From positions 63-64,062 of the forward strand of contig CAZYVR010000002.1 of assembly GCA_964651145.1 (NCBI GenBank): a stretch of DNA of 64,000 nucleotides. Direction: 5' to 3'. This stretch comes from an uncultured Victivallales bacterium. Its GTDB lineage: Bacteria > Verrucomicrobiota > Lentisphaeria > Victivallales > GWF2-45-14. The notes beneath the pieces were generated by a model. The model ran no database searches and had not been told where the DNA came from. It saw only the letters and a program-made list of their open reading frames with translations. The stretch's first letter is position 1. Every line of letters begins with the position of its first letter. Of this stretch, positions 1 to 64,000 are shown piece by piece. A program made the position numbers and the translations under genes.

Positions 1-1155
1 ATCAACGGAGCGGAACAGAGCGTGGCCGGATATGTTTCCATTGGCGGAAGCAAAGAGGAAGAGCCGGAAAACATCCTTGAAAATTTGTCAGGGCGCGCCA
101 AGTCAATGACCGAGGACGAGCTTTCCGCTTCGCTGGAAAAATTTGAGAAAGCGTCAAAAGGACGAATCTCGTTCAAAGACGCGCTTGAGTCAACTGCCGA
201 CGTTTATTCAATGGGCTCTTTGCCTTCGGCGGACGCATTGAAGGCAAAGCCGTTCCCGCAGGGAAATGTTATTCGGGATGATTGGGGCATTATGAGCTTT
301 TCCACTCTGACAAAAGCCGCGCATGACGCTCATTATCTTGCGGAGGAGGACTTTGCAAAGGATGATGAATTGCTTGAGCCTCTTTCGCTGACCGAAGAAG
401 AAGCCGGGGCTCCTGCCGGATTCTTTGCCTTTCCGGCTGGGGCTCTTACTGGAAATTGCGTCCATAATATTTTCGAGGAAATTGAATTTTCGAGTGATGA
501 CCTTGACGCCAGAGAGCGTCTTGTCAGGTCTATGATTGAACTTTACGGCTTGAGCGGAGACGATGTTGATTCTCGAACAAAAGACCTCATGGAAATGGTT
601 GGCCGCGTCCTGAATTCGCCTCTTGGCGAAAACGGCTTTTGCTTGTCTGATGTCGCCGCGCAGAATCGTCTTGCGGAACTGGAATTTTATCATCCCGCCA
701 AAAAACTGACTCCCCGGCTTCTTCAAAAACTTGCGGCCGGATATCCGGAATTTTTCAGCGGCTTTTTTCCTGAAAGAATCGGCAGGCTTGACTTTAAGCC
801 GATGGAAGGCTTTATGCACGGCTTTATTGATTTAGTCTTCCAGCATGACGGCAAATATTATCTGCTTGACTGGAAAACAAATCATCTGGGCAACAACTGG
901 AGCGATTATGCGCCGGATAAATTGCGCGCCAGCATGGAGGAGTCTTTCTACGTTTTGCAGTATTTTATATACGTTGCCGCCTTGCATAAATATTTGTCGG
1001 TCAGATTGCCTAATTATGATTATGACGCGCATTTCGGCGGCGTCTTTTACGTGTATGTGCGCGGCGCAAATCCCGATATTCCCGGAAGCGGAATTTTTTA
1101 TGACCGCCCGCCAAAAAACTTTGTGGAGGAGTTTTGCGCTTTGTGCGTTTGTTGA
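1..1155 (+). CDS. recB: Exodeoxyribonuclease V beta subunit, C-terminal part including the nuclease domain (5' partial)
   Basis: Motifs GNCVHNIFE, GFMHGFIDLVF..YYLLDWKTN and LQY..Y (PD-(D/E)xK RecB nuclease); lies directly upstream of recD; the gene begins before the window. Confidence 0.93.
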   Translation: MNGAEQSVAGYVSIGGSKEEEPENILENLSGRAKSMTEDELSASLEKFEKASKGRISFKDALESTADVYSMGSLPSADALKAKPFPQGNVIRDDWGIMSFSTLTKAAHDAHYLAEEDFAKDDELLEPLSLTEEEAGAPAGFFAFPAGALTGNCVHNIFEEIEFSSDDLDARERLVRSMIELYGLSGDDVDSRTKDLMEMVGRVLNSPLGENGFCLSDVAAQNRLAELEFYHPAKKLTPRLLQKLAAGYPEFFSGFFPERIGRLDFKPMEGFMHGFIDLVFQHDGKYYLLDWKTNHLGNNWSDYAPDKLRASMEESFYVLQYFIYVAALHKYLSVRLPNYDYDAHFGGVFYVYVRGANPDIPGSGIFYDRPPKNFVEEFCALCVC

Positions 1156-1157
1156 AT

Positions 1158-3023
1158 ATGAAAAATCTATTGAAAAAAATGAAAAACGCCGGACTCTTGA
1201 ACAGCATTGACGTCAAGTTTGCCGAATATATGCAGCGCATTTCTGGCAACGGCGATGACGATTCCTTGCTGTTGGCGGCCGCTTTGGCTGGAAATGCTTT
1301 GATTAATGAAAAACACATCTGTCTTGATTTGGGCTTTTGCGCTGGAAAATCAATTCTGGAAATATTTCCGGAAATGCCATTTTCCTCGCGCTCCGAATTT
1401 GAAGACGCGCGCTGCCCCGCTCTTGAAGATTGGCTTGATTCCTTGAACGCCAGCTCGGCGGTTGGGAAGCCTGGCGATTATGTCCCATTGATTCTTGACT
1501 CGAAACAACGGCTTTATCTTTATCGATACTGGAATTATGAACATGAACTGGCAGGCAATATTCTCAAGCGCGCCAGACGTGAAAAAAACAATATTGACGC
1601 GCCTTTGCTCAAGGACGGCCTGGCCCGCTATTTTCCCGAGTCCGGCATTCTCCCTGATTGGCAGAAGGTCGCCGCATGCGCCGCGGTCACAAATAATTTC
1701 TGTGTGATATCCGGCGGTCCGGGGACAGGCAAAACCACAACTGTTGCCAAAATATTAGGCTTGCTTTTGGAGCAGGCCAAAGAGGAATCCCTTGACATTG
1801 AGCTTGCCGCTCCGACCGGAAAAGCCGCCGCCAGGCTTTTGGATTCAATTAAAAACGCGGCGGACAAACTCCCGTGCCAGAACAATGTGAAGGCAAAAAT
1901 GCCGGAGCGTTCAAGTACTATCCATCGCCTCCTTGGCTATATCCCTGATTCTCCGTATTTCAGATTCAATAAAGACAATCCATTGCCCCTGGATGTTTTG
2001 ATTGTGGATGAGGCTTCAATGTTGCCGTTGCCGCTGATGGCAAAACTTTTTGAAGCTGTTTCGGAAAAGGCAAAAATTATTTTGCTTGGCGACAAAGACC
2101 AGCTTGCGTCCGTGGAGGTGGGAGCTGTTTTTAATGATATAATGGAAGCGGCCAATATCAATAATTTTTCGCAAGCCTTTTGCCGGGAATATATGGAGCT
2201 GACTGATATAAACATGGCTGAGGAATGTCTTTCAGAAGCGCGTTCCTCTCTCGTAGATTGCGCCGTGCTTCTGACTCATAGTTACCGCTTTGATTCCAGG
2301 CGCGGAATAGGGCTTTTGAGCAGCTCCGTCAATTCCGGCGAAGCAACGCGCGCGCTTGAAATAATAGATTCCTCAAAGGACACTGTGGCGCGACAGCCTC
2401 TTCCGGGCGCGAATAAATTTAAAAGCGCTTTGCGTTGCAAAGTTGAAGAGTATTTTTTTCCATATTTTGCGGCGGCGGACATAGCGTCCGCCTATGCAGC
2501 CTTCAGTTCTTTTAGCATTTTGGCAGTTGCCCGCGAAGGGAGATGTGGCGTGAAAAGCATAAACGGCATCATTGAAAATATTCTAAAGGATATGGGCGTC
2601 AGCGGGGCAGGGAACGCCTTTTATCATGGACGCCCCGTAATGATTGCGAAAAATGACTACAATTTGGGCCTGTTTAATGGAGATGTCGGCTTGTTGTGGG
2701 AAGACGACGGCGGCGGATTGCGCGCGTATTTTCCTCAGGGGGACGGTTCTTTTCGTGAGATAATGCCCGCGTCATTGCCGGAGCACAACACTGTTTTTGC
2801 CATGACTGTTCATAAATCTCAGGGCTCAGAATTCAACAGTGTTTTGATGGTTTTTCCGGAAAGAGACATGCCCGTTCTTTCAAGAGAACTTGTCTACACT
2901 GGCATCACCAGAGCGCGCGAATATGTCGAAGTATGGGCGGACGAAGCGGTCTTTAAACAGGTGGTCTCCCGTCGCATCCTCCGCCATTCCGGACTCCGCG
3001 ACGCTTTAGCACCAATTAACTGA
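1158..3023 (+). CDS. recD: Exodeoxyribonuclease V alpha subunit (SF1B helicase)
   Basis: Walker A GGPGTGKTTT, APTGKAA, DEASM, GDKDQLASV, TVHKSQGSEF, YTGITRA; start set at ATG 1158, 2 nt after the recB stop. Confidence 0.95.
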   Translation: MKNLLKKMKNAGLLNSIDVKFAEYMQRISGNGDDDSLLLAAALAGNALINEKHICLDLGFCAGKSILEIFPEMPFSSRSEFEDARCPALEDWLDSLNASSAVGKPGDYVPLILDSKQRLYLYRYWNYEHELAGNILKRARREKNNIDAPLLKDGLARYFPESGILPDWQKVAACAAVTNNFCVISGGPGTGKTTTVAKILGLLLEQAKEESLDIELAAPTGKAAARLLDSIKNAADKLPCQNNVKAKMPERSSTIHRLLGYIPDSPYFRFNKDNPLPLDVLIVDEASMLPLPLMAKLFEAVSEKAKIILLGDKDQLASVEVGAVFNDIMEAANINNFSQAFCREYMELTDINMAEECLSEARSSLVDCAVLLTHSYRFDSRRGIGLLSSSVNSGEATRALEIIDSSKDTVARQPLPGANKFKSALRCKVEEYFFPYFAAADIASAYAAFSSFSILAVAREGRCGVKSINGIIENILKDMGVSGAGNAFYHGRPVMIAKNDYNLGLFNGDVGLLWEDDGGGLRAYFPQGDGSFREIMPASLPEHNTVFAMTVHKSQGSEFNSVLMVFPERDMPVLSRELVYTGITRAREYVEVWADEAVFKQVVSRRILRHSGLRDALAPIN

Positions 3024-4271
3024 ACTTGCGGCTTTGCGCGGGAAAAGAATGCTTAAGAGCGTGTTTGCTTCGGGCGCTTTTTTGTCTTTTTGAACATTTA
3101 ATTCGGAAAAAGAACTCAAGCCCAGAACTAATCGAAGCATATCAGTTTCATGGAGCTTGATGTTTGCGTCGCTGTTTTCGTTTTTTGAAATTGAAATATT
3201 TCCTTTGTCTATTATCAAAAAAACAGATTCTTTTCCTATTCCAAGTGACAAGCTTCCTTCCCAGTTTGAAGCCATTGATTTTTGAAGGCGTTGTTCCAGT
3301 TCAGGCTTCATTCTTGAAAAAATTGAATGCAGGTTTACAATTTGCAGCATATTGCTGGAAATGCCGCCATAAGTCTCGATTGTTTTGAAACGGAGCGGAA
3401 GCTCTGTCAGAGCCTGGATGATGCTTGAGTCAAATGGCATGCGCGCTGTCATTCTTTTTATCCCTTTTTTAAACGCATAATTATTTATATGCGCCAATAA
3501 CGCCTGAATGACATAGGGCTTTTGGGGGTCATATCCATGAAGGTGGATTCTTATTCTTGCTTCAAAATCGCTGATTTCATCTTCGCTTTCAGTTGTTTGG
3601 ATATGTCCAATTATTTTGCCGTTTTCTTCATAGACAAGATTAAGCGGGTCTCTTTTTTTGCATTGCGCAGGCTGTTTTTTTTCTTCCGCTGAAAGAACTC
3701 TGCTTCCATTGTAAAGGCTGTTGAAATTTTCTGAAAGTACCAAGGCGCTTGCGTGGTCTTTAGCAGAATGAAAAGGCCTTATTTTTGCGAGGCATTCCTT
3801 TGCTATGGGGACGGCTCCTTCAATAATTCGCGACGCGCCAGCGCGCGCCACTGTTCCCACGTTGAACTCGAAGTATCTGCGCGAGAATCTTTTGTAGCCA
3901 AATCTGGAATAGTATTTGCAGAGGCCACCGAGTCTGGATAGATCGTAATCGCACTTGTTCATCCATTTGATGGTGTCCTCGAGAATCAATGTGCCAAGGC
4001 CCTTTCCCTGCATTTCCGGGTGAATGCAGACGCCGCCAACATCGCCTTTTAGAATTTTGGCTTTGCCTATGCGCAGCCAATCTTTCTTTATATGGACGGC
4101 TCCGATTATCCTGCCGTTCTCCAGCATTATCCGCCATTGCTTCAATTCGTGGCTTATGTCAGCTTTTTTTTCGCTCCATTTTTTTGAGCCTTTTTTTAGG
4201 TCTTGATTAAATGCCGCCGAGGACACATAAAGCAATCCGTCAATGTCTTTTTTAGTGGCTGTTCTTATCAT
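3006..4271 (-). CDS. Eis-like GNAT acetyltransferase with a C-terminal SCP2-like domain
   Basis: GNAT motif A GDVGGVCIHPEMQGKGLGTLIL; YYSRFGY; C-terminal L.I.KGNISIS...L.RLVLG resembles the Eis sterol-carrier domain. Confidence 0.75.
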   Translation of the reverse strand: MIRTATKKDIDGLLYVSSAAFNQDLKKGSKKWSEKKADISHELKQWRIMLENGRIIGAVHIKKDWLRIGKAKILKGDVGGVCIHPEMQGKGLGTLILEDTIKWMNKCDYDLSRLGGLCKYYSRFGYKRFSRRYFEFNVGTVARAGASRIIEGAVPIAKECLAKIRPFHSAKDHASALVLSENFNSLYNGSRVLSAEEKKQPAQCKKRDPLNLVYEENGKIIGHIQTTESEDEISDFEARIRIHLHGYDPQKPYVIQALLAHINNYAFKKGIKRMTARMPFDSSIIQALTELPLRFKTIETYGGISSNMLQIVNLHSIFSRMKPELEQRLQKSMASNWEGSLSLGIGKESVFLIIDKGNISISKNENSDANIKLHETDMLRLVLGLSSFSELNVQKDKKAPEANTLLSILFPRKAASSVNWC

Positions 4272-4277
4272 TTTTTG

Positions 4278-6368
4278 CTACTCCTGAATAAGAATGTTTT
4301 TTCCGGGATCAAGCTTGGCTTTTAATCTTTTTCCCGAGCTGAGTTTTACGGTGAAGCTTCTTTGCTTGTCTCTTGTATTTTCAATCACAAGCTTTTTGAT
4401 TTTCCTATTTTTCATTTTAAAACTGACGCCAAGCCCGGACGCTGTGTAAATGTTGGAGAAGCTTAAGTTTTCCCAGCTTTCTGGAATGCCGGCGGCCACA
4501 AACAAGGTTTTTCCATTGTCCGCGGCAAGCATTGTGTTCAAGGCGTACACATATGCGGCGTGAGCTGAAAGGTATCCAAAGAGTATCCAGAACCCGTCAG
4601 GCCTAATTTTTTCAGGAAAAATGCCGTGAGTGTTTGTAAATTTTACAACATGCTTTAAGCGTTTGAAGGTTATTTTAGGGTCTATTGCCGAAAATGCAAT
4701 TGCCGCTTTGCATTCCGTCCATGGCCAGATCAGATTTCTGAATGTCCCAGGGTTTGTCATTCCCCATTCGCCCTGACTTTCTTTGTATGCGTTCCGAACA
4801 TTTAGCGCTCCTATCCCTTCCGGCTGGCTGAATAATTCATAAGTAAATGAAGCCGATGTTGTTCTTCTTGCGTTCTCCCATGGATATATAAGGCCATTGC
4901 GAATGTTGCCTTGCAGAGATATTTCAAGTCCAGCGAGAATTTGCTCGCAGTTGCAGTCTATTTTTTGGGATAATACGCGGCAACCTTCGATATAGCCTTT
5001 GAGTCCTTGAATCAAAGGAAGCAGGTGCGAAGTGTCGTTTAATCTGGGGATGTTTTCATCGGCTCCGCCTATTTCCTTTATTATATAGCTATTTCCTTTT
5101 TTGACAACAATTTCAGCAATAAGAAAATCAAGGATTTCCTTTATCAGAGGAAGCCTTTTTTTAAGCTCTGTCTTGTCGCCCCAGAAGCGGTATATGTCAA
5201 AGAGTTGCAACAGCATGCAGCAGTTGTTCCACTTTTGAATGTCAGGCATTTCTTTGGCGTTTTCAAAGTATGTGCTTATTCCGTCATAATTGCACATCCA
5301 AGGATAATATGCGCCTGGCCGCCCAAGGTCGGACGCGTATTTTTTTGCCATTTTTAGACCATGCTGATAAAAGTCCAAAAGCTTCTTGGCTGCTTCTCTT
5401 TGATTCGCGGTCACAAGGGCGCGCGCTACGAATGTCATGTCCCAGAAACATGCGTATCCTCCGCTCTTAAACGCGTCGTAAAGCCCTTCTGTCACGAAGC
5501 CTGTCTTTTTGTTTTGGGATGCTTTTATCATCCACAGACTTGTGTCGTATATCTTTTGCATTTCTGCGTCTGGCAATTTGACATCCGTTGCCGAGTGATA
5601 CTTTTTCCATAATTTGCGATGTTCTTTTTCTATCTGTTCAAAGCTTCCCTTTGCGGCTTTCTTTACCAATTCAAGGCTTTCCGCTTCTGAAGCTTTAGCA
5701 TGCGTGTTGTCCAGCATTGATACATATCGGGTGATGATTTCGCCTCTGTTGACATTGCTTGCTTCTATGGTTGCCACATCTGAAGCTTCATCTTTTATAA
5801 TCTGTTTGCCCGCGAAATCTATGCCCATGCAGATATGGCCTTTTATTTTTTCAAAAGAATATTTTCCGCGCGCAAAATTATTTTCATCATATGTATAGGA
5901 CATTTTTATTTTGTCAATTGCCGGATGATTCAAGTTTAAGTGCCATATTCGCGGAATCCTTCCGTAAAAGACAATGGACGGCTTGGCCCCTTCTGCTGTC
6001 CAAAGAACCTTGTAGTTTTCCACATATAAACCATCTTCCGTCAGGAACGTTTTTATGCGCATTTTTATGATGCACGCTTCAACGTCGGTTGTCAAAATAC
6101 CAGTCTTTGGATTGAAGTTTTGCTTGAATGAGCCTACTTCAAATAGCTCTCCGTCCGCTCCTGTTATTCTATAAGGAAACTGAGCGATTGGAATCATTCC
6201 TCTTTTTTTTGTTCTGTGCGTTAGTTTTTCCCAGCAGCATATTGCCCCTTCGTGTTGCTCCAGATGGATGTGCCCGCTGTCGCAATGCATGCTTCCCGAG
6301 TAGTCAACCATGACGGAATCAAGGCCGTTTCCAAGGGATAACGGGATATATGGTTTTTCAGGCTTCAT
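4278..6368 (-). CDS. (alpha/alpha)6-barrel glycoside hydrolase/phosphorylase, GH65-like
   Basis: YACFWDMTF resembles GH65 FWDTE; IKEIGGADEN resembles the GH65 GPDE general-acid region; C-terminal beta-domain LPESW..LSF..I....GL.VS; no signal peptide. Confidence 0.55.
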   Translation of the reverse strand: MKPEKPYIPLSLGNGLDSVMVDYSGSMHCDSGHIHLEQHEGAICCWEKLTHRTKKRGMIPIAQFPYRITGADGELFEVGSFKQNFNPKTGILTTDVEACIIKMRIKTFLTEDGLYVENYKVLWTAEGAKPSIVFYGRIPRIWHLNLNHPAIDKIKMSYTYDENNFARGKYSFEKIKGHICMGIDFAGKQIIKDEASDVATIEASNVNRGEIITRYVSMLDNTHAKASEAESLELVKKAAKGSFEQIEKEHRKLWKKYHSATDVKLPDAEMQKIYDTSLWMIKASQNKKTGFVTEGLYDAFKSGGYACFWDMTFVARALVTANQREAAKKLLDFYQHGLKMAKKYASDLGRPGAYYPWMCNYDGISTYFENAKEMPDIQKWNNCCMLLQLFDIYRFWGDKTELKKRLPLIKEILDFLIAEIVVKKGNSYIIKEIGGADENIPRLNDTSHLLPLIQGLKGYIEGCRVLSQKIDCNCEQILAGLEISLQGNIRNGLIYPWENARRTTSASFTYELFSQPEGIGALNVRNAYKESQGEWGMTNPGTFRNLIWPWTECKAAIAFSAIDPKITFKRLKHVVKFTNTHGIFPEKIRPDGFWILFGYLSAHAAYVYALNTMLAADNGKTLFVAAGIPESWENLSFSNIYTASGLGVSFKMKNRKIKKLVIENTRDKQRSFTVKLSSGKRLKAKLDPGKNILIQE

Positions 6369-6386
6369 GATAATATTCCCCTTTTT

Positions 6387-8300
6387 TTATTCAACATCAA
6401 CCCATATCGGGCTGCTCCAGGCCATTTCGCCGTCAATTTGCGTTGCGCGCAGGTAGTAGCATGCGCTTTCTGTTATTTTTTCATCCATAGTTTCTTTTTC
6501 AAATATCCCTTCGCGTCCTGGTTCAGGCGGATAGGGATACGTTGCCACGTCAAATGATCTCCATGTTTTATTGTCCTTTATTATCTGTGTGAGAAATGTT
6601 GTTTCCGTGCCATTGACTTTCAGTGAGATGCTTATGTCTGAATCTTTTTTGACTTTTATTTCCGACCCCATTGATTGTCCATTTATTTTGAAATCTAGGC
6701 ATATGCGCGCGCCGGTTGTGGCATAAACGCGCCTGGCATTCAAAGCTTCCCAAATACTTTCTCTTGTCAGGTCTTTTGCCAAAACAGCAGTCAAGCCGCC
6801 TTCATATCTTTGCTTTGAGCGGAGCCATTTTGTTTTGCCTGTTTGCCCGCTATGGCTGTCGCTGCCAGCCACAAAGCCGCATCTGTTTTTATTGTTTAAA
6901 AGCTTATGGATCGTATTTTTGTCATCGCCATTTTCTGGAATGCTTGGCAAGCCGTAACTGGGGCGCGCGCAGTCTTCATATTCATGGCTTCCCCAGCAGC
7001 TGTATATTTCTGCAAGCCGCATTTCAGGCGGAGCTTTATAATTCCATATTTTGCCGTTTCCCAGATGGAAATGAGGAATAATAATAACATCGCGTCCAGT
7101 CATTGCTTGATAGTATTTTTCCACGCCTATCATTGGTTGATGGTATCTCTCATCTTTTTCGCAATCCATTAATTCTTTAATGTTTAGATTTGGGTCAGGA
7201 CTGATCAAGCAATAATCGCAGACACTGGGATGCGCTGTTATTTCAAAACCGAAAAATGTGACATAGCGCCCTGGCTCGTTTGCCGCTTCTGTTTCCGCTT
7301 TTATTTTATCCCAAACATCTTCCCGAAAATCCAGATGGTCATTTATGGCCGCAAAATCAAGCGCGGCTTCTTTTCGCCCATAATCAAGAGCGTCCTTTAT
7401 TGTTCCAAGGCCGTCTGACGCGTATGTGTGGACATGGTATTCTCCCCAATAGATATTGCATTCATCGTCTCTTTTGCCCGCGCAAAAGTTGCTTGTTCCA
7501 ACAATGTCTCCGCATTCGGCTTCCACTCTGAAATCTTTTCCTGATTTATTTTTGAAAGTGAACTCTTTCACTCCTTTGTCTTCTTTGGCAAAAGTAATTA
7601 TTTTAGGCAAGTCAATATCATTGTCAGTCGCGAAAAGTGAAATTTCTCCTGTGAAATAAGGATCAATGTTGTCATTGAGGTCGGTTGCGTGAACTATTCC
7701 TCTGCCTGTTTCGTTATTGCTTGCTGACGGCAGGATAACTGTTGCTTTTTGGGCTGTTTTCCCGCAAACATCTACTCCAATTTGCTCTTCCAAAAGACTG
7801 TATCCGCTGATGCTTGCGCGCCTGTCTCCATGTGGGTCAATGGCAGTGACAAAATATGCCTTGCACGCAAAGAACGGAGCCTTGGCTCCTCTGTTTTCCG
7901 GCAACGAAATGTCCCCATATTTTAGGACAAGCTTTTTGTTGGCAGGGAGTCCTTCTGGAAATATAACAAAAATGTTTTTTCCGAAACGTCCAGAATGCCC
8001 GTCTTCAGTGAAGAAGCATGAATATGTCGGATTTATAGTGACTTTAGCCTTGGCTTCATTCTCTTCAGCAAGGCATGTGTAACCCACTACTGACGGATCA
8101 TCTATTTGCGGTGTTGTATAAAAATGAGGAACGGTTATTCGCAAAGACCCGCCTGGCGCGATATTTTTAGCGCATGCGTAAGACATTGCATACTCGTGCC
8201 ATGATTCTGTTTTTATGGTTTCGCCTGGTTCAATATCAAGATGTCCAAATCCTGATATTGTTTCCTCTTTCATCAATTTTGAAACTTCAGAGCTTAACAT
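6387..8300 (-). CDS. DUF3604 / PHP-like (CehA/McbA-type) metallohydrolase
   Basis: Metal-ligand motifs YWGEYHVHTYASDG, DFAAINDH, HFH, GFVAGSDSH; LTRESIWEALNARRVYATTG; C-terminal YYLRATQ.DGEMAWSSPIWV. Confidence 0.75.
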   Translation of the reverse strand: MLSSEVSKLMKEETISGFGHLDIEPGETIKTESWHEYAMSYACAKNIAPGGSLRITVPHFYTTPQIDDPSVVGYTCLAEENEAKAKVTINPTYSCFFTEDGHSGRFGKNIFVIFPEGLPANKKLVLKYGDISLPENRGAKAPFFACKAYFVTAIDPHGDRRASISGYSLLEEQIGVDVCGKTAQKATVILPSASNNETGRGIVHATDLNDNIDPYFTGEISLFATDNDIDLPKIITFAKEDKGVKEFTFKNKSGKDFRVEAECGDIVGTSNFCAGKRDDECNIYWGEYHVHTYASDGLGTIKDALDYGRKEAALDFAAINDHLDFREDVWDKIKAETEAANEPGRYVTFFGFEITAHPSVCDYCLISPDPNLNIKELMDCEKDERYHQPMIGVEKYYQAMTGRDVIIIPHFHLGNGKIWNYKAPPEMRLAEIYSCWGSHEYEDCARPSYGLPSIPENGDDKNTIHKLLNNKNRCGFVAGSDSHSGQTGKTKWLRSKQRYEGGLTAVLAKDLTRESIWEALNARRVYATTGARICLDFKINGQSMGSEIKVKKDSDISISLKVNGTETTFLTQIIKDNKTWRSFDVATYPYPPEPGREGIFEKETMDEKITESACYYLRATQIDGEMAWSSPIWVDVE

Positions 8301-8309
8301 TTTAAACCT

Positions 8310-11225
8310 TCACTTGTTGATTGTAAGATTTGAATAATTTTTTACATCATGAAAATTCTTGTCAAGAATGCTTATGCAACTCCATTCTTTATTAAAACTT
8401 GACAGATTTTGTCGGGCAAGATTAATTCCAATGCAAGCCTTTGTTTCTTCGAAGTTGCTGAATGGCATGCGAATTTCAGCAATCCATGTATCGTCCTTAA
8501 CAGATGTTGCTGTTTCCCACTTGCCATTCCATGAAGGATTTTCTTTTTGTCTTAGCGTACATTTGGAATCAAACTTTGCGGCAGAAGGATTAATGGCAAA
8601 ATGAAAATATGTTTGTTGGTCTTTGTTTGCGTCAATGAATATTTCAACGCAATCATCTTCATCTTTTTCGTCCCAAAAGCCATAGTCATGCTTTCTTTTT
8701 TTTGTCTTGACGCTTTTCATGTTTGCGGACTTGCATATGATGGCAATATAAAGATTTTCTTTGTCATTGACAAACTTCACTTCTGTTTGCTCCATTGCTA
8801 ATTTTATTTTCTGGTTTCCATGCTCAAATTTCACAAAAGAAGAATAAGTTTTACCATTTCCCCATGCCGTTTCAGAAAGATTGCCGTCGATATTAATGAC
8901 GCCATTTTTTCGAGAGCTTGTCAGGTTTCTGTTCTTATATTTATTTTGTGTCTTTTTATCCAACACTTTCAGATTCTTTAGGATGTTCTTGCTTTTTTGG
9001 AGCCTGTTAAATTTTTCAACAAGTTTTTCATATGTCAACAAATAGTTTCGATGCCCCCATTTTCCTTTTTCAGGCGGATATGCGGGGTAACCTTCATACA
9101 TTTGAGGCTTGTCTTTTACCTTGCGCAATGTTTCAGATATGAATTTGTCTATGTTTTTGGCTGAGTCAATCCCTTTTGCTATTTCTGCGTCTCCATCCGC
9201 TATTCCCCCATTTTTGTACAACTCCTTGGCTTTAAAATAGTGCATCCATATTTTGGAATAAGCCTCCCAAAGGGAAGCATATTTAAAGTAATGGACTACA
9301 TAGCGTCTAGCTAACAAAGACATTTTTATATTGTTTTCGCCGAGAAGCTTTTCAATGCTTTCTCGAGCTTTTTTTACTGCTTCATGTTGTTTTTTAATTC
9401 CTTCATAGTTTATGAATTCTTCGGGAGAAATATCCAGTTTGTTTTTTGAAAGAGTTCCAGTTTCCTCTATGGCAGATTTTGCCTGGCTTACTCTTAGCTT
9501 GATTCTTGCAAGCAATTGCTCAGGATTTTGCAGATATTCCATATAAAGCCCGCTGTTCATTAAAGGCAGCATGGCCTCGCCCCCTTCGCCCCACATGACT
9601 TTGCATGCTTGCGGAAGAAACTTTTTCATAATCGAGTCTGGAGCAGCACTGTCTTTTAGCGGATCAATATAATATCTGAAATATTCGCTGTCTGGACCTT
9701 CGGTGTTCCATGCGTATTCCGCGCAAAGAATAGTCTGGATAGGGTTTAAAGACAATTGCGTCATCACAAATGGGAATGCGTAAAATATAATGTCTCGATC
9801 ATTATTGAAAAAGAATGTCTTTGAAAATCTTGGGTTTGTGGCAAAAAGAGGCTTATAGTCTTTCCCAAATTCAAAATATGCGTCAAAGGCGCGTTTAGGG
9901 AACAAATTTCGATATGATTCCAAGTCTTTTCGCATGGCTTCCCGGTAAAGCATGCATATATCCTCAGGAATGAGTATGTTTATTTTCCTGTAATATGCTT
10001 TTAACTTTTCTTTTTCGTATTCAGCAAATTTTTTAGGCATATCAAGGCCTATGTTTATGGGAAAATTTTCCTTCATCACATTATCTGGGCTATATGGGTA
10101 TACAGTAAAAACAAATTTAAAATTAGGATTGTCTTTTCTTATTATATCATAGAGCAGGTTGATCACGTGGGCGTCTGCGGATGCTCTATCATTCCCAAAG
10201 CGTGTTTTGGTCTCATCTAATCTATCGTTCCACTCTGCGTAATTTAGCGTTGTCAAGCCAGTGTCAATGCTTTCAAAATATCCATAGTTATAATTTCCTG
10301 CTTTGATTATTTTTGAATATTTCTCGGCTTCCTTTGTCAGTAAATCGTCCCTGCTCCACGAAATATAATGATCTTTATGGCGGTTTGATATTCGTACATT
10401 TTTATACTCAGGCTTTTCTTTGTTTTCTTTGACGGTTCCAGCGGATTGAAAAGGAAAAACGTCATACATGAACAAATCAATGCCGCGCTCATTTGCATAT
10501 TTTGCTGTTCTTTTAGCCATTTTTGATGGAAAACGTCTTTTGTTTACAATCACTAAATTTATCTTTTGGGATAATAGCCAATCAATATATTCCTTCAAGC
10601 ATTCATAATAAGCATCTTTCGGAGGATTGTTGGCATAAACCATTTTTTCATTAAAAATTCCAGGCCGTCTCCAAACAGTTGAAAGACTGCCGTATCCAAC
10701 AACTCTGTGTTTGAAGTCTGGCCAATCTTTTATGTCTGCTATTCTAATTTTTATTTCATTTTTCTCTTTCAATAATTGATTAAAAGTCATTGCCGCATAT
10801 AAAACGCCCACTGGATCATTGCCTGCCATGATTATGTAATCATCCGTCATTTTTATTGCATACCCTTGAAGCTTTTTCGGGATATCTAGTGAGTCATTTT
10901 TTAGAAATTTTAAATATTTGTTCTCGTGCTTTTGCCCGATAAGTATTAATTTTGTCTTTGTTAGCTTTCCCGGAGAAGTGGTGTCTTTATAAATTGTTAA
11001 TTTTTCTCCACCAAGAAAAAGCACGCGTTTGTTTATCTCTTCCGCCGCAATTTGAGCTTGTCTCAAATTTGCCTGCACGACTATGGCATAATCTTTTAAA
11101 CTTAGATATTCTTTTTGGAATTTTAATTTTTTGGGAGTTGGAATTATCTCATAAGGCTCAGCGTTCATTAACGATGACACAGCCAAAATTACAGAAAACA
11201 AAACATGTTTTTTACACATTATCAA
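8310..11225 (-). CDS. Secreted glycoside hydrolase-like protein: GH20 domain-2 fold, barrel domain and C-terminal CBM9-like sugar-binding domain
   Basis: Signal peptide; IIPTPK, QGY.I...GNDPVGVLYAAMTF.QL, IKDWPDFKHR; AEYAWN; C-terminal IDGNLSE.AW...DDCVEIFID...W.AEIRMPF. Confidence 0.65.
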   Translation of the reverse strand: MIMCKKHVLFSVILAVSSLMNAEPYEIIPTPKKLKFQKEYLSLKDYAIVVQANLRQAQIAAEEINKRVLFLGGEKLTIYKDTTSPGKLTKTKLILIGQKHENKYLKFLKNDSLDIPKKLQGYAIKMTDDYIIMAGNDPVGVLYAAMTFNQLLKEKNEIKIRIADIKDWPDFKHRVVGYGSLSTVWRRPGIFNEKMVYANNPPKDAYYECLKEYIDWLLSQKINLVIVNKRRFPSKMAKRTAKYANERGIDLFMYDVFPFQSAGTVKENKEKPEYKNVRISNRHKDHYISWSRDDLLTKEAEKYSKIIKAGNYNYGYFESIDTGLTTLNYAEWNDRLDETKTRFGNDRASADAHVINLLYDIIRKDNPNFKFVFTVYPYSPDNVMKENFPINIGLDMPKKFAEYEKEKLKAYYRKINILIPEDICMLYREAMRKDLESYRNLFPKRAFDAYFEFGKDYKPLFATNPRFSKTFFFNNDRDIIFYAFPFVMTQLSLNPIQTILCAEYAWNTEGPDSEYFRYYIDPLKDSAAPDSIMKKFLPQACKVMWGEGGEAMLPLMNSGLYMEYLQNPEQLLARIKLRVSQAKSAIEETGTLSKNKLDISPEEFINYEGIKKQHEAVKKARESIEKLLGENNIKMSLLARRYVVHYFKYASLWEAYSKIWMHYFKAKELYKNGGIADGDAEIAKGIDSAKNIDKFISETLRKVKDKPQMYEGYPAYPPEKGKWGHRNYLLTYEKLVEKFNRLQKSKNILKNLKVLDKKTQNKYKNRNLTSSRKNGVINIDGNLSETAWGNGKTYSSFVKFEHGNQKIKLAMEQTEVKFVNDKENLYIAIICKSANMKSVKTKKRKHDYGFWDEKDEDDCVEIFIDANKDQQTYFHFAINPSAAKFDSKCTLRQKENPSWNGKWETATSVKDDTWIAEIRMPFSNFEETKACIGINLARQNLSSFNKEWSCISILDKNFHDVKNYSNLTINK

Positions 11226-11992
11226 TATTCTCCTTTTTCTATTTCGATATTTTTATAATTTCGATTTTTTCTGAATATCCCTTCAATTTTTCCTTTTTGC
11301 GATGAAACAATCAAAAGAGTGTCTTTATCATTATTCAAAATCTTTTCAGGCGCAAAGGTTTTTCCGTATCTAGGAATGCCTGATATTCTAATTTGAGATA
11401 TTTGCATGTCTGGAAATGTTTTTTTATCTATTTTCCCGTTTTTGTCCCTTACGGCTCCTATAAGAATGTAATAAGGGACGCTTCCTGATAATTTTCCTCC
11501 CAATAAAAATTTGGAATCATAAAATATCTTTTTATTCTGAACAGGCTTGCCATTAATAAATAATTTTGTTTTTTCTATGCTAATGGCTCCTTGTATGGTT
11601 TCCCATTGAAAAGCAATGTTATTCCATTTGTCTAATGCTATTCGCTGAGAAAATTGGATTTGACCATGCCAGTTGTCTGATGATATTCTTGCTGAAAAGA
11701 CATTATTGCTGTCCAATTGCATTAAAATTGAATTTTTCCAAGCCTTTTCCCCCCAGAAAAAAACAGGTATGTTAGTTTTTCTTGCAAGAGATCCAAACTT
11801 TATCCAAAATTCTATAGTTCCTTCTTTGACTAAAAAATGCTTAGTTTCAATGTTCTCGCTTGAAAGAGAAGATGAAAAATTTTTTAGATATTCATTTTTA
11901 ACAGTAAAACGCTCTGATATTTCAAAACCATAAGCATTGATGCAAAATATATAAAAAATCAGCACGTTTATGTATGAATAAGTCAAAATCAT
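11222..11992 (-). CDS. LamG/concanavalin A-like jellyroll domain protein, secreted
   Basis: EGTIEFWIK, W.NIAFQW, LFINGK, ISQIRIS..PRY; hydrophobic N-terminus; start set at ATG 11992. Confidence 0.7.
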   Translation of the reverse strand: MILTYSYINVLIFYIFCINAYGFEISERFTVKNEYLKNFSSSLSSENIETKHFLVKEGTIEFWIKFGSLARKTNIPVFFWGEKAWKNSILMQLDSNNVFSARISSDNWHGQIQFSQRIALDKWNNIAFQWETIQGAISIEKTKLFINGKPVQNKKIFYDSKFLLGGKLSGSVPYYILIGAVRDKNGKIDKKTFPDMQISQIRISGIPRYGKTFAPEKILNNDKDTLLIVSSQKGKIEGIFRKNRNYKNIEIEKGEY

Positions 11993-12000
11993 GCTTCCGC

Positions 12001-12630
12001 CTAGTCCCACCACATTGTTATGCCTCTGACCAATATTCCGTCCATTTTATTCCCATCGCCGCCTGATCGGTATTGGCTGATTTTCATTGCATCTCCATGT
12101 CCGTCCATGAAAATAAAATTGGAGTTGCCGGCATGCCGGTTGCCAACATCCGTTATTGGATTATTATTCAGAATGGCTTTTTGATAAGTGTCCGCAAAGT
12201 AAAATCTTTTGGTGGGCATATGACGCATAAGTTCTGACAGTTTTCCTTGTCCCAGGCCTTTTGCTGACTCATTGATTCCAATGCTGTAGTCCAAAGAGTC
12301 ATAGTCATTCCATTGATTATCATCACTCGGACAGCGATATATCATTGCCTTGTCTGTTGTGGGGAAGTATTCCGACAGTCTGCGTCCCCAGGAAATCAAG
12401 TCGTCCGGGACTTTGTCTATCACGCCTTCGCCGTTGTAGTCATCGGCATAGGCTATTGCGTTCAAATAAATCTGCTTCATCATGCTCAGGCAAGCTATTT
12501 TCTGCGCTGTTCCTCGGGCTTTGTTCAATGCAGGCAGCAGCATAGACGCCAGGATTGCTATTATGGCAATCACAACGAGCAATTCGATAAGTGTGAAGTG
12601 CGTTTTTTTCCTGTGACTAGAGCGGCGCAT
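12001..12630 (-). CDS. Prepilin-type N-terminal cleavage/methylation protein with H-X9-DG motif (DUF1559-like)
   Basis: [29 protein letters not shown]; YRCPSD; [14 protein letters not shown]; GGAGG RBS 8 nt before ATG 12630. Confidence 0.92.
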
Positions 12631-12653
12631 TATCCGTTCCTCCATTGCTGTTT

Positions 12654-13844
12654 CTATATTTCTTCATTTTTAATGCTCATATATTTATTCCATATTTTGA
12701 GCTGGTCAATTATTATTTCTTCGCCGTGCGCTTTGTATGAACCGCCAATTTTTAACGTTGTTCCTTTATTTTCGTTTTTAATTTTGGATTTGTCAAACTC
12801 AATGGTGACTTCGCTTATGTTTTTTATTATTTTCCCGTCTTTGTAAATGGCAAATTCATCTTTTTTCTTGCCTTTGTTGGCCTTCCATGAGATAGCTACG
12901 TGATGCCATTTATCAGGCGTTTCGCCGTATCCAGCGAAAAAGCTGGGGCTGTGTCCTGAAAAGCGGACGCCAAATTTCTTAGTTCCACCGAACCCGCTGA
13001 AAATTTGAATTCTATTTGTTTTATCGCCTATTCCGTTTACCCAAAAAGTGACAAGGCTTCGTTGCGGATATTTGTCCATTTTTTTGTATTTTACTTTTTG
13101 CCAAAATTCAATGCATCCTTCGTCAAGGTTTATTTTTCCTTTTGGAGAATAGACTATTGCTGTGCCTGGTTTGTTATTTTTTATTTTCAAGGCATTGCCA
13201 AATTTGCCTTTCACTATTTCCATGTCAGGGGTTGATATAGTTGCATCGTAAGGGAAATTTATTCTGCCGCCATTTGCGAATATGGCCGGAAAGCTTTCAA
13301 AGTTCTCCTGAAACATCAGGCTCTTGATTGTTGGTTTGTAGTTGACTACTTTTGTCCCTTTTGAAATTCTCCAGTTGGCGATGCTGAAGGAGCCTTTGCC
13401 TTTATGGCTTAGTATTATAGATGTTTTGGATGCGCTTGCTGGTATGTATATTTCTTGCGACGATTTTGTCCATGAATCGGCATTGCTATAGATTCTGAAT
13501 AACTCTGGCATTAGTCTTATAGTTTTTCCGGAGTTGTCCCAAAATTTTGTTTGCATTTCAAAAAAGTTGCCTTTGCCTATCTCTCTAGCTTTCTTGTACT
13601 CAAACTCAATCTTGCATGAATGCCCGGGCAAGGCTCCTTGCGTTGGAGTGAAGCGTAGCTTTTCTATTGAATTGCTATTGTCGCCTTTAAATTGCAAAAC
13701 GTTCTTCCTGCCTGCCAACTCCGGCAGCTCTTTTATAAAGCCACCCTTGACAGTGGCTTTGCCTTCCTGAAGGATTCCGCCGATGCTGTTTGGGCTCCAC
13801 AGGCAAGCAATGGCAACAAGGCATGTTAATATTTTAACTTTCAT
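12654..13844 (-). CDS. Secreted protein with an N-terminal CBM-like domain and a C-terminal LamG domain
   Basis: Signal peptide; [42 protein letters not shown]. Confidence 0.7.
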
Positions 13845-13857
13845 TTTTTATCTCCAT

Positions 13858-16800
13858 CTATTCTAATATTATTGTTCCATAATTTATGGTCTCGGCGTGC
13901 GCATTACCTTTTCCTGACCATACAATCTGTGATTTTCGCGTTTTATATTTCCCGTCATTGTCGTCAACCGCTATTTCAAAGCCTATGACTTTTCCTTTTG
14001 CCGGAACAAACGACTCTCCGTTTGCGCTCTTTAGAGAGCTCCATGGAATTTCGATGTCCAGAGTGTAGCCATCATTGTTTTTTGAAGATTTAAGCTTGAC
14101 TGAATTTGCGTCGAAGTTCAGTCCGCCGCCATGTTTTATTGGAATGAATTTATTATTGGGCGCGAATGTTAATTGATAGTCTTCGGCTGTAAATCTGTTC
14201 ATATTGCTGGCTATGTCTATGTCAAAGAACAGCTCCACGCAGTCGCCATTATACAGAGCATTGTCTTTTGCTGGATCCAGCTTGTCATCTTTTACATTAA
14301 TTGCAAGATAGAGGTTTTTATTATCCCATGATGCGTTCACTTTTGCCGAAGAGTCCTCTTTGCCTGACCAGGCATTTTTGACTGTTTTTATTTTGACCTG
14401 TTCAGCTTTGTCCAGATGCGCAGTCATGGGATTTGAAGCGTCGGCGTGTTTTGCTATGAGCAGTTTTATATTCTTTTTGCTCACAAATTTAATTTCGCCT
14501 CCATTGACTTCCGTGACAGTTAATTGAACATCTAAATTTTCACTGTTTCCTGTTTGGATTACGGGGAAAAGAAAAAGCTCTTTGCCGCGTGGCTGAATTT
14601 TTTTGCTTATTGCCCCGGAGTTTAATTTCCAGTCCGCGCTTATGTTTGTCAGCTCTACGCCAAACTCTAATTCTTTATTGAATTTATTGCTTATTTGGAG
14701 TCCGACGCAAACCTTTCCGTCTTTTCCATTTATCAAGCGTATGAAATCAATGGAATAGCTTTTGGCAAATTCCAGTTTATCAAGAGCTATCTTCAGGCTC
14801 TTGTATTTTTCATTTGACATAATCATATAGAACGGCCTGCGGCTGAATGTGGCTTTGAAGCCTTTGGGAGATAACTCAGGGGGAAAAGGATTGCCCATTA
14901 TGTCCAGAAAATTTATTCCATCAGGAGAGCAGGCGATATCGTGCGTCTCTGCCTTTTTTCCAAAGTTCCAGCAAAACACTATATTTTTGTCTCCTTTGTC
15001 AAAAACTCCGCAGAAGTCGTTTGCCGATAAGTCAATCTGCTCCTTGAATTTTGCACCTTCCATTATTTCAGTCATTGCGTCATAAGCCATCAACGAAGGC
15101 CGGGGCGCTCCGTCATATTCAAGCAGGTTAAAGGTGCCAGTCCCTGGCCCAAGGTGCCCTGAACCGAAGCCCAGAATAAAATAGAAATGTTTTTGAATTC
15201 CAAGCGCCATTTGCATGATTTCTTTGCCTACCAGAAAGTTTGCCTGATCCTGAGGCGAGGTTGTGATAAAACGGCTATACGCCACTCTTTCAGGCTTAAT
15301 GTCATGATAAGCCGGGATGGTTGCCGTTCCCACCTCTGTGTTCCATACTGGCATAGGTTTGCCGTCCGAGGTTTTGTCGGCCACAATTTTAAAAAGTTTT
15401 TTTATGCTGTTTTCTTCGTTGTCAGCGGGCGACGCATATGTATGCACAGAGATCACATCCATCAGTTCGTTGGGATTTTCAGAGAAAGCCAGAGATTTTT
15501 TTACCCATCCCAAAGGGTCTCCGCCAAGATCGCCTGTGCCGCAAAGCCCCACTACTGTTGCGTCTGGGGCGGCTTGTTTTATTCCGTCATGAGCCGCTTT
15601 CAGAATGGGCATATATTCATTCCCGCGCATTTTGACAGTCGGTTCATTCCATACTTCCCACGCTGTGATTCTGCCTTTGTAATGCTCGGCCAATTTGCGT
15701 GTGTGCTCTTTAAATTTTTTCAAGTCCGGCAATTTCTGGTTGTATCCACGGCTTGAGCCGCCGAGGCTCTTTTTTTCAGAACGGGCCCAGGGCGGTATGG
15801 CGCTGAAGCATGTTCCCCAGCGTTCCCATTGACTATTGCCCAATTGATTGCCCAGGATGGGCATTACTTTCAATTTGTGCTTGTCTGCCAATTCCATATA
15901 TTTTTCGGCGCTTTCAAAGTTGAATCTGTTTTCTTCCGGGTGAATAAACGCCATATGGAAAATTTTAAATGTTCTAAGCCATTTTGCGCCTATGTCCCGA
16001 GCCAGTTTAAATTGTTTGTCAGGTTCCACTTGCCCCGTGAACATCAGCTCATATCTTGGTTTTATGCCCCAGAATTGCCTCCAGTCAACTACTTCCGCGC
16101 TTGGCAAATGAATTCCAAAGAAGGAGTTTTCTTTTAACTCAGCATTTTTTTCTTCTGTGATCACTCCAAAAAGGAACTCAGTTTTTGCCTTTATATTTCC
16201 CTTGGAGTCCTTCAGCTCCGCCCATAGCTTGTAAGAGCCGCGTGGCTGCTGCGAAAGCGTTATGACTTTTTCAATTGATTCATCTTTGCTTATTTCAAAT
16301 GCTTCTTTTTTTAGTGGCTTTTTGGTTCCATAATAGTAGTTTTCAAGGACATATTCTAAAGTCATGGCCTTTTCATCTTTTGTCGAATAAACTCTGCATT
16401 TTGCAGATACATCTTCGCTAGTGTAATATATAGGCATGCGATTTTCGGGGATTGATGACATGGCTATTGATATATCGTTTGCCGGGTTAAAGTCTGATGC
16501 CGCATTGTTTTCTTCTATTTGAAAGCCGTCAAACCATATGGAGCCATCTTTGTCGGCTGGGGCGACGGCGCGAATGCGGATGCAGTATCTGTTTTGGAAA
16601 CCGCGTTTTGCGGGGGCAAGAGGGACGGTGAAGCTTTTTGTCAGTCTTTGCCAGTCTGTCTGGCAGTCAACGGCAAAGCCTCCGAAGAGTCCGTCAGAAC
16701 CGGTAGTCTTTCCTGTTATATGCATTGCTCCGGAAATTTTTTTGCCTGGAATATTGCTTTGGACATAAAATGAAAGCGTGTAGCTTTTACCCGGCTCAAG

Positions 16801-17067
16801 CTTTATGGGCGCCGATATGAGGTCGTGAGCTCCTGCGCCTTTTTTGGTTATTTTTAGGCTTTTTTTCCCATGAACGGCAAAGTCATCAGCGCATTCAGGG
16901 GGAGCAAAATCTTTGCTTTGCGAGTAATACCGCCTGGAATGAACGCCCCATCCCCTCATGCCTGTCTCAAAGTCGCCATTGTCAATCAAATTTTCAGCTT
17001 GGATTATGCAGAGCTGTCCAAATGTCAGCAAAATAAATGCAAAATAGGACCTTTGTTTTATTTTCAT
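13858..17067 (-). CDS. Secreted clan GH-A glycoside hydrolase (GH39-like) with CBM4/9-like N-terminus and CBM9/DOMON-like C-terminus
   Basis: Signal peptide; NLIDNGDFE; acid/base WEVWNEP; nucleophile PVWNTEVG; C-terminal WDNKNLYLAINVKDD..GDCVELFFD. Confidence 0.75.
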   Translation of the reverse strand: MKIKQRSYFAFILLTFGQLCIIQAENLIDNGDFETGMRGWGVHSRRYYSQSKDFAPPECADDFAVHGKKSLKITKKGAGAHDLISAPIKLEPGKSYTLSFYVQSNIPGKKISGAMHITGKTTGSDGLFGGFAVDCQTDWQRLTKSFTVPLAPAKRGFQNRYCIRIRAVAPADKDGSIWFDGFQIEENNAASDFNPANDISIAMSSIPENRMPIYYTSEDVSAKCRVYSTKDEKAMTLEYVLENYYYGTKKPLKKEAFEISKDESIEKVITLSQQPRGSYKLWAELKDSKGNIKAKTEFLFGVITEEKNAELKENSFFGIHLPSAEVVDWRQFWGIKPRYELMFTGQVEPDKQFKLARDIGAKWLRTFKIFHMAFIHPEENRFNFESAEKYMELADKHKLKVMPILGNQLGNSQWERWGTCFSAIPPWARSEKKSLGGSSRGYNQKLPDLKKFKEHTRKLAEHYKGRITAWEVWNEPTVKMRGNEYMPILKAAHDGIKQAAPDATVVGLCGTGDLGGDPLGWVKKSLAFSENPNELMDVISVHTYASPADNEENSIKKLFKIVADKTSDGKPMPVWNTEVGTATIPAYHDIKPERVAYSRFITTSPQDQANFLVGKEIMQMALGIQKHFYFILGFGSGHLGPGTGTFNLLEYDGAPRPSLMAYDAMTEIMEGAKFKEQIDLSANDFCGVFDKGDKNIVFCWNFGKKAETHDIACSPDGINFLDIMGNPFPPELSPKGFKATFSRRPFYMIMSNEKYKSLKIALDKLEFAKSYSIDFIRLINGKDGKVCVGLQISNKFNKELEFGVELTNISADWKLNSGAISKKIQPRGKELFLFPVIQTGNSENLDVQLTVTEVNGGEIKFVSKKNIKLLIAKHADASNPMTAHLDKAEQVKIKTVKNAWSGKEDSSAKVNASWDNKNLYLAINVKDDKLDPAKDNALYNGDCVELFFDIDIASNMNRFTAEDYQLTFAPNNKFIPIKHGGGLNFDANSVKLKSSKNNDGYTLDIEIPWSSLKSANGESFVPAKGKVIGFEIAVDDNDGKYKTRKSQIVWSGKGNAHAETINYGTIILE

Positions 17068-17134
17068 TGTTTATATTCCTTATTTTTTGAGATGTTATTT
17101 TAATGTCTTTATTCTTGAAATTGCGATCTGATCC

Positions 17135-19642
17135 TTACTCGAATGACACTGTTTTTTGGGCGAGCTGTTTATTTTCTGAACTTATTAGAATCAGCGCTTT
17201 CAAGTTGTGCAATTCCTCATTTAAAGATATGCTGATGGGCTCTAATGATGTCCAAGTTTTTTTCAGATAATCCAAATGCAGTATTTTTTCTTCCTTTATC
17301 AATTTTTTATTTTTATAAATTTTAATTTTAACATCCAAGTTTTTGATCGGAGCTTGGGTTTCCAGATTCAATATGAAGCTTAAGACTGAAACGTATTCGC
17401 CGCCTGCAACAGCCTGATTTTTCTTGTCTGAAACATTGATCCTTATATCGTTGGTTTGATGAAGGATCTCTTCAGGCTTCGAGTTGTTTTTTTCGTCCAA
17501 TCTTTCTCTTATGATTATTTTTAGCCTTGTGATTTTTTCGTCCAATTTTTTGCAAACTTTGACACCGTTGCTTAAATGACACCTTCGTATTCCTCGTTTG
17601 ACATATTCTTTTTTTTCTTTAGGCAGTTTATGATCCCAATTATTTAAATTATCTATCGACGGATTGATTAAGTTTTTTGCTTTGCTTAGTTCCTTGAGGG
17701 CTTTTTCCGGATGATTAGCTGAGTTCAGTTCTTTGGCGTAAACATATAAATATCTAATTTGCCCGACTTCCTTTGCTACAGTCAATCTTGCCATTAAGTT
17801 TTGCAAATCCAAAAGAGCTTCGGATTTTACTGTGCTTTCGGCTTTTAAAAGCAGAGCATAGGCTCTGTTAATTTTGTCAAGCATTTTCTTTAGAACATTG
17901 GAGTTATGATATTTGCGTGGAATATCGGCGCCCCAGACATTCAGGTGTTTTATCAGCTTGTCGTATTCCAGTATATAATTGTAGGATGCGTTTTTTAGCA
18001 GTATGTTCGCTTTTTGGATTAAGGGGGCCGCTTTTTCCCCATATCTTTGGCTTGCCGCCCGGTAGATGAATTGCTTAAAGCTCTCATCTGTTTCGCCTTC
18101 CATAAATAATACTTTTGCAATTCCTCCATCATACCCATTGCTGTTCAAGAGGCGCGCTCCTGGCGCGTTTGCGTTCCATGAAAACTCCGAGCTTCCAAGA
18201 ACCATATCGCCAGAGCCGTTTCTGGAGAAATTTAAAATGATATCCTCTTTGGATTCCGGGAAATAGAATGTTTTGTTGTATTTATAGCATGTGTTATAAA
18301 GCATCCCTATTTGATTTTCCATTTCAGGATAGCCCCATGTCGAAAAATATGTCATTATCGGATTTGAGCCAAATACTTCTTTTCTTTTTTCATAAGTTTT
18401 GCGATTATGCTCTCGGACTAGAAATGGAGTTTTTGATGGCAAGTATGAAATCAGGCGAGAAAAATGCTTGAGGTCTTCTTTATTGGCAAAGTCCATAGAA
18501 TACCTGTCGCTAACAGCGACTATGCAGTCAGGATATCCTTTTTTTATTGCTTCTATAAATTTATTATATAGATTGGCGTAACCTTTTGCTTCGTCTTCTC
18601 CAAATCTGTTTTTGCATTCATCGCACCTAAGCTTCCATTTGCCTTGAGTGTCGATTTTATGCAGATAGATCAATCCCGGTTTTACTTCTTTTGCAAATTC
18701 TGTAAGCCATTTGCATTTCTTGTCAATTAATTTTTCCCGACTCCAGCAATACAGCATTCCTTGATGCTCTATCATGTTTTGATTTTCTGGTCTATTTTTG
18801 TCGGAGCTTCGGGCTAGATTTACAAACATTGAAAAGCCTACTAGTATTCCGCGTTCACGAGCGTATAAACAAACTTCTTTTAGCCAGAGGATAGCGTGGG
18901 CGTCCAATTTATGGAGTTCTTGAGCTTGGGCTAGATTCAATTTGTTGTCAAGAATTTTTTGATCAATGAGTTTTTTTGTTTCATCTATTTCAAGAGAATA
19001 TGCGAAACAATCATGAAGAAGTCTTGTTCCTCTATATTTGTAGTCAGGCCAATCTTCAATATTTGCTTTTTGAAAATAAATGCCTTTTTTATCTTTTTTT
19101 ATTAGTCTTATGAATGTGATGGCTCCCCAAAGAATCCCTTGATCGTCTTTGCCGACAACTAAAGCGTTTTTATCGTTGATGAAATTTATAATGTATCCCT
19201 GTTGAGGAAGCTCTGTTGCTTTTTTTAAATTTTTCGCCTTATTGGGGAAGTTCGGAAGCGATGACAATTGCTTGGGGCTGATCAGATATATTATGGTTGA
19301 ATTTGCCTTTGAGTCATCGCTTAAATCTTTTATATGCTTGGTTAAAGATTTTATATTTAAGCTTTTAAGCTTTTTTGCTATTTTTTCGGCGGCAATTCTA
19401 GATTTTTTGTTTTCTGCAATTGCTATTATAATATGATGCCCTTTGCCTTGAGTCTTTTGCTGATATATTTTTTTATCGAAAACATAAATAGATTTAGGAG
19501 TTGGAATTATATTTAAAGAAGCTTTTGTGGCTTTTTTTATGCTTGAAATGTCTTTCAGGCTTGTTTTATTGCAGCTTGCCAAAAAAAACAAGGCGCTTAT
19601 GATAAGCATGAAATTTATTATATATATTTTTGTTTTTTGCAT
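17135..19642 (-). CDS. Lipoprotein glycoside hydrolase-like protein with GH20 domain-2 fold (paralogue of 8310..11225)
   Basis: Lipobox FLASC; IIPTPK, QQGYII...GKDDQGILWGAITF..L, IEDWPDYKYRG, SEFSWN; start set at ATG 19642, 2 nt after the upstream stop. Confidence 0.65.
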   Translation of the reverse strand: MQKTKIYIINFMLIISALFFLASCNKTSLKDISSIKKATKASLNIIPTPKSIYVFDKKIYQQKTQGKGHHIIIAIAENKKSRIAAEKIAKKLKSLNIKSLTKHIKDLSDDSKANSTIIYLISPKQLSSLPNFPNKAKNLKKATELPQQGYIINFINDKNALVVGKDDQGILWGAITFIRLIKKDKKGIYFQKANIEDWPDYKYRGTRLLHDCFAYSLEIDETKKLIDQKILDNKLNLAQAQELHKLDAHAILWLKEVCLYARERGILVGFSMFVNLARSSDKNRPENQNMIEHQGMLYCWSREKLIDKKCKWLTEFAKEVKPGLIYLHKIDTQGKWKLRCDECKNRFGEDEAKGYANLYNKFIEAIKKGYPDCIVAVSDRYSMDFANKEDLKHFSRLISYLPSKTPFLVREHNRKTYEKRKEVFGSNPIMTYFSTWGYPEMENQIGMLYNTCYKYNKTFYFPESKEDIILNFSRNGSGDMVLGSSEFSWNANAPGARLLNSNGYDGGIAKVLFMEGETDESFKQFIYRAASQRYGEKAAPLIQKANILLKNASYNYILEYDKLIKHLNVWGADIPRKYHNSNVLKKMLDKINRAYALLLKAESTVKSEALLDLQNLMARLTVAKEVGQIRYLYVYAKELNSANHPEKALKELSKAKNLINPSIDNLNNWDHKLPKEKKEYVKRGIRRCHLSNGVKVCKKLDEKITRLKIIIRERLDEKNNSKPEEILHQTNDIRINVSDKKNQAVAGGEYVSVLSFILNLETQAPIKNLDVKIKIYKNKKLIKEEKILHLDYLKKTWTSLEPISISLNEELHNLKALILISSENKQLAQKTVSFE

Positions 19643-19644
19643 TT

Positions 19645-20394
19645 TTACAAACTTCCTTTCCAAAAAAACTTGTTCTCTTGTGATGAATAATAAGTGTTCG
19701 TAGTGTCTTTCGGGCAAACTCTTGGGTCTGTCATTTTTAGGCTGTTTGCATGGCCGTCAAAAAAGAGCGAGTTCATTTTTCTATTGTGCCTGAACTCAAG
19801 TGGGGAGCCGACTCCTAAATATACTCTGGCGCCATGCCATTCATAACCATCGTTTTCCGCAGCCAAAAGGCATTTTGACGAATTTTTTATTTTTGTTGTT
19901 GGAAGATGATATTTGCCTGCCAAGGGGGCAGTGAAGCCTGACACAAACCAGTTCATTCCGTAACTTGCAAGGACATAAGCTATTTCATTGTCTCTGTTTC
20001 TGAAGTAACTGGAATTTTTGTTGACTGGCTTCTTGGAATTCTCTGCGGGGCAGTAAAATAGCGAATCACTTGTGGGGGCTGTTGCGCTGCCACCTTTTAT
20101 GCTTAAATAATTAGAGGCAAGGCAACCTCTCCAGTCTGTGCTTGATGGGGCATTGTCTTCGTGAACTGCTGGCAAGTAATTATTATAATCAGTAGAGTAC
20201 ATGTTAAGGAAAAGGCCTAATTGTTTTAAATTATTGGAGCAGGACATTTGTTTAGCCATGTCGCGTGCTTTGCTAAGGGCAGGCAATAACAAGGACGCCA
20301 AAATAGCTATAACTGCTATAACTAATAATAATTCGATGAGCGTAAATCTAAGCCTGAGCCTGTTTTCTGTTTGATGAATTCTTGAAATGTTCAT
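19645..20394 (-). CDS. Prepilin-type N-terminal cleavage/methylation protein with H-X9-DG motif (DUF1559-like)
   Basis: [29 protein letters not shown]; CSNNLKQLG; FYCPAE; [14 protein letters not shown]. Confidence 0.92.
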
Positions 20395-21533
20395 AAAGAA
20401 AAATCCTCATGCTGATTTTTTTTTGTTGATTTTCTTTCTATCAGCCTTATTGGGATTCTGACTATGGTTCCGGGCTTGTAATTTCCCAGCGCCGCCCTTG
20501 CGCCTTCGCGGCCTTTTTCTTCTTCGCATTGGTCTACTGAGGTCAGAGGCGGCTCCAGATATTCGCAGAAGTCGAGATTTCCGCAGCCAATGACGCTTAT
20601 GTCTTCTGGAACATTGAGGCCGTTTTCCTTTAGAGCTTTCATTGCGCCTCTGGCAAGTTTGTCGGTGCCGCAGGCTATTGCTGTTATGGAGCGCTTTTTT
20701 ATATGCGGCAAAATTCTTGCAGTGGCTTCGTAGCCATCGTCCGCGGTCTCGCCAGGGAGGTCGTCCATAATTGCTTTTGGATATAGGGGAAGGTTGTTGG
20801 TTCTCATGAAATTATAAAACTCATCGCGTATTTCACGGTTCCATGCCCAGCACAACGGCTCGTTCAGGAATGCGATGTTTCTGTGTCCTGAATCCTTCAG
20901 AAATTGAAGCGATGTCCGGATGGCCAAGCCATTTGAATCTGTAATATGGATTATTCCATCGTAAAAGCCGTGGATTGTGCGACCCATTATAATTGTTGGA
21001 ATATTTTCGCCGAGGAGCTTGACTATTAGAGCTACATTTTCATTGTCCAGCTTGCCGCCGACAAGCACAGCGCGCAGGTCTCTTCTGGAGGCAATGCTGT
21101 TTATCTTGGAAGTGAGCTCGCTTTTGTCTTTGTATGGAACTGACGCGCAAATAAGATGAAATCCCTTTGCCGATGCTATTTCTTCCACGCCTTTCAAGAC
21201 TCTGGCGTGGTAAGAATTCGCAAAATCTGTCCCGCTCAGGATGAAAGCGATGCATGAAGGAACTGCGTATTTGTCGGTTTGATTGCTGGCTGTGTTGCCA
21301 TCGGCTACGAACGTTCCTTTTTTTGGGCGCCTGAAGCAGATGCCTTCCTTTATCAGTTTGTCGAGCGCGCGCTCGGCTGTTTTTACGCTGACTTTCGCGC
21401 TTCGCGCTATTGTTTTTATGTCGGGAAGCATAGCGCCGGGTTCAAGATTTTTTTTCGCAATATAGTTTTTTAGTTGATTGCTCAGCTGAACATAAATTGC
21501 GTCTGAACTGTTTTTGTCTAAAATTATATCCAT
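20391..21533 (-). CDS. GntR-family wHTH fused to a LacI-type sugar-binding domain (AraR-like architecture) transcriptional regulator
   Basis: [13 protein letters not shown]...LP....A....VS..T..RAL..L..EG....RP.KGTFV; C-terminal [12 protein letters not shown]...PPLTSV. Confidence 0.9.
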
Positions 21534-21543
21534 TGATTATCCC

Positions 21544-21592
21544 GATTATACAAGTGATTATACATATAATACTTATTGCGTCTGAAAAGTCA
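21544..21592 (-). promoter_or_regulatory. Putative sigma70 promoter (TTGACT-N16-TATTAT) with a downstream TGTATAATC direct repeat (candidate operator)
   Basis: Minus strand reads attgacttttcagacgcaataagtattatatgtataatcacttgtataatcgggataatcaATG. Confidence 0.4.
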
Positions 21593-21693
21593 ATAGTTTT
21601 TCTGTTTTTTTTTGATTTAGCTCTTGCGTGTTTCGTTTATCGAATTATAATAGCTCCATATTACGAGAAACGAATAAATACAAGGGGTTTGTT

Positions 21694-22800
21694 GTGAATA
21701 TAGGATTAGTTAAGGAAATTAAAGCCGAAGAGTACAGGGTTGCTTTGACACCAGCCAGCGCAATGGAGTATGTTGATTGCGGGCATCAGGTTTTGGTTGA
21801 AGATGGCGCAGGCTTGGGATCTGGTTTTTCAAATGAAGAATATATAGCCAATGGCTGCAAAATTATTTCCGACAAGCAAGAGCTATTTGACAAGTCGGAT
21901 ATGATAATAAAAGTCAAAGAGCCGCTCCCTGAAGAATATGATTTTTTTCATGAGGGGCAGATTTTGTACACATATCTGCATTTGGCGGCTGATAAGGTTT
22001 TGACTGAAGCTTTGCTTAAAAAGAAGGTGTCGGCAGTTGCTTATGAAACAGTGACAGAGCGTGACGGGTCTTTGCCTTTGCTTATCCCTATGTCTCAGAT
22101 AGCCGGGCGGATGTCCGTTCAGGAGGGCGCCAAATATCTTGAAAAAACATTCGGCGGCAGGGGCATAATATTGGGCGGAGTCCCCGGAATAAATAAAGGC
22201 AAAGTGCTTATTCTCGGCGCGGGCATAGCAGGAACAAACGCATGCAAAATCGCCATTGGCATGGGCGCGGATGTGACGATTATGGACATTTCCGCAAAGC
22301 GTCTTTCGGAGCTTGACGACATCTTTGGAAACTCAGTGAAGACGCTTTACTCTAATTCATACAATATTGACGAGATGATTCGGGAAGCCGACCTCATTAT
22401 AGGGGCGGTCCTGATTCCCGGCGCGGCGGCTCCGAAACTGATAAAAAGAGAAGACCTCAAGAAGATGAAAAAAGGCGCGGTCATCGTTGACATCGCCGTA
22501 GACCAGGGCGGCTGTTTTGAGACTACCAAGCCGACATATCATTCACTCCCCACATTTATCGTTGACGATGTTGTCCATTATTGCGTGGCGAACATGCCGG
22601 GCGCCGTCGGGTTGAGCTCCACTTATGCGCTGACCAGTGTCACCAACCGCTATGGGCTTATTATAGCCAACAAGGGAATAAGCGAAGCATTGAAGCATCC
22701 GCAAATTCTGACCGGCTTGAATTGTTATGATGGAAAACTGACCAACCGGGCAGTGGCGGAGGCTCATGGCATGTTTTTTGAGGAGCACAGCAATGTTTGA
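21694..22800 (+). CDS. ald: Alanine dehydrogenase
   Basis: IGLVKEIKAEEYRVALTP, KVKEP, YLHLAA, MSQIAGRMS, GKVLILGAGIAG, VDIAVDQGGCFET, VANMPGAV; GTG start. Confidence 0.96.
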   Translation: MNIGLVKEIKAEEYRVALTPASAMEYVDCGHQVLVEDGAGLGSGFSNEEYIANGCKIISDKQELFDKSDMIIKVKEPLPEEYDFFHEGQILYTYLHLAADKVLTEALLKKKVSAVAYETVTERDGSLPLLIPMSQIAGRMSVQEGAKYLEKTFGGRGIILGGVPGINKGKVLILGAGIAGTNACKIAIGMGADVTIMDISAKRLSELDDIFGNSVKTLYSNSYNIDEMIREADLIIGAVLIPGAAAPKLIKREDLKKMKKGAVIVDIAVDQGGCFETTKPTYHSLPTFIVDDVVHYCVANMPGAVGLSSTYALTSVTNRYGLIIANKGISEALKHPQILTGLNCYDGKLTNRAVAEAHGMFFEEHSNV

Positions 22801-23239
22801 TGATATTGACAGAAAGATTATTTCTATTTTAAATGAAGACGGCCGAATAAACAACAATGAAATAGCCAAGCAGCTTTCAGTTTCGGAAGGCACAGTGAGG
22901 AACAGGCTGAAAAAACTTACAGGAGCCGGGGCTTTTAAAGTTGCCGGACTCATAAATCCCGATGTGGTTCCAGATAAACAGCTTGTTTTTCTTGGGGTAA
23001 AAGTGGCGGTCAGCAAAGATCTGCTCAAGATAACCGGAAAGATATCCAGCCTGGATGAAGTGCATGCCGCATATATAACAACCGGACGATATGACATTAT
23101 TATAGAAGCCTGGCTTGATCTTAAATACGGCTTGATTAAATTTCTCAGCGATGCTCTGGCGTCGGTTGAAGGAATCGTCTCAACGGAAAGCTTTCTTATT
23201 ATGAAAAGCTTTGACAAATGGATTCCTGAAAACGGCTGA
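22793..23239 (+). CDS. Lrp/AsnC family transcriptional regulator
   Basis: DDIDRKIISILNEDGR....IAK.L.VSEGTVRNRLKKL; TGRYDII; start overlaps the end of ald. Confidence 0.92.
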   Translation: MFDDIDRKIISILNEDGRINNNEIAKQLSVSEGTVRNRLKKLTGAGAFKVAGLINPDVVPDKQLVFLGVKVAVSKDLLKITGKISSLDEVHAAYITTGRYDIIIEAWLDLKYGLIKFLSDALASVEGIVSTESFLIMKSFDKWIPENG

Positions 23240-23252
23240 AAAGCTTTTTCTC

Positions 23253-23290
23253 AAAAAAAAATCCCATGAAAGAAATTTCTTTCATGGGAT
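23253..23290 (-). terminator. Intrinsic terminator between the convergent lrp and asp23 genes
   Basis: Perfect 30 bp palindrome atcccatgaaagaaatttctttcatgggat (23261-23290) preceded by an A8 run (U-tract on minus). Confidence 0.85.
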
Positions 23291-23306
23291 AAAATTTAGC
23301 GTTAAG

Positions 23307-23771
23307 CTATTCTTTGCTTTCTTCTTCCTCTTCTTCCAGTTCTGGACGAATCAGTTTCTGAACGAAAACATTGACCTGGTCAACTTCGAGGCCGGTCATT
23401 TTCTTGATTTCGTTTTTCACTGTGTTCTGGATTCGAGCTGAGACAGATGGCACATTTTCGCCATAAGCGATGTTTACTTTGACCGCAATGTTCAAAGAGC
23501 TTTCCTGCATGTCGATGCCGATGGAGCTTTTTGTGCGTCCGCCGCCTACCAGGCCGGCAATGTTGTCAATTAGTGAAGAGCCTTCGAGCTCAACAGCGCC
23601 TTTCATGTTTGCAAGAGATTCATGAACGACATCGGCAATGACATTTTCATGAATCTTGATCTCGCCAAGATCTGTTTTTTCGCTGATTTCTTTTAACTGA
23701 GTTTGTTTCTGTGGCGCGGGTTTCGCCGCTTTGGCGGTTGTTGTTGATTTTTTTGTGCGTTTTGTTACCAT
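23307..23771 (-). CDS. Asp23/Gls24 family envelope stress protein
   Basis: GEIKIHENVIA.V......M.G; V.IAYGENVP.V...IQ..VK..I..MTGLEV..VNVFV; GGAGG RBS before ATG 23771. Confidence 0.88.
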   Translation of the reverse strand: MVTKRTKKSTTTAKAAKPAPQKQTQLKEISEKTDLGEIKIHENVIADVVHESLANMKGAVELEGSSLIDNIAGLVGGGRTKSSIGIDMQESSLNIAVKVNIAYGENVPSVSARIQNTVKNEIKKMTGLEVDQVNVFVQKLIRPELEEEEEESKE

Positions 23772-23848
23772 GATCAATCCTCCCTGAGTTTAGACTGGCA
23801 TTAAGATAAACTTCAAATGCGATCAATACAATAAAAATATGAGAAAAG

Positions 23849-25261
23849 TTATTCAGAGCTTGCAGGAAAAATGGCTTTGCATACGGTGCCGACGCCTTCC
23901 TTGCTTTCTATTTCCAACACGCCGTCGAACTCGTGGACGATATCCCGCACGATCGAGAGTCCCAGTCCAGTGCCTTCATCCACACCTTTAGTGGTGTAAA
24001 ACGGCTCAAAGCAGTTTTCCATTGTTTTTTTAGACATTCCAATTCCGTTGTCGCGTATTTCGAACACAACGCGCTTTTTATCCTGAATAGAGTAAAGAGT
24101 CAGCTCAACCTCTTTTTTGTAGCCTTCTTTTTTCAGTTCGCTTTTTTTGTCCACAGCGAAGCGGGCGTTTGAAATAAAGTTTACGGCTATCTGTTCGAAT
24201 CTTTGAGGATCCAACCGCACTTCCGGGAGGTTTTCTTCATAGTTTTTCTTGAGGTCGATGTTGTGCAGGCGGATTTGTTCATGGAAAAACAACAATGCGC
24301 TTTCAAGGGGGACGGTCATGTCTATTGGTTTTGGCTCTTGATTTTTTACGCGGGCAAACTTGCGCATGTGATTTATTATATTTGACGCTTTTTCAACGCT
24401 TGCTATGCTTATGTCAAAAGCGTTTTCCAACTTTTTTTCTTTTAGATCGGAATTATCCTTTAATACTGAGCGCAATAATTCCAGATAACCGCGGATCACG
24501 CACAGTGGTTGATTTATTTCATGCGCTATCCCGGCTGCCATTTCGCCCATTGCGGTCAGGCGTCCGGCGTGAGCCAGTTGTTTTTGCTTTTCCTGCAACT
24601 GAACCCCCTGAGTTACTCTTATATCATTAAATGCCCATATAAGAGGAATCGCAAGCAGCAAAAAAATTCCGGCAAGAATGAGAGAGCGATAAAGGATTGA
24701 TTCCAGACTCGAACTTATCTTGGCTATTTCCACGTCTGCGCAAGCGACATAAACTTTGCCGGCAGTGGAGCGCAGCGGAATGTAGACGCTGCGATAATGG
24801 CCCCATTGGTCTGTGTAGTCAAGAAAAGTTATTTTATCTGACTTAAAAACTTTTTTCAGCTCTTCCGGCGCCGATTTGTAGCCAGTGAAGTACCTTACTG
24901 CCTTTTCGTTAGCCAGCTCTTCATTTGAGGAGCTGGCAGCAGTGACAATGGCATTTTCGTCTTTGTTGATTATTACCGTATAGATGTATGCTATGCCGAG
25001 CTCATTGGCTAAACGAGTGAGCTTTTTTATATTTTTGCGGTCTTCTTTCGGGGAAATAGAATTCTTTGACTCCGTCCGGTCATGGAAATCGTCCCCCAGT
25101 ATTTGCGCTGCCCCATATGCGGCGGCGGTGATGAGTTTGTCATAGGTTTCAAGGACAGACAGCTCGTCCCGTCTATACATATATGTAGTGCATATAACAA
25201 TTCCCGCAACATATATAAGCAGCGCTAAAAGAACTTTATGAAACTTTTTTACTTTTGCCAT
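23849..25261 (-). CDS. Membrane sensor histidine kinase (NtrB-like HisKA plus HATPase)
   Basis: GEMAAGIAHEINQPL; FEQIAVNFISNA; RDNGIGM; FYTTK...GTGLGLSI; GVGT; two TM segments around a periplasmic domain. Confidence 0.92.
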   Translation of the reverse strand: MAKVKKFHKVLLALLIYVAGIVICTTYMYRRDELSVLETYDKLITAAAYGAAQILGDDFHDRTESKNSISPKEDRKNIKKLTRLANELGIAYIYTVIINKDENAIVTAASSSNEELANEKAVRYFTGYKSAPEELKKVFKSDKITFLDYTDQWGHYRSVYIPLRSTAGKVYVACADVEIAKISSSLESILYRSLILAGIFLLLAIPLIWAFNDIRVTQGVQLQEKQKQLAHAGRLTAMGEMAAGIAHEINQPLCVIRGYLELLRSVLKDNSDLKEKKLENAFDISIASVEKASNIINHMRKFARVKNQEPKPIDMTVPLESALLFFHEQIRLHNIDLKKNYEENLPEVRLDPQRFEQIAVNFISNARFAVDKKSELKKEGYKKEVELTLYSIQDKKRVVFEIRDNGIGMSKKTMENCFEPFYTTKGVDEGTGLGLSIVRDIVHEFDGVLEIESKEGVGTVCKAIFPASSE

Positions 25262-25334
25262 TGCTTGGAGTCCTTGCCTTGCTTTGATTTCTAAATACTA
25301 TAGCATAAAAGCATATAAGCGCAAAGTTTGGGAA

Positions 25335-26477
25335 TCAAAGCTTTTGCTCGCCGTTTACAAACACAGCCAAAGGCTGGAAGTCGTTATCAAGCAATACTAT
25401 GTCGGCATAATAACATGCTTCAAGTTTTCCTGTTTTTTCCAGCCCCAGTGAAAGCGCTTGATTATAGCTTGTTGCCTTGACTACTTGCGACAGCGGCAGT
25501 CCAGACGCGGCATATGCGTTTTTGACGCCATTATTATAGCGCAGAGTGCTTCCCGCCAAGGCTCCATTCGATTTGAGCCGGGCTGCGTTGTCTTTAACTG
25601 TCACTTCAAGCCCGCCCAGATCATAGTCGCCGTCATCCAGCCATGATGCGCACATGGTGTCGGTTATTAGCGCTATTTTGTCTATAGGCTTGACTTTGAA
25701 GATAAGCGCGAGCATGTCAGGGCAAATATGGATATTGTCCGTGATTATTTCAATAAGCGTGTTGTCGTCACAAAGTCCGGAACCCACAAGTCCGATTTCG
25801 CGATGGTGCAACTTTGTCATTTGGTTGCAGAAATGCGTTAAATGCTTCAGTCCCAGATTTCTGGCCTTTTTAAATTCGGCGAAAGTCGCGTTGCTGTGCC
25901 CGCAGGAAGGCGTTATCCCGCAGGACGCCAGCTCGCGAGTGAATTCCATTCCTCCTTCGACTTCTATGGCATAGGAGACAATCAGCACTTTGGCGATGGA
26001 ATTCAGCTTTTTGATTTCTTCAATGTCAGGTTTGCGCACGAAAGCCGGATTTTGCGCTCCGGCGCATTCGCAATTTATGTATGGGCCTTCAAGATGAACG
26101 CCGGGGACTTTTGCTCCGCTTGGATTCTTCTGGTATTCCGCCACGTATTCCATAGTTTGGACCAGGCGTTCTCCGGGAAGAGTCAGCGTGGTGGGCAAAT
26201 ACGTGGTGACGCCTTCCTTTATTTTTGTTTCCGCTATTGTGCGGATGGCTTCTATTTTTTCGTCTGTGGTGTCATAGCCAGAGGCTCCATGGGAATGCAT
26301 ATCCACAAAACCCGGCATTGCCATTTTTCCTTTTGCGTCATAGACGCTGTCTGTTTCAGGAAGCTGTTCTCCTTCCAGGTATATGCCTTTTATGAACTTG
26401 CCTTCAATTTCTATGGAGGCTCCCGGAATGTCGCTGTTTGGCGATATGGCCCTACAATTTTTTATCAATATGCTCAT
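25335..26477 (-). CDS. nagA: N-acetylglucosamine-6-phosphate deacetylase
   Basis: PGFVDMHSHG, GVTTYLPT, GVHLEGPY, GAQ, GHSNAT, THFCNQM, D..H, LAGS. Confidence 0.95.
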   Translation of the reverse strand: MSILIKNCRAISPNSDIPGASIEIEGKFIKGIYLEGEQLPETDSVYDAKGKMAMPGFVDMHSHGASGYDTTDEKIEAIRTIAETKIKEGVTTYLPTTLTLPGERLVQTMEYVAEYQKNPSGAKVPGVHLEGPYINCECAGAQNPAFVRKPDIEEIKKLNSIAKVLIVSYAIEVEGGMEFTRELASCGITPSCGHSNATFAEFKKARNLGLKHLTHFCNQMTKLHHREIGLVGSGLCDDNTLIEIITDNIHICPDMLALIFKVKPIDKIALITDTMCASWLDDGDYDLGGLEVTVKDNAARLKSNGALAGSTLRYNNGVKNAYAASGLPLSQVVKATSYNQALSLGLEKTGKLEACYYADIVLLDNDFQPLAVFVNGEQKL

Positions 26478-26501
26478 TTTATTTGGTCCTTTATAGAATT
26501 T

Positions 26502-27899
26502 TTATCTCAGGCTTGGCAAGCTGGCGGCTGTCACTGCCTGGCCGTGGCGTTTGCTTTGCTCGTCAGGAGTGCGGAATGACAGTTCTTGAGCTAGATCAGG
26601 GAATTCTTCTTTCAGGACTTCTTCGGCTTTGGAGAGGATCAGATCGCCGCCTTTGCCGGAGGTCACGCGTCCCAGTATAAGCAAGTTGCGCATAGAGTAA
26701 AACTCAGCGTAATGCGCGATTGTGTATGCAAAATACACTCCGATGGTTTCGTATATCTTGCTGGCGCGCTCGTCGCCGTTTGCCATCAGCTCCTGAACTT
26801 TTTCAAGACGTTCAGGGAAGGGCATTTCATCCGGGAACTCCAATCCTGCGGCCGGGGCAAGCCTGGCCACTGCCTGCTGAGAGAAATATTGCACTCCGCA
26901 TCCGGCGTCGCCGGACCATTCGTCAAGCGGCGCGTTGTCGCGATAGTCAACCGGAACAAAAGCCAATTCGTTCAGCCAGTCGGTTATATTTCCGTCTGGA
27001 GTCACATATCCAGCCGCCTCGCTGGTGCCCATAGAGATGCCGAGAACGGCGTTGTCGCCCATTGATATTGCTCCTGCCAGAGCGGTTACTTCGCCGTCGT
27101 TGACAACTACCACCGGGATGTTGTTCCATTCCTTTTGAAGCTCTATGAATATGTTCTCCACATGATTTTTGAAGTCATCCTCGGATACTCCGCGGAACAA
27201 TGAGGCTATGCGGACTTTGTTGTTCACGTAGACTCCGGCTGCGCTTCCGCCTATGGCGTCGACGCGCGGAAGTTTCTCGGCCGCGCGTTTAAGAGAATCC
27301 CGGATGCCTGCCTTGTGATATTCCGGGTCTTTCTCGAAGTATGGGTCCCATTTTATTTCTTCGGTGAATACTACTTCTCCGTCTTTGAGCGCCGCGCATT
27401 TGCGGTCGGAGCCGCCTAGGTCGAAACCTATTCGGCATCCGTCCATATTTCCGCCGAGCTTTACGTCGATCTCATGCGATGCTGGCATATCTTCGAGGGG
27501 GGAGCTTTTTACTTCAAATTTGTCTGCGTAGATCTTTCCCATTATGTCATGGTCAAATTCGCGCGCTCCTCCCGGAGAGTAGATATTTGCGATTTCTTTG
27601 GCCAGTTCTTTGTTTCCGGCTATGGTTATTTTGTATCCGCCCTTGAGCCAGAGCAAGGCTTTTAGCATGCGTTCTACGTATTTCAAATTAAGCTCTCTGT
27701 ATTCAGCCGTGTGTGGAAACACGCTGGACGCGTAGGTGGATACAGTTCCGCCTGTTCTCTCCAGCGACATCAGCAGTTTTTCGCCTATGCCGGACAGGCT
27801 TACGGCTTTGCGATATTCATTGTTCCAGATAATCGCAGGTTGAAAGTCAGGGTCGAGGACGGGGATTGTTCCAGGGATTGCGGTAATTGTTTTTATCAT
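26502..27899 (-). CDS. ROK-fold sugar kinase-like protein with an N-terminal extension
   Basis: IGFDLGGSDRK, IGGSAAGV, VVNDGEVTALAG, LGISMGTSEAAG; directly upstream of nagA. Confidence 0.75.
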   Translation of the reverse strand: MIKTITAIPGTIPVLDPDFQPAIIWNNEYRKAVSLSGIGEKLLMSLERTGGTVSTYASSVFPHTAEYRELNLKYVERMLKALLWLKGGYKITIAGNKELAKEIANIYSPGGAREFDHDIMGKIYADKFEVKSSPLEDMPASHEIDVKLGGNMDGCRIGFDLGGSDRKCAALKDGEVVFTEEIKWDPYFEKDPEYHKAGIRDSLKRAAEKLPRVDAIGGSAAGVYVNNKVRIASLFRGVSEDDFKNHVENIFIELQKEWNNIPVVVVNDGEVTALAGAISMGDNAVLGISMGTSEAAGYVTPDGNITDWLNELAFVPVDYRDNAPLDEWSGDAGCGVQYFSQQAVARLAPAAGLEFPDEMPFPERLEKVQELMANGDERASKIYETIGVYFAYTIAHYAEFYSMRNLLILGRVTSGKGGDLILSKAEEVLKEEFPDLAQELSFRTPDEQSKRHGQAVTAASLPSLR

Positions 27900-27924
27900 G
27901 GCTGCTCCTTGCTTTTACATTTAT

Positions 27925-27959
27925 TTATGAGTTTATAGAAATTATCTGCAAACTCATAA
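27925..27959. promoter_or_regulatory. Inverted repeat upstream of the ROK gene (terminator of the upstream gene or operator)
   Basis: Arms ttatgagttt (27925-34) and aaactcataa (27950-59) with further internal pairing. Confidence 0.45.
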
Positions 27960-27976
27960 TATATCTCAAAGTTCTT

Positions 27977-29197
27977 TTAATCGCCAGTTCTGGAATATTT
28001 TTTATCCAAAATTACTTTCTGTTTTTTCAATTGCGCCTGAAGTTTGCTTATGTCCAAGTCTTTGAAGCTTCCGATTTTTGTTGAGCTCAGCATTGCGGCG
28101 GCGGTTCCGGCCGCTTCGCCAGTCACAGCGCATGTGGGGATTACGCGGGTTATGTCCCAGCCTGTTCTGCCGGATGACATGCAGCGTCCCGCGGTTATCA
28201 GATTGTCGGTTTTTACAGCGGCAAGCGATCTAAGTGGAATATAAAAGATTGGGCCATTATTCCTCCAGTCCCCGGTCATCCCCACAGTGTCGTCAAAATA
28301 GCGCTTGTCGTCGCTTTCCTCAAGCTCAACGCTTCCCTGCAGGCGCCGCGTCATTCGGAACGCCGGGATTGCCGTCATAAAGAGGGGGGATATTGCGGAG
28401 TTTTCTTTTTTTAGATCTTTAAGGCGTTTCTTTATAAGCTTTCTGGTTTCCAGCGTGAATTCGGTCACATCATCCGCGTAATGTCCGGCAAAGCCTCTTT
28501 CGCCATTGGGGGCTTTTGTCGCAAATTTGTCATATTTTCTGGAAAACGTATTCAGCACAATCTTGGAGCCGTCAAAATGATAAAACCAACTGGAGCGCGT
28601 GTTGGCGTCTGAAGCCACTGTGTTTTCCCCGGCGCGCCAGCAGACATCCGCGTCGCCGGACGCGTCTACAACCGAGCCGCATTGCATTGCAGTTCTGCCG
28701 TCTTTGTTCTCCACTATAACGGCTTCTATGCTGTTTCCATTTTTGACAACTTCGCAGAAGCGGGTGTCATAATAAAGCTTGATCTTATTTTTTTCGATAA
28801 GGCTTTCCAGCTCGAGCATAAAAGTCATAGGGTTGAAATCTACGCGGTATCTGTCCTGCTTGCGCAGGTTTGCGTTTCCGCCATTTTTCCAGCCTTCAGG
28901 TATTTCGTCATAGTTGTCGCTGATCGAAAGTTTAAGCAGTTCTTCGCCGAGGCCTTTGATTACCTGATTGCCCATGCCATCGCAAAGCGGCAGATATATG
29001 ATCACATTTCCGAGAGTTGCGAGTCCGCCAAGGGCGTTTTCTTTTTCTATCAGGCATACGCTTGCCGAGTTGCGCGCCGCCGCCACTGCCGCCGTCACGC
29101 CGGCGATGCCGCCGCCAACCACCACAACGTCGTATTTGCCTGCTACTGGAATTCGCGTTGCCGGCTCAGTGATGTATTTTTTCATTCTCGATGCCAT
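27977..29197 (-). CDS. FAD-dependent oxidoreductase (PF12831-like)
   Basis: DVVVVGGGIAGVTAAVAAAR; LGGLAT.G; VVDASGDAD; YIPLRSL...NLITAGRCMS; TRV...C..TGEAAGTAA. Confidence 0.85.
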   Translation of the reverse strand: MASRMKKYITEPATRIPVAGKYDVVVVGGGIAGVTAAVAAARNSASVCLIEKENALGGLATLGNVIIYLPLCDGMGNQVIKGLGEELLKLSISDNYDEIPEGWKNGGNANLRKQDRYRVDFNPMTFMLELESLIEKNKIKLYYDTRFCEVVKNGNSIEAVIVENKDGRTAMQCGSVVDASGDADVCWRAGENTVASDANTRSSWFYHFDGSKIVLNTFSRKYDKFATKAPNGERGFAGHYADDVTEFTLETRKLIKKRLKDLKKENSAISPLFMTAIPAFRMTRRLQGSVELEESDDKRYFDDTVGMTGDWRNNGPIFYIPLRSLAAVKTDNLITAGRCMSSGRTGWDITRVIPTCAVTGEAAGTAAAMLSSTKIGSFKDLDISKLQAQLKKQKVILDKKYSRTGD

Positions 29198-29921
29198 GAT
29201 CAAATTTCCTTTCAATGAGTGAAGCTTTAGGCTCGTCTTTAAATTTTATTTTTATTGCGTTTACTTTGTATTTTCCTTGCACAACCCAGGCTCCTATAAA
29301 TTCTTCCAGGCTTTTGCGACAGTTTTCGAGGACTATTTCCATATGGGACTTGTCCACTGCTTTTTTGCTTAGCTCCGAGGATAAGTCGCGTTCAAGGTCT
29401 TTGAGCATTTTTTCTTCCCCGAACACAAGCCAGCCATTGTTCGTTTTTCTTTCCAGGCGTGAGGTATCTATCGCCGGCGGCCCAGCCTGCAGACGCGGCG
29501 CTTGAATATAGAGTATGTCGTCTTTCAGCAAGAGACTCCATTCTCCTTTCATGTCCACAAAGTATGTGTAGGTGACCGGGCAACGGATAATGACGGACGC
29601 GCTTCCTTCTATAGGATCTTTTTTTAATGGAAACTTGTAGGATCGTTTGACGGTGTTCTTGACCATTTCATTAGTGGTTCTGGTTGCCAGCTCAAGGTTT
29701 GCCACGCGAGTGATTTTTTCTGTGTAGTCGTGAAATTCTTTTGTCAAGGTCTCGTGAATCTGGATTGCGCTTTGATTGGAGATAAATTTGTAAACCGCAA
29801 AGGTTGTTGCCAGAATGGCGACCATTGTTATAGTCAGGCATGAGAACAAAGCAAAGAAAATGCCTCCTATTGCTCCCTTGTTTCTGAATATATTTTGCTT
29901 GTCGCTTGTGTTGCTGTCCAT
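29166..29921 (-). CDS. Membrane-anchored hypothetical protein, DUF4230-like
   Basis: N-terminal TM helix; ANLELAT...P..Y.YFVD....W......LYI..P..Q...P.IDT; ENCRKSLEEF. Confidence 0.55.
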   Translation of the reverse strand: MDSNTSDKQNIFRNKGAIGGIFFALFSCLTITMVAILATTFAVYKFISNQSAIQIHETLTKEFHDYTEKITRVANLELATRTTNEMVKNTVKRSYKFPLKKDPIEGSASVIIRCPVTYTYFVDMKGEWSLLLKDDILYIQAPRLQAGPPAIDTSRLERKTNNGWLVFGEEKMLKDLERDLSSELSKKAVDKSHMEIVLENCRKSLEEFIGAWVVQGKYKVNAIKIKFKDEPKASLIERKFDHGIENEKIHH

Positions 29922-30067
29922 AAAAATGCTTAAAAACCTGTTTGTTTGCGAACTATAATCTAATCGGAATGAACGCCGCCGTCAACAGACTGGAAACGAA
30001 AAGACAACAAATAATAGACTTCATGTAATGTAATGGCGCCACTAAAAGTCTTGAAAAATAAAAAAGC

Positions 30068-30313
30068 TGTAATTCCTCAGTGAAAGAGTTTTTTAAAAGC
30101 AAAAACATGCCTCCGGGGGCTTCCCCGGACGCTTGCCGGGGCGGAATACCGGCTAGCCGCGCGGCAATGAGCGCTCGCCAAGGGCGAAAGTCATAGCTGT
30201 TTAATGTCGCCGCGACAGCGTGCACGGCGCATTGGGAGCCTGAAGCTTATTTCAAAGCGAAGCGGGAAATAAGCTAAGCTTGACAGTTGCGTCAGCTTCA
30301 CTGAGGGATTACA
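30068..30313. mobile_element. 246 bp MITE-like non-autonomous element
   Basis: Left end TGTAATTCCTCAGTGAA (30068-84); right end TTCACTGAGGGATTACA (30297-313, reverse complement TGTAATCCCTCAGTGAA, 16/17 match); flanked by direct repeat AAAAGC (30062-67 and 30314-19); no transposase inside. Confidence 0.8.
30113..30251 (+). repeat. Structured motif, copy A (inside the MITE)
   Basis: Ordered hairpins and motifs shared with 61438-61556: CCGG hairpin + ACGC, stem with GGCGGAAT loop, GGC(G)AAAG, AGCTGTT..GCGACAGC, GGCGC, AGCCTG..GCTT.TT. Confidence 0.7.
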
Positions 30314-30352
30314 AAAAGCTAAAGAAAGGCCCCAATAAGATTGATGTGTCTC

Positions 30353-30381
30353 TTGACAAGAGCAGGGCAAGGCTTTTATAT
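30353..30381 (+). promoter_or_regulatory. Putative sigma70 promoter
   Basis: TTGACA-N17-TTATAT upstream of the small ORF at 30419. Confidence 0.45.
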
Positions 30382-30418
30382 ATGAGCAATAAAAAGAAAA
30401 AATAGAAGAGTCTTTTCA

Positions 30419-30544
30419 ATGAGAAGTCTTTTGATGGCGTCAATCTTTGTTTTCTGTGTTCAAGCCGTTTCTTTTGTCGGAGGCTGTAAAGCAGTTCGGG
30501 AATGGGCGCAAAAACTTTTTAAAGACAAGGGGAATGTGAGATGA
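30419..30544 (+). CDS. Small putative lipoprotein/secreted peptide (41 aa), not in the ORF track
   Basis: MRSLLMASIFVFCVQAVSFVGGCKAVREWAQKLFKDKGNVR; hydrophobic stretch then VGGC; stop overlaps the next start (ATGA). Confidence 0.5.
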   Translation: MRSLLMASIFVFCVQAVSFVGGCKAVREWAQKLFKDKGNVR

Positions 30545-32025
30545 GCGATTTGGATAAACAGTTTTCAGGAACCGAAGCCAGTTTTTTGCGCGCTGGCGTG
30601 GGCAAATGCGATATAACCACCACTGAAAAAGGGGTGGCTGTGAATGACCCTTTGTACGCCAAAGCTCTGGTTTTGGACGATGGGAAAATCAAGGTTGCCA
30701 TCATTGTCATGGACGCTGTGGCTATAGGCGGAATATGCGATATAAAGGACGACTTTCTGCCTAAGCTTCGCAGCCGCATTGAAAAAGAATTAAAGATCCC
30801 GGGCCGAAACATCCTGGTCAACGCGTCTCATACTCACACCGCTGAACCGATGCTTTGCGAAGACGCGGAGCAGCTTGAAAGAACATTTGACGCCGTCAGC
30901 CAGGCTCTGAGAAATATGGTCGAAGTAAAGGTCGGCGCGGGCTCCGGCTATGAAGACCGAATTATGATAAACCGCACTCTCAGGCTGAAAAACGGCCAGT
31001 CATGGACGATTCGGCATAGCAATCCTTGCCCTCCCGATGAAGAGGTCGAAAGTCTTGGGCCGGTCGATCCGGAAATAGGCTTGCTTCGATTTGACCGGAT
31101 GGATGGCAGTCCTCTGGCGGTGGTTTACAATTTTGCCTGTCATCCATTGATAGGTGTTCCCGGAGGCGGAGTAACCGCCAATTATCCTGGCTTTGCGTCA
31201 AAAGTTATTGAAGACAATCTGGGCAATGACGCCATGGCTCTGTTTCTGCAGGGAGCTGGCGGTGACATAACCGAGGTTCTTTACAAAGACGTCAATCGCC
31301 CAAGAGACTCTGAGCCAATCGGGCGAATGCTGGGCTTGAGCGCCTTGAAGGCCTTGAAGGATATACAGGTTAAAGATGCAGCGCTGAGTGTTATTTCCGA
31401 AACGATAGAGCTTCCGAGAAGAACCGATATTCCTGAGCGCATTGAAGCGTTGCGGGTCGAACAGGATGAATTGCTCGAGTCATTGAGGTTTGTCAGCCTG
31501 AACTTAAAGGCCTTTCTCCCTTTGTATATAAAACACGCCCTTGACCCTGGCTTCCCTTTGGATTATTCCTACAGGTACTTCCAGGCGGAAAAGATTGGCG
31601 ACGATGGGCTTGTTGATATGGATTCCGTGAACAGGGAAAACATCAAGAAATATCTAAACAACATTCGAGCCATGGAAAAACTGGCCAGGATTCAGGACAA
31701 AATAGCAACCTTGAAAAGGCATCAGGCGATTAATGACGAATCCGGCAAATCCACAATATTGGCAGAGGTTCAGGGCATTAAAATAGGAGACTGCGTGCTG
31801 ATAACTTCTCCTAATGAGGCGCTTGTCGAAGTCGGTTTGAATCTTAAAAAGTCATCTCCATATGAGCACACCTTTATGGCTGCTTTTTCAAATGGCTATA
31901 TGCACTACGGCCCTCCCGCCAGCTACTACGACAGGGGCGGCTACGAAGTCACAGAGTGTTTCCTTGCTCCCGAATGGCACAAAAAATATGAGGACAAAGC
32001 CAACGACATAATCCAAAGGCTGTGA
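30541..32025 (+). CDS. Neutral/alkaline ceramidase N-terminal-domain family hydrolase (function unknown)
   Basis: LRAGVGKCDIT..DPLYAKALVLDDG; NASHTHT; YNFACHP; ANYPG; FLQGAGGD; NGYMHY.P...YYD.GGYEV. Confidence 0.7.
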   Translation: MSDLDKQFSGTEASFLRAGVGKCDITTTEKGVAVNDPLYAKALVLDDGKIKVAIIVMDAVAIGGICDIKDDFLPKLRSRIEKELKIPGRNILVNASHTHTAEPMLCEDAEQLERTFDAVSQALRNMVEVKVGAGSGYEDRIMINRTLRLKNGQSWTIRHSNPCPPDEEVESLGPVDPEIGLLRFDRMDGSPLAVVYNFACHPLIGVPGGGVTANYPGFASKVIEDNLGNDAMALFLQGAGGDITEVLYKDVNRPRDSEPIGRMLGLSALKALKDIQVKDAALSVISETIELPRRTDIPERIEALRVEQDELLESLRFVSLNLKAFLPLYIKHALDPGFPLDYSYRYFQAEKIGDDGLVDMDSVNRENIKKYLNNIRAMEKLARIQDKIATLKRHQAINDESGKSTILAEVQGIKIGDCVLITSPNEALVEVGLNLKKSSPYEHTFMAAFSNGYMHYGPPASYYDRGGYEVTECFLAPEWHKKYEDKANDIIQRL

Positions 32026-32191
32026 TCTGTAGAATGCTTGGGCAATTGAGGTCAGCTTTAGCAAAAGTCCGAAACATATCTGGCGGAGCTCCCGAATATA
32101 CTGCTGACGCGTCCAATTGAAAACAAAAGGCATATGTGATATTTTATAACAGAAAGAACAAACGTAAAAATGCCATTTTACACAAAATTAA

Positions 32192-32650
32192 TTACTCAGC
32201 CGATATCGTTTTTTCTTTTTTGAGATATTCATTCAAGATTGTTTCCATCTGAGATAATCTCTTCTTCGCCTCTTTTATTTTTTGGGCGACAGGAACATCC
32301 TTGCCTTTAGGGATTCCCTTTGTTGAATAAGGATTTATATAATGGGCCCATTTCACTCTGTTGTGCTCATAACGGACAAGTAGAGTTCCGTTTTTGCATA
32401 GCTGATATTTTCGGAATGGTGAATCAGCAGGAATTATCTTTTTGGGGATTTTACTGTTTGAGGCCAATTGCCCCTCTCCGAAAAAAAACTCCACATCTTC
32501 TTCTACAGAGCCAACCGCAGGTGTGCATTTTTTTTCAAGTTCTTCAATTTGGGTTTGGAGCTGGTTTAATTGTTCATTCAGGTTTTCCAGCGCGAAGCTA
32601 GCCATGGATACAAAAAATAGAACGATTGTTGATAGAAATGCTTTTTTCAT
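32192..32650 (-). CDS. Secreted hypothetical protein
   Basis: Signal peptide MKKAFLSTIVLFFVSMASFA; GGAGG RBS; coiled-coil-like ends. Confidence 0.7.
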   Translation of the reverse strand: MKKAFLSTIVLFFVSMASFALENLNEQLNQLQTQIEELEKKCTPAVGSVEEDVEFFFGEGQLASNSKIPKKIIPADSPFRKYQLCKNGTLLVRYEHNRVKWAHYINPYSTKGIPKGKDVPVAQKIKEAKKRLSQMETILNEYLKKEKTISAE

Positions 32651-32757
32651 TCTCCCCTCCGAACATATCCTTATGTTTATATAAATTAAGCCCGGCAACT
32701 TCAAATTCAAGGTGATTGTTTCAGCTCAAGTAATGCTGCCGCAACATTATCCTTCAG

Positions 32758-33267
32758 TTATTCCTCCAATATTGCCTCAAATCTTTTTTTCACGAGGATA
32801 GCTTCTTCTTTTTTCCATTTTGTAGAGAAATTATCTTGTCTGAGAGATTCAACCGCCTGGGCATAACAGCGTTTCGCCATTTTCCGGAAGTGCGCTCCAA
32901 AACTTCTCAAATATACACAGTAAATAATATTTGATATTGAACACAAAATAAGGATTACGAAAAGGGCCGCTATAATTTTCGTCTTATATCTTACAACAAG
33001 CCTTATTTGAAAAACTGTGAGCCCAAAGAACATACAGGAAATAAAGAGGATTAGGTCAATAGCGGTGAATCCGAAGAAGAAGCTTTTTTTACCGCCAGCC
33101 CCACAGAGTCCAATGCTCTCAGAATAAAAAAACATCGACAAAACGTGAACAAATGTATGAAATGTCCAGAAGAGTATGATGTAAAGCGTCAGTTCAGACT
33201 GGGCATAATATTTAGCGTTCTTGTTTTCATTCGTTTTCTGGTTTTCTGCGAATTGTCCAAAACACAT
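32758..33267 (-). CDS. Hypothetical membrane protein (start uncertain)
   Basis: Three hydrophobic segments; AT-rich; the N-terminus of the ORF overlaps the upstream gene, so the true start is probably later. Confidence 0.45.
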   Translation of the reverse strand: MCFGQFAENQKTNENKNAKYYAQSELTLYIILFWTFHTFVHVLSMFFYSESIGLCGAGGKKSFFFGFTAIDLILFISCMFFGLTVFQIRLVVRYKTKIIAALFVILILCSISNIIYCVYLRSFGAHFRKMAKRCYAQAVESLRQDNFSTKWKKEEAILVKKRFEAILEE

Positions 33268-33589
33268 AGACCAACACGCCTCCGAGCAAAGAGTTTAAAA
33301 GGAAGGATATGCCAAAAAACATGCCAAGAATCCACAATGGGCCGCCGGGAAGGAAAAGGAACATATATAGAAACTGACCAAGATAAATGCCGAGCGTGGA
33401 AAACCAAAAACGTGGAGGATTTGGAAACGCGGCAAGAACACCCGCAACAAAAAGGCAAAGGCAATAAGTCATTATGGGGCCATCCCATGGTTCAATTTCA
33501 CCCGAAAGAAACGGAGATGCCCACCAGATGGTTGCGCCTAATAAAATCCCCCAGATAAAAGAAGAGAATATTTCAAACCCCTTTTTCAT
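33227..33589 (-). CDS. Small four-TM hypothetical membrane protein
   Basis: 120 aa, four hydrophobic segments, GGGAGA RBS; EIEPWDG and PGGPLW motifs. Confidence 0.7.
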   Translation of the reverse strand: MKKGFEIFSSFIWGILLGATIWWASPFLSGEIEPWDGPIMTYCLCLFVAGVLAAFPNPPRFWFSTLGIYLGQFLYMFLFLPGGPLWILGMFFGISFLLNSLLGGVLVYVFWTIRRKPENE

Positions 33590-33628
33590 AGAAGTCTCCC
33601 TATTTTAAACTGCAAATAACTAATAAAA

Positions 33629-33796
33629 CTACCCTGTGCCGTCTTTAATGTCAAGGCGGAGAAGCATGTCAATTTATGCTCTGGCAAACTTGAGGCCCTC
33701 TGCCAGAGAAGAGGCTCCAACGCCCAACTGTTCGAGATTCTCCCCCCTCGAGGAACTCTCTTCATTTTTTGTAGTGCTCCTGTTATCGTCTTTCAC
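33629..33796 (-). pseudogene. Possible decayed response-regulator receiver-domain fragment
   Basis: One frame reads ..ENLEQLGVGASSLAEGLKFARA*IDMLLRLDIKDGTG*, resembling receiver GEAxSxxEAL..PDxxLLDIxLxDGxG, with an internal stop. Confidence 0.35.
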
Positions 33797-33832
33797 AAAA
33801 AAAATGAGCCCCGATATGAATATTCGGGGCTC
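33797..33832 (-). terminator. Intrinsic terminator
   Basis: gagccccga / tcggggctc 9 bp stem (33806-33832) followed on minus by a T8 run. Confidence 0.8.
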
Positions 33833-33920
33833 TGTTAAAATGTTTTTTACCGAATAAAACGTTAGTCCATCTGGCGCGCTTTATCGAAAATAGGTGCCAC
33901 TATAGGCATCTCCTTTATTA

Positions 33921-34130
33921 TTAGGTGCTTGTGTTTAAATTATTGCACTTTTTGGGCGTCCTGGTTTGCGTGGCGCAAGGCGTCCCTTTGCCTACCGTAA
34001 GGAACTTAATTTCTTTTACGGAACCTTCCAAAGATAGCAGGTCATCATCTCCAGTTACAATGAATAAGGATCGATTGTTTTTTTCCAAATGTCTATTTTC
34101 TCTCAAAGTTGACTTTTTGTGGCTTTCTTC
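33921..34130 (-). pseudogene. PIN-domain toxin C-terminal remnant
   Basis: LFIVTGDDDLLSL....EIKFLT matches the PIN tail IVTGDxDLLxL..I.ILT; the N-terminal acidic PIN residues are not evident. Confidence 0.4.
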
Positions 34131-34252
34131 AGCCAAGTATTTTGCAATATGCTTCTTTTTTACTGGAAAAATCTCCAAGTTGAGGCAAATTATAGCTTGA
34201 TTGCTTATTCGCAATGGAAAGAACAAGTTTAATATTTAAGGAGTTTATACTG

Positions 34253-36151
34253 ATGTCGGAGAAGACTAAGAAATTTAAGACAGAGGTTCAGCGTTTGCTG
34301 GACCTTATGATACATTCGCTTTATTCAAATAAAGACATTTTCCTGAGAGAACTGATTGCCAACTCTGCGGATGCCGTGGACAAGGCGCGCTTTGAATCCA
34401 TTCAGAATCCTGAAATGGCGGTCGACTGGGAAATAAGGATTGAAGCCGACAAGGAACGCAATACAATAAAAATCAGCGACAACGGCATAGGCATGACCGA
34501 GGCGGAAGTTGTTGACAATATCGGCACAATCGCCAAATCAGGCACTAAGGCTTTTCTGGACGCTCTTGAGAAAAAAGACGTAAAAGACTCGCCGGAGCTT
34601 GTCGGTCAGTTCGGAGTTGGGTTTTATTCCGCTTTTATGGTTTCCGACAAGGTCGAGTTGGTCACAAAAAAGGCTGGAAGCGACGAGAAGGCTGTGCGTT
34701 GGGAATCTGACGGAAAGTCAAGCTATACCATTGATGAGGCGACCAAAGAAGGGCAGGGCACTACTATTCTGATTCATCTCAAGGAAGACATGAAGTCTTA
34801 TCTTGAAGACTGGAAAATCAAGCAGATAGTAAAGAAGTATTCCGATTTTATTGAGTATCCCATAAAGATGTCCGTCACTAAAAAAGAGGACGGAGCCGAT
34901 GTCACTGAAGATGAGATACTGAACTCTCAGAAAGCAATATGGCTGCGCAACCCGTCCGACATCACCGAGGAGGAATACAAGCAGTTTTATTCTTATCTTG
35001 CGCATTTTGATTCCGAGCCTCTTAAGCATATTCATTATTCAGCCGAAGGCACATCCGAATTCCGGGCCCTTGTTTATCTGCCGACTAAAGCTCCTTTTGA
35101 CATGGCTATGCCTGATGAGCGCAAGAAAGGCTTGCATCTTTACGTAAGGCGGGTGTTTATTTCGGATTCATGCCCCGGGCTTCTTCCTGATTATCTGCGC
35201 TTTGTTCAAGGCGTGGTTGATTCCAGCGACTTGCCTCTGAACATATCCCGTGAATTATTGCAGGATAATCCTTTAATAAAGAAAATCAACAAAAATTTAG
35301 TTGCCAAGATTCTGAGCGAGCTTAAGAAGCTTCAGAGCAAATCTCGCGACGAGTATGTTTCATTTTTCAAGGAGTTTGGCCGCGTTTTTAAAGAGGGCGC
35401 CCATTCTGATTTTGCGAACAAGGAAAAGCTTCAAAATCTTGTCTTGTTTGAAAGCATGAACCATGAGGCCGGAGAGCTGATTTCTCTCAAAGAATATTGC
35501 GCCGCAATGCCTGAAGGGCAGAAAGAGATTTATTATATCATTGGCGAAAGCAGAAATGTGCTTGAAAATTCTCCTCATCTTGAATTGTTGAAGAGCAAAG
35601 GCTTCGATGTCCTTTTTATGACCGACCCCATTGATGAGTGGGTTACTCAATCCATAATGGAGTACGATGGCAAGAAGATGAGAGCGGCCGGCAAAGGCGA
35701 GATCGAACTTGATGAAGAAAGCAAAGAAGAAGCCGAAAAGAAAACTAAAAAGGCGGACAAGGAGCACAAAAAACTGGTTGAGGCCATGAAAAAAGCTCTG
35801 GAGAGCAAGGTTAAGGATGTGCGCTTCTCCAAGCGTCTTACCGACAGCGCATGTTGTCTTGTTAGCGACGAATTTGATCCAAGCGCCCATATGGAGCGCC
35901 TTTTCAAAGCAATGAATCAGACAATGCCCGCGACCAAGCGCATTCTGGAGCTTAATCCTGACCATCCCTTGATTGCCGGACTGCAACAGGTGTTTGACAA
36001 ATCTTCTGAGAATCCTAGAATATCGGAATATGCGGAGTTGTTATACGATCAGGCTTTGCTTACTGAAGGCAGCCCTATTCCCGATCCGCTTAGCTTTTCC
36101 AAGCGAATAGCTTCGCTTATGGTTGCGGAGATCAAGCAGGAAGTTGAATAA
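34253..36151 (+). CDS. htpG: Molecular chaperone HtpG (Hsp90)
   Basis: [67 protein letters not shown]; AAGGAG RBS. Confidence 0.97.
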
Positions 36152-36175
36152 AGCGTAAATTCAGCAAATTGCTTG

Positions 36176-36214
36176 TTGACAAAATATCTTAGGCAGTTTA
36201 CTATATTATATAGT
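36176..36214 (+). promoter_or_regulatory. Sigma70 promoter of nifU-nifS with an overlapping near-palindrome
   Basis: TTGACA(36176)-N17-TACTAT; actatattatatagt near-palindrome over the -10 box. Confidence 0.55.
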
Positions 36215-36273
36215 TTACAAATTCTATAAGGATTGCAGGTTTTAGGGTAATCCGAAATCAGGAGGTTGCGCTT

Positions 36274-37137
36274 ATGTGGGATTATACAGAAAAAGTGATG
36301 GACCATTTTCTCCATCCGAGAAATGTTGGCGAAATAGAAAAAGCCGACGCGGTGGGTGAAGTTGGAAATATTTCTTGCGGCGATGCTCTAACGCTTTATT
36401 TGAAGGTGGATGAGAATGAGAAGATCATTGACGCCAAGTTTAAGACTTTTGGCTGCGCGAGCGCTATTGCGTCATCTTCCGCGCTTACTGAAATAGTAAT
36501 GGGCAAGACTTTGGATGAAGCGTCAAAAATAACCAACAAGGATATCGTTAAAGTTCTTGGGGATCTTCCCGAGGAAAAATTGCATTGTTCTGTGATGGGA
36601 ATGGAGGCTCTTGAAGCGGCCATTGCTGATTATCGCGGAGAAGCGATTCCGGGTCAGGATCATGAAGGCGACCATGAAGGCAGAATAGTTTGCAAATGTT
36701 TTGGAGTGACAGACACCAAGATCAAGCGAGTTGCCAAAGAAAATGATATTCATACAGTTGAAGGCGTGACTAATTATTGCAAGGCTGGCGGCGCATGCGG
36801 CACTTGTTTGGATCAAATACAGGAAATTCTTGACGGGCTCTGGAGAAGGAGCGCCTCGGATTCTCAGCAGGAAGCAAAGCCTGAATCTGACTTTGACAGT
36901 CTTCCCATAATCAAGAAAGCTATTAAAGTTCAGGAAGTCATAGATAAAGAAATAAGGCCGATTCTTGAAAAAGACGGCGGCAGCATTGAGCTAGTGGATA
37001 TCAGGGGCAGCATCGTTCAGGTGCGCTTGAAAGGGCGTTGCTCGACATGTCCCACAGCGCATGTAACTTTGAAGCATACAGTGGAAGACAAAATCCGGGA
37101 GTTTGTGTCTCCTTCTTTAAAAGTGGAAAGCGTTTAG
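36274..37137 (+). CDS. nifU: Three-domain Fe-S scaffold protein NifU
   Basis: IscU-like domain (CGD, FGCASA, KLHCS); BFD-like CKCF..AGGACGTC; Nfu domain DGGSIEL..GRCSTC. Confidence 0.95.
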   Translation: MWDYTEKVMDHFLHPRNVGEIEKADAVGEVGNISCGDALTLYLKVDENEKIIDAKFKTFGCASAIASSSALTEIVMGKTLDEASKITNKDIVKVLGDLPEEKLHCSVMGMEALEAAIADYRGEAIPGQDHEGDHEGRIVCKCFGVTDTKIKRVAKENDIHTVEGVTNYCKAGGACGTCLDQIQEILDGLWRRSASDSQQEAKPESDFDSLPIIKKAIKVQEVIDKEIRPILEKDGGSIELVDIRGSIVQVRLKGRCSTCPTAHVTLKHTVEDKIREFVSPSLKVESV

Positions 37138-37139
37138 GC

Positions 37140-38312
37140 ATGTCGGATAATATAAAAAAAACAGTGTACGTCGACAACAATGCAACTACTGCTGTCGCTC
37201 CTGAAGTTTTTGAGGCCATGCGTCCATTTCTGACGGAGATGTACGGCAATCCTTCAAGCATTTATTCTTTTGGCGGGCAAGTGGCAAAGCATATAGAAGA
37301 AGCCAGGGCGCGCCTTGCCTCTCTGTTGGGAGTTAACGAGCGCGAGGTTATTTTTACAAGTTGCGCGACGGAAAGCGACAATGCCGCGATTTTTAGCTCT
37401 TTGCATGCTTGTCCAAAGAAAGACAAAATAGTTCTTTCTAAGGTTGAGCATCCTGCTGTCCTGAATGTTGGCAAAGAGCTTGAGAGAAGGGGATATCGTG
37501 TTAGCTATGTTCCGGTGGATTCTCATGGACGGCTCGACATGGACAGTCTGGCGGAAAGCGTTGACGACAGCACTGCTGTGGTTTCGGTGATGTGGGCAAA
37601 CAACGAGACAGGCAATATTTACCCGGTTGAAAAGATTGCCGAAGTGGCGCATCGTCACGGGGCTTTGTTTCATTCCGACGCCGTTCAGGCGGTTGGGAAA
37701 ATTCCTTTGAATCTTTCGGAAATGCCCATAGACATGCTTAGTTTGTCCGGGCATAAACTGCATGCGCCCAAAGGTGTTGGGGCTTTGTTTGTTAAGCGCG
37801 GAGTTCGTTTCCGTCCTTTCTTCATAGGGGGGCATCAGGAGCGCGGACGTCGCGGGGGCACTGAAAACGTGGCTGGCATTGTGGCTCTTGGCAAAGCCGC
37901 CGAGCTTGCCGAAAAAGAGATGGCTGACGACAATTCGAGGATCAAGGCGCTGCGCGACCGTTTGGAGAAAGGCATTCTTGAGCGGATTCCGGTTGTCAGG
38001 ATCAATGGAGATGTGGAGCATCGCTTGCCAAACACCTCTAATATCAGTTTTGAGTTGATCGAAGGCGAGTCTATTTTGCTTTTGCTTGATCAATTGGGGA
38101 TTTGCGCCTCCAGCGGCAGCGCTTGCACCACCGGAAGCCTGGAGCCTTCGCACGTATTAAGAGCCATGGGCTTGCCGCTTACGGCGGCTCACGGCGCTGT
38201 AAGATTCAGCTTCTCGCGCTTTAACACTCAGGAAGAAGTCGACTATATCCTTGAGTATTTGCCTGGAATAGTGCAGCGTTTGCGCAGTTACTCCCCTTTT
38301 TGGAAAGAGTAG
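37140..38312 (+). CDS. nifS: Cysteine desulfurase NifS
   Basis: YVDNNATT, GNPSS, HPAV, NNETG, DAVQAVGK, LSGHKLHAPKG (PLP Lys), SSGSACT (catalytic Cys). Confidence 0.95.
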   Translation: MSDNIKKTVYVDNNATTAVAPEVFEAMRPFLTEMYGNPSSIYSFGGQVAKHIEEARARLASLLGVNEREVIFTSCATESDNAAIFSSLHACPKKDKIVLSKVEHPAVLNVGKELERRGYRVSYVPVDSHGRLDMDSLAESVDDSTAVVSVMWANNETGNIYPVEKIAEVAHRHGALFHSDAVQAVGKIPLNLSEMPIDMLSLSGHKLHAPKGVGALFVKRGVRFRPFFIGGHQERGRRGGTENVAGIVALGKAAELAEKEMADDNSRIKALRDRLEKGILERIPVVRINGDVEHRLPNTSNISFELIEGESILLLLDQLGICASSGSACTTGSLEPSHVLRAMGLPLTAAHGAVRFSFSRFNTQEEVDYILEYLPGIVQRLRSYSPFWKE

Positions 38313-38460
38313 CCTGACGGACCGCAAATAAATTTTATCTGCTACTTTACTGGATTTTTTCCATAATATGGCTATATTACTCTTTTAAGTTTGTTTATAA
38401 TAGAAGATAAATAATATATAATGAAGAATAGCAAAAGAGCTAAGAAAGGGAGTAACACCA

Positions 38461-39561
38461 ATGGCTGAAGTTGTAATAAAGGATGTGTGCAAAATCTATG
38501 ATGGCGGAGTCAAAGCGGTTGACAATTGCAGTTTGCATATACAAGACCGTGAATTTATGGTTTTAGTAGGCCCTTCGGGTTGCGGCAAATCAACGACTTT
38601 AAGAATGGTTGCCGGACTTGAGGAAATTACCAGCGGAACTGTGAGTATTGGCGAGCGCATTATTAATGACGTGCCTCCCAAGGACAGAGACATTGCCATG
38701 GTTTTCCAGAATTATGCTCTTTATCCGCACATGAGCGTTTACGACAATATGGCTTTTGGTCTTAAATTGCGCAAATTTAAAAAAGCCGACATTGCCAAGC
38801 GCGTCGGCGACGCTGCTGAGATCCTGGGCATCAAAGATTACTTGCATCGTCGTCCAAAGGCTCTTTCCGGCGGTCAGCGCCAGCGCGTTGCCGTTGGCCG
38901 CGCGATTGTCCGCAAGCCTGAAGCTTTTCTCTTTGACGAACCTCTTTCAAACCTTGACGCTAAAATGCGCGTTCAGATGCGCACAGAAATAAGCAAATTG
39001 CATACTCGTCTTGAAACGACTATGCTTTATGTTACTCATGACCAGGTGGAAGCCATGACTATGGGCGACCGCATCTGTGTGATGAAGGACGGCCTTATTC
39101 AGCAGGTTGCGGATCCGCTGTCTCTTTACGATTCACCCGTAAATGTGTTTGTTGCTGGTTTTATCGGGACTCCTCCGATGAACTTCTTCTACGGAGACTT
39201 GCAGAAGAAAGATGGCAAGCTTGTTTTCTGTGAAGAAACTTTTGAGGTTCCTATGCTTGAGGAGTGGAAAGAAAAACTCGAGCCTTACATAGGCAAGAAG
39301 ATCGTTTTCGGCTCGCGTCCGGAAGACCTTGGCTCTGACCAGGCTGAAAACGCTGGAAATATGCCTAAAATTAAGGCTAAGATTGAAGTCACAGAGCCTA
39401 TGGGAAGCGAGACTTATTTGTATCTTAACACTGGAAGCCAGTCTTTTATTTCACGCGTTGAAGCTCATCGCGCCGCTCAAGTGAATGAAAACATCGAGCT
39501 TAGCGTTTTCTTGCCGAAGGCGCATATATTTGATGGCGAGACTGAAAAGGTTATTGTATAA
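38461..39561 (+). CDS. Sugar ABC transporter ATP-binding protein (MalK/MsmX/UgpC family)
   Basis: GPSGCGKST, VFQNYALYPHM, LSGGQRQRVAVGRA, DEPLSNLDAK, VTHDQVEAMT, FVAGFIG.P.MN; TOBE-type C-terminus. Confidence 0.95.
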   Translation: MAEVVIKDVCKIYDGGVKAVDNCSLHIQDREFMVLVGPSGCGKSTTLRMVAGLEEITSGTVSIGERIINDVPPKDRDIAMVFQNYALYPHMSVYDNMAFGLKLRKFKKADIAKRVGDAAEILGIKDYLHRRPKALSGGQRQRVAVGRAIVRKPEAFLFDEPLSNLDAKMRVQMRTEISKLHTRLETTMLYVTHDQVEAMTMGDRICVMKDGLIQQVADPLSLYDSPVNVFVAGFIGTPPMNFFYGDLQKKDGKLVFCEETFEVPMLEEWKEKLEPYIGKKIVFGSRPEDLGSDQAENAGNMPKIKAKIEVTEPMGSETYLYLNTGSQSFISRVEAHRAAQVNENIELSVFLPKAHIFDGETEKVIV

Positions 39562-39645
39562 CCTCGACTATGATTGTTTTTTCCGGTTCTTGCGCCGGAG
39601 TGTTCTTTTAAATAATTTCAAGACGTGTGTTCTTGAATTTGTATG

Positions 39646-39786
39646 AATCTTCAGGGCAAGGTGATCCTATGCTATTTGGCAAAGGAAATTCCTGACCGGC
39701 GGTAAAAGTCCGCGAGTCCTCATAAATATGAGGACTGATATGGTGAAACTCCATAACCGACAGTATAGTCTGGATGAAAGAAGATT
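39646..39786 (+). ncRNA. FMN riboswitch (RFN element)
   Basis: AATCTTCAGGGCAAGGTGA..AATTCCTGACCGGCGGTA..AGTCCGCGAG..TGATATGGTGAAACTCCATAACCGACAGTATAGTCTGGATGAAAGAAGATT upstream of ribBA. Confidence 0.95.
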
Positions 39787-39819
39787 GAGCCGTTTTTTGC
39801 GGCTATGTTTTTTTTTGCG

Positions 39820-39849
39820 GCCCCGGAGATTATCCGGGGCTTTTTTTTT
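39820..39849 (+). terminator. Riboswitch-associated intrinsic terminator
   Basis: gccccgga-gatta-tccggggc followed by T9; a second hairpin agccg/cggct plus T run at 39788-39816. Confidence 0.85.
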
Positions 39850-39870
39850 GTAAAAATATGGAGAGATGAC

Positions 39871-41067
39871 ATGGCTGTGAATTTTGATCCGATTGAAGAT
39901 GTTATTGACGCTGTAAAACGCGGCGAACAGGTGGTGATCACTGATGATGAAAACAGGGAAAACGAAGGCGATCTGATAGTTGCCGCGTCAAAGGCCACCC
40001 CTGAGACTGTTAACTTCATGGCGACGCACGGACGGGGACTGATTTGTGTCCCAATAACGGAGAAGCGGGGCAAAAAATTGAATTTGGGCGATATGGCTTC
40101 GCTTGACGACCCTTTTAAGACTGCTTTTACTGAAAGCATTGACGCCAAAGAAGGCGTAAGCACTGGCATTTCAGCGTTTGATCGCTCGAAGACTATATCA
40201 GCCATAATTGATCCTGATTCGACAAGAAGCGACTTTGTTTCTCCGGGCCATTTGTTTCCGCTGATAGCAAGGCCGGGCGGCGTCCTGCAAAGAGCCGGGC
40301 ATACCGAGGCCGCAGTTGATTTGGCTCGCTTGGGCGGGCTTTATCCGGCTGGCGTGATTTGCGAAATAATGAACGACGATGGCACAATGGCGCGTGTGCC
40401 GGAGCTGGACGAATTCCGGAAAAAACACGGTCTGAAATGGGGATGCATTGCTGACCTTATCGCTTACAGAAGAAAAAATGAACGACTTGTCAAGCTCGAA
40501 CAATCCACCCGCCTGCCAACCAGGCATGGAGAATTCAAGCTATGCCTTTACAAAACTATGATTGACGACAAAGAGCACCTTGCTCTTGTTTGCGGCGAAG
40601 TGGAGGGAAAGGAAAATGTTCTGGTAAGAGTTCATAGCGAATGCCTTACGGGCGACGTGTTTTCTTCCGCGCGCTGCGATTGCGGCGATCAGCTGGAAAA
40701 AGCCATGAGCATGGTTCAGGCGGAAGGATGCGGCGTTATTGTTTATATGCGTCAGGAGGGCAGGGGGATCGGCCTTGGAAATAAAATTCACGCATACCGG
40801 CTTCAGGACGAGGGCCTTGACACAGTGGAGGCAAATGAGCGCCTTGGATTTTCAGCCGATCTCAGAGAGTACGGCATCGGCGCGCAGATACTTCTGGACC
40901 TCGGAGTCAAAAGCATAAGACTGTTGACTAATAATCCCAAAAAAGTAGTTGGCATAGACGGTTATGGATTGAAAATAAACGAAAGAACGCCTATTGTCAT
41001 TCCACCCGTGGAGCATAACAAGAAATATTTGTCCACGAAGAAAGAAAAATTAGGGCATATACTTTAA
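39871..41067 (+). CDS. ribBA: Bifunctional DHBP synthase / GTP cyclohydrolase II
   Basis: [31 protein letters not shown]; [30 protein letters not shown]. Confidence 0.97.
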
Positions 41068-41120
41068 TTTAAAGAAAAGCTTTTCGGGTAAAATTTTTTT
41101 AAAATTATGGAGATATTATA

Positions 41121-41606
41121 ATGAATAAAACAGTTAAAAACGTATATGAAGGCCATATGGATGCCAAAGGATTGCGTTTTGCCATAGCGTGCGGAAGATT
41201 CAACGCATTCTTTGTCGGAAAGTTGCTTGAAGGAGCTGTCGACGTTGTTGTTCGCCATGGCGGAAAAAGCGATGACATTGATGTTGTTTGGGTTCCCGGC
41301 GCCTATGAGCTGCCGTTTGTGATAAAAAAATTGGCGGACTCTGGCAAATATGACGCGGTAATGGCTTTGGGTGTTGTTATTCAAGGCGCTACTCCGCATG
41401 CGGGATATATCAACAGCGAAGTGTCAAAATGCATAGCGCAGATAGGTCTTGATACAGGCGTGCCTACGCTTTACGGTCTTGTGACGGCCGACAATATTGA
41501 GCAGGCGATTGAGCGTAGCGGCACAAAAGCAGGCAATAAAGGCGGGGACGCTGCTATGGCGGCTATCGAAATGGCTAATTTGAACAGGGTCCTTCCCGGA
41601 AAATAA
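41121..41606 (+). CDS. ribH: 6,7-dimethyl-8-ribityllumazine synthase
   Basis: [27 protein letters not shown]. Confidence 0.97.
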
Positions 41607-41618
41607 GTTGAACGCAAT

Positions 41619-42122
41619 ATGATCCCTATTCAGAAAGACAGTAATAGACAAAAAGCGCCCATGCACTATAAGCGTTTGGGTATAGAGTTTGCAATGCAGT
41701 TTCTTTTTCAGAACGACATGAGCAAACTGACGTTGCCTCAGGCTCTTGAAGCCTTTTGGGAGCAGGCTGAAGCTTCCGGAGCTTTTGCCGACCCAAAAAG
41801 TTTTAGGAGAGGCAAAAGGTATGCAGTGAAAATTATTGAAGGAGCGGTTGCCAATCTTGAGCAAATTGACCGCGTCATTGTCGAATTCTCCGACAAGTGG
41901 GATATTAAAAGAATGGCGTGCGTTGACAGAAACATACTGAGGGTTGCTGTGTACGAGATGCAGTTTTGTCCCGACATACCGCCTGTGGTCAGCATTGACG
42001 AGGCAGTTGGAATAGCGGAAGAGTTTAGCTCTGAAAAGGCAGGAACCTTTATTAACGGGATTCTTAACGGCATAAAGGACAGCTTGGATCGACCGCCGAG
42101 GGAGGCTGTTGAAAAAATATGA
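41619..42122 (+). CDS. nusB: Transcription antitermination factor NusB
   Basis: WDIKRMACVDRNILRVAVYE, PPVVSIDEAV, FINGIL; conserved ribH-nusB order. Confidence 0.93.
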   Translation: MIPIQKDSNRQKAPMHYKRLGIEFAMQFLFQNDMSKLTLPQALEAFWEQAEASGAFADPKSFRRGKRYAVKIIEGAVANLEQIDRVIVEFSDKWDIKRMACVDRNILRVAVYEMQFCPDIPPVVSIDEAVGIAEEFSSEKAGTFINGILNGIKDSLDRPPREAVEKI

Positions 42123-43078
42123 AATCTTTGTTTTCAATATTTAAAAAAGGCCTTCAGAAGACTTCCGTTTCTTTGACAAGGTCCATTGAAAGCATCTTTA
42201 AAAGCGCTGACAAGTGGACTGACGAGACATACGAGGAGCTCGAAGCCGCTTTGATTGCCGCAGATTTCGGGGTGGAGGTAAGCATGCGTATTGTGGACGA
42301 TGTCCGCAACCGCTATTCGCACGGCGAAATCTGCACTGGCGAAGACATTCTTGTCAACGCTCATAACGACATTTGCTTCATACTGGAAAAAAATCTGCGG
42401 CCCATAAATTTTCAAAATGACAAGTTGACCGTGATTATGATGGTCGGCGTTAATGGAAGCGGCAAAACAACCACATCCGGGAAGCTTGCTTCCATGTGGA
42501 CTCAGGACGGCAAAAAAGTGGTTCTGGCTGCATGCGACACTTTCAGGGCGGCGGCTGTCGAGCAGCTTCAGCTTTGGGGCAAAAAAACCGGATGCCATGT
42601 GACTTCCGCGAAACAGGGTGCCGACCCTTCTTCTGTCGCTTATGACGCGGTCGAGTCAGCTCTGGCGCGAGGCGCGGATATCTTGTTGCTTGACACTGCC
42701 GGACGTCAGCACAACAAAAAAGGCCTGATGGATGAGTTGTCAAAAATGCGCAGAACTGTCGACAAGGTATATCCGGGCGCTCCTCACGAGGTCTGGCTTA
42801 CCATTGATTCCAGCATTGGAACAAATGCTTTTCTTCAGGCGAGGGAGTTCTCCAAGGCTTCCGGCGTCTCGGGGCTTATTTTGACCAAGTTGGACGGCAC
42901 TGGAAAAGGCGGCATTGCTGTTGCAATCCAAGAGAAATTTGATTTGCCGGTCTTTTTTGTGGGACTGGGAGAACAACCGGAAGATCTTCAGCCTTTCAAT
43001 CCTGTGTTTTACGCGCATGCTCTTTTTGGCGAAGGCGTGGTTGCCGACAGGATGAAGAAGGAAGCCGACGCAAAGTAA
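42119..43078 (+). CDS. ftsY: Signal recognition particle receptor FtsY
   Basis: GVNGSGKTTT, DTFRAAA, DTAGR, TKLDGTGKGG, GLGE..DL.PF. Confidence 0.96.
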   Translation: MKSLFSIFKKGLQKTSVSLTRSIESIFKSADKWTDETYEELEAALIAADFGVEVSMRIVDDVRNRYSHGEICTGEDILVNAHNDICFILEKNLRPINFQNDKLTVIMMVGVNGSGKTTTSGKLASMWTQDGKKVVLAACDTFRAAAVEQLQLWGKKTGCHVTSAKQGADPSSVAYDAVESALARGADILLLDTAGRQHNKKGLMDELSKMRRTVDKVYPGAPHEVWLTIDSSIGTNAFLQAREFSKASGVSGLILTKLDGTGKGGIAVAIQEKFDLPVFFVGLGEQPEDLQPFNPVFYAHALFGEGVVADRMKKEADAK

Positions 43079-43177
43079 ATTATTCCGGCTTTGTGTTTTA
43101 TAATGTTATTACGTATTTGAATAATATAACAGACAATGTTAATTTCTTTATTAATGCTTACAACTACGAGGGGATAT

Positions 43178-44533
43178 ATGAAAAAGACAGCTTTTTTGTT
43201 TGTTTGTGTTTTTGCCTTTCTTGCGGGAGCAATTGCCTTTGCTCAAGATGAAAAATCATCGAATATCGCTGAGCTTGACGGCATGCTTGACAAAGAAGGA
43301 AAGATTTTTGAAACAAAAGCCGACGATTTTATAACCAAAGACAGGCGCATATTTTTCAAGTGGAATTCGGCGCAAAAAGAGAATGCCCGGGCTCCGGCTT
43401 ATAAAAACACGCCTGATATGAAATTATTTGGCTTCAGAGTTTGGGAGTGTCTTGTTCGTTTCAAAGATGGACAGCTCTCCAAGTTTTGCTATTACCTGTA
43501 TAATCGCGGCGACGCAGGCTCCATAACCAATGAGCGCTTTAAAATCATGCTGAAGGAGATTAAAGCTAAAGTCGGCGAATGGACAGGCGCGGAAGGCGGG
43601 CAGATCCGCAAGAAAAAAGTAAACAGAAATATTGCATATAGTCAGAGCTGGACAAATGATGAATTTGTCTTTGCACTCAAGTGGAGCTCTTCAGGAAAAA
43701 GGAGCGCGTCTCGTCCCGAGTATATAAAACTTGTTGTGTCTAAGTTTGACGCCGATGTTAAAAAGGGCAAGTCGGGAAGGGTCAAAGTCGCTCAAAAAGA
43801 AGATCTCAAAGCAAATATCATAAAAAATGAACAAGGCGATGTCTATATTAAAGATATTCCCATGGTGGATCAGGGCGCCAAAGGCTACTGTGCTGTGGCT
43901 ACCACCGAAAGAATCTTGAGATATTATGGCTTGGATGTCGATCAACATCAGATTGCGCAGTTAGCCGACTCTTCCGCCTCCGGCGGCACTAGCAGGCTCG
44001 AAATGCTTAAAGCCTTAAAGAAAGCTGGCACCAAATTCAGGATAAAGATTAAAGAATTGCAGGATGATAACAGTTTTGACTCTTGGGGCAATTTTAAGAA
44101 GTTTATTAAGAAATATAATAAATTTGCAAAAAAAGCAGATGTGACTCAATTTAATCCTAAACAGGCTGTGAGCGGAAATAAGTATTCCCCTAATGTTTTT
44201 GTGCAGTCAGTTGATTATGAATTTTATAAGAAAACCAAGCTGACCGACAAAGGCGGATTCAAGCGTTTTAAGAAAAATATACATAAATTTATAGGTATGG
44301 GGGTTCCCCTTGCATGGAGTCTTATGACTGGAGTATATAAAGATCCCAGCATTCCACAGCAATCAATAAGCGGGCATATGCGCCTTATCATAGGTTACAA
44401 TGATAAAGAGGGCGAAATTATATTTTCGGATTCATGGGGGGCCAAGCATGCCTTCAAAAAAATGAAATATGAAGATGCCTGGACAATCACCACTGGAACT
44501 TTGTATTTTCTTCCAAGAAAAAATCGCCGCTGA
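43178..44533 (+). CDS. Secreted protein with a C39-like papain-fold peptidase domain
   Basis: Signal peptide; VDQG.KGYC..AT.ER.LRYYG (Gln/Cys), GHMRLIIGYN (His), FSDSWG (Asp). Confidence 0.7.
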   Translation: MKKTAFLFVCVFAFLAGAIAFAQDEKSSNIAELDGMLDKEGKIFETKADDFITKDRRIFFKWNSAQKENARAPAYKNTPDMKLFGFRVWECLVRFKDGQLSKFCYYLYNRGDAGSITNERFKIMLKEIKAKVGEWTGAEGGQIRKKKVNRNIAYSQSWTNDEFVFALKWSSSGKRSASRPEYIKLVVSKFDADVKKGKSGRVKVAQKEDLKANIIKNEQGDVYIKDIPMVDQGAKGYCAVATTERILRYYGLDVDQHQIAQLADSSASGGTSRLEMLKALKKAGTKFRIKIKELQDDNSFDSWGNFKKFIKKYNKFAKKADVTQFNPKQAVSGNKYSPNVFVQSVDYEFYKKTKLTDKGGFKRFKKNIHKFIGMGVPLAWSLMTGVYKDPSIPQQSISGHMRLIIGYNDKEGEIIFSDSWGAKHAFKKMKYEDAWTITTGTLYFLPRKNRR

Positions 44534-44536
44534 TAT

Positions 44537-45568
44537 ATGTTGACATCTTATAATTCTGACGCCTCCATGATGCGCGCGGCATTGGGTTTGGCAAAGCGCG
44601 CGTGGGGCAAAACTAATCCCAATCCCATGGTCGGCTCCGTTATCGTAAAGGATGGCAAGATTGTCGGCAGGGGATATCACCGCAAAGCCGGAGAAGCTCA
44701 CGCTGAAATAAACGCGCTGTGCGATGCCGGAGAGAATGCAAAAGACTCCGCTTTGTATGTCACGCTGGAGCCATGCTCCACTACTGGCAGGACTCCGCCA
44801 TGCACAGAGGCCATTATAGCCGCAGGAGTGAAGAAGGTGGTCATAGGCTCTCTTGATCCGAACCCTAAGCATGCAGGGGCAGCCGTGAATCTGCTTGAGC
44901 GCGCCGGGATAGAGGTTGTTTCCGGAGTCGAGGCGGAAAAATGCGACAGGCTTAACGAGGCCTTTTTCAAATGGATAGTGACAGGCAGGCCTTTTGTCCT
45001 TTTAAAAATGGCGATGACTCTTGACGGAAAAATTGCAACATCGGAGGGTCTTTCCAAGTGGATAACCGGGCCTTTCGCAAGAAGGCGGGTGCAGAAGTTG
45101 AGGCAATGGTCAGACGCTATAGTGGTCGGCGGGGGGACGGCCAGGCATGACCGTCCGTCTTTGAACGTCAGGGAGCCGTCAGGATGGCCGTGTCAGCCGC
45201 GCAGAATTATAATCTCCTCAACGCTTTCGAGCAAGGACGCGCTTGAGCTTACGCCTGAGGGCAGGGAGCCTGAGGTCTTTTCGTTGCCGGACAAGGCGAG
45301 TTGGGATGCAATGTTTGTTCGTTTGGGCGCGGAAGATGTTGTGGCTGTCCTTTTGGAGGGCGGCGGCGAGCTTGCAGCTTCGGCTTTGAACGCGGGAGTT
45401 GTGGACAAGGCTGAATTCCATATTGCCCCAAAAATTCTTGGCGGGAGAAACAGCCGCGCAGTGGTTGGCGGGCCCAATCCCATGTCTCTTGCCGAGGCGC
45501 ATGGCTTTTCGGATTTGTCAGTGCGGCGTCTTGGCGATGACATTGCCGTCAGTGGATATATAAAGTAG
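44537..45568 (+). CDS. ribD: Bifunctional deaminase/reductase RibD
   Basis: PNPMVG, HAE, LEPCS..GRTPPC, K.AMTLDG, WIT, LEGG. Confidence 0.96.
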   Translation: MLTSYNSDASMMRAALGLAKRAWGKTNPNPMVGSVIVKDGKIVGRGYHRKAGEAHAEINALCDAGENAKDSALYVTLEPCSTTGRTPPCTEAIIAAGVKKVVIGSLDPNPKHAGAAVNLLERAGIEVVSGVEAEKCDRLNEAFFKWIVTGRPFVLLKMAMTLDGKIATSEGLSKWITGPFARRRVQKLRQWSDAIVVGGGTARHDRPSLNVREPSGWPCQPRRIIISSTLSSKDALELTPEGREPEVFSLPDKASWDAMFVRLGAEDVVAVLLEGGGELAASALNAGVVDKAEFHIAPKILGGRNSRAVVGGPNPMSLAEAHGFSDLSVRRLGDDIAVSGYIK

Positions 45569-45620
45569 TTGCTTTATCCCTGCCTTTGAGTTAAATTATC
45601 CAGATAAATAAAGGAATATT

Positions 45621-46262
45621 ATGTTTACTGGCTTGATTGAGACTACCGCAAAGATTATTGAAAGAAAAATATCGTCTGGAGCTGGAAGGTTCTGCCTTAT
45701 GCCAGCAAAGCCATTTGAGAATTTGAAATACGGCGAAAGCATAGCCGTCAACGGCGCCTGTCTTACGCTGGAAAAGGCCGAAGGCAACGGCTCTTTAACA
45801 TTTCACGTTCTTGAGGAGACTTTTAAAAGAACCAATCTTGGCTCTGTGCCGCTCGGCGCGGAAGTCAATCTTGAAAGAGCCATGGCTATGGGCGACCGCT
45901 TTGGCGGACATATTGTTACCGGGCATATTGACGCGACTGCGCCTGTCAGGCATTTTATGAAAAAAGGAGCAGACTATGAATTGCAAGTTGTCGCTCCGGT
46001 TGCGTTGTTGCCCTTTCTCGTGGAGAAAGGAAGCATCGCCATTGATGGCGTCTCGCTCACTTTGGCCGAGGTAGCCCACGATAGTTTTACTGTTCATATC
46101 ATTCCGGTAACTCTCCAGGATACCGGGTTGAAAAGCCGCAAAGAAGGGGATCTTGTAAATCTGGAGGCGGATTTGATAGGCAAATATGTGCGTCGGCAGT
46201 TTGAATGTGGAAACTATGGGAGCAGTGTTGACATGAATGTTCTCAGAAAGGCTGGCTGGTGA
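45621..46262 (+). CDS. ribE: Riboflavin synthase alpha chain
   Basis: MFTGLIE, SIAVNGACLT, VNLERA, GGHIVTGHID, KGSIAIDGVSLT, VNLE.D. Confidence 0.96.
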   Translation: MFTGLIETTAKIIERKISSGAGRFCLMPAKPFENLKYGESIAVNGACLTLEKAEGNGSLTFHVLEETFKRTNLGSVPLGAEVNLERAMAMGDRFGGHIVTGHIDATAPVRHFMKKGADYELQVVAPVALLPFLVEKGSIAIDGVSLTLAEVAHDSFTVHIIPVTLQDTGLKSRKEGDLVNLEADLIGKYVRRQFECGNYGSSVDMNVLRKAGW

Positions 46263-47035
46263 AGGTTGAATACGGCATAAGTATTGCCTCGTGCGACTCT
46301 TGCGGCGAGCTTTTGAGCTCCGGCGCTTTGAATGAACTATTTGATTGCGTTGAAGCGCCCGGGCAAATGTTATATGCAAAGCGGCATTTTGACGCTTTGG
46401 CGCGCGGAAATTGGACGAGCAGGCGGATGATTGATATAATGCCGCCTTCATTGACGCGCGGAATCATCGAGCAAAGCCGGGGCATTATTGAGGATTTCAA
46501 GTTGCAAGTTGCCATTCTTCTGGACAAAGCGTGCGAATTGCGCGTTGATTCGTTTGTTATTGATTTTTCTCTGGAATCCGCTTTGGCAAATGATGACTTT
46601 CGCAAATCCGCAATTCTTCTTTTTAAAGCTATGGCTCCCATGTTCAGCCGCAAAAAAATTCAATTGTTTATTCCTGTCAGAATTCCGCTTGCGAACCAGA
46701 GACTTTCTGAGTTTTATCACTCTTTCCTGAAAGAAACCATGTGCCCGTGCTTCAAATTTGCCATTAATGTTTATCCTCATGAGCTGACCAAAGGCTTTTC
46801 GCCTAAGGAACTCCTCCGCTGGTTTCGTTTTGACATCGGAGCACTGAGGCTTGTTTACGAACCGGAAATGGGCAATCGTCTTGTTGAAAAACTTGTTTTG
46901 CCATGGGATGAATATCTCAAAGAAAACGCGGCAATTTCCGAGATTTTTTTCTGTCCCAGAATTTCCAGCCGCGAACGTTTTCTGGAAGAAGCTGACAATT
47001 TGCGCGGAATGTTAGTGAAAATGCGCGAATCCTGA
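46259..47035 (+). CDS. Hypothetical protein, possibly a degenerate sugar-phosphate-isomerase/AP-endonuclease-2 TIM barrel
   Basis: GTG start overlaps the ribE stop; alternating beta/alpha pattern; fold call is inference only. Confidence 0.5.
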   Translation: MKVEYGISIASCDSCGELLSSGALNELFDCVEAPGQMLYAKRHFDALARGNWTSRRMIDIMPPSLTRGIIEQSRGIIEDFKLQVAILLDKACELRVDSFVIDFSLESALANDDFRKSAILLFKAMAPMFSRKKIQLFIPVRIPLANQRLSEFYHSFLKETMCPCFKFAINVYPHELTKGFSPKELLRWFRFDIGALRLVYEPEMGNRLVEKLVLPWDEYLKENAAISEIFFCPRISSRERFLEEADNLRGMLVKMRES

Positions 47036-47072
47036 ATATATTATCTTTGAACAAAAGGGAGATTTTTTAGTT

Positions 47073-47792
47073 ATGTTGAAACTTGGCGTAAATGTTGATC
47101 ACGTTGCCACAGTCCGCGAAGCCAGGAAAGCGCTTTTGCCTGACCCGCTGGAAGCTGCTTTGATTTGTGAAAGAGCCGGAGCATTTGGAATAACTGCCCA
47201 TCTCAGGGAAGACCGCAGGCACATGAATGATGCTGATATGGAAAAACTTGTTGCCAATGTAAAAGCATTGAACATGGAAATGGCCGTCACTGAGGAGATG
47301 ATTGGAATAGCTTCCAAGCTGAAGCCCCACAGTTGTTGCCTGGTGCCCGAAAAAAGACAGGAGCTGACCACTGAGGGCGGATTGGACACCGTTGGAAATC
47401 TCAACTCGATTTCCGGCGCGGTCAAAAGACTTCAGGCCGCTGGAATAATTGTCAGCCTTTTTATAGACCCGGAAGAGAAGCAGATACGGGCTGCTCATGA
47501 AGTGGGAGCGGAATATATTGAACTGCATACCGGAGCTTTCGCGAATGCTTCAGGCGAGGAGCAGGAGCGCGAACTGGAAAGACTCATAAAAGGCGCAGAG
47601 CTTGCCCATAGCCTCGGGCTGAATGTGAATGCCGGGCATGGAATAGATTATGAGAATATTTCCGGCATTCTTCAGATTCCGCATTTGAAAGAGTTAAACA
47701 TCGGACATAGCATAATTGCGCGCGCGGTGATTGTTGGAATCAACACCGCTGTTTGCGAAATGTGTGACCTGATGTCAGAGTATCCGTCCTGA
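47073..47792 (+). CDS. pdxJ: Pyridoxine 5'-phosphate synthase
   Basis: LGVNVDHVATVR, GITAHLREDRRH, CLVPEKRQELTTEGG, IELHTG, NAGHG, ELNIGH. Confidence 0.97.
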   Translation: MLKLGVNVDHVATVREARKALLPDPLEAALICERAGAFGITAHLREDRRHMNDADMEKLVANVKALNMEMAVTEEMIGIASKLKPHSCCLVPEKRQELTTEGGLDTVGNLNSISGAVKRLQAAGIIVSLFIDPEEKQIRAAHEVGAEYIELHTGAFANASGEEQERELERLIKGAELAHSLGLNVNAGHGIDYENISGILQIPHLKELNIGHSIIARAVIVGINTAVCEMCDLMSEYPS

Positions 47793-47816
47793 TTAATATT
47801 GTTATAGGAGTTTTAT

Positions 47817-48917
47817 ATGGCCCACAGTATTTTGCATGAAGTATTGGCGCTCGGAGTCAATTCCAACGCCTCGGATTGGCATATTAAGGAAAACAGCCCG
47901 GTGACTCTGAGAATCGCAGGCAAGCTTGTTGACACTGACTTGACTCCGGATGGCGAGTTGATGGATAAAATCATTCAGGAAATGACCAATGGCGACGAGC
48001 GCCTCATGGGGCGTTACACTGAAAATGGCGATCTTGACTTGTCGTTTGTGGAGGACGAGGTCGGACGCTTCAGGGTCAACCTCCATAAGCAGCGCGGCGA
48101 AAAAGGCATTACTATGCGCCATGTCAAAACCAACATTATGAACTTTGAACAGCTTGGCGTTCCTCCGATAATCCAAACATTGGCTGAATCGGAGCGCGGA
48201 ATTATTATTATAAGCGGAACCACCGGCTCTGGGAAATCCACGACCATGGCGGCTATGCTTCAGTATATTAACATGACCATGCGCAAGCATATCATTACAG
48301 TTGAAGACCCGATTGAATATGAGTTCTTCGATCAGAAATCTTTTTTCGAGCAACGCGAAGTGGGACTTGACACTGTCTCGTTTTACAGCGCGCTTATTCA
48401 TGCTTTGCGGCAGGACCCCGATGTTATAATGGTTGGTGAAATGCGCGACAAGGAAAGCTTCGAAGCCGCTTTGCAGGCGGCTGACACAGGACATTTAGTG
48501 TTGACAACTCTTCACTCTTCAACAGCTTCTCAGGCGGTCAACCGTATTCTTGATTTTTACGACCATGCGGAACAGGAGCCCATAAGGGACGCGCTTGCTG
48601 TCAATCTGCGCGCCATAATCGCCCAAAGGCTTATGCCTAGAGCTTTTGGCGGAGGCGTGGCGCCCACCAACGAGATAATGATCAATACGGCAATCATTCG
48701 CAAGCTCCTGCAGGAGAACAGGCTTGATAAGCTCGCTGGCGCCATAGAAGGTTCCCGCCATGAAGGGATGCAGTCATTCAATCAGTCCCTGTACGAGTTG
48801 ATCAACAACGGCGACATTACCGAGGAAGACGCAATGAAGGCCTCCTCTAATCCGGATGCTCTTAAGATGAACCTCAAAGGAATATTCCTTGGAGGCGACA
48901 ACAAAATCCTTGGCTGA
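47817..48917 (+). CDS. pilT: Type IV pilus retraction ATPase, PilT/PilU family
   Basis: ASD.H, RFRVNL, GTTGSGKSTT, TVEDPIE, QREVG.DT, ALRQDPDVI.VGEMRD, AA.TGHLV.TTLH, GMQSFNQ.L. Confidence 0.9.
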   Translation: MAHSILHEVLALGVNSNASDWHIKENSPVTLRIAGKLVDTDLTPDGELMDKIIQEMTNGDERLMGRYTENGDLDLSFVEDEVGRFRVNLHKQRGEKGITMRHVKTNIMNFEQLGVPPIIQTLAESERGIIIISGTTGSGKSTTMAAMLQYINMTMRKHIITVEDPIEYEFFDQKSFFEQREVGLDTVSFYSALIHALRQDPDVIMVGEMRDKESFEAALQAADTGHLVLTTLHSSTASQAVNRILDFYDHAEQEPIRDALAVNLRAIIAQRLMPRAFGGGVAPTNEIMINTAIIRKLLQENRLDKLAGAIEGSRHEGMQSFNQSLYELINNGDITEEDAMKASSNPDALKMNLKGIFLGGDNKILG

Positions 48918-48922
48918 AATTA

Positions 48923-49963
48923 TCAGTTTTCGTGGTTTGGCGGAAGCAGATTTATTTTTTCAAGGAGCTTGACAAAACTTTTGCCCAGCGGAGCCTTGAT
49001 TGAGATTATTTTATCAGTGAACGGATGCTTGAACTCCAATTTGACGGCGGCAAGCAAAAGACGATGACAACTGAACTCGTGTCGGAACATCTTGTTGTGT
49101 CGGCCATCGCCGTGCGCAGTGTCTCCCACTAAAGGATGGCGGATATGGGCAAAATGACGCCTTATCTGGTGATTGCGCCCTGTTTTAAGGTTTACTTTAA
49201 CCAGAGAGTATCTGGAGGTTTGGTACGGTCCGACAGGGATTTGCAGCTCCGTTCTTGAAAGCGTTTCGTATTCTGTAATGGCTTCCTGGCTCTTGCCGCT
49301 TTCGCTTTTCAGTGGACTGTCAATAATATTTGCGTCTTCAGTGTGCCCTCTGGCTACAGCCCAATAGCTCTTTTTAATGTTGCGCTCCCTGAATAGCCTG
49401 AAAAACTCAGATGCGCGATCTGAGCCAAACGCAAACAGAACCACGCCGGAAGTAGCGCGGTCCAGACGATGCACTGGATACACTTTTTTGCCTGTTTGTT
49501 CACGAACGCGCTGCAACAGAAAATCATTGTCGCTTGTCATGCTGGTGCGGTGGACCAGCAGGCCCGATGGCTTGTTCACTGCCACGCAATATTCATCCTG
49601 ATAGAGGATTTTTACTTCTTTTTTCAATAACTTGAAGCGCTCAGTTTTGAGGATGGCCGCAATTGAGGGGAGGTCTTTTATTTTTCCTTCGCCGACTTTT
49701 GCCACTGCGTCATCAAGGAGGATCTTTAAGATTTGCTTGTCAGTTATTTCGGCGTCCGATTCAACTAAAATCAAGCTTGCATTGAGCATTGAGTCATCAA
49801 CGCTGGCGGATAAGATGGGAATAGTTTCAATCAGAGAAAAGCCCATTTCTTCAAGTTTTTCCGTTGCCTCCAATAAACGCGGGCCTGTTTGGCTTTCGCG
49901 CAAATAAACAAAGCCGCTAGTGTCGGCGGGGAGAACATAATTCAGACCTGTGGTTTTAGTCAT
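48923..49963 (-). CDS. RluA-family pseudouridine synthase (TruC-like) with an extra N-terminal ~115 aa region
   Basis: AVNKPSGLLVH, HRLDRATSG (catalytic Asp), KTGRNHQIRRH..HI.HP..GD..HGDG..N. Confidence 0.85.
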   Translation of the reverse strand: MTKTTGLNYVLPADTSGFVYLRESQTGPRLLEATEKLEEMGFSLIETIPILSASVDDSMLNASLILVESDAEITDKQILKILLDDAVAKVGEGKIKDLPSIAAILKTERFKLLKKEVKILYQDEYCVAVNKPSGLLVHRTSMTSDNDFLLQRVREQTGKKVYPVHRLDRATSGVVLFAFGSDRASEFFRLFRERNIKKSYWAVARGHTEDANIIDSPLKSESGKSQEAITEYETLSRTELQIPVGPYQTSRYSLVKVNLKTGRNHQIRRHFAHIRHPLVGDTAHGDGRHNKMFRHEFSCHRLLLAAVKLEFKHPFTDKIISIKAPLGKSFVKLLEKINLLPPNHEN

Positions 49964-50468
49964 TCTGTTTTTTTATCTCCTTGCTGAAAAACAGCATTAT
50001 AACTGCGGGTGACGCCAGGAACAGGAAGTAGTATTTCCATACTCCGATATGCCAGAAAACGTTGTATGTCTGATATGGACGGATCCAGCTCCACATCCCG
50101 AGTTCAACTCCTGCTATTTCGCCAAATGACAATAAGAATGAAAGCGCAATGGCTATAACGACTGCTGTCAGCCGGGAATGTCTTTTTAGCTTGCCGTTCA
50201 AGTACAGGCTTGCCTCAAATATTGCGGCCGACACCAATGTGGCGAGGCATATTATGTATAGCGGCACATCGGTTCCCGGTATCCATAGCAGAAACGAAGG
50301 GGGGAAAACCGTGACCCTTGTCACAAAGAAGTTTATAAATTCTCCAGTGGCCGCGCTTATGCAAGCCAGCCCCATTGTCAGCATTGTGCAATTGCGTTTT
50401 TTCCTGATCAGGAAAAAGAGAAGCGTTGCAAAAAAGACAAATATGGCTATTTCAATAATACGCTGCAA
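49956..50468 (-). CDS. Hypothetical integral membrane protein
   Basis: About five hydrophobic segments; E......W.W motif; translationally coupled to the downstream gene. Confidence 0.65.
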   Translation of the reverse strand: MQRIIEIAIFVFFATLLFFLIRKKRNCTMLTMGLACISAATGEFINFFVTRVTVFPPSFLLWIPGTDVPLYIICLATLVSAAIFEASLYLNGKLKRHSRLTAVVIAIALSFLLSFGEIAGVELGMWSWIRPYQTYNVFWHIGVWKYYFLFLASPAVIMLFFSKEIKKQND

Positions 50469-50492
50469 AGGATCCTCCCTCGATCAATATAG

Positions 50493-51896
50493 TTATGACA
50501 GATATTTGTCTATGCTGTGGGAGATGATAACTCCGTAGTTGGCGGCTCCGAGCCAGCCAGACATGATGATGCCCACCGAGCCCGCATGGAAAAGTCCTCC
50601 AATTTGCTCGGGAAGCTTCATGCTTACTTCGAGTCCTTCGAACTTTGTCCCGAATGAAGCGCCGCCGCCATGAAGGGTGTAATGCTTGAATGTTCTGGGC
50701 GTGGCGGCCTCCAGATAGTCAATTTTATCGGCTACGCCGGGAATGTATTTGTCGAGGGCGGCTATAGTGTCGTTGATAAGCTTTTGTTTTTCGAGCTTGT
50801 ATTGCTCATCGTCAAGATTTGCCCAGTCCTCGTAGCGCGCGTTCATTGAAGCCACTACTGTGTAGTCTGTGGAGCCTGGCCTTATGTCCGGATAGTAAAC
50901 CGAGAAAGTTCTGCTTGTCACATCCTTTGACACAATTTGGACGGGGTCAAACGTAGGGCAGTCCGAGGTGAACAGCAAATCGCCTATAAAATCAAATTTT
51001 TCACCCGGCTTAAAGCCTATGTAGACCTGACTGCTGCTGTTGTTCAATCGTGTCTTTTTGACCTTTTTTAGAAAGTCCTCAGAAAAATGTTCGTCTCCCA
51101 CCCATTCATGGATTGTGCTTAGGATATTTCCGTTGGAAAGGATTGCGCGGCATTGAATATCCCGTCCTTTGACGACGGCTCCTGTCACTTTGCCGTTTTC
51201 TATTTTTGCCTTTTCAAATTTTGCGCCTGTTATGATATCCACGCCATTTTTCGAGAGAATTTTTTCCATCATATCCAGCATTAGATCAGTCCCGCCGGAA
51301 AAAGTATACACGCCTTTGCTCATAAAGTTGGAAAAAACAATGCCGTATGTTATGGCCGGCTCGTCAAGGGTTGAGCCGTTTGCGTAGGTTATCGGCTCCA
51401 TCAGCAGGCGCGTCACGTCGTTTCTGCCGGGGAAGTGCTTTTCAAAAAGCTCTTTGTTGGTCATTGTGTTTTCGTCATAGAAGTTCATTTCGGCGAGCTC
51501 TTTGTAGAAAGCTTCCACTTTCCCCCGTTCAAGTCCGAAATTGTCCACTAGCTTATTTGTGAAGTCTTCCTCTGTGAAAGAGGTGTCTAGCTTGAACTGA
51601 GGGTTGTCAAAGCGCACGCTCTTTACTTGAATTATGCGCTCCGCCATTTCCTTCGACCAATAACGCCTGAGCGTTTTTTTCATTCCGACAGGAAATCCAT
51701 GCAAGGCCACATCAAATATATGTTGTTTCCTTTTGAAATAAGTGGCGAGTCCGCCCAATTGGAAATGTTGTTCGACCAGGAGGACTTTAAATCCATTTTT
51801 TGCCATGACATTTGCGGCAGTCAGCCCGCCAAGTCCGCCCCCGGCCACTATTAAGTCGTAACAGTCCGAAATTTCTGATATTTTTTTGCGCGACAC
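50493..51896 (-). CDS. Phytoene-desaturase-like FAD-dependent oxidoreductase
   Basis: GGGLGGLTAA..MAK.G..VLLVEQH..LGG; TPRTF..YT; GLFHAGS. Confidence 0.8.
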   Translation of the reverse strand: MSRKKISEISDCYDLIVAGGGLGGLTAANVMAKNGFKVLLVEQHFQLGGLATYFKRKQHIFDVALHGFPVGMKKTLRRYWSKEMAERIIQVKSVRFDNPQFKLDTSFTEEDFTNKLVDNFGLERGKVEAFYKELAEMNFYDENTMTNKELFEKHFPGRNDVTRLLMEPITYANGSTLDEPAITYGIVFSNFMSKGVYTFSGGTDLMLDMMEKILSKNGVDIITGAKFEKAKIENGKVTGAVVKGRDIQCRAILSNGNILSTIHEWVGDEHFSEDFLKKVKKTRLNNSSSQVYIGFKPGEKFDFIGDLLFTSDCPTFDPVQIVSKDVTSRTFSVYYPDIRPGSTDYTVVASMNARYEDWANLDDEQYKLEKQKLINDTIAALDKYIPGVADKIDYLEAATPRTFKHYTLHGGGASFGTKFEGLEVSMKLPEQIGGLFHAGSVGIIMSGWLGAANYGVIISHSIDKYLS

Positions 51897-52143
51897 TTTT
51901 GTCTCTTTCTGATTTTAATTTTATGAACATCGACTAGGAAACTGATTGCGCTCAATTTATGCTTCCGCGCTATTCTAGTTTCCGCACGTGTTAAAAAACA
52001 CAGTTTTAGCGAAATGTCAATTATTTTTGGTTAATTTGCGCTTTTTTAGCTTGCAAGCGAAAATATGCGCAATCAAGTTTGTTTTTATGTTAAAATATCT
52101 TATATTTAAACTTAAGTATGTATTTAATAGAGGTTTATCTGGT

Positions 52144-53724
52144 ATGGACAGGAAGAAGATATTCATTTACGACACGACATTGCGCGACGGCTCGCAAGCG
52201 GAAGGCGTCTCGTTTTCCAAGACTGACAAAGTGCGCATAGTTGAGAAGCTTGACTCTTTCGGCGTGACATATGTGGAAGGCGGCTGGCCTGGCTCAAATC
52301 CGCGCGACATGGCTTTTTTTGAAGCGGTAAAAGGGCGAAAATTTAAAAATATAAAGCTTGCCGCTTTTGGAAGCACGCGCCGCGCCAATTCCAAAGTGAG
52401 CGAAGACGCCAATATTATCAAGCTCCTCGAAGCCGAAACCCCCGTGGTCACCATTTTTGGGAAAACATGGCTGCTGCATGTGCATGAAGCTTTAAGAATA
52501 ACTCCAGAACAGAATCTCGAATTGATCGCTGATTCCTGCGCATACTTGAAGGAGCACGGACGCGAAGTCATTTTTGACGCCGAACATTTTTTTGATGGCT
52601 ACAAAGACAATCCGGGTTACGCCGTTGACGCGCTTCTTCACGCTGTTAAAAATGGGGCGACCACCGTGGCGCTGTGCGATACAAATGGCGGCTCGCTCTG
52701 CTCTGAAATAGCAACGATCTGTAACTCTGTAAAAAAAGCTTTGCCAGAAAATATATCCCTTGGAATTCATTGCCATGACGACGGCGGACTTGCGGTGGCG
52801 AACTCAATTATAGGCGTGGAGCATGGCGTGGTGCATGTTCAGGGAACCATCAACGGCATTGGCGAACGATGCGGGAATGCCAATTTGTGCTCAATAATCC
52901 CGTCTCTGGAGCTCAAGATGAACATGAGCTGCATACTGCCTGGAGAAATCAAAAATTTGAGGAAGGTCAGTCTGTTTATTGACGACCTTGTCAATATAAG
53001 GCATAACAGGCGTTCTCCATATGTTGGAGAAAGCGCATTTGCTCACAAAGGCGGCATACATGTGAACGCTGTGCAAAAGAATTCTGACACTTACGAGCAT
53101 ATCGCTCCAGAATCTGTGGGCAATCTCCGCAGGATTCTTGTTTCGGACCTTTCCGGACGGGACAATGTGAAGACCAAGCTGGACGACCAGAAGCTCGACT
53201 TGGAGGTGAGCGGTGATGACTTAAAAAGAATTCTGGCAGAGCTTAAGAACAAGGAACATAAAGGATATGAATATGAGGCTGCGGAAGCTTCGTTCAACCT
53301 CCTGGCCAAGAAAGTCCTGAAAGTGCATGATCCTTTTTTCGAGCTGAACGGGTTCCGGGTTATCGTGGAAAAACGCGGCCACAACGAGCCATGCATTTCC
53401 GAGGCAACCGTAAAAGTGACAGTGCAGGGCAAGCAGGAGCTCACTGCCGCTGAAGGCGATGGTCCGGTAAATGCCCTTGATCAGGCATTGAGAAAAGCTT
53501 TGGGTCGCTTCTATCCTGAAATTCTGGATGTCCGACTGAAAGATTACAAAGTGAGAATCCTGGATGGCGATGATGGAACAGCCGCCAAAACCAGAGTTCT
53601 TATAGAGTCTGGAGACAAAGACAAGGTTTGGGGCACCGTGGGTGTCAGCGAAAATATTATAGAGGCTTCTTGGGAGGCCTTGCTTGATTCTCTTGAATAC
53701 ATTTTGTATGATAAGCAAAGTTGA
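52144..53724 (+). CDS. cimA: Citramalate synthase (CimA, Geobacter/LeuA-like type)
   Basis: YDTTLRDGSQAEG, EGGWPGSNP, FDAEHFFDGY, GIHCHDD, GERCGNANL, AFAHKGG.H, GDGPVNALD, WGTVGVS.NII.ASW. Confidence 0.9.
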   Translation: MDRKKIFIYDTTLRDGSQAEGVSFSKTDKVRIVEKLDSFGVTYVEGGWPGSNPRDMAFFEAVKGRKFKNIKLAAFGSTRRANSKVSEDANIIKLLEAETPVVTIFGKTWLLHVHEALRITPEQNLELIADSCAYLKEHGREVIFDAEHFFDGYKDNPGYAVDALLHAVKNGATTVALCDTNGGSLCSEIATICNSVKKALPENISLGIHCHDDGGLAVANSIIGVEHGVVHVQGTINGIGERCGNANLCSIIPSLELKMNMSCILPGEIKNLRKVSLFIDDLVNIRHNRRSPYVGESAFAHKGGIHVNAVQKNSDTYEHIAPESVGNLRRILVSDLSGRDNVKTKLDDQKLDLEVSGDDLKRILAELKNKEHKGYEYEAAEASFNLLAKKVLKVHDPFFELNGFRVIVEKRGHNEPCISEATVKVTVQGKQELTAAEGDGPVNALDQALRKALGRFYPEILDVRLKDYKVRILDGDDGTAAKTRVLIESGDKDKVWGTVGVSENIIEASWEALLDSLEYILYDKQS

Positions 53725-53764
53725 GACAATCATTAAAAACATAAAACATAAGAGAAAATAAACT

Positions 53765-54142
53765 ATGAAAAGATTTATTATGTTGGTTTTTCTAATTGTG
53801 TTTGCGTGGGCTCTTTTTCCGGCTCCAGAGGCAAAGGCTATGGACCCAGTTACGCTCGCGCTTCTCACGCCTGCGGCGATATATGTGGCTAAAAAAGCCA
53901 GCCCGTATGTTATAAGAGGACTTATGAATGCCGGCAAAGGAATGCTTAAAGTGGGCTCAGATATGCTGGACTTTTTTAGGTTGCCGCTTGGTTTATTCCA
54001 GACAACTATTCTTGCCCCTTTTGGGCAATTTACTCCAGGATGCAAAAATCTTTTTGTAGGATCCATCGCGCCATTCAAGATGACTATGCATATGCTGCTG
54101 GTGCCTGTTATGTTGACAGGCATAAATATTAATGTAAACTGA
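53765..54142 (+). CDS. Hypothetical exported protein
   Basis: Signal peptide ending AKA; GAGA RBS. Confidence 0.65.
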   Translation: MKRFIMLVFLIVFAWALFPAPEAKAMDPVTLALLTPAAIYVAKKASPYVIRGLMNAGKGMLKVGSDMLDFFRLPLGLFQTTILAPFGQFTPGCKNLFVGSIAPFKMTMHMLLVPVMLTGININVN

Positions 54143-54165
54143 CTTGACAGGCTTGGTGTGTCTTT

Positions 54166-54561
54166 ATGGCAGGCAAAAGAAAACCGTTTGGCCTTCTTAG
54201 GGGAATCTTGAGCGATTGGTATGGAGAGAGGAGGGGGAATCTTGAGATGACTTCTCACTTGCCTTCCACTGTGCATATATCAGAGCCGCTTGAGAATGTC
54301 ATGGGCAAATTAATATCTCCTCAGGATATGAAATTAATTGAAATAAAAGACAAATGGGTGAATATTGCAGGCGCGCAAATTGCAAAGATCGCATCCCCTT
54401 TGGATATCAAAAGCAATATTTTGTACGTGGAAGTCGCCCATAGCGCATGGCTCAGAGAATTGAGGGGCGCTTCAAAAAAACTTTTGATCGAGAATATTAA
54501 CAGATTTTGCGGAAATGATTTTTGCAAAGACATTCGTTTTGTGCCATCTGGCGGACGTTAA
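54166..54561 (+). CDS. dciA: DUF721/DciA family replicative helicase loader-like protein
   Basis: KW..IAG..IA..A.P..I...IL.VEV.HSAW..EL......I..IN..CG....DIRF. Confidence 0.75.
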   Translation: MAGKRKPFGLLRGILSDWYGERRGNLEMTSHLPSTVHISEPLENVMGKLISPQDMKLIEIKDKWVNIAGAQIAKIASPLDIKSNILYVEVAHSAWLRELRGASKKLLIENINRFCGNDFCKDIRFVPSGGR

Positions 54562-54582
54562 ACAAATTTCAGGGGGAAATAT

Positions 54583-55005
54583 ATGGAAAATAATGAAGAA
54601 AACCCATTGCTTGAACTGCCACGCTCAAAGGTTAAAGTTTTTTTCACTGAATTGATGATTCGCGCGCTTGGCGGGGAAACTGTGGCAAGGCACAAACTTG
54701 ATGAAATTCAGGACGCCTGTCTCGAAAGAAAAGTCGATTCTGTGTCGATTTTTATTATTATTATTTCTCTTTCGGGAGTCGTTTGCTCCAAAATTTTTAT
54801 TCCTTCCCAATTATGGGGATGGCTGACTTGCGTCTTGTTTGGCCTCGTGGCATGTTTCTTCCTGATGATGATATATAAATGGCAACTGAAGCTTTCCCTG
54901 AAGCATGGGGAAGTGTCTTATGATGTAGTTGATTCATATGAGGAGGCAAAAGGCTTTGTTGTTTCCCTAAGAAGCCTTATCGATAGAATAAATAAAACTA
55001 ATTAA
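54583..55005 (+). CDS. Hypothetical two-TM membrane protein
   Basis: Two hydrophobic helices; good RBS; co-oriented with neighbours. Confidence 0.65.
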   Translation: MENNEENPLLELPRSKVKVFFTELMIRALGGETVARHKLDEIQDACLERKVDSVSIFIIIISLSGVVCSKIFIPSQLWGWLTCVLFGLVACFFLMMIYKWQLKLSLKHGEVSYDVVDSYEEAKGFVVSLRSLIDRINKTN

Positions 55006-55011
55006 AATAAA

Positions 55012-55569
55012 ATGTTTGAAATGATGACAACAGAAGATATACCTGCTACTATTATCGGGCATGTTCCGGGCTTTGTCTGGATGCCAGTGAGAACAAAACC
55101 AAGAAGAGAAAAGAAAGTGGCCGAGTTTTGCGCGGCAAACAATATTTTATGCTACCTACCTTTGAGAAAAAGCGTGCGCCGTTACGAAAGAAGGACTGTT
55201 ACTTTTAATATCCCTATGTTTCCGAGCTATATTTTTTGCAATCTTAATGAAGCCAAATTCCAGCGCCTTTTGCACTCCAACGCCATTCTTTTCAAAATAA
55301 AGCTTGATGAGAGAGATGAGGAAAAGCTCATTGAAGAGCTCAGAGCAGTGCGCGCTCTTGAAACAATTTCAGCGGAGACGGACGTAGCGGTGAAGCCGGA
55401 GCTCGTTAAGGGAACGAAAGTCCTTATTCAGACTGGCGTGATGAAAGGCCTGCAAGGCATCATTGAGCGTCGGAAAGGCAAAGCATTGATATCGGTGAAT
55501 ATTGAACTTCTTGGACAATCTGTGTCGGCTGAAGTAGATGTTGAGGATGTGGCTCTTGACGAGGATTGA
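55012..55569 (+). CDS. NusG paralogue (RfaH/UpxY-like transcription antiterminator)
   Basis: W...RTKPRREKKVA.......I.CYLP.......Y.......P.FPSYIF (NGN); KOW G.KV.I..G...GL.G.I. Confidence 0.88.
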   Translation: MFEMMTTEDIPATIIGHVPGFVWMPVRTKPRREKKVAEFCAANNILCYLPLRKSVRRYERRTVTFNIPMFPSYIFCNLNEAKFQRLLHSNAILFKIKLDERDEEKLIEELRAVRALETISAETDVAVKPELVKGTKVLIQTGVMKGLQGIIERRKGKALISVNIELLGQSVSAEVDVEDVALDED

Positions 55570-55576
55570 CCAATAG

Positions 55577-56311
55577 CTATTTTATTGGGCGGGTGTAAAT
55601 AGAGCCTTGGGCTATCCCGGAATCGTTCTGTTTGCCGAAGTTCAGCAGCATGATGGCTGGAGGATTTTTTCTGATAAAAACATCGCCTTTTCCAGAAAGG
55701 CCGGAGGTGCTTTCATTTGTCACTGGACTCCAGCCGCTTGAGCTTAAGATGCCAACAAGCTCCGTGACTCCGTGAACAGGCTCATAAGGCACTGAAAAAA
55801 TTCCGTAATAAGCCTCTCTATTTTGCAAATACATATAAGTTATTGGAGTCGCGCTTGCCGGGAGCGGCAACGCGCTTGGCCAGTCAAAGTTTTGCGGCAT
55901 ATTAGCCGGAATATCCATGGCAAACTGAATTGTCGGATACGCGCTTCCGCCTATCTGAATAATGTAAATGCGCCGAATAGTTTTACTGGAAAGCTTTACA
56001 GACACTAGAGCTGATGTCGGATTGGACTTAAAAACAGCCTTGGGGTAAAGCTTTCTCAATTTCGCCAGGCAGTCTGTCAGGTTCTCTCTTACAAGGCTGA
56101 GCCCCAGAGACAGCTTTACGCCATTTATCACCACCGGTTCATTCCAGAGCTTGTTAGGCGACAATGCCTCATCCAATGCATATGGCGACGCGGCGGAACC
56201 TCCCTTTCTAGAAAAAGGCCACAATGAAAACACATCAGCATGAAGGCTGGCAGCGGCAAGCGAGAAAGTCAGCAAAAGCAAAGCCAAAGTTGGCAAACGG
56301 GTTCCACGCAT
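55577..56311 (-). CDS. Exported hypothetical protein
   Basis: Signal peptide ending LHA; last gene of the ABC operon. Confidence 0.7.
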   Translation of the reverse strand: MRGTRLPTLALLLLTFSLAAASLHADVFSLWPFSRKGGSAASPYALDEALSPNKLWNEPVVINGVKLSLGLSLVRENLTDCLAKLRKLYPKAVFKSNPTSALVSVKLSSKTIRRIYIIQIGGSAYPTIQFAMDIPANMPQNFDWPSALPLPASATPITYMYLQNREAYYGIFSVPYEPVHGVTELVGILSSSGWSPVTNESTSGLSGKGDVFIRKNPPAIMLLNFGKQNDSGIAQGSIYTRPIK

Positions 56312-56329
56312 TTTTCATCTCCGTTAACG

Positions 56330-57115
56330 CTATATCAAATCTCTGTTTTTCAAACGCAAAGCCGCAATTGCCAGAAGAATGACAGTTATGGACAAAGAGT
56401 AAAGCAAGAGAGAAAATGGGACAATGCCGATTAGTTGTGAATTCTGAAAATAGTAAATGAAGTTTGGGAAAAAATAATAGAACACAAGCAAATAAGCTTC
56501 AATTCCACTGCTCATGCTTTTCGGCAACAAGGCAACAAAAATAGGAATTGCGCTTACGGCCAGCGAAAAAATAAGATAAACCACAACTATAATCATTGCG
56601 CTGACATCGCCAAGGAAAGATGAAATTGCAACAGTCAAAGCAGTAAGCGGCAACAAGGCAAGGAGAAGATAGAATTGCTTGAGCATAACGCCGATAGGAT
56701 ATAATTCTCCAGCTAAAATAAAATGGGTGATAAATATAGTCAACTCAGTTGCCGCAAAAAGTATAGCGCACAACAAAAAAACGCCCAAATATTTTCCAAT
56801 AAGATATTCTGTTTTGCTGATAGGCTTTGATATCACCAGCATAATCATTCCGGTGTCTATGTCGCGAGGAATTTCCGTTGCGCCAGTGAACACGGCCATT
56901 ATCAGGGCTATGCCAATGCCGAAAAAAGAACTGGTCATTAAAGGATATCCTTTGGAAGACGCAAGTATTTGCGACAGGAGTCCGTTTCCTGCCTGGTCTT
57001 CCGCAAGCGGGTCTATTCCGGCAACCATATAGCCCAGCAGTATTCCAATGCATAGCATCATTGTAAAAGCAGGCTCTTTCATCTTTCTGACTGTAAGTTC
57101 AATAACTCCAAACAT
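56330..57115 (-). CDS. ABC-2-type transporter permease (PilI/XapB-like)
   Basis: EIPRDIDTG.IML.ISKPISK.EYLIGKYLG; six TM segments. Confidence 0.85.
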   Translation of the reverse strand: MFGVIELTVRKMKEPAFTMMLCIGILLGYMVAGIDPLAEDQAGNGLLSQILASSKGYPLMTSSFFGIGIALIMAVFTGATEIPRDIDTGMIMLVISKPISKTEYLIGKYLGVFLLCAILFAATELTIFITHFILAGELYPIGVMLKQFYLLLALLPLTALTVAISSFLGDVSAMIIVVVYLIFSLAVSAIPIFVALLPKSMSSGIEAYLLVFYYFFPNFIYYFQNSQLIGIVPFSLLLYSLSITVILLAIAALRLKNRDLI

Positions 57116-57835
57116 TTATTTTTGCCCCTTTGTATTCAGGTCGTTCAACATTTGCTCGTTAATTACAGTTTCAATACTGCGATATTCAAGAGATTTGGTT
57201 TCTTTCTTTCTGGCTTTAGCGTAAAGGTCTGTTTTTTTCATCTTGCCAGCCAAAAGGGCAATCTTGTCATAAAGTGATGAGTAGTCTTTATATTCCGGCT
57301 TAATTGTCATCAAAGGCATAAGGAATTCAAGGCTTTTCTGATCTGACGCCTTTTTCTGGTTGAGCTTAGCCAATCCCATGGACCACATATAATACTGGTC
57401 TATTTGCGGGAATTTTTTTATGTAGTCCTGATATTCTTTAATAGAAAGCTTTTTTCTTGTCTCAGGATTCAGGAGAAAAAACAGGTAGGCCCTGACGGTG
57501 CCTTTTTCCGAAGGATATTCTTTTATGACCTGTTTTAACAGGTTTTCCTTTTCTGACTCATCCTTCATTATCCCAGCCAGGCTGCATTTAGAGTAAGCTC
57601 GCTCAGAATCAGTGCTTGCCTTGGCTATGGAGTCTTTTATTTGTCCCACCTGAACTTTGTGGTCAATGGAGTCTCGTATGTAACCGGGCATTTCCGCCAG
57701 CACGGCGTCTATATTAACGCTGTCAGGCGCAATTCCAGAGACTATTGCTTGTCTTAATATGGACTCAGAACAGAAGTAAATAAAAAAAGCCGGAACAAGG
57801 ATTAAAATTGCTCCGGCTTTTATGTTTTTTTTCAT
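57116..57835 (-). CDS. Membrane-anchored helical-repeat (TPR-like) hypothetical protein
   Basis: N-terminal TM helix, helical charged body; within the ABC operon. Confidence 0.65.
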   Translation of the reverse strand: MKKNIKAGAILILVPAFFIYFCSESILRQAIVSGIAPDSVNIDAVLAEMPGYIRDSIDHKVQVGQIKDSIAKASTDSERAYSKCSLAGIMKDESEKENLLKQVIKEYPSEKGTVRAYLFFLLNPETRKKLSIKEYQDYIKKFPQIDQYYMWSMGLAKLNQKKASDQKSLEFLMPLMTIKPEYKDYSSLYDKIALLAGKMKKTDLYAKARKKETKSLEYRSIETVINEQMLNDLNTKGQK

Positions 57836-57854
57836 ATCAATCTTGTATCAGCGG

Positions 57855-58859
57855 TTACTTAGTCTTTTTGCCAGCTTTGGCCTTGGGTTTGGCCACTTTG
57901 GCTTTTACCACTTTGGCTTTTGCGCCCGAGTCTGTTTTATATCCGCATTTGTGACAGCAACGGCCTTTTAGAACAGTCTTGCACTTGGGACACTGTCCAT
58001 AAACCACAACTACTTCCCCGCAGGCAGAGCAGTATTTGTCGCCAGCGACATAAGTCGTGAGACAGGCAGTGCAAATATGCTTGTCCTTGAAGACTTGCTT
58101 CATGATATCATTTGTCAATCCCTGAACTTTCTGGTCATTGGGATACTCTTTTTTTGCTTCCTGGGCAGCTTTGAGCAATCTTTGGCTTATATCTGGAATA
58201 ATGGAGACGTCCATTTCTCTGGAACCGTCCGACTTTTTCCATTCGTCCATAAGGACTTCAAGCATCGCCGCTTTGTCATTTTTTAGGTTTTTGGATTTGG
58301 CAAGAGCGCGAAGGTAGCTGTTAACCACGTATTTTTCAGGAGAGGCTGACCTTTTTATTGCCTTGCGATAGAAATCAACAGCGAGCTGATATCTTTCAAG
58401 CTTTTCCTGCTCCGAAAGTTTTTTGTTGAAATTGCTGCTGTGTGTAAGAATAAAACCGGCATAAAAAGGCAATTTCCAATTGTTCTTCAGTTGCGGATTG
58501 TCGCAAGCTTTTCCAAGGAGTTTGACAGCCTGAAGCGGAGACTCAATAGACAGAGACATCACGCCAACCTGATAGGCCTTTTCAAAATTTGGATCATATG
58601 AAATGATTTTTTCAACGCGACGGATAACTTCATCCACGTTATTTTTGTCGACAGACTTTAATCCGCCCATATAGTTGATGAAAAGCATCCATTCCATGTC
58701 AGAAGCAAATTTGTGAAAGCCGCCGACTGGCGCTTTCGACATAAGCGCTTTTGAAGGACACAACTCGAGTTGTTTTTTATGCAGATACCCTCCTAGAGAG
58801 CCAGCAAGAAAAACCGCAACAATTATTACAATGATATGACTTACTACAGACTTTTTCAT
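57855..58859 (-). CDS. PilG/XapA-like TPR protein with a C-terminal double zinc ribbon
   Basis: ASD.EW..FINY.G; I..YDPNF..AY..G...LS; A..LL.K....P....W.LP..AGF; four CxxC motifs (CTAC, CSAC, CPKC, CHKC). Confidence 0.7.
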   Translation of the reverse strand: MKKSVVSHIIVIIVAVFLAGSLGGYLHKKQLELCPSKALMSKAPVGGFHKFASDMEWMLFINYMGGLKSVDKNNVDEVIRRVEKIISYDPNFEKAYQVGVMSLSIESPLQAVKLLGKACDNPQLKNNWKLPFYAGFILTHSSNFNKKLSEQEKLERYQLAVDFYRKAIKRSASPEKYVVNSYLRALAKSKNLKNDKAAMLEVLMDEWKKSDGSREMDVSIIPDISQRLLKAAQEAKKEYPNDQKVQGLTNDIMKQVFKDKHICTACLTTYVAGDKYCSACGEVVVVYGQCPKCKTVLKGRCCHKCGYKTDSGAKAKVVKAKVAKPKAKAGKKTK

Positions 58860-58874
58860 TATAGCAGTTCCTTT

Positions 58875-59606
58875 TTATTTAACATCTTTGTATCTGAAAA
58901 TAAGACTTGCAAGCGAGATTGCAAAACAACTGAACAAGAAGCCCCAAATTATAACAAGTCCCAAATAACTCCAGGACAACCTGTCGCTGTAAACGGCAAA
59001 AGCCTTGAAATTGAACAATTCAAGATCAGGAAGAACGCCAGCGTAGATATAAGGAATATTGGAAATCGCTTGCGTTGAATAAGCGAACCATATTGCTATA
59101 ACAGTAATAATGGGCGTTATCATTTCAGGCACAAACACAGAAAAGAACACTCCGAGCGCCGTCATTGGAATGACGCTGGCTGCGATAAGCAGATGCGCCT
59201 GAAGCATTGAGAGAGCCATTTTTTCGGTGAAAGCGAAATTGTAAATAATAAAGAAACCTGCGATTATGATCAGAGAAACGACAAGGCCAGTTACTACTGT
59301 GCCCAGCGCCTTGCCTATTAGATACTGCGTCCGTCCCAAGGGCTTGGAGAGGATTGTGGAAGCCACACCTTCTCTTAACTCCTTTGGGATTTCGAAGGTC
59401 ATTGAGATTACGACTAGAACGATCGCGATAGTGTTCAGCACAAGCGAAACATCAATCATTAACGGTTTGTGTTCCTGCATTGACAGCACATCATAATTTA
59501 ATGCGCTCGCAATCAGAATCAAGACACACAAAATAAGGAAGTACACTGAGCGCATCCTTAAAATTCTGCGCCACGTCCCACTGGCAATTGCGATAATTTC
59601 ATTCAT
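58875..59606 (-). CDS. ABC-2-type transporter permease (PilI/XapB-like)
   Basis: EIPKELREG...TILSKPLGRTQYLIGKALG; six TM segments. Confidence 0.85.
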   Translation of the reverse strand: MNEIIAIASGTWRRILRMRSVYFLILCVLILIASALNYDVLSMQEHKPLMIDVSLVLNTIAIVLVVISMTFEIPKELREGVASTILSKPLGRTQYLIGKALGTVVTGLVVSLIIIAGFFIIYNFAFTEKMALSMLQAHLLIAASVIPMTALGVFFSVFVPEMITPIITVIAIWFAYSTQAISNIPYIYAGVLPDLELFNFKAFAVYSDRLSWSYLGLVIIWGFLFSCFAISLASLIFRYKDVK

Positions 59607-59767
59607 TATTACCGACCCTTTCTTTCTCTTTTATTTATTTTATTAATTTAAGATAGAATAGCCTTTAAAACTATGGTTTTACAGGAACATTTTAACAATT
59701 CTATTGCTTTATTTTTCAAATTGATTCTCCCCTGCAAAAACTATATTCTAAGAAAACACAATGAATA

Positions 59768-60706
59768 CTAACGTCCTTTCTCGTTCTTTTCAATAAGTCT
59801 AAAGAAAAAATTTTCAAGGTTTTCTCTTGAAGGAGTAATTGTTATTCCCCCAGGATTTGCCTCTTTTAGCTTGTTCAAGCGCTCGCTTATTTTTTTGTTG
59901 TTTTGAAAAACAAGCTCCCAGCCACCGTTGTTAAGCCTGTGGCTGCTGGCTGCGTCTGTCATCAAATCCTTGGCTATTTCTTCATTGCCAGGGCTTATAT
60001 TAACTCGCTCTCCGACTTCTGACAGCAATTCATGAAGAGGTCCTGAGCACAATAAATTGCCCTTGGACAGGACTCCAATATGATCGCATATTCTCTCCAC
60101 GTCGGAAAGAATATGACTGCAGAAAAAGACATTGGTTCCCGCGCTTTTCTGCTCAAATATGATGTCTTTCAACTCCTGCCTTCCATGCGGATCGAGCCCC
60201 ACCAGAGGTTCGTCCAATATCAGGAGTTCTGGTTTATTGAGTATGGCTTGAGCAATTCCTATGCGCTGTATCATGCCTCGTGAAAATCCGCCAAGTTTGG
60301 ATTTGGCATGTTCAGTCATGCGCACTGCTAAAAGGACTTCTTCTATCCGCTTTTTGCGTTCGTTTGAGGGTATTCTAAGCAGTTTTGCGCAAATATTAAG
60401 GAATTCATATGCCTTTAAGTATGGGCTGAATGCCGGGGCGTCGGGAAGAAATCCTATTTTTCTTTTGGTTTCAATGTCGCCGATAGGCTTGCCCAGCAGA
60501 GTGGCAGAGCCGGTTGTCGGTCTTATCAAATCCATAAGGAGTTTTATTGTCGTTGTTTTGCCGGCTCCATTCGGGCCAAGAAAACCAAAAACACTCCCTT
60601 TTGGGATTAAAAGATTAAGGTTATTAAGCGAAGGAACGCTTTTTTTCCAAAACAACCACCCATAAACTTTAGAAAGATTTTCTGTCTGTATTACGTAATC
60701 ATCCAT
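59768..60706 (-). CDS. ABC transporter ATP-binding protein (PilH/XapD-like)
   Basis: GFLGPNGAGKTTT, FSRGMIQRIGIAQA, LDEPL.GLDP.GR, FCSHILSDVE. Confidence 0.93.
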   Translation of the reverse strand: MDDYVIQTENLSKVYGWLFWKKSVPSLNNLNLLIPKGSVFGFLGPNGAGKTTTIKLLMDLIRPTTGSATLLGKPIGDIETKRKIGFLPDAPAFSPYLKAYEFLNICAKLLRIPSNERKKRIEEVLLAVRMTEHAKSKLGGFSRGMIQRIGIAQAILNKPELLILDEPLVGLDPHGRQELKDIIFEQKSAGTNVFFCSHILSDVERICDHIGVLSKGNLLCSGPLHELLSEVGERVNISPGNEEIAKDLMTDAASSHRLNNGGWELVFQNNKKISERLNKLKEANPGGITITPSRENLENFFFRLIEKNEKGR

Positions 60707-60805
60707 TTTGAAAAAATATCAGCAGGAAATATGTTCGTCCCCACTGTCCTCCTGTAATAATAAATTAACACAAAACTCTTATAAAATCAAGGACGATCTT
60801 ATAAA

Positions 60806-61279
60806 TTATTTTTTAGGCAATTCCATTGATACGCCAAGATTAAAAGAACCTATGTCTTTTATGTGCATGGGGGCAATAAAAAAAGGATTTCCTGCTTTTG
60901 CGTAAAATCTGGCGCTTTTTCCGAGAACCACAGATGGCAATGACAAGTCTATTCTGTACTCATTGATCTTGGCGTCGGCCGCGCCTGCAATGATATTTAC
61001 AATTTCGCCCCATCCGTCCATTAAGTCACAATTAACTGTCTCTATTTCCTCCATTAGAAAAGAGCCCACCAGTTTCATGCCAGTGTCCAGGGGGGTGGTC
61101 AACATAACGGCTCCTTTTACATCGCCAGTGAGCCCGCAAATTGCCATAAGGTCGTCTGCCGACACTATCTCGCCGCCAACCTTTCTGATTTCTCCGCATC
61201 TGTGGAATGTTATATTGCACATCGAAAGGAAAGTTTCCTGGGTCGCTTCTATAAAAGCGTTAAGATGTTCAGCTTTCAT
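60806..61279 (-). CDS. cheX: CheX-family chemotaxis phosphatase-like protein
   Basis: NAFIEAT.ETF, GLTGDVKGAV, DGWGEIVNIIAG, LSLPSVV.G. Confidence 0.85.
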   Translation of the reverse strand: MKAEHLNAFIEATQETFLSMCNITFHRCGEIRKVGGEIVSADDLMAICGLTGDVKGAVMLTTPLDTGMKLVGSFLMEEIETVNCDLMDGWGEIVNIIAGAADAKINEYRIDLSLPSVVLGKSARFYAKAGNPFFIAPMHIKDIGSFNLGVSMELPKK

Positions 61280-61437
61280 TTTTCCCCACAATTTTTTAGT
61301 TTATTACAATACTATCTTAGAAATTAATAGAGCGCCAATTCGCGAAAAATTCAAAAAAAGTTTAAAATTCAGTTAAAAGTAGAAAGTGGGAAAGTAGTAA
61401 AGATGGAGCCGCCAAAAGTCCCGGGAGCTGGCGCTCC

Positions 61438-61556
61438 AACAAGCCGCAGGCTTTTAACGCGCCATTTGCGCTGTCGCGCAATCTCCTATATGCCAACAGC
61501 TTTAGGCTTTGCCCACCAGCGATTCCGCCGCTGAATGGCGTCCGGACTTAGTCCGG
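61438..61556 (-). repeat. Structured motif, copy B (no TIRs)
   Basis: Minus strand ccggactaagtccggacgc cattcagc ggcggaatc gctggtg ggcaaagcc taaagctgtt...gcgcgacagc gcaaatggcgc gttaaaagcctgcggcttgtt; same motif order as 30113-30251. Confidence 0.7.
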
Positions 61557-61559
61557 TTT

Positions 61560-62318
61560 TTATTCCGGCTTTGTCGGGGTGACTTTCAGCACGGAGTCAT
61601 CATAGGACGCGACAATGCTCTGGCCCGGTTGCACAATAAGGAACTCATTTTTGTCCCATTTGCCGTCCATAAATCTTTGCAGTAATGAAAGGTCGCCTTT
61701 TATTTTTTCAAATTCCCATCCGTTTGTCCTGGCCTCGTTTCGGCTGAAGTCTTCAAAGCGGCCGTCAGAGTCCATGCCCATTTCTATAAAGGCGAAACGG
61801 CTGTAATTGTGAGCGGGATCGCAAAGAGTTTCGCAAAGATATTGGGCATTGTCCTCGCCGTATTCACGAACAAGCTCTTCGTAGCTGAGATCCATTCCTG
61901 ACTTGCGCTGAATAGATTGCCGCTTAAGCTCATCCGTTGTTTCAGAGCGCTCAATCCAGCCGGCAGTGTGAAAATATACGCCGGGATTTGCATTGAAATA
62001 ATCGGAATATTTTTGGCGGCTTCCCATAAAAACTGTTATGCAATCATGCGCTTTGGGAATGACCAGCGGCACGGTTCTCGCTTTCAGGCCAACCGCGGCG
62101 TTATTGCACAACGCATAGCCTAGAAGGATATAATTATAGCCCAACGCCGGATCAGAGGACGCATCAATGGCTTCTTGAAGCCGGGCGGCCATGTCTTTTG
62201 TTTCAATGTCATGCAAGCCTCTGGAAAGGAATTCCACATCGATTTTGTTTATTGAACGGGCCGCGACATGGCATATCTCGCGAAAAAAAACATTGCAGGC
62301 TATTGTTTTTAAGTTCAT
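61560..62318 (-). CDS. DUF1638 family protein
   Basis: IAC.VF.RE, GLH, ILLGYALCNNA..GL, PKAHDCITVFMGS...Y; WI; G.L..L.....G.W. Confidence 0.85.
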   Translation of the reverse strand: MNLKTIACNVFFREICHVAARSINKIDVEFLSRGLHDIETKDMAARLQEAIDASSDPALGYNYILLGYALCNNAAVGLKARTVPLVIPKAHDCITVFMGSRQKYSDYFNANPGVYFHTAGWIERSETTDELKRQSIQRKSGMDLSYEELVREYGEDNAQYLCETLCDPAHNYSRFAFIEMGMDSDGRFEDFSRNEARTNGWEFEKIKGDLSLLQRFMDGKWDKNEFLIVQPGQSIVASYDDSVLKVTPTKPE

Positions 62319-62325
62319 TGGTTTT

Positions 62326-63210
62326 TTATTTGTCGCAAAAGACTATTCCGGCATAACTTACGCAATGCGAATAGTCTCCTGACATTTCTCCCGAAGTTGC
62401 ATATGCCGCCAATTCGGCTTTTACTGTCTCTTTTCCTTTGATCTTGTCCAGAACTGCTAGAAGAATCCGTATCGGATTTGCGCCGCAGACAGTGGCTCCT
62501 GTGCTGTTTATGTACTCATCAAAACCCTTAAAATCCAAAGATAGAATTTTGTCGGCAGCTCCATGATCCAGCTTGCTGAGGTTTTCTGGAATGTCTTTGG
62601 CAAAGGGCACATAATTGAAAGAATGCCCATAATGGGTAAAGTCAGAGCTGATTACCCATAAAGTGTCTTCATTCCAGAAATCAATCAAAGTATCCGCCAG
62701 CGCATTGGCCATTTCAATATTTATGCTTCCGCAAATCAAAGGGATAAGTTTAAAGTCGTTAAAGAATGATTGAAGCAAAGGCAACTCGACTTCGAGTGAA
62801 TGTTCATCGGCGTGCGCTTCATTGAGCTCTTGAATAAAGGGGCAATCGCAAGAGGATATTTTGTCAACGGCTTCCCTGTCCACAGGAATATTGCCCAGCG
62901 GAGTCCTGTAATCAGAGTAATCAGCGGTTGCCAGTCCTTGCATCGGGACTTGATGCGTGGGAGCAATAACTAGAATTCTTTTGTAAGTTTTTTCCCGCGC
63001 CACGCTAATGGTTGTTGTTGCGGTTTGGCCGGAATATACGTAGCCGGCATGTGGCAGGATTACTGCGCGAACCGAACCTGTTTTCTGCCCGTTTGCGGAC
63101 TTAAGGGCATTTTCTTTCATGCTTTCAATGACGCTGTGAAGTCTTGCCGGATCTCCTTCATAAAACTGACCGGCAACGGCAGGTTGTCTTACTTTGGAAC
63201 TGAAAGTCAT
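62326..63210 (-). CDS. amrB: AmmeMemoRadiSam system protein B (MEMO1 family)
   Basis: VRQPAVAGQFY, PHAGYVYSG, P.H, Y.TPLG, EHSLEV.LP.LQ, ISSDFTHYG, T.CG..PI, VSYAG. Confidence 0.92.
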   Translation of the reverse strand: MTFSSKVRQPAVAGQFYEGDPARLHSVIESMKENALKSANGQKTGSVRAVILPHAGYVYSGQTATTTISVAREKTYKRILVIAPTHQVPMQGLATADYSDYRTPLGNIPVDREAVDKISSCDCPFIQELNEAHADEHSLEVELPLLQSFFNDFKLIPLICGSINIEMANALADTLIDFWNEDTLWVISSDFTHYGHSFNYVPFAKDIPENLSKLDHGAADKILSLDFKGFDEYINSTGATVCGANPIRILLAVLDKIKGKETVKAELAAYATSGEMSGDYSHCVSYAGIVFCDK

Positions 63211-63522
63211 GACTTTACCTCATTGATTATGTTAGCGTTACGCTCTGCTGATAATACTTTTTTATGCTCTAAGAGCCATTAAAAAGTTGCGGATTCAAGC
63301 CTGAGTTCACAACAATAACTAACTTTTAGAATGCGCTTGCGTATAACTTTCCGCTTTTTGCCGTTGTTTGCAAGCCAAAGGCGTTCTTTATTTTAATTTT
63401 AAATAAATAAAAAAAGCCCGGCGCAGTTGCAATTTTAAGGCCTTTTTTTTAGATTCAAGCTATATTTGACCACTCTTTTGCTCTTAACTGACTTATAGAA
63501 AAGGTGTTAATCCACCCCTGTG

Positions 63523-63561
63523 TGCGATGGAATGGTCATGCGATGGTTATGGGTGCGATGG
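63523..63561 (+). repeat. Three short direct repeats of TGCGATGG
   Basis: TGCGATGG at 63523, 63539 and 63554 (16 and 15 nt period). Confidence 0.6.
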
Positions 63562-63638
63562 GCTTATAACGTCTTGTATTTTCAAGGATTAATTTGTACT
63601 GGCACCGATGCTAGATGCTATTATTAGGCTATTCACTT

Positions 63639-64000
63639 TCACCGCTTAATAATGATTGCATGACCATTTAAATTATGAATCACTATCCTGTCTTTGCATA
63701 TAGTTTGCTCTTCTACATATCTAGTAATTCCGTCGCAACCATAGAAACCATAGTCGTCGTAAACCATAATTCCGCCAGGCACCATTTTGTCCCAAATCCA
63801 ATCGACAACATCTTTAGCTGATTGGTAAACGTCCACATCAACATGGCAGAATCTAAACTTCAAGTTTTCTACTTTATGGCCTGTCTGATCTGGAAAAATA
63901 CCTTCTAATATCTCAACATTATCTAAATTCATTCGAGTTGAAATTAGCTCTTCCACAACCTGTCGACTTGTATCAGCATGTTCCCCTCCTCTGTATGCGG
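63639..64000 (-). CDS. TylF/MycF (macrocin O-methyltransferase-like) protein, 5' partial
   Basis: Frame is open to the window end (AYRGGEHADTS..); G.FPD....F.FCHVDVDVYQS, GG..VYDDYG. Confidence 0.85.
   Translation of the reverse strand, partial: AYRGGEHADTSRQVVEELISTRMNLDNVEILEGIFPDQTGHKVENLKFRFCHVDVDVYQSAKDVVDWIWDKMVPGGIMVYDDYGFYGCDGITRYVEEQTICKDRIVIHNLNGHAIIIKR

Follow-up and report, generated by a model that had tools for sequence, protein, structure and literature searches.

Pilin-like proteins that combine an N-terminal FTLIELL...LLPAL helix with a C-terminal H-X9-DG hairpin (DUF1559) form very large families in Planctomycetota, Verrucomicrobiota and Lentisphaerota. Planctopirus limnophila encodes 68 such paralogs of unassigned function, two of them essential (PMC10632474), and Rhodopirellula baltica encodes 74 (PMC2754498). 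The same two features mark two proteins encoded in an operon within a 64-kb stretch of DNA, here called the window, which comes from a metagenome contig and whose uncultured host is probably a member of the Lentisphaerota. Sampled planctomycetal and verrucomicrobial DUF1559 proteins have Gly or Ala at position -1 and mixed gene neighbors, whereas Lentisphaerota members lie in regulator-headed CAZyme operons and are unconstrained at -1.

In Verruconatronum alginivorum, a PulG-like pseudopilin with 67 paralogs is encoded in the alginate-induced operon pgaptmp_000046-60 (2026; PMC13274419). [quoted passage not shown] Like the window operon, the Verruconatronum operon places a pilin-like protein with dozens of paralogs among enzymes bearing signal peptides and lacks a SusCD pair. 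It is upregulated as a unit on its substrate. However, it has its own SSF symporter, whereas the window operon has no transporter. Also, the verrucomicrobial family members sampled carry the Gly or Ala at -1 that the window pilins lack, and pilin A of the window follows and overlaps a GntR/LacI regulator gene, an arrangement that differs from that of the Verruconatronum gene.

Akkermansia muciniphila is, like the window host, a PVC bacterium without canonical SusCD, and its MUL1/MUL2 loci are associated, as summarized in citing work, with pili-dependent mucin import (cited in PMC13174399, 10.1101/2024.03.27.586211), that is, with the use of pilus-related genes to take in a complex glycan. The MUL2 pilin Amuc_1102 is of archaeal type and belongs to a dedicated PilM-containing locus, whereas the window pilins have many paralogs inside single CAZyme operons. 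The earlier note regarded the window locus as the best candidate for an undescribed system; the Verruconatronum operon and the Akkermansia loci, as cited, contradict this view. The locus is of a kind already known but uncharacterized.

In SusC/SusD polysaccharide utilization loci of Bacteroidota, too, a regulator gene lies together with genes for CAZymes, both secreted and lipoprotein, and for putative binding proteins, all presumably induced by the substrate. Each has its own binding component, a role that the pilins would hypothetically fill here. The window operon differs in having no SusC/TonB-dependent transporter and no SusD, and in its regulation by a cytoplasmic LacI-type sensor rather than by SusR, HTCS or ECF proteins. 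In the archaeal bindosome, substrate-specific sugar-acquisition proteins with pilin-type N termini rely on generic type IV filament-like assembly, much as proposed below. However, the bindosome consists of genuine ABC solute-binding proteins whose genes accompany those of their transporters, whereas the window heads are small, give no significant structural match and have no adjacent transporter, and the host envelope is that of a diderm bacterium. To our knowledge, DNA-uptake type IV pili are the only established retractile type IV filaments that draw a linear polymer into the periplasm by way of a secretin. The cargo of these competence pili is DNA, which is bound by dedicated minor pilins and ComEA. 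They would be the mechanical model for the import suggested in the earlier note, and a retraction-driven version of the role proposed below would resemble them.

Organization of the operon

ORF analysis of the window places eleven co-oriented, close-packed genes on the minus strand from 21533 to 3006 (Table 1). The order is regulator, pilin A, GH20N lipoprotein, clan-A hydrolase, LamG396, pilin B, LamG263, GH20N+CBM9, DUF3604, GH65-like and GNAT, and the ten successive junctions measure -4, +2, +67, +13, +8, about +8, -4, +9, +18 and +6 bp. In the first overlap, ATGA, the stop codon of the regulator gene is merged with the start codon of pilin A. No strong internal terminator was found on the minus strand within the operon, and the final gene, GNAT, is convergent with recD. 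By sequence, the packing is tight enough for co-transcription of all eleven genes. Both the regulator-headed cluster described in the earlier note and every one of its domain calls were reproduced, the former by ORF calls and the latter by Pfam and NCBIfam searches. Its assignment of the pilin-like genes to the glycan operon is likewise borne out by the close packing and the translational coupling to the regulator.

Table 1. Features of the glycan operon (window coordinates)
Feature	Coordinates	Strand	Basis or remark
Putative promoter/operator region	21534..21627	-	divergent from alanine dehydrogenase gene
GntR-type HTH + LacI-type sugar-binding regulator	20391..21533	-	PF00392 E 9e-12; PF13377 (Peripla_BP_3) E 1.5e-27
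Pilin A, DUF1559-type pilin-like	19645..20394	-	PF07596 36.3 bits (cut-off 23.3); TIGR02532 19 bits (cut-off 16.3)
GH20N lipoprotein (GH20b-N domain), 835 aa	17135..19642	-	PF02838 E 1.2e-6; signal ...LFFLASC
Secreted clan-A glycoside hydrolase, CBM4_9 + GH39/GH10-like barrel + CBM9	13858..17067	-	Pfam
LamG396, secreted, C-terminal LamG/ConA-like domain	12654..13844	-	PF13385 E 4.6e-5, below cut-off
Pilin B, pilin-like	12001..12645	-	TIGR02532 22.4 bits (cut-off 16.3)
LamG263, small secreted LamG-domain protein	11222..11992	-	PF13385 (Laminin_G_3) E 1.6e-9
GH20N+CBM9: GH20b-N + GH84-like barrel and helical bundle + CBM9, 971 aa, secreted	8310..11225	-	Pfam + AF2/Foldseek
DUF3604 / CehA-McbA-type metallohydrolase	6387..8300	-	PF12228 E 6.7e-16; NF038032 E 2.7e-18, below its cut-off
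GH65-like (alpha/alpha)6 glycoside hydrolase or phosphorylase	4278..6368	-	PF03632 E 3.3e-9
GNAT acetyltransferase, Acetyltransf_9 type	3006..4271	-	PF13527 E 8.8e-14

The region upstream of the regulator contains a sigma-70-like TTGACT-16-TATTAT element at 21593-21566 and, just 5' of the regulator ATG, a palindrome (ATTATA-TG-TATAAT) with repeated TGTATAATC; these are pattern matches only. The GH20N lipoprotein, with the lipobox LASC (read by eye), most likely begins at the ATG at 19642 rather than at the TTG at 19717. This lipoprotein is nearly an orphan in the database and is a paralog of GH20N+CBM9 (26% identity over 560 aa). The central domain of GH20N+CBM9 is matched by no Pfam model. 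Its AF2 model (pLDDT 88.5) retrieves GH84 O-GlcNAcases in Foldseek (E 2.5e-21, TM 0.5-0.6), and a threshold of E<=1e-10 gives 1198 representatives for the family. The nearest solved structure to the clan-A hydrolase is the GH39-like 5jvk (E 2e-9), and the GH65-like protein matches kojibiose phosphorylase 6w0p (E 5e-7).

Transport and shared machinery

Pfam and NCBIfam searches found no TonB-dependent receptor, SusD, MFS or ABC permease gene in the locus, as the earlier note had stated, and none in the four related loci described below. The note took this absence as an argument for pilin-mediated import, and here it is weak. DUF3604, GH65-like and GNAT have no signal peptide and are therefore presumably cytoplasmic, so breakdown products need an inner-membrane transporter, which we infer to be encoded elsewhere. 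Because a pilus cannot replace the inner-membrane step, and an unlinked transporter is needed in any case, the missing gene is no argument for import by pilins. The window does contain a stand-alone UgpC/MalK-type ABC ATPase (38461-39561).

Five products carry Sec or lipoprotein signals, namely the clan-A hydrolase, the two GH84-fold/GH20b-N enzymes and the two LamG proteins, and thus presumably function periplasmically or extracellularly. Of the machinery that the note pointed to within the window, the PilT/PilU retraction ATPase at 47817 holds up, with a score of 397 bits over a cut-off of 319. The supposed PilGHI-like ABC operon is of generic DrrA/ABC-2 type, with nothing specific to PilGHI.

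The two pilin-like proteins

In both proteins FTLIELL follows a short leader, ending in RLRLR in pilin A and RKKTH in pilin B, and H-X9-DG occupies residues 203-214 and 171-182, respectively. The earlier note's description of them as H-X9-DG pilin-like proteins stands as far as these motifs go. However, neither reaches the curated H-X9-DG model TIGR04294, and pilin B falls below a match to PF07596 (also named DUF1559 or SBP_bac_10), TIGR02532 being the sole model it passes. The two are related along their full length (29% identity, E 6e-21). The AF2 model of pilin A (pLDDT 75.9, with only moderate confidence in variable loops) has the pilin "lollipop" shape, with an alpha1 helix at residues 19-69 and a small beta-sheet head.

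Among solved structures, the alpha1 profile finds filament pilins and GspG, and F+1, T+2, L+3 and E+5 are invariant across 73 sequences. Within the 24-codon alpha1N segment, 17 of 24 residues and 22 of 24 second codon positions are invariant, as against 0 of 24 third positions. This pattern indicates selection on the protein and not gene conversion. Residues C52, C115, Y66, Y145, H203, D213 and H215 are kept across paralogs and point to a common rather than a substrate-specific function, which counts against a glycan-binding reading. So does the head (about 150-180 aa), which has no recognizable CBM or SBP fold and no significant structural neighbor.

Conservation and recurrence

Related loci were defined by four clan-A hydrolase homologues (52-84% identity), and related operons are headed by regulator orthologues (51-82%). 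LamG396 orthologues (53-73%) follow the hydrolase in L083, L084 and L085; DUF3604 orthologues occur in L085 (67%) and L082 (48%), and a GH65-like orthologue fragment in L085 (86%). A pilin B homologue is present in all three related loci that reach beyond LamG396: L085 (69% identity, in conserved gene order), L083 (54%) and L082 (31% by BLASTP, 35% in a MAFFT alignment). Its pN is 0.18-0.30 for L085 and L083 and 0.48 for L082, against a saturated pS of 0.78-0.93, and pilin B is under purifying selection in L085. Pilin B changes more quickly than the enzymes do, as expected of an exposed binding protein: its pN is 0.295 where the hydrolase of the same pair has 0.088. In the L083 pair, pS is 0.90 for the pilin B homologue versus 0.58 for the hydrolase; thus, this homologue may be a replacement that was not inherited together with the hydrolase. 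The distant L082 homologue, which shows no greater similarity to pilin B than it does to pilin A, may be a paralog.

Pilin A is absent from L083 and L082, and LamG263 has no counterpart in the related loci. Relative to these loci, pilin A/GH20N and LamG263/GH20N+CBM9 are low-GC inserts of this window only (GC 0.356 for the GH20N lipoprotein, 0.304 for LamG263 and 0.36 for GH20N+CBM9). The operon is a mosaic, in which these two cassettes were added to a conserved core of regulator, clan-A hydrolase, LamG396, pilin B, DUF3604 and GH65-like genes.

No other protein encoded in the window has an N terminus of the pilin A and pilin B kind, and the joint occurrence of the two genes within the 18.5-kb operon has a probability by position of about 0.08, which is not significant alone. 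Comparative data indicate that the association is real. Of 19 cases from Lentisphaerota, at least 11 have a sugar-type regulator gene directly upstream of the pilin (10 Peripla_BP_3, 7 GntR, 1 AraC). Downstream genes are mostly CAZyme-like (DUF4838 four times, GH43, rhamnosidase, GH123_N, heparinase, LamG, CBM9), and the pilins are promoter-proximal, one or two per operon. In the Verrucomicrobiota and Planctomycetota sampled, pilin neighbors are heterogeneous, with no upstream regulator.

Possible roles of the pilin-like proteins

We tentatively favor a role for the pilin-like proteins as operon-specific glycan-binding subunits that work with shared type IV filament machinery. Of the similar interpretation in the earlier note, operon membership, retention of pilin B and the recurrent layout stand; the transporter-less argument, PilGHI and the claim of novelty are weakened or unsupported, and the residues at -1 also weigh against it. 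The PilT/PilU ATPase counts in favor of our reading. Some regulator-headed CAZyme operons in Lentisphaerota begin without a pilin, for example the second operon of L082, and these count against it. A rather less likely role is that of pseudopilin variants, co-induced with exported enzymes, that join a T2SS pseudopilus without capturing glycans, and so drive the operon's folded CAZymes through the outer membrane or keep them attached to the surface. The five exported products have CBMs for polymer and therefore probably must cross the outer membrane, T2SS export is what the Verruconatronum authors propose for their operon (PMC13274419), and the alpha1 segment has its highest scores with the models of GspG and ComGC and also matches a solved GspG structure, 5wda. 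However, the GspG scores (32.6 and 21.9, cut-off 88.85) reflect the N-terminal helix only, and neither the window nor the fetched Lentisphaerota loci contain T2SS genes. Well-studied T2SSs export dozens of unrelated proteins with a single set of pseudopilins, and an operon therefore does not require a pseudopilin specific to its own cargo. The anomaly at -1 applies equally to this role.

Position -1 is R in pilin A and H in pilin B, whereas prepilin peptidases such as PilD cut behind Gly or Ala (PMC3244431); processing of the leader and filament assembly may therefore not occur and are not to be assumed. Gly is found at -1 in 2 and Ala in 0 of 35 Lentisphaerota members, versus Gly or Ala in 35 of 35 from Verrucomicrobiota and Planctomycetota. 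R occupies the position in 67 of 119 top homologues, and the residue differs even within the set made up of the pilin B homologues and the pilin-like remnant of L084 (H, H, T, I, V). A basic residue before a hydrophobic segment is also the mark of a plain signal anchor. On this reading, the Lentisphaerota proteins would keep the leader and be bitopic inner-membrane proteins with a periplasmic head that binds, scaffolds or chaperones oligosaccharides or enzymes, pilin ancestry surviving only in the anchor. We consider this unlikely: a mere anchor has no need of the invariant, protein-selected alpha1 segment, the family is clearly the same as that of the Gly/Ala-bearing members in sister phyla, and a peptidase with relaxed -1 specificity is conceivable, archaeal PibD being described as flexible around its cleavage site (PMC4187195). 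It is very improbable that the genes are hitch-hikers from a large, fast-turnover paralog family that lands in many operons. The pilin A search does return 5780 homologues at E <= 1e-5, the best only 38% identical, pilin A is missing from the locus most closely related to the window operon, its position in L084 is taken up by nothing more than a truncated pilin-like ORF of 74 aa (a called gene), and neighbors vary in the sister phyla. However, pilin B homologues occur in every related locus that extends far enough, with pN well below pS in L085 and L083, regulators are strongly enriched directly upstream and CAZymes downstream in Lentisphaerota, and protein-level co-induction is reported in a verrucomicrobium (PMC13274419).

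If the glycan-binding reading is correct, the two proteins would belong to the type IV filament subunit superfamily as members dedicated to this operon. The invariant alpha1 helix would engage the shared assembly machinery, and the fast-evolving head, which the generic type IV filament machinery of the cell would display or assemble, would most likely be the operon's glycan-specific binding element, a role taken elsewhere by SusD/SGBPs or solute-binding proteins. The head may hold polymer or oligosaccharides at the envelope and feed the enzymes and unlinked transporters, through which breakdown products would pass the inner membrane. The order sugar regulator, pilin-like gene, CAZymes is a common module in Lentisphaerota, and the locus is best explained as a substrate-inducible glycan-utilization operon of a kind typical of this phylum.

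An operon headed by a sugar-type regulator

The operon has the layout that an earlier note had read from the sequence: the ORF listing gives eleven co-oriented genes on the minus strand, and every domain call made there was reproduced with Pfam and NCBIfam. Gene junctions range from -4 to +18 bp, with the single exception of a 67-bp gap ahead of the gene for the clan-A hydrolase. The stop codon of the GntR/LacI-type regulator gene and the start codon of pilin A share an ATGA. The domain call for the GH20N lipoprotein stands, but its start has to be corrected and is most likely the ATG at 19642 (MQKTK...LFFLASC).

A sigma-70-like promoter is predicted by pattern match just upstream of the regulator gene, and no convincing minus-strand terminator was found within the locus. 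The palindrome ATTATA-TG-TATAAT overlaps the predicted -10 element, as do both copies of TGTATAATC. This region may be an operator for autoregulation by the regulator. Repeats, mobile-element ends and RNA families of note are absent from the interior of the locus.

According to Pfam and NCBIfam, a regulator, CAZymes and carbohydrate-binding modules are co-located here, as in a Bacteroidota-type PUL. However, such a PUL has a SusC/SusD pair of its own, whereas this operon has neither. No match to a SusC-like TonB-dependent transporter or a SusD-like lipoprotein was obtained with these models in the locus, in the scanned ORFs of the window or in the related loci, and the operon likewise lacks TonB receptor, ABC permease and MFS genes, as had been claimed. 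Pilin A and pilin B carry the only FTLIELL-type pilin N-termini in the 64 kb.

Coordinates of the operon and of other features in the window and in two related contigs
Feature	Position	Strand	Remarks
recD-like helicase gene	1134-3023		flanks operon, convergent
Eleven-gene operon	21533-3006	-
GH20N+CBM9 protein	8310-11225	-	971 aa
Added block with GH20N+CBM9	8310-12013
LamG263	11222-11992	-	small LamG-domain protein
Pilin B	12001-12645	-	pilin N-terminus at 12597
LamG396	12654-13844	-	LamG-domain protein
Clan-A hydrolase	13858-17067	-
GH20N lipoprotein	17135-19642	-	835 aa
Added block with GH20N lipoprotein	17135-20394
Pilin A	19645-20394	-	pilin N-terminus at 20346
Predicted promoter	21593-21566	-
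Palindrome and repeats	21557-21593		candidate operator
Alanine dehydrogenase gene	21628-22800		flanks operon, divergent
Cluster of other genes	23849-32025	-
Neutral-ceramidase-like ORF	30541-32025		weak match; after the 251-aa protein
UgpC/MalK/MsiK-type ATPase	38461-39561	+	478 bits (cut-off 432)
FMN riboswitch	39643-39789	+	RF00050, 106.5 bits
ABC operon	55577-60706
L082, sulfatase and SulP genes	1-8532		immediately upstream of regulator-headed operon
L084, truncated pilin-like ORF	1066-1290		74 aa

Elsewhere in the window, the FMN riboswitch precedes ribBA, with ribH, nusB and other riboflavin genes after it, an ordinary arrangement. The minus-strand cluster encodes a histidine kinase, an amidohydrolase, a 465-aa protein of no family, an FAD_oxidored protein (PF12831), a 251-aa protein of no family and the ceramidase-like ORF.

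Related loci and the mosaic structure of the operon

The window is part of a metagenome contig. Contigs carrying four homologues of the clan-A hydrolase, L082 to L085, were compared with the operon. Their shared genes point to a conserved core that consists of the regulator, hydrolase, LamG396, pilin B, DUF3604 and GH65-like genes. No transporter gene was found in any of these four loci.

Genes of the four related loci, with identities to the corresponding proteins of the window
Locus	Hydrolase identity	Genes
L083	84%	regulator, hydrolase, LamG396, GH20+CBM9, pilin B homologue (54%)
L084	67% (database search), 66% (BLASTP)	regulator, truncated pilin-like ORF, hydrolase, LamG396
L085	68%	hydrolase, LamG396, pilin B orthologue (69%), DUF3604 (67%), GH65-like (86%)
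L082	52%	regulator, hydrolase, 265-aa unknown, pilin, DUF3604 (48%), GH65-like

The L082 pilin is 31% identical to pilin B by BLASTP and 35% in a MAFFT alignment, and is about equally close to pilin A. The truncated ORF of L084 is a called gene (FTIIELL..., with an early stop) in the interval between regulator and hydrolase, which is the place of pilin A in the window. The L082 contig also carries five sulfatase genes with a SulP transporter gene, and a second GntR/LacI regulator gene directly followed by a GH20 gene, with no pilin gene.

Two pairs of genes, pilin A with the GH20N lipoprotein and LamG263 with GH20N+CBM9, are present in the window only and are missing from all related loci. The GC content is 0.356 for the lipoprotein gene, 0.304 for LamG263 and 0.36 for GH20N+CBM9; pilin A is intermediate at 0.408, and the remaining operon genes range from 0.39 to 0.46. 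Low GC content, together with absence from the related loci, marks the operon as a mosaic into which two cassettes were inserted recently, each of which contains one GH20N paralog. A conserved cassette of pilin A and the lipoprotein in other genomes was considered and rejected, the lipoprotein being almost an orphan (one copy at 99% identity, then 25% or less).

Synonymous sites are saturated in most gene pairs, and therefore pN and pS were compared in place of dN/dS. In L085 and L083, the pilin B homologue has pN values of 0.18-0.30 and saturated pS values of 0.90-0.93, so selection maintains these genes. The L082 pilin has diverged much further (pN 0.48, pS 0.78). The rate of evolution of pilin B is about three times that of the hydrolase in the same genome pair (L083), for which pS is 0.90 in pilin B and 0.58 in the hydrolase. 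This difference in pS suggests a possible past exchange of pilin B in place of strict co-inheritance.

Distribution of the layout

Among 30 Lentisphaerota loci with 35 pilin-like ORFs, 19 ORFs are preceded on the same strand by a gene at a distance below 150 bp. For at least 11 of these 19, the preceding gene encodes a sugar-type regulator (10 Peripla_BP_3, 7 GntR and 1 AraC). The 33 downstream operon genes include DUF4838 (four times), GH43, rhamnosidase, GH123_N, heparinase, LamG, CBM9 and F5/8-type C genes, and transporters are only occasional among them (FecCD, a Peripla_BP_2 periplasmic binding protein and ABC ATPase, and one SSF). The neighbours of pilin genes in Verrucomicrobiota and Planctomycetota are heterogeneous and do not include regulators. 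Because upstream regulators occur in Lentisphaerota and not in the sister phyla, the order of regulator, pilin-like gene and CAZymes is a Lentisphaerota-typical module, of which the operon in the window is a good example. In Verrucomicrobiota and Planctomycetota, a small ORF of 110-180 aa often follows the DUF1559 gene (for example, in loci L029, L032, L064 and L076), and two of these ORFs match CarboxypepD_reg; this partner pattern differs from that of Lentisphaerota.

The closest published case is the alginate operon of Verruconatronum alginivorum, which includes a PulG-like pseudopilin, one of 67 paralogs; proteomics shows the whole operon up-regulated together (PMC13274419). With the layout already on record in a sister phylum, the suggestion in the earlier note that this is an undescribed system has to be given up. 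The Lentisphaerota form is a distinct variant, marked by regulator coupling, the lack of Gly at position -1 and the cassette mosaic.

Family and fold of the pilin-like proteins

Pilin A and pilin B are homologous over their full length (29% identity, E 6e-21). Both have a basic leader (...RLRLR and ...RKKTH, respectively), a hydrophobic segment, Phe at +1 and Glu at +5, and they score 19.0 and 22.4 bits with TIGR02532 (cut-off 16.3). PF07596 matches pilin A (36.3 bits against 23.3) at residues 42-89 only; it does not match pilin B at E<0.01, and matches the L085 orthologue faintly. A pattern search finds the H-X9-DG motif in pilin A, in pilin B and in 83 of 119 homologues. Neither protein reaches TIGR04294, the model for this motif, and the pilin B homologues of L085 and L082 remain below its threshold (15.7 against 19). 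The GspG model TIGR01710 has a cut-off of 88.85 bits; the two proteins score 32.6 and 21.9, with matches confined to the N-terminal helix.

A search with pilin A yields 5780 homologues at E<=1e-5, of which the best is just 38% identical; the names attached to them are Lentisphaerae, Victivallales and Lentisphaeria. Together with the N-terminal signature at position -1 described below, these names suggest Lentisphaerota as the phylum of the window. In an alignment of 73 sequences, F+1, T+2, L+3, E+5, two further Leu residues and the LLPAL end are invariant, and C52, C115, Y66, Y145, H203, D213 and H215 are fully or almost fully conserved. Inspection led to the rejection of a type I signal-peptidase site after ...LLPAL: the next residue varies (S, N, G or K), and the hydrophobic segment extends over 24 residues.

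The AF2 model of pilin A (pLDDT 75.9) predicts a pilin "lollipop," in which a long alpha1 helix (residues 19-69) would pack on a head with four strands in a small beta-sheet. The H-X9-DG hairpin is confidently modelled (blocks 201-220, pLDDT 94-96). No neighbour of this model in the PDB has an E value under 1, the best weak matches being type IV pilins, and the family profile matches solved filament pilins and GspG along alpha1 only.

In a 24-codon alpha1N segment compared across six genes, position 2 is invariant in 22 of 24 codons and position 3 in 0 of 24. The latter count led us to reject gene conversion as the origin of the conserved 5' ends. Conservation at position 2 and not at position 3 indicates selection on the protein, which argues that the segment still engages conserved machinery.

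The residue at position -1

Gly or Ala is the residue after which prepilin peptidases cut (PMC3244431). However, position -1 is occupied by Arg in pilin A and by His in pilin B. In TIGR02532 the match to the model begins at its position 4, leaving the Gly column unmatched. Among the top 119 homologues, Arg is present at this position in 67 and Gly in 7, and the pilin B homologues together with the L084 remnant have H, H, T, I and V. In loci from 80 reference genomes (L002-L081), Gly is found in 2 of 35 Lentisphaerota sequences and Ala in 0 of 35, as compared with Gly or Ala in all 20 sequences from Verrucomicrobiota and all 15 from Planctomycetota (35/35 together). These residues suggest that Lentisphaerota either possess a peptidase without specificity at -1 or leave their pilin-like proteins uncleaved. 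A literature search on the missing Gly(-1) found no paper.

Enzymes and likely substrate

All enzymes of the operon are remote from characterised proteins. The clan-A hydrolase resembles the GH39-like protein 5jvk (E 2e-9), with CBM4_9 and CBM9 on its flanks. The GH20N lipoprotein and GH20N+CBM9 share 26% identity over 560 aa and are paralogs, in a family of 1198 representatives at E<=1e-10 whose central domain has no Pfam model. Only the GH20b N-domain is detected in 42 of 51 family members, and both window proteins also match Pfam with the N-domain alone and not with a GH84 or GH20 catalytic domain.

The AF2 model of GH20N+CBM9 (pLDDT 88.5) matches BtGH84 and CpNagJ in Foldseek with E values of 2.5e-21 to 1e-17, a probability of 1.0 and TM (target) of 0.5-0.6, at 11-15% identity. 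The predicted N-terminal GH20b-like domain, (beta/alpha)8 barrel and helical bundle correspond to a GH84 O-GlcNAcase-like fold. The equivalent stretch, located by eye, is YFESIDTG, in which no catalytic Asp-Asp pair is apparent. In L083, the closest related locus, the corresponding gene position is taken by a true GH20+CBM9 enzyme. Our best guess for the substrate is a HexNAc-containing glycan.

Compartments and transport

Signal peptides and the lipobox were read by eye. Sec-type signal peptides are seen in the clan-A hydrolase (...CIIQA followed by EN), GH20N+CBM9 (...LMNA followed by EP) and LamG396; LamG263 has a hydrophobic, signal-like N-terminus, and the GH20N lipoprotein has a lipobox. 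The DUF3604, GH65-like and GNAT proteins have no signal peptide. Five operon products therefore act outside the cytoplasm and three presumably inside, and exported and cytoplasmic enzymes are combined in one operon. With enzymes on both sides of the inner membrane, breakdown products must pass through a transporter encoded elsewhere. The term "transporter-less" in the earlier note is thus correct for the operon, but it does not speak for import by the pilins, and least so across the inner membrane, because the cytoplasmic enzymes already require an unlinked transporter there.

The stand-alone sugar ABC ATPase in the window has no adjoining permease or binding protein gene. This orphan suggests ABC sugar importers that are unlinked, share an ATPase and are encoded elsewhere.

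The PilT proposed in the window is confirmed (397 bits against a cut-off of 319), and this PilT/PilU ATPase is the only visible component of type IV filament machinery there. A phmmer search for PilT in all ORFs of 81 loci gave one match, in a Phycisphaerae locus. The ABC operon once read as PilGHI-like is generic: it encodes only a DrrA/GldA-like ATPase and ABC-2 permeases of no specific family, and the PilGHI-like reading was rejected. Scans of the window also found no PilM-like gene of the kind present in the Akkermansia MUL2 pilus locus (Amuc_1101), where it is syntenic with an Amuc_1102-type pilin gene and Amuc_1099/1100.

Possible roles of the pilin-like proteins

DUF1559 has repeatedly been described as a very large group of paralogs whose function is not known (PMC10632474, PMC2754498). 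DUF1559/H-X9-DG families form the largest paralog group in some planctomycetes, where some members are essential (PMC10632474), and our search found no mechanism assigned in papers mentioning DUF1559. We tentatively favor, at somewhat less than an even chance, a role in which the pilin-like proteins would be the glycan-specific binding elements of the operon. Presented by a shared machinery for type IV filaments, they would supply the enzymes and unlinked transporters. A pilin homologue is retained beside the same enzymes in related loci, the alpha1 helix is under selection and the head is variable. The occurrence of one or two pilins per operon, their promoter-proximal position and the fast-evolving head parallel the logic of SusD/SGBP and solute-binding proteins. 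Pili-dependent mucin import has been reported for Akkermansia, as cited in PMC13174399 and 10.1101/2024.03.27.586211. In the Sulfolobus bindosome, a type IV filament-like system assembles sugar-binding proteins with pilin-type signals, and these can serve sugar uptake (PMC4187195). Binding proteins of the archaeal bindosome type have the fold of an ABC solute-binding protein behind a class III signal peptide, and their ABC transporter is encoded with them. However, the window pilins have a head of only ~150-180 aa, match no SBP family beyond the historical name of PF07596, and lack an adjoining permease, with no more than the distant orphan MalK/UgpC-type ATPase to offer.

The pilin interpretation of the earlier note is plausible but leans in part on a weak argument, the absence of a transporter gene. 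Its retractile-import version is a sub-case of the binding-element explanation, and an improbable one. Under it, operon-specific pilins with glycan-receptor heads would load a shared retractile filament and reel polymer through a secretin into the periplasm, much as competence pili do with DNA. They would thereby replace SusCD, and a Lentisphaerota peptidase would not require Gly(-1). We regard this mechanism as a long shot for Lentisphaerota and, by extension, for other PVC (Planctomycetota-Verrucomicrobiota-Chlamydiota) bacteria.

The pilin-like proteins might instead be adaptors for T2SS secretion or for display, in line with the T2SS export of lyases suggested for V. alginivorum by its authors (PMC13274419). 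However, known T2SSs need no cargo-specific pseudopilin, and we consider this role rather unlikely. Slightly less likely still, they could be uncleaved periplasmic proteins anchored in the membrane, as the residues at -1 would permit; selection on alpha1N argues for continued engagement with conserved machinery. That the genes are hitch-hiking paralogs seems very improbable: the pilin B homologues in L085 and L083 show the low pN of maintained genes.

The locus touches two questions, namely how PVC bacteria, which lack SusCD, capture and internalise polysaccharides, and what role the huge DUF1559/H-X9-DG pilin-like families play. If the pilins are secretion accessories or passengers, then the locus is an ordinary CAZyme operon. 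The loss of Gly/Ala(-1) across the lineage, in a pilin N-terminus that is otherwise invariant and selected, would mean either a prepilin peptidase of new specificity or pilin-derived proteins repurposed as membrane anchors, and either outcome would interest the type IV filament field. The Lentisphaerota layout, in which the pilin-like gene is translationally coupled to a sugar regulator gene and has CAZyme genes downstream, ties single paralogs to single substrates. This pairing makes the DUF1559 question testable operon by operon in cultivable relatives.

Follow-up and report, generated by a model that had tools for sequence, protein, structure and literature searches.

Among the described repeats closest to the one analysed here is bcr1 of the Bacillus cereus group, a MITE-like element of ~155 bp whose multi-stem fold is kept by compensatory changes and whose location varies between genomes (PMC3184786). 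The repeat that we describe, family F1, is likewise a small non-coding intergenic repeat with a fixed short flanking direct repeat and a multi-stem fold with compensatory changes. It differs from bcr1 in its duplication (8-9 bp rather than 5 bp), in its length (244 bp against ~155 bp) and in its host, a PVC-group bacterium rather than a member of the Firmicutes; the two have no sequence similarity, and bcr1 is known to be transcribed. F1 also resembles the Correia/NEMIS elements of Neisseria and the enterobacterial ERIC/IRU repeats, multicopy intergenic MITEs whose terminal inverted repeats (TIRs) pair into a long stem and which can carry terminator-like or promoter-like modules. Correia elements leave a TA duplication and are 100-155 bp long with 26-bp TIRs (described in part in PMC3184786), whereas F1 has duplications of 8-9 bp, a far more GC-rich multi-hairpin interior and an unrelated sequence. 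In Streptococcus pneumoniae, the modular SPRITE and BOX repeats between genes carry hairpins that resemble Rho-independent terminators (PMC3184786). F1 is similar in having one terminator-like module (hairpin A and a T-run on the - strand), as is a second family, F2, in having two in tandem, but organism, sequence and ends differ, and the way in which F1 and F2 lie with respect to genes does not suit a simple terminator role. Finally, one F1 copy (contig L013) recalls the mobile insertion cassettes (MICs, e.g. MIC231 of Bacillus cereus) in that both MITE ends and an intact 8-bp repeat, CATATATT, surround a 1769-bp insert that encodes a 450-aa ORF other than a transposase. Unlike MICs, it is the single such copy, and the insert, which lacks repeats of its own, interrupts the MITE interior precisely; this may be a case of secondary insertion and not of a cassette moving as a unit.

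F1 is a previously undescribed family of a known kind, the MITE. We are confident that the feature in our window (the whole 64-kb stretch of DNA that was analysed) belongs to this family of multicopy, non-autonomous DNA transposons, probably moved by a trans-acting transposase and with a hairpin interior derived from a shared ancestor. As a MITE, F1 is routine and explains assembly breaks at intergenic repeats of this genome. The more useful point is the covarying hairpin core common to families which differ in their ends and duplication lengths.

The locus and the copies of F1

The element sits between two divergent genes, and comparison across the family defines it as positions 30069-30312 (244 bp). 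The features of the locus are as follows.

29166-29921, - strand: left neighbour, a 251-aa ORF with no Pfam family
29985-29957, - strand: promoter-like TTGACG-17-TAGATT between the element and the left gene (pattern match)
30034-30067, - strand: terminal fragment of F2, GGCGCCACTAAAAGTCTTGAAAAATAAAAAAGC, pre-existing context outside the element (sequence matches to F2 ends)
30061-30068, no strand: left 8-bp target-site duplication AAAAAGCT (exact match of both flanks, as in L002, L005 and L013)
30069-30084, + strand: left TIR GTAATTCCTCAGTGAA (TIR-like sites in all loci; homology between copies begins at its G)
30069-30084, + strand: left-end family consensus G[C/T]AA[C/T]CCCTCAGTGAA(AGTGG)
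30085-30111, + strand: A/T-rich subterminal linker AGAGTTTTTTAAAAGCAAAAACATGCC, conserved in all copies that keep the left end
30112-30129, + strand: hairpin A, TCCGGGG-GCTT-CCCCGGA (fold and cross-family alignment)
30135-30153, + strand: hairpin B, GCCGG-GGCGGAATA-CCGGC, with the conserved loop GCGGAAT (fold and family comparison)
30159-30174, + strand: hairpin C, GCGC-GGCAATGA-GCGC, found in F1 and F3 but not in F2 (the families differ here by a 21-nt indel)
30175-30187, + strand: hairpin D, TCGCC-AAG-GGCGA, then conserved GAAAG (CG to UA compensated)
30188-30243, + strand: central segment E, GC-rich and of ambiguous pairing, in which the motifs CGACAGCG and ATGGCGC are conserved
30244-30275, + strand: hairpin F, AGCTTATTTC / GAAATAAGCT, 10/10 complementary; its loop motif GCGAAGC (30257-30263) is invariant
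30276-30298, + strand: hairpin G, AAGCTTGAC-AGTTGC-GTCAGCTT (minimum-free-energy fold), which holds the second GCG(C/T)CAGC repeat
30297-30312, + strand: right TIR TTCACTGAGGGATTAC (inverted-repeat match and copy comparison)
30313-30320, no strand: right 8-bp target-site duplication AAAAAGCT (sequence and flank comparison)
30353-30382: promoter-like TTGACA-18-TATATA-like sequence between the element and the right gene (read by eye)
30419-30544, + strand: right neighbour, a small ORF with no Pfam match
30541-32025, + strand: right neighbour, a 494-aa ceramidase-like gene

To judge from these positions, the element probably lies upstream of both putative promoters rather than in them, and both are probably left intact. 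The original prediction, made from the letters of the window, was of a non-autonomous transposable element with 17-bp TIRs (one mismatch) bounded by AAAAGC, around a GC-rich, hairpin-dense interior with no transposase inside. Each of these observations holds. The arms TGTAATTCCTCAGTGAA (30068-30084) and TTCACTGAGGGATTACA (30297-30313) are complementary at 16/17 positions, and AAAAGC abuts both (30062-30067 and 30314-30319). The GC content of the interior is 0.62-0.66 per 100 nt, with a peak of 0.68 per 120 nt, whereas the window as a whole has 0.44, and its folding z-scores against shuffles are -5.3 (+ strand) and -6.0 (- strand). The ORF listing gives no transposase in the 244 bp, a size below the limit of ~600 bp for MITEs; the only ORFs within the element are short, overlapping and antisense or on the wrong strand, and none is credible. 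A coding role for the interior was rejected, since F2 does not conserve the 29-codon ORF with its ATG at 30107 and frameshifts interrupt it in L009 and L003. A hammerhead or other small ribozyme core is likewise absent, by eye and by comparison with Rfam. At gathering score, Rfam 15 matched the whole window only at an FMN riboswitch elsewhere; an E-value search of the element locus gave as its best sub-threshold match Pseudomon-Rho (29 bits, gathering 45), and no family matched the L017 locus with F1 and F2.

Metagenome runs from salt lakes contain the window stretch, and in these metagenomes the element has 20-90 times the depth of its flanks; in run X1 word depth is 120-540 over 30064-30345 and ~6 on both sides. 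Between 67 and 86 contig pieces from one run align to the element, mostly 90-95% alike, and the aligned contigs pass into unrelated sequence left of ~30075 and right of ~30310-30312. The same pattern of depth and divergence surrounds copies L002 and L005. If all copies belong to the population at ~6-fold coverage, the depth would amount to several dozen copies per genome. A 24-nt core word retrieved 17 other contigs with copies (L001-L017) from the JGI metagenomes. By BLAST and alignment, full-length copies besides that of the window are found in L005, L012, L008 and L014 (the last with a diverged right end), and L013 is a full-length copy split by its insert. A short subfamily (L002, L009, L010, L016) lacks element positions 159-224; its deletion joins two GCGCCAGC repeats, and the first GCG(C/A)CAGC repeat, held by segment E, is the deletion point. 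The left part is missing in five copies (L006, L004, L007, L017, L011), three of which (L006, L004, L007) keep the right end, and there are truncations at the right end in L003 and L014. Placement is intergenic for 20/20 copies or fragments. These copies, at many unrelated intergenic sites and each with its own flanking repeat, support the prediction of a non-autonomous transposable element; the other members which that interpretation implied are there, both in the 17 JGI contigs and as the excess of depth. The 24-nt core gave 0 matches in GTDB species genomes, as did the TIR and core words in IMG/VR viral contigs.

A hairpin core shared with F2 and F3

F2 is a second repeat, ~245 bp long and ending in GA[C/T]GGAGCCGCCAAAAGTCC, which occurs in the flanks of several F1 copies. 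The window contains a copy at 61401-61598 as well as the isolated 34-nt end fragment directly left of the MITE (30034-30067), at whose inner edge the MITE sits; the fragment matches L001:647-684 (38 nt, 87%) and the F2 end (24 nt, 96%). In L017, F2 sits within an F1 copy, inside its right TIR. F3, a third type (L005 3965-4215, L002 2560-2775), is 68-73% identical to F1, and F2, on the opposite strand, is collinearly homologous to the F1 interior with 56-63% identity over 163 nt. The terminal repeats differ by family, being GYAAYCCCTCAGTGAA in F1, GAYGGAGCCGCCAAAAGTCC in F2 and ...CTGCAAAA in F3. In its two informative copies the flanking repeat of F2 is TCACTA (L017) and TGATTT(A/C) (L004), i.e. 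~6-7 bp compared to 8-9 bp for F1.

RNAalifold predicted 36 pairs from 10 sequences of F1, F2 and F3, of which 10 have compensated double changes, and 97.5% of alignment cells pair across the three families. Changes on both sides affect 10 pairs and 28 cells, compared with 5.6 +/- 1.1 and 10.7 +/- 2.6 in shuffles (0/500 shuffles reach the observed values). In a slid-partner control, 32-49% were paired and there were at most five pairs changed on both sides. Two pairs of hairpin A are swapped for compensated pairs in F2 (CCGGAC/GTCCGG), and the diverged copy L005:5389-5560 adds further compensated pairs, among them CCGAAT/ATTCGG in this hairpin. The stem of hairpin B varies (CCAGCG/CGCTGG, CCAGTG/CACTGG, CCAACG/CGTTGG and, in L013, GCCGA/TCGGC) and its loop is kept; hairpin D has the variants TCGCT/AGCGA, TGGGC/GCCTA and CGGC/GCCG; and compensated double changes across families occur in 3/9 pairs of hairpin F. 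The loop motifs GCGGAAT, GAAAG and GCGAAGC are constant across families. A covariance model from the cross-family alignment detected 34 copies in the window and L001-L017. Within the window it found, besides the F1 element, only the F2 copy (61427-61557), and in three contigs of other Lentisphaerae-like genomes it found no copy. F1 taken alone gives no covariation (0/45 pairs, covariation term +1.49), as is expected from the low divergence within F1, and some F1 copies carry hairpin-breaking changes and 12-nt indels.

On this comparative evidence, the hairpin interior is older than the F1 family and appears to have been maintained as structure: F1, an element that itself has no gene, inherited its hairpin chain from an ancestor in common with at least two sister families, F2 and F3. 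Kept by compensating substitutions, the hairpins are probably needed in single-stranded form by the element or the host. It is conceivable, if somewhat unlikely in our judgement, that the 165-185-nt multi-hairpin core (hairpins A, B, D and F with the motifs GCGGAAT, GAAAG and GCGAAGC) is a selected single-stranded RNA or ssDNA module riding on transposon ends, carried or captured by at least two or three MITE backbones. This would add to the MITE interpretation; the module might, for example, form a structure in a 3'-UTR or an insulator, or be a cofactor of transposition, as RNA or as ssDNA. The compensated pairs across F1, F2 and F3 and the constancy of the loop motifs point in this direction, as does the presence of one core between different TIRs with different duplication lengths. 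Wobble departures in stems predicted on both strands are, moreover, all G.U on the + strand of the core (7 vs 0 A.C across families in alignment A4, 8 vs 0 in F2 alone and 2 vs 0 in F1 alone), and 7/9 F2 cores follow a co-oriented gene at a distance of 3-170 nt. In F1, however, the 5' side of the core faces the start of a divergently transcribed gene in 13/16 cases, with the element end usually 90-150 nt from the start codon, so that the two families have opposite orientation biases relative to the core, and the consensus fold of F1 alone favours the - strand (-54.8 vs -47.7). Further points against a selected module are the lack of covariation within F1, the several copies with hairpin-breaking changes and the fact that no RNA runs were found to contain the sequence. 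The compensated differences between families also represent few independent events, and template-switch 'correction' of quasi-palindromes can yield apparent compensation without function. The upkeep of the F1 interior may reflect a need of transposition, an RNA role at the level of the host, or functionless correction of quasi-palindromes.

Were the core functional, these families would constitute a natural experiment on whether a MITE interior is required for transposition, forms a structure at mRNA 3' ends or an insulator, or acts as a small RNA, and on a structured cargo that is able to switch transposition machinery. Transposon ends would, if the module exists, be interchangeable vehicles for a structured cargo of benefit to the element or host. 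F1 also marks an uncultured salt-lake bacterium, probably of the Lentisphaerota or another lineage of the PVC group, in which nested mobile repeats crowd the intergenic DNA.

When F1 is read on the - strand, the linker AGAGTTTTTTAAAAGCAAAAACATGCC supplies a T-run after hairpin A, making a terminator-like site at 30129-30112 plus tail. A single-strand terminator role for F1 and F2 together was considered and rejected, as the opposite orientation biases do not fit both families. The strand and orientation hints, which rest on small numbers, yield no single model.

Ends, target duplications and parent family

As a MITE, F1 should have ends and duplications recognisable from copy to copy. Left ends in the family read G[C/T]AA[C/T]CCCTCAGTGAAAGTGG and right ends CAGCTTCACTGAGGGATT[A/G]C, and the element can be written G[C/T]AA[C/T]CCCTCAGTGAA...TTCACTGAGGGATT[A/G]C, with TTCACTGAGGGATT[A/G]C as the right end in 11 copies. 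The CCCTCAGTGAA / TTCACTGAGGG core is conserved at both ends and the outermost 5 nt are variable, those on the left being GCAAC, GCACC, GCGCC or GTAAT. Such variability at the left tip is greater than expected where a transposase binds, and counts against the MITE reading. The duplications were compared in eight informative copies with the element taken as G...C. Exact 8-bp repeats flank four of the eight (window AAAAAGCT, L002 AGTTTTTT, L005 TTTTTAAG and L013 CATATATT) and an exact 9-bp repeat flanks one (L016 AATTCTATT); in the other three the repeat is degraded (L010 8/9, L009 7/9, L012 6/8). When left and right flanks were taken from different copies as a control, the mean match was 2.4/8 and the longest exact match 5. 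The 5'-truncated copies have no flanking duplication of their own.

Our results differ here from the original prediction, which was right about the kind of element and wrong in detail, namely in the end positions, the duplication length and the parent families. It described an element of 246 bp that ends in TGT...ACA, is flanked by a 6-bp duplication and is of IS481-like (or IS3, IS21 or IS30) origin. In the window alone, a 6-bp and an 8-bp duplication fit equally well and are inseparable because a T precedes and an A follows the element, and TGTAAT...ATTACA fits the window with AAAAGC and L002 with GTTTTT. These are the only two copies to have both the T and the A: the T is missing at 9/11 left ends and the A at 6/13 right ends, any base can stand next to the other ends, homology between copies begins at the G, and no 6-bp reading is possible for the 8-9-bp repeats of L005, L013 and L016. 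In paralogues of the flank, the T that precedes the element is part of the F2 fragment (L001: AAAAAAGCTGACGG). Each end is thus placed one base inward, the other F1 copies favour a duplication of 8 bp (sometimes 9), and neither TGT...ACA ends nor a length of 246 bp is a family trait. We consider an IS481-like element with a 6-bp duplication improbable, and the lead to IS481, IS30, IS21 or IS3 loses its basis because the 6-bp duplication and the TGT...ACA ends fail as traits of the family.

The copies and their duplications suggest that F1 is mobile, and the enzyme acting on it in trans would be of the DDE type. A transposase encoded elsewhere would recognise the terminal inverted repeats of ~16-21 bp and make a staggered cut of 8, sometimes 9, bases, by which the 244-bp element would be inserted into A/T-rich intergenic DNA; repair of the cut would leave the flanking direct repeat AAAAAGCT. 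A search of the window and the 17 related contigs, with the host genome incomplete, turned up no autonomous element with matching ends, in the sense of a gene enclosed by paired TIRs, and an all-against-all BLASTP of the 242 ORFs of the window and loci showed no repeated protein. A degenerate 21-nt TIR had six matches in GTDB species genomes, against ~17 expected by chance, all in unrelated coding DNA, and the Logan contigs of three runs contained none that shared the left end and then diverged inward. The 1769-bp insert of L013 was considered as a carrier of the transposase and rejected: its 450-aa ORF has no Pfam match, and neither TIRs nor a second copy of the insert were found. With respect to parentage, elements of the IS66 family have inverted repeats of 20-30 bp starting GTAAGCG and 8-bp duplications (PMC11946415, PMC12888890). 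F1 shares the 8-bp duplication, and the GTAA start is present at the left end in the window and at most right ends. In contrast to IS66, the F1 ends are GTAAT(T/C)CC or GCAACCCC, lacking GCG in positions 5-7, with GTAAT or GCAAC followed by CCCTCAGTGAA; most left ends start GCAAC, and some copies have 9-bp repeats. No IS66-type transposase with F1 ends appeared in the searches made. F1 fits IS66 only in part, making this family a lead for the parent rather than an assignment.

Spread by something other than a DDE enzyme, either as a REP/REPIN through a RAYT/Y1 enzyme or as a SINE-like retroelement, seems to us very improbable. The hairpin-rich, ssDNA-like architecture would suit such a route, as would the loop GCGAAGC, which is a known hyper-stable DNA mini-hairpin, and the five 5'-truncated copies, three with the right end kept. 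Yet F1 has terminal inverted repeats and fixed-length 8-9-bp duplications, a combination that to our knowledge Y1/HUH enzymes do not produce; the truncated copies lack flanking duplications, truncation affects the right end too (L003, L014), and the surroundings of the copies showed no gene for a RAYT or a reverse transcriptase. REP/REPIN sequences proper are short palindromes of 20-40 nt with no duplication and a RAYT, a description that a 244-bp element with 8-9-bp duplications and no RAYT-like repeated protein does not match. That the arms are merely a chance inverted repeat, for which one might cite the single F1 copy in the window (no second copy or TIR was found in the 64 kb), can be dismissed given the dozens of copies elsewhere and a TIR word that, at <=3 mismatches, matches the window three times against 0.12 expected, a count reached in no shuffle.

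The flanking gene and the age of the window copy

No other record was found of the exact ceramidase-like protein that flanks the element. The closest relatives of this 494-aa protein are 75-77% identical, and the nearest named ones, from Lentisphaerae MAGs, are 74-75% identical. The gene neighbourhoods of these relatives differ and are not syntenic, and so offer no orthologous empty site to inspect. The Logan contigs of seven runs (X1-X7) showed no joints that skip the element and would indicate an empty site or polymorphism.

Among full-length members the window copy is the most diverged: it matches the others at 89-92% identity, against 93-96% among those others. It had been taken for a recent insertion. 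Judged by this divergence, it is not an especially young one, its perfect duplication notwithstanding, and all samples with coverage of the junctions contain the insertion; runs X3 and X5 have the junctions of the window copy. The F1 family could be used as a strain marker in lake time series.

Composite and shortened copies of F1

The MITE family F1 varies in structure among the 17 JGI metagenome contigs that carry its core word (L001-L017), as the following copies illustrate.

L013 150-2162, minus strand: split F1 copy, interrupted by a unique 1769-bp insert
L002, L009, L010, L016, L006, L004 and L007: short F1 subfamily, about 155-180 bp

The split in L013 is exact, with 0 bases lost and 0 duplicated at the insert, which holds a 450-aa, secreted-looking ORF without a Pfam family. 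With its two TIRs retained and an 8-bp duplication (CATATATT) free of mismatches, the composite as a whole looks like a mobile insertion cassette. The short subfamily goes back to a deletion between two direct repeats of GCGCCAGC and has spread in its own right, given that its copies carry their own target duplications. In a further variant, in L005 (3914-3960), the right end (CCAGCTTCACTGAGGGATTAC) occurs twice at a spacing of 25 nt, and it is the outer of the two that matches the 8-bp duplication; this double-right-end junction is also present in the salt-lake metagenome run X1.

The sister families F2 and F3

Relatives of F1 were found in the window and in the contigs, in part nested within F1 copies or abutting them.

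Window 61401-61598: F2 copy with ends GATGGAGCCGCCAAAAGTCC ... GTGACTTTCAGCACGGAGTCATC
Window 30034-30067: isolated F2 terminal fragment of 34 nt, GGCGCCACTAAAAGTCTTGAAAAATAAAAAAGC
L017 1354-1775 and L008 4658-5125: nested F1/F2, in each an F1 copy whose right TIR contains an F2 element
L005 3965-4215 and L002 2560-2775: F3, a third relative, with ends ...GGCTCTGCAAAA / TTTTGCAGCAGC

The window F2 copy has lost hairpin F, one of the interior stems, by internal deletion. The right TIR of this copy has diverged and overlaps the end of an ORF on the minus strand (61560-62318), namely its final codons and stop codon; the insertion may thus have remodelled the C-terminus of that protein. The end of the 34-nt fragment coincides exactly with the start of the F1 copy, and no remainder of the F2 element follows beyond the MITE in the window; there are hints of another F1 copy behind the same F2 end motif. 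In L017 the F1 end picks up again past F2, with TCACTA duplicated. F3 falls between F1 and F2 in character and retains hairpin C, and its end pair is distinct from those of both. The loop heptamer GCGAAGC (window 30257-30263) is invariant in all family members. This sequence is known as an unusually stable DNA mini-hairpin, a stability that may be relevant to whether the repeat structure acts as ssDNA.

Orientation and neighbouring genes

Across L001-L017 and the window, the orientation biases of F1 and F2 differ: in 13 of 16 cases F1 has a divergently transcribed gene on its 5′ side, mostly with 90-150 nt from start codon to element end, whereas F2 cores have a co-oriented gene just upstream in 7/9. 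Two further features were recorded in the window.

Window 30419-30544, plus strand: 41-codon ORF with a signal-peptide/lipoprotein-like N-terminus, MRSLLMASIFVFCVQAVSFVGGC...
Window 39643-39789, plus strand: FMN riboswitch (RF00050; 106.5 bits, E = 9e-24)

The 41-codon ORF and the ceramidase-like gene share an ATGA, in which the stop of the former overlaps the start codon of the latter, an arrangement that suggests translational coupling of the two. Directly downstream of the riboswitch lies an ORF at 39805-41067.

Follow-up and report, generated by a model that had tools for sequence, protein, structure and literature searches.

The closest described systems are small structured repeats found between bacterial genes. 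Correia elements (CREE/NEMIS) of Neisseria are small and non-coding, about 100-160 bp long and bounded by terminal inverted repeats; they occur between genes in many copies, form hairpin RNAs and carry terminator and promoter signals, and no active transposase is known near them. The bcr1 elements of the Bacillus cereus group and the ERIC/IRU, RUP and BOX repeats also lie between genes, are structured and measure about 100-160 nt; some of them are modular, some transcribed and some apparently mobile. REP/BIME elements are intergenic palindromic repeats with compensated stem changes.

The window analysed here, a stretch of 64,000 nt from an uncultured Victivallales bacterium, contains two structured copies, A and B. 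With a probability of roughly 0.8, both belong to one family of non-coding MITEs from an uncultured Lentisphaerae-like lineage in an Antarctic-lake metagenome. The family resembles Correia elements in being a small, non-coding intergenic element with terminal inverted repeats and many copies. In contrast to the TA target duplication, 26-bp repeats and single long hairpin of those elements, it has a 6-bp duplication, 20-nt repeats of unrelated sequence and a multi-hairpin junction within about 244 nt, and there is no sequence similarity between the two. The bcr1, ERIC/IRU, RUP and BOX repeats have other ends, have other target duplications or none, belong to other phyla and gave no sequence matches to the family. 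REP/BIME elements share the palindromic intergenic character and the compensated stems, but they are 20-40 nt long, linked to RAYT and devoid of terminal repeats and duplications, none of which holds here. With IS-derived MITEs the family shares small size, terminal inverted repeats, a target duplication, lack of coding capacity, many copies and nested or tandem insertions. Unlike such MITEs in general, it consists of two subfamilies with unrelated ends and one conserved, covarying core. The MITE family itself is new, the kind of element is well known, and no new free-standing RNA gene is involved. It accounts for two stretches of the window that stand out by their high G+C content.

An initial annotation had described a structured motif in two divergent copies, at 30113-30251 on the plus strand and 61556-61438 on the minus strand. 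Both stretches are present at these positions, with the blocks CCGGACGC, GGCGGAAT, AGCTGTT and GCGACAGCG-N5-GGCGC-N6-AGCCTG-N2-GCTT in that order. The motif is the element's own shared interior, and the true spans are wider (30068-30313 for copy A and 61580-61402 for copy B). Copy A and its immediate surroundings contain the following features.

30033-30067, plus strand: solo B-type left-end fragment, ATGGCGCCACTAAAAGTCTTGAAAAATAAAAAAGC, matching the family consensus and aligned by the family HMM from profile position 2 at 30033
30062-30067, no strand: left target duplication of copy A, AAAAGC, read directly from the sequence
30068-30313, plus strand: copy A, a complete A-type MITE of 246 nt with inverted repeats at its ends (TGTAAT...ATTACA)
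30068-30084, plus strand: left terminal inverted repeat, TGTAATTCCTCAGTGAA, the same end as in loci L261, L268 and L275
30108-30278, plus strand: structured core, hit at 53 bits and E 2.4e-10 by covariance model R1, for which no window sequences were used
30113-30128, plus strand: core P1, a helix read from the sequence and family comparison
30135-30153, plus strand: core P2, with the loop GGCGGAATA at 30140-30148
30154-30174, plus strand: subfamily-specific insert
30175-30187, plus strand: core P3, TCGCC-AAG-GGCGA
30197-30219, plus strand: core P4
30245-30274, plus strand: core P7, with GCGAAGC in its loop
30297-30313, plus strand: right terminal inverted repeat, TTCACTGAGGGATTACA, the same end as in L261, L268, L275 and L280
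30314-30319, no strand: right target duplication, AAAAGC, directly after the right repeat, read directly from the sequence

Copy A appears to have inserted into the solo B-type fragment at 30033-30067. Its P3 is the true homologue of the third hairpin of the motif, which had been assigned in this copy to GGC-GAAA-GTC. Copy B lies at the end of a DUF1638 gene, with these features.

61402-61580, minus strand: copy B, a decayed B-type MITE (nhmmer 3.4e-50, profile positions 33-244; family alignment)
61402-61421, minus strand: right terminal inverted repeat, GGACTTTTGGCGGCTCCATC, which differs at one position from the family left repeat in reverse complement
61423-61561, minus strand: structured core (covariance model R1, 122 bits, E 1.4e-26), with helices taken from the sequence and the family structure
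61556-61542, minus strand: core P1
61540-61535 with 61465-61460, minus strand: junction helix
61534-61516, minus strand: core P2, with the loop GGCGGAATC at 61529-61521
61515-61503, minus strand: core P3
61500-61492 with 61478-61470, minus strand: core P4
61542-61566, plus strand: terminator-like hairpin and T run formed from P1 on the strand opposite the core (consensus scan)
61560-61577, minus strand: element-derived last five DUF1638 codons (P-T-K-P-E) and TAA stop, to which the family consensus CCGACGGAGTCGGAATAAAAA aligns

In copy B, about 32 nt are missing from the 5' end, left repeat included, and hairpin P7 has been lost through an internal deletion of about 34 nt. It had been described as having no terminal inverted repeats, but the right repeat is present at 61421-61402 and only the left end is missing.

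From the window alone, the similarity between copies A and B is weak and barely above background. Comparison by blastn within the window reveals only a 41-nt block at the 3' end (73% identity, E 0.3), and the similarity has a z-score of 4.6-5.7 against pair-only shuffles. The two copies are narrowly reciprocal best matches window-wide, with a gapped score of 27-30.5 versus 23-25 for unrelated segments, and chaining exact blocks (k>=7) gives 33 for the pair versus 31 for the next best. So marginal a ranking would suit a chance likeness of two G+C-rich hairpin regions. The probability of such a likeness is nevertheless close to nil, as it is refuted by independent models and by identities to metagenomic copies. 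A family HMM and a covariance model were built from metagenomic copies only, with the window copies left out. Copy B matched them at 3.4e-50 (nhmmer) and 1.4e-26 (covariance model, 122 bits), and copy A at 1.1e-18 and 2.4e-10 (53 bits), so that E values range from 1e-10 to 1e-50. Copy A is 85-92% identical to the A-type copies in L261, L280 and L268, and copy B shares 83-89% identity with about 30 of the metagenomic copies. Because models made from the metagenome alone match both copies, we regard the homology of A and B as proven, by evidence from outside the window.

The metagenome scan returned 32 loci, about 24 of which are true members, and significant family copies number about 35 in 24 metagenome loci and the window. 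Complete copies are 244-246 nt long and have no coding capacity; the reading frames that cross copies are short and spurious. Terminal inverted repeats measure 20 nt in the main, B-type subfamily (GACGGAGCCGCCAAAAGTCC and its inverse) and 17-19 nt in the sister, A-type subfamily (TGTAATYCCTCAGTGAA and its inverse). The ends of the two types are unrelated, whereas their interiors are homologous. A common core with unrelated ends would be unusual if the interior were a mere relic of a parent element. Many metagenome contigs terminate within copies, which indicates that the family, a previously undescribed high-copy repeat of this lineage, fragments metagenome assemblies.

Evidence for insertion comes from perfect 6-bp target duplications, which flank 11 of the 16 complete B-type copies. 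The duplicated hexamers vary (TAATTG, GACATG, GCATTA, CAGAAA, TCACTA, TAATAC, GATTGC, CAATTT), and the B-type duplication is often TAAT(G/T)(C/G). For the A-type, a clean duplication was seen in the window copy A only. A nested insertion is found in L280, where an A-type repeat is split by a B-type element with TAGTGA duplicated on either side. All copies are intergenic and occur in either orientation; the upstream gene shares their strand in 12 cases and lies on the opposite one in 10.

The core consists of hairpin P1, a four-way junction formed by a closing helix with P2, P3 and P4, and the long hairpin P7. The 9-nt loop of P2, GGCGGAAU, is invariant, and GCGAAGC caps P7. In a MAFFT alignment, 91.9% of cells are paired and 10 pairs show double changes (0 of 500 shuffles). 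Over 35 copies, 90.5% of cells are paired and double changes occur in 24 of 43 pairs. The covarying stems and conserved loops of the initial annotation are thus borne out across the family. We infer that the stem changes are compensated because the hairpins are kept by selection on element lineages that continue to copy themselves; template switching within palindromes, without selection, could also produce such changes.

These properties bear on the question of whether the core constitutes a functional gene for a structured RNA, be it a small RNA, a ribozyme or a cofactor RNA for transposition, with the repeats serving as closing helix or vehicle. The stems covary and the loops are invariant even between subfamilies with unrelated ends, and the junction carries a 9-nt invariant loop. 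The core reaches about 60% G+C in a window of 44%, its strand has a folding z-score of -6.2, and P4 contains a T-G wobble conserved on that strand. Against this, the opposite strand folds nearly equally well (z-score -5.1), and G-T versus A-C mismatches show no clear asymmetry if one fixed wobble is left out of account. In the terminal repeats it is the sequence that is conserved, without covariation, and 6-bp duplications lie outside them. Copies face either way with respect to genes, and scans of two copies revealed no internal promoter. Large internal deletions are common, including those in window copy B, L275, L276b and L268. A search of copy A, copy B and an intact copy against 4,227 Rfam families, ribozyme families included, gave no match at the gathering threshold, in line with the initial annotation. 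A sub-threshold match to Pseudomon-Rho on the opposite strand of copy A scored 29 bits versus a threshold of 45. An RNA gene is therefore unlikely. The proposal that a non-coding RNA or ribozyme had been captured as cargo by a MITE does not hold, as every copy, including copy B, is a MITE or a MITE remnant.

Elsewhere in the window, the Rfam search gave a single match, an FMN riboswitch at 39643-39789.

It is doubtful, too, that the core functions in its own right as a module of RNA or single-stranded DNA, which has combined with two or more unrelated sets of repeats and spreads on transposon ends. Such a module would comprise the junction with the GGCGGAAU loop and the GCGAAGC-capped hairpin, and a mobilisation cofactor and a regulatory small RNA are candidates for its role. 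A role at the RNA level is possible. If the core is functional, for instance as an RNA, a cassette of terminators or a platform to which proteins bind, the family would be a valuable example of selection inside a MITE; if it is not, this is an ordinary small transposon family.

The earlier suggestion of a REP-like element was right in its general direction, since the element is a small intergenic repeat. A family of the REP/BIME or IS200/IS605 type, with single-stranded DNA hairpins for an HUH (Y1) transposase (RAYT/TnpA) and possibly a TnpB/IscB guide RNA, would agree with a hairpin-rich intergenic repeat whose stems are compensated as in REP families. We consider it very improbable. HUH-mobilised elements have neither terminal inverted repeats nor target duplications, both of which are present here, and 244 nt is far above REP length. 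None of the 4,227 Rfam families, which include described transposon-associated RNAs, matches. No Y1 transposase, TnpB or IscB is reported among 90 flanking proteins (the 25 commonest of 113 families being those listed), and no such domain was found in the 50 reading frames scanned in the window.

The suggestion of a guide- or bridge-like RNA of a mobile system is without support, because no partner enzyme was found, the orientation is mixed, both strands fold similarly and no promoter was found in the two copies scanned. No recurrent partner protein stands beside the approximately 35 copies, and no RAYT, TnpB/IscB, IS110 enzyme or reverse transcriptase is reported among the 25 commonest of the 113 flanking families; none was found in the 50 window reading frames scanned. 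An IS110 bridge RNA and an IS200/IS605 omega RNA were both rejected, as no cognate gene is reported adjoining the copies (same 25 of 113 families) or found in the window, and such elements lack terminal inverted repeats, whereas this family has repeats and duplications.

For the MITE family, we propose mobilisation at the DNA level by a transposase of the DDE type that a yet-unseen autonomous element would provide in trans, with the central junction as a candidate site at which this enzyme or a host protein may bind. Across about 265 kb of loci and window sequence, no two family ends lie 0.8-3 kb from each other, and no transposase with such ends was found, including among the 25 commonest of 113 flanking families. 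To our knowledge, an autonomous partner is also missing for many accepted bacterial MITE families. The only sequence resembling a transposase is a truncated reading frame with an IS630-like HTH (L253:685-1218); the target duplication of IS630 is TA, not 6 bp. Duplications of 6 bp are allowed by IS481, IS21 and IS982, and together with the GAC...GTC ends the duplication does not point to a single IS family.

Consensus scans of the intact copy in L281 detected the terminator-like feature at P1 and a second one, P0'. On the core strand, TTTATTT follows P7, as judged by eye. Some hairpins of the element are predicted to have terminator activity: P0' and P1, which the scans flagged and T runs follow, would be intrinsic terminators on the strand opposite the core and P7 on the core strand, and they would insulate neighbouring genes.

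In distant relatives of the DUF1638 gene, the gene ends earlier, and 35-86 nt of AT-rich spacer separate it from the next gene, which is CheX in L249 and L252. The motif is absent from this spacer, which identifies copy B as an insertion. In the window, the DUF1638 reading frame ends at 61560, so that the 3' end of the gene, comprising five codons and the stop, has been rewritten by the element.

Copies A (30113-30251, plus strand) and B (61556-61438, minus strand) of the structured motif lie where the initial annotation had placed them. They have the blocks CCGGACGC, GGCGGAAT, AGCTGTT and GCGACAGCG-N5-GGCGC-N6-AGCCTG-N2-GCTT in common, in the same order. When the two copies were compared by blastn, the 41-nt 3' block alone was aligned (73% identity, E 0.3), and shuffling of one partner gave z values of 4.6-5.7. 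Against all other 300-nt segments of the window the two copies are reciprocal best matches, narrowly, with gapped scores of 27-30.5 versus 23-25; the chain of exact blocks of at least 7 nt scores 33 for the pair and 31 for the runner-up. On its own, a set of six ordered elements is thus no more than a 64-kb window could yield by chance. When only the two window copies were given to MAFFT, their 5' halves were misaligned, and for this reason no model was made from those two sequences.

A search of metagenomes with the pattern CCGGACGC-N(5-10)-GGCGGAAT-N(18-48)-AGCTGTT returned 32 loci, about 24 of which contain clear relatives. Nearly all are from two JGI metagenomes, Ga0075121 (IMG 3300005932) and Ga0207996 (IMG 3300025586), and the latter appears among the Antarctic-lake metagenomes of PMC8542988. 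The region of the retrieved loci L260 and L281 (also L285-L288) was found with 100% identity at the protein level in Ga0207996, Ga0075121 and assemblies from ENA and Logan, indicating that the same organism was sampled repeatedly.

Models built outside the window match both copies. With nhmmer, an HMM made from metagenomic copies only detected copy B with an E value of 3.4e-50 (61580-61402) and copy A with 1.1e-18 (30033-30299). R1, a covariance model of the core constructed without window sequences, gave 122 bits for copy B (E 1.4e-26, 61561-61423) and 53 bits for copy A (E 2.4e-10, 30108-30278). By blastn, identity to metagenomic copies is 83-89% for copy B (about thirty copies) and 85-92% for copy A (three). 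Together, these matches indicate that copies A and B are truly homologues within one repeat family.

When the copies were extended to either side, the motif proved to lie inside a larger unit. In the main subfamily, the B-type, this unit has a 244-nt consensus with the following parts.

Features of the B-type element
Left terminal repeat: GACGGAGCCGCCAAAAGTCC, then an A-rich stretch
P0' hairpin, consensus: CCGAC-GGA-GTCGG, then AATAAAAA
P1 hairpin, consensus: CCGGAC-TTT-GTCCGG
Junction helix, consensus: CGCCAT/ATGGCG, enclosing P2, P3 and P4
P2 hairpin, consensus: CCAGC-GGCGGAATC-GCTGG
P3 hairpin, one example: TCGGC-AAA-GCCGA
P4 hairpin, consensus: GCTGTTG...CGACAGC
P7 long hairpin, consensus: AGCTTGTTG ... 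GCGAAGC ... CAACAAGCT, then TTTATTT
Right terminal repeat: GGACTTTTGGCGGCTCCGTC

A sister subfamily, the A-type, was found in the window and at three retrieved loci (L261, L268 and L280). Its core is homologous to that of the B-type, except that an additional hairpin segment of 21 nt separates P2 from P3; its ends, TGTAATYCCTCAGTGAA and its inverse, are unrelated to B-type ends. Locus L275 is a hybrid in which A-type ends go with the 5' half of a B-type core.

Among the 16 two-ended copies, 11 lie between perfect direct 6-bp duplications whose sequences vary: TAATTG, GACATG, GCATTA (twice), CAGAAA, TCACTA, TAATAC, GATTGC, CAATTT (twice) and TGATTT, the last counted after a one-base shift of the boundary at L256. 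The target is often similar to TAAT(G/T)(C/G). At L280 a B-type copy, with a TAGTGA duplicate on either flank, is nested within the terminal part of another element. Internal deletions (L276b, window copy B, L275 and L268) and internal duplications (L272 and L284) also occur, and many contigs end inside copies. Two B-type copies at L253 (133-376 and 383-627) are arranged head-to-tail with one shared 6-mer, CAATTT, between them, either because one was inserted in tandem or because element and target were duplicated together. A 140-nt mini-element (L271:2520-2659) contains only two inverted left-end modules, each a terminal repeat with terminator-like hairpins, which suggests that the end modules alone may suffice for mobility. 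Nesting, tandems, rearrangements, the mini-element and contig breaks are all characteristic of a transposon family with many copies. B-type copies are inserted three times in or at a TAAT-containing A-type end (L261:4876-4900; L268:5659-5680; L280:1515-1525 and 1760-1780), and this fits a TAAT target preference or composite A+B units copied together.

The same features can be recognized around the window copies.

Elements at the window copies
30033-30067: solo B-type left-end fragment, directly before copy A
30062-30067 and 30314-30319: AAAAGC flanks of copy A
30068-30313: copy A, a complete A-type element
61421-61402: right terminal repeat of copy B, with one mismatch

Because copy A directly follows the solo left-end fragment, an older B-type copy was probably its insertion target. 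One of the hairpins of copy A had been mis-assigned; the homologue of P3 is TCGCC-AAG-GGCGA at 30175-30187. Copy B, described earlier as devoid of terminal inverted repeats, in fact retains the right one. Its 5' end is short by about 32 nt, left repeat included, and about 34 nt with P7 are lost. What remains of the 5' part of copy B (61577-61560, minus strand) supplies the adjacent DUF1638 gene with its stop codon and with the codons for its five C-terminal residues, PTKPE; in relatives the protein ends a few residues earlier. An exact-protein look-up for the window DUF1638 found none, and its nearest relatives are 61% identical. In these, an AT-rich spacer of only 35-86 nt, from which the motif is absent, comes after DUF1638, and this comparison indicates that copy B is an insertion. 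The next gene encodes CheX at L249 and apparently also at L252; at L251 another gene follows DUF1638 almost directly.

The evidence best fits a new family of MITEs. The original proposal, a new RNA or ribozyme that stands alone and was captured by a MITE, is not supported, the motif being the interior of the MITE itself. Since the element has terminal repeats, a duplication of fixed length and nested insertions, we infer that its DNA copies would be mobilised in trans by a DDE-type transposase, and the interior hairpins would be kept intact in those lineages that go on copying. All defining features of MITEs are present bar a known autonomous partner. A search for family ends paired 0.8-3 kb apart, as expected of such a partner, found none, and among 90 reading frames around the copies there was no near-identical multi-copy gene. 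Pfam likewise showed no mobiliser among the families listed for the 90 locus frames or in 50 of the 53 window frames of at least 120 residues. Of the 113 Pfam families matched by flanking frames, the 25 commonest all belong to ordinary cell functions and include no transposase, reverse transcriptase, TnpB/IscB, IS110 or Y1 enzyme; a family with a single member may have escaped this listing. A guide or bridge RNA, which had been suggested, would be expected beside an IS110 or TnpB/IscB enzyme, and this suggestion is likewise not supported.

The only transposase-like item is a 177-residue frame at L253 (685-1218, plus strand), 58 nt from the two tandem B-type copies. It matches HTH_28/29/23/32 with no catalytic domain and is probably a piece of a transposase, truncated or domesticated. 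These domains are typical of the N terminus of IS630-type transposases. As IS630 elements produce TA duplications and not the 6 bp seen here, the fragment is unlikely to represent the mobiliser. A TIR-like match within a membrane-protein gene at L276 is part of no element and was set aside. The sole recurring similarity in the 90 flanking frames is a short N-terminal stretch in five otherwise different proteins. A paralogous set of proteins (L257:966-1754; L275:1-480; L281:9046-9669; L283:169-834 and 834-1457; window about 12046-12657 and 19723-20346) is alike only at the N terminus (about 55-70% identity over 50-80 residues), which resembles an N-terminal signal of the prepilin type, frequent in PVC bacteria.

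To evaluate the secondary structure, 43 pairs were drawn by hand and scored on 22 B-type cores aligned with MAFFT. In this alignment 91.9% of cells are paired and 10 pairs have two-sided changes. None of 500 column shuffles reached any observed measure, and sliding the 3' partners by 1-3 columns reduced pairing to 24-42%. With 35 copies, including A-type and other divergent ones, 90.5% of cells are paired and 24 of the 43 pairs show double changes, in a model alignment that was fitted to the structure and so leans towards it. P3 has at least four versions, all fully paired (CGGC/GCCG, CGCT/AGCG, AGCC/GGCT and CGCC/GGCG) and P7 in three (CTTGTTG/CAACAAG, CTGTTTTA/TAAAACAG and CTTATTTC/GAAATAAG), and these versions are reassorted among copies. 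The P2 loop GGCGGAAU and the GCGAAGC cap are almost invariant, also across subfamilies. The description of compensated stems with conserved loops was therefore correct.

The main argument that the core acts at the RNA level is that the same covarying core is present in two subfamilies with unrelated ends. Folding z values are nearly equal on the two strands (-6.2 and -5.1), and a count of G-T versus A-C mismatches, meant to reveal the folding strand, showed no clear asymmetry beyond a single T-G wobble that is fixed in P4. Paired changes could also arise without selection, by template switching within palindromes. We consider an RNA-level role improbable. Within a mobile DNA element, the central junction with its invariant loop is a candidate protein-binding platform and may act as one. 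The outer hairpins look like terminators: P1 and P0' with their T runs match the intrinsic-terminator pattern on the strand opposite the core, and P7 precedes TTTATTT on the core strand. Such putative terminators would insulate adjacent genes in both directions. All copies are intergenic, 12 on the same strand as the upstream gene and 10 on the opposite one.

Functionally, the closest known elements are the Correia elements of Neisseria together with bcr1, ERIC, RUP and BOX, which are likewise structured MITEs or intergenic repeats of bacteria. The family has no sequence in common with the collections searched, does not show the defining features of REP/RAYT elements, and has those of no Rfam family. 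Rfam returned no known RNA family for copy A, copy B or one intact copy. A Pseudomon-Rho RNA match opposite copy A (30156-30267, minus strand) scored 29 bits, below the gathering score of 45, and was taken as chance because it is absent from copy B and the intact copy. Among the genome-contig matches listed for GCGACAGCG-N-GGCGC-N-AGCCTG, the G+C-rich 3' part, there were no relatives; all 109 loci are chance matches in high-G+C genomes, none with the 5' half. Viral contigs gave chance matches or none, and BLAST found no meaningful match in plasmids (both window copies and one intact copy as queries) or phages (the intact copy). A full-text literature search yielded no previous report of a Lentisphaerae MITE.

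At L281 a perfect sigma-70 consensus promoter, TTGACA-17-TATAAT (7752-7780, plus strand), is situated about 47 nt outside the element and before a ROK-family gene. The window genes are ordinary cellular ones, among them RecD, glycoside hydrolases, riboflavin genes, FtsY and HtpG. An FMN riboswitch (Rfam RF00050, 106.5 bits; 39643-39789, plus strand) is located directly upstream of a ribBA-type gene (39805-41064), with further riboflavin genes downstream at 44537-46259.
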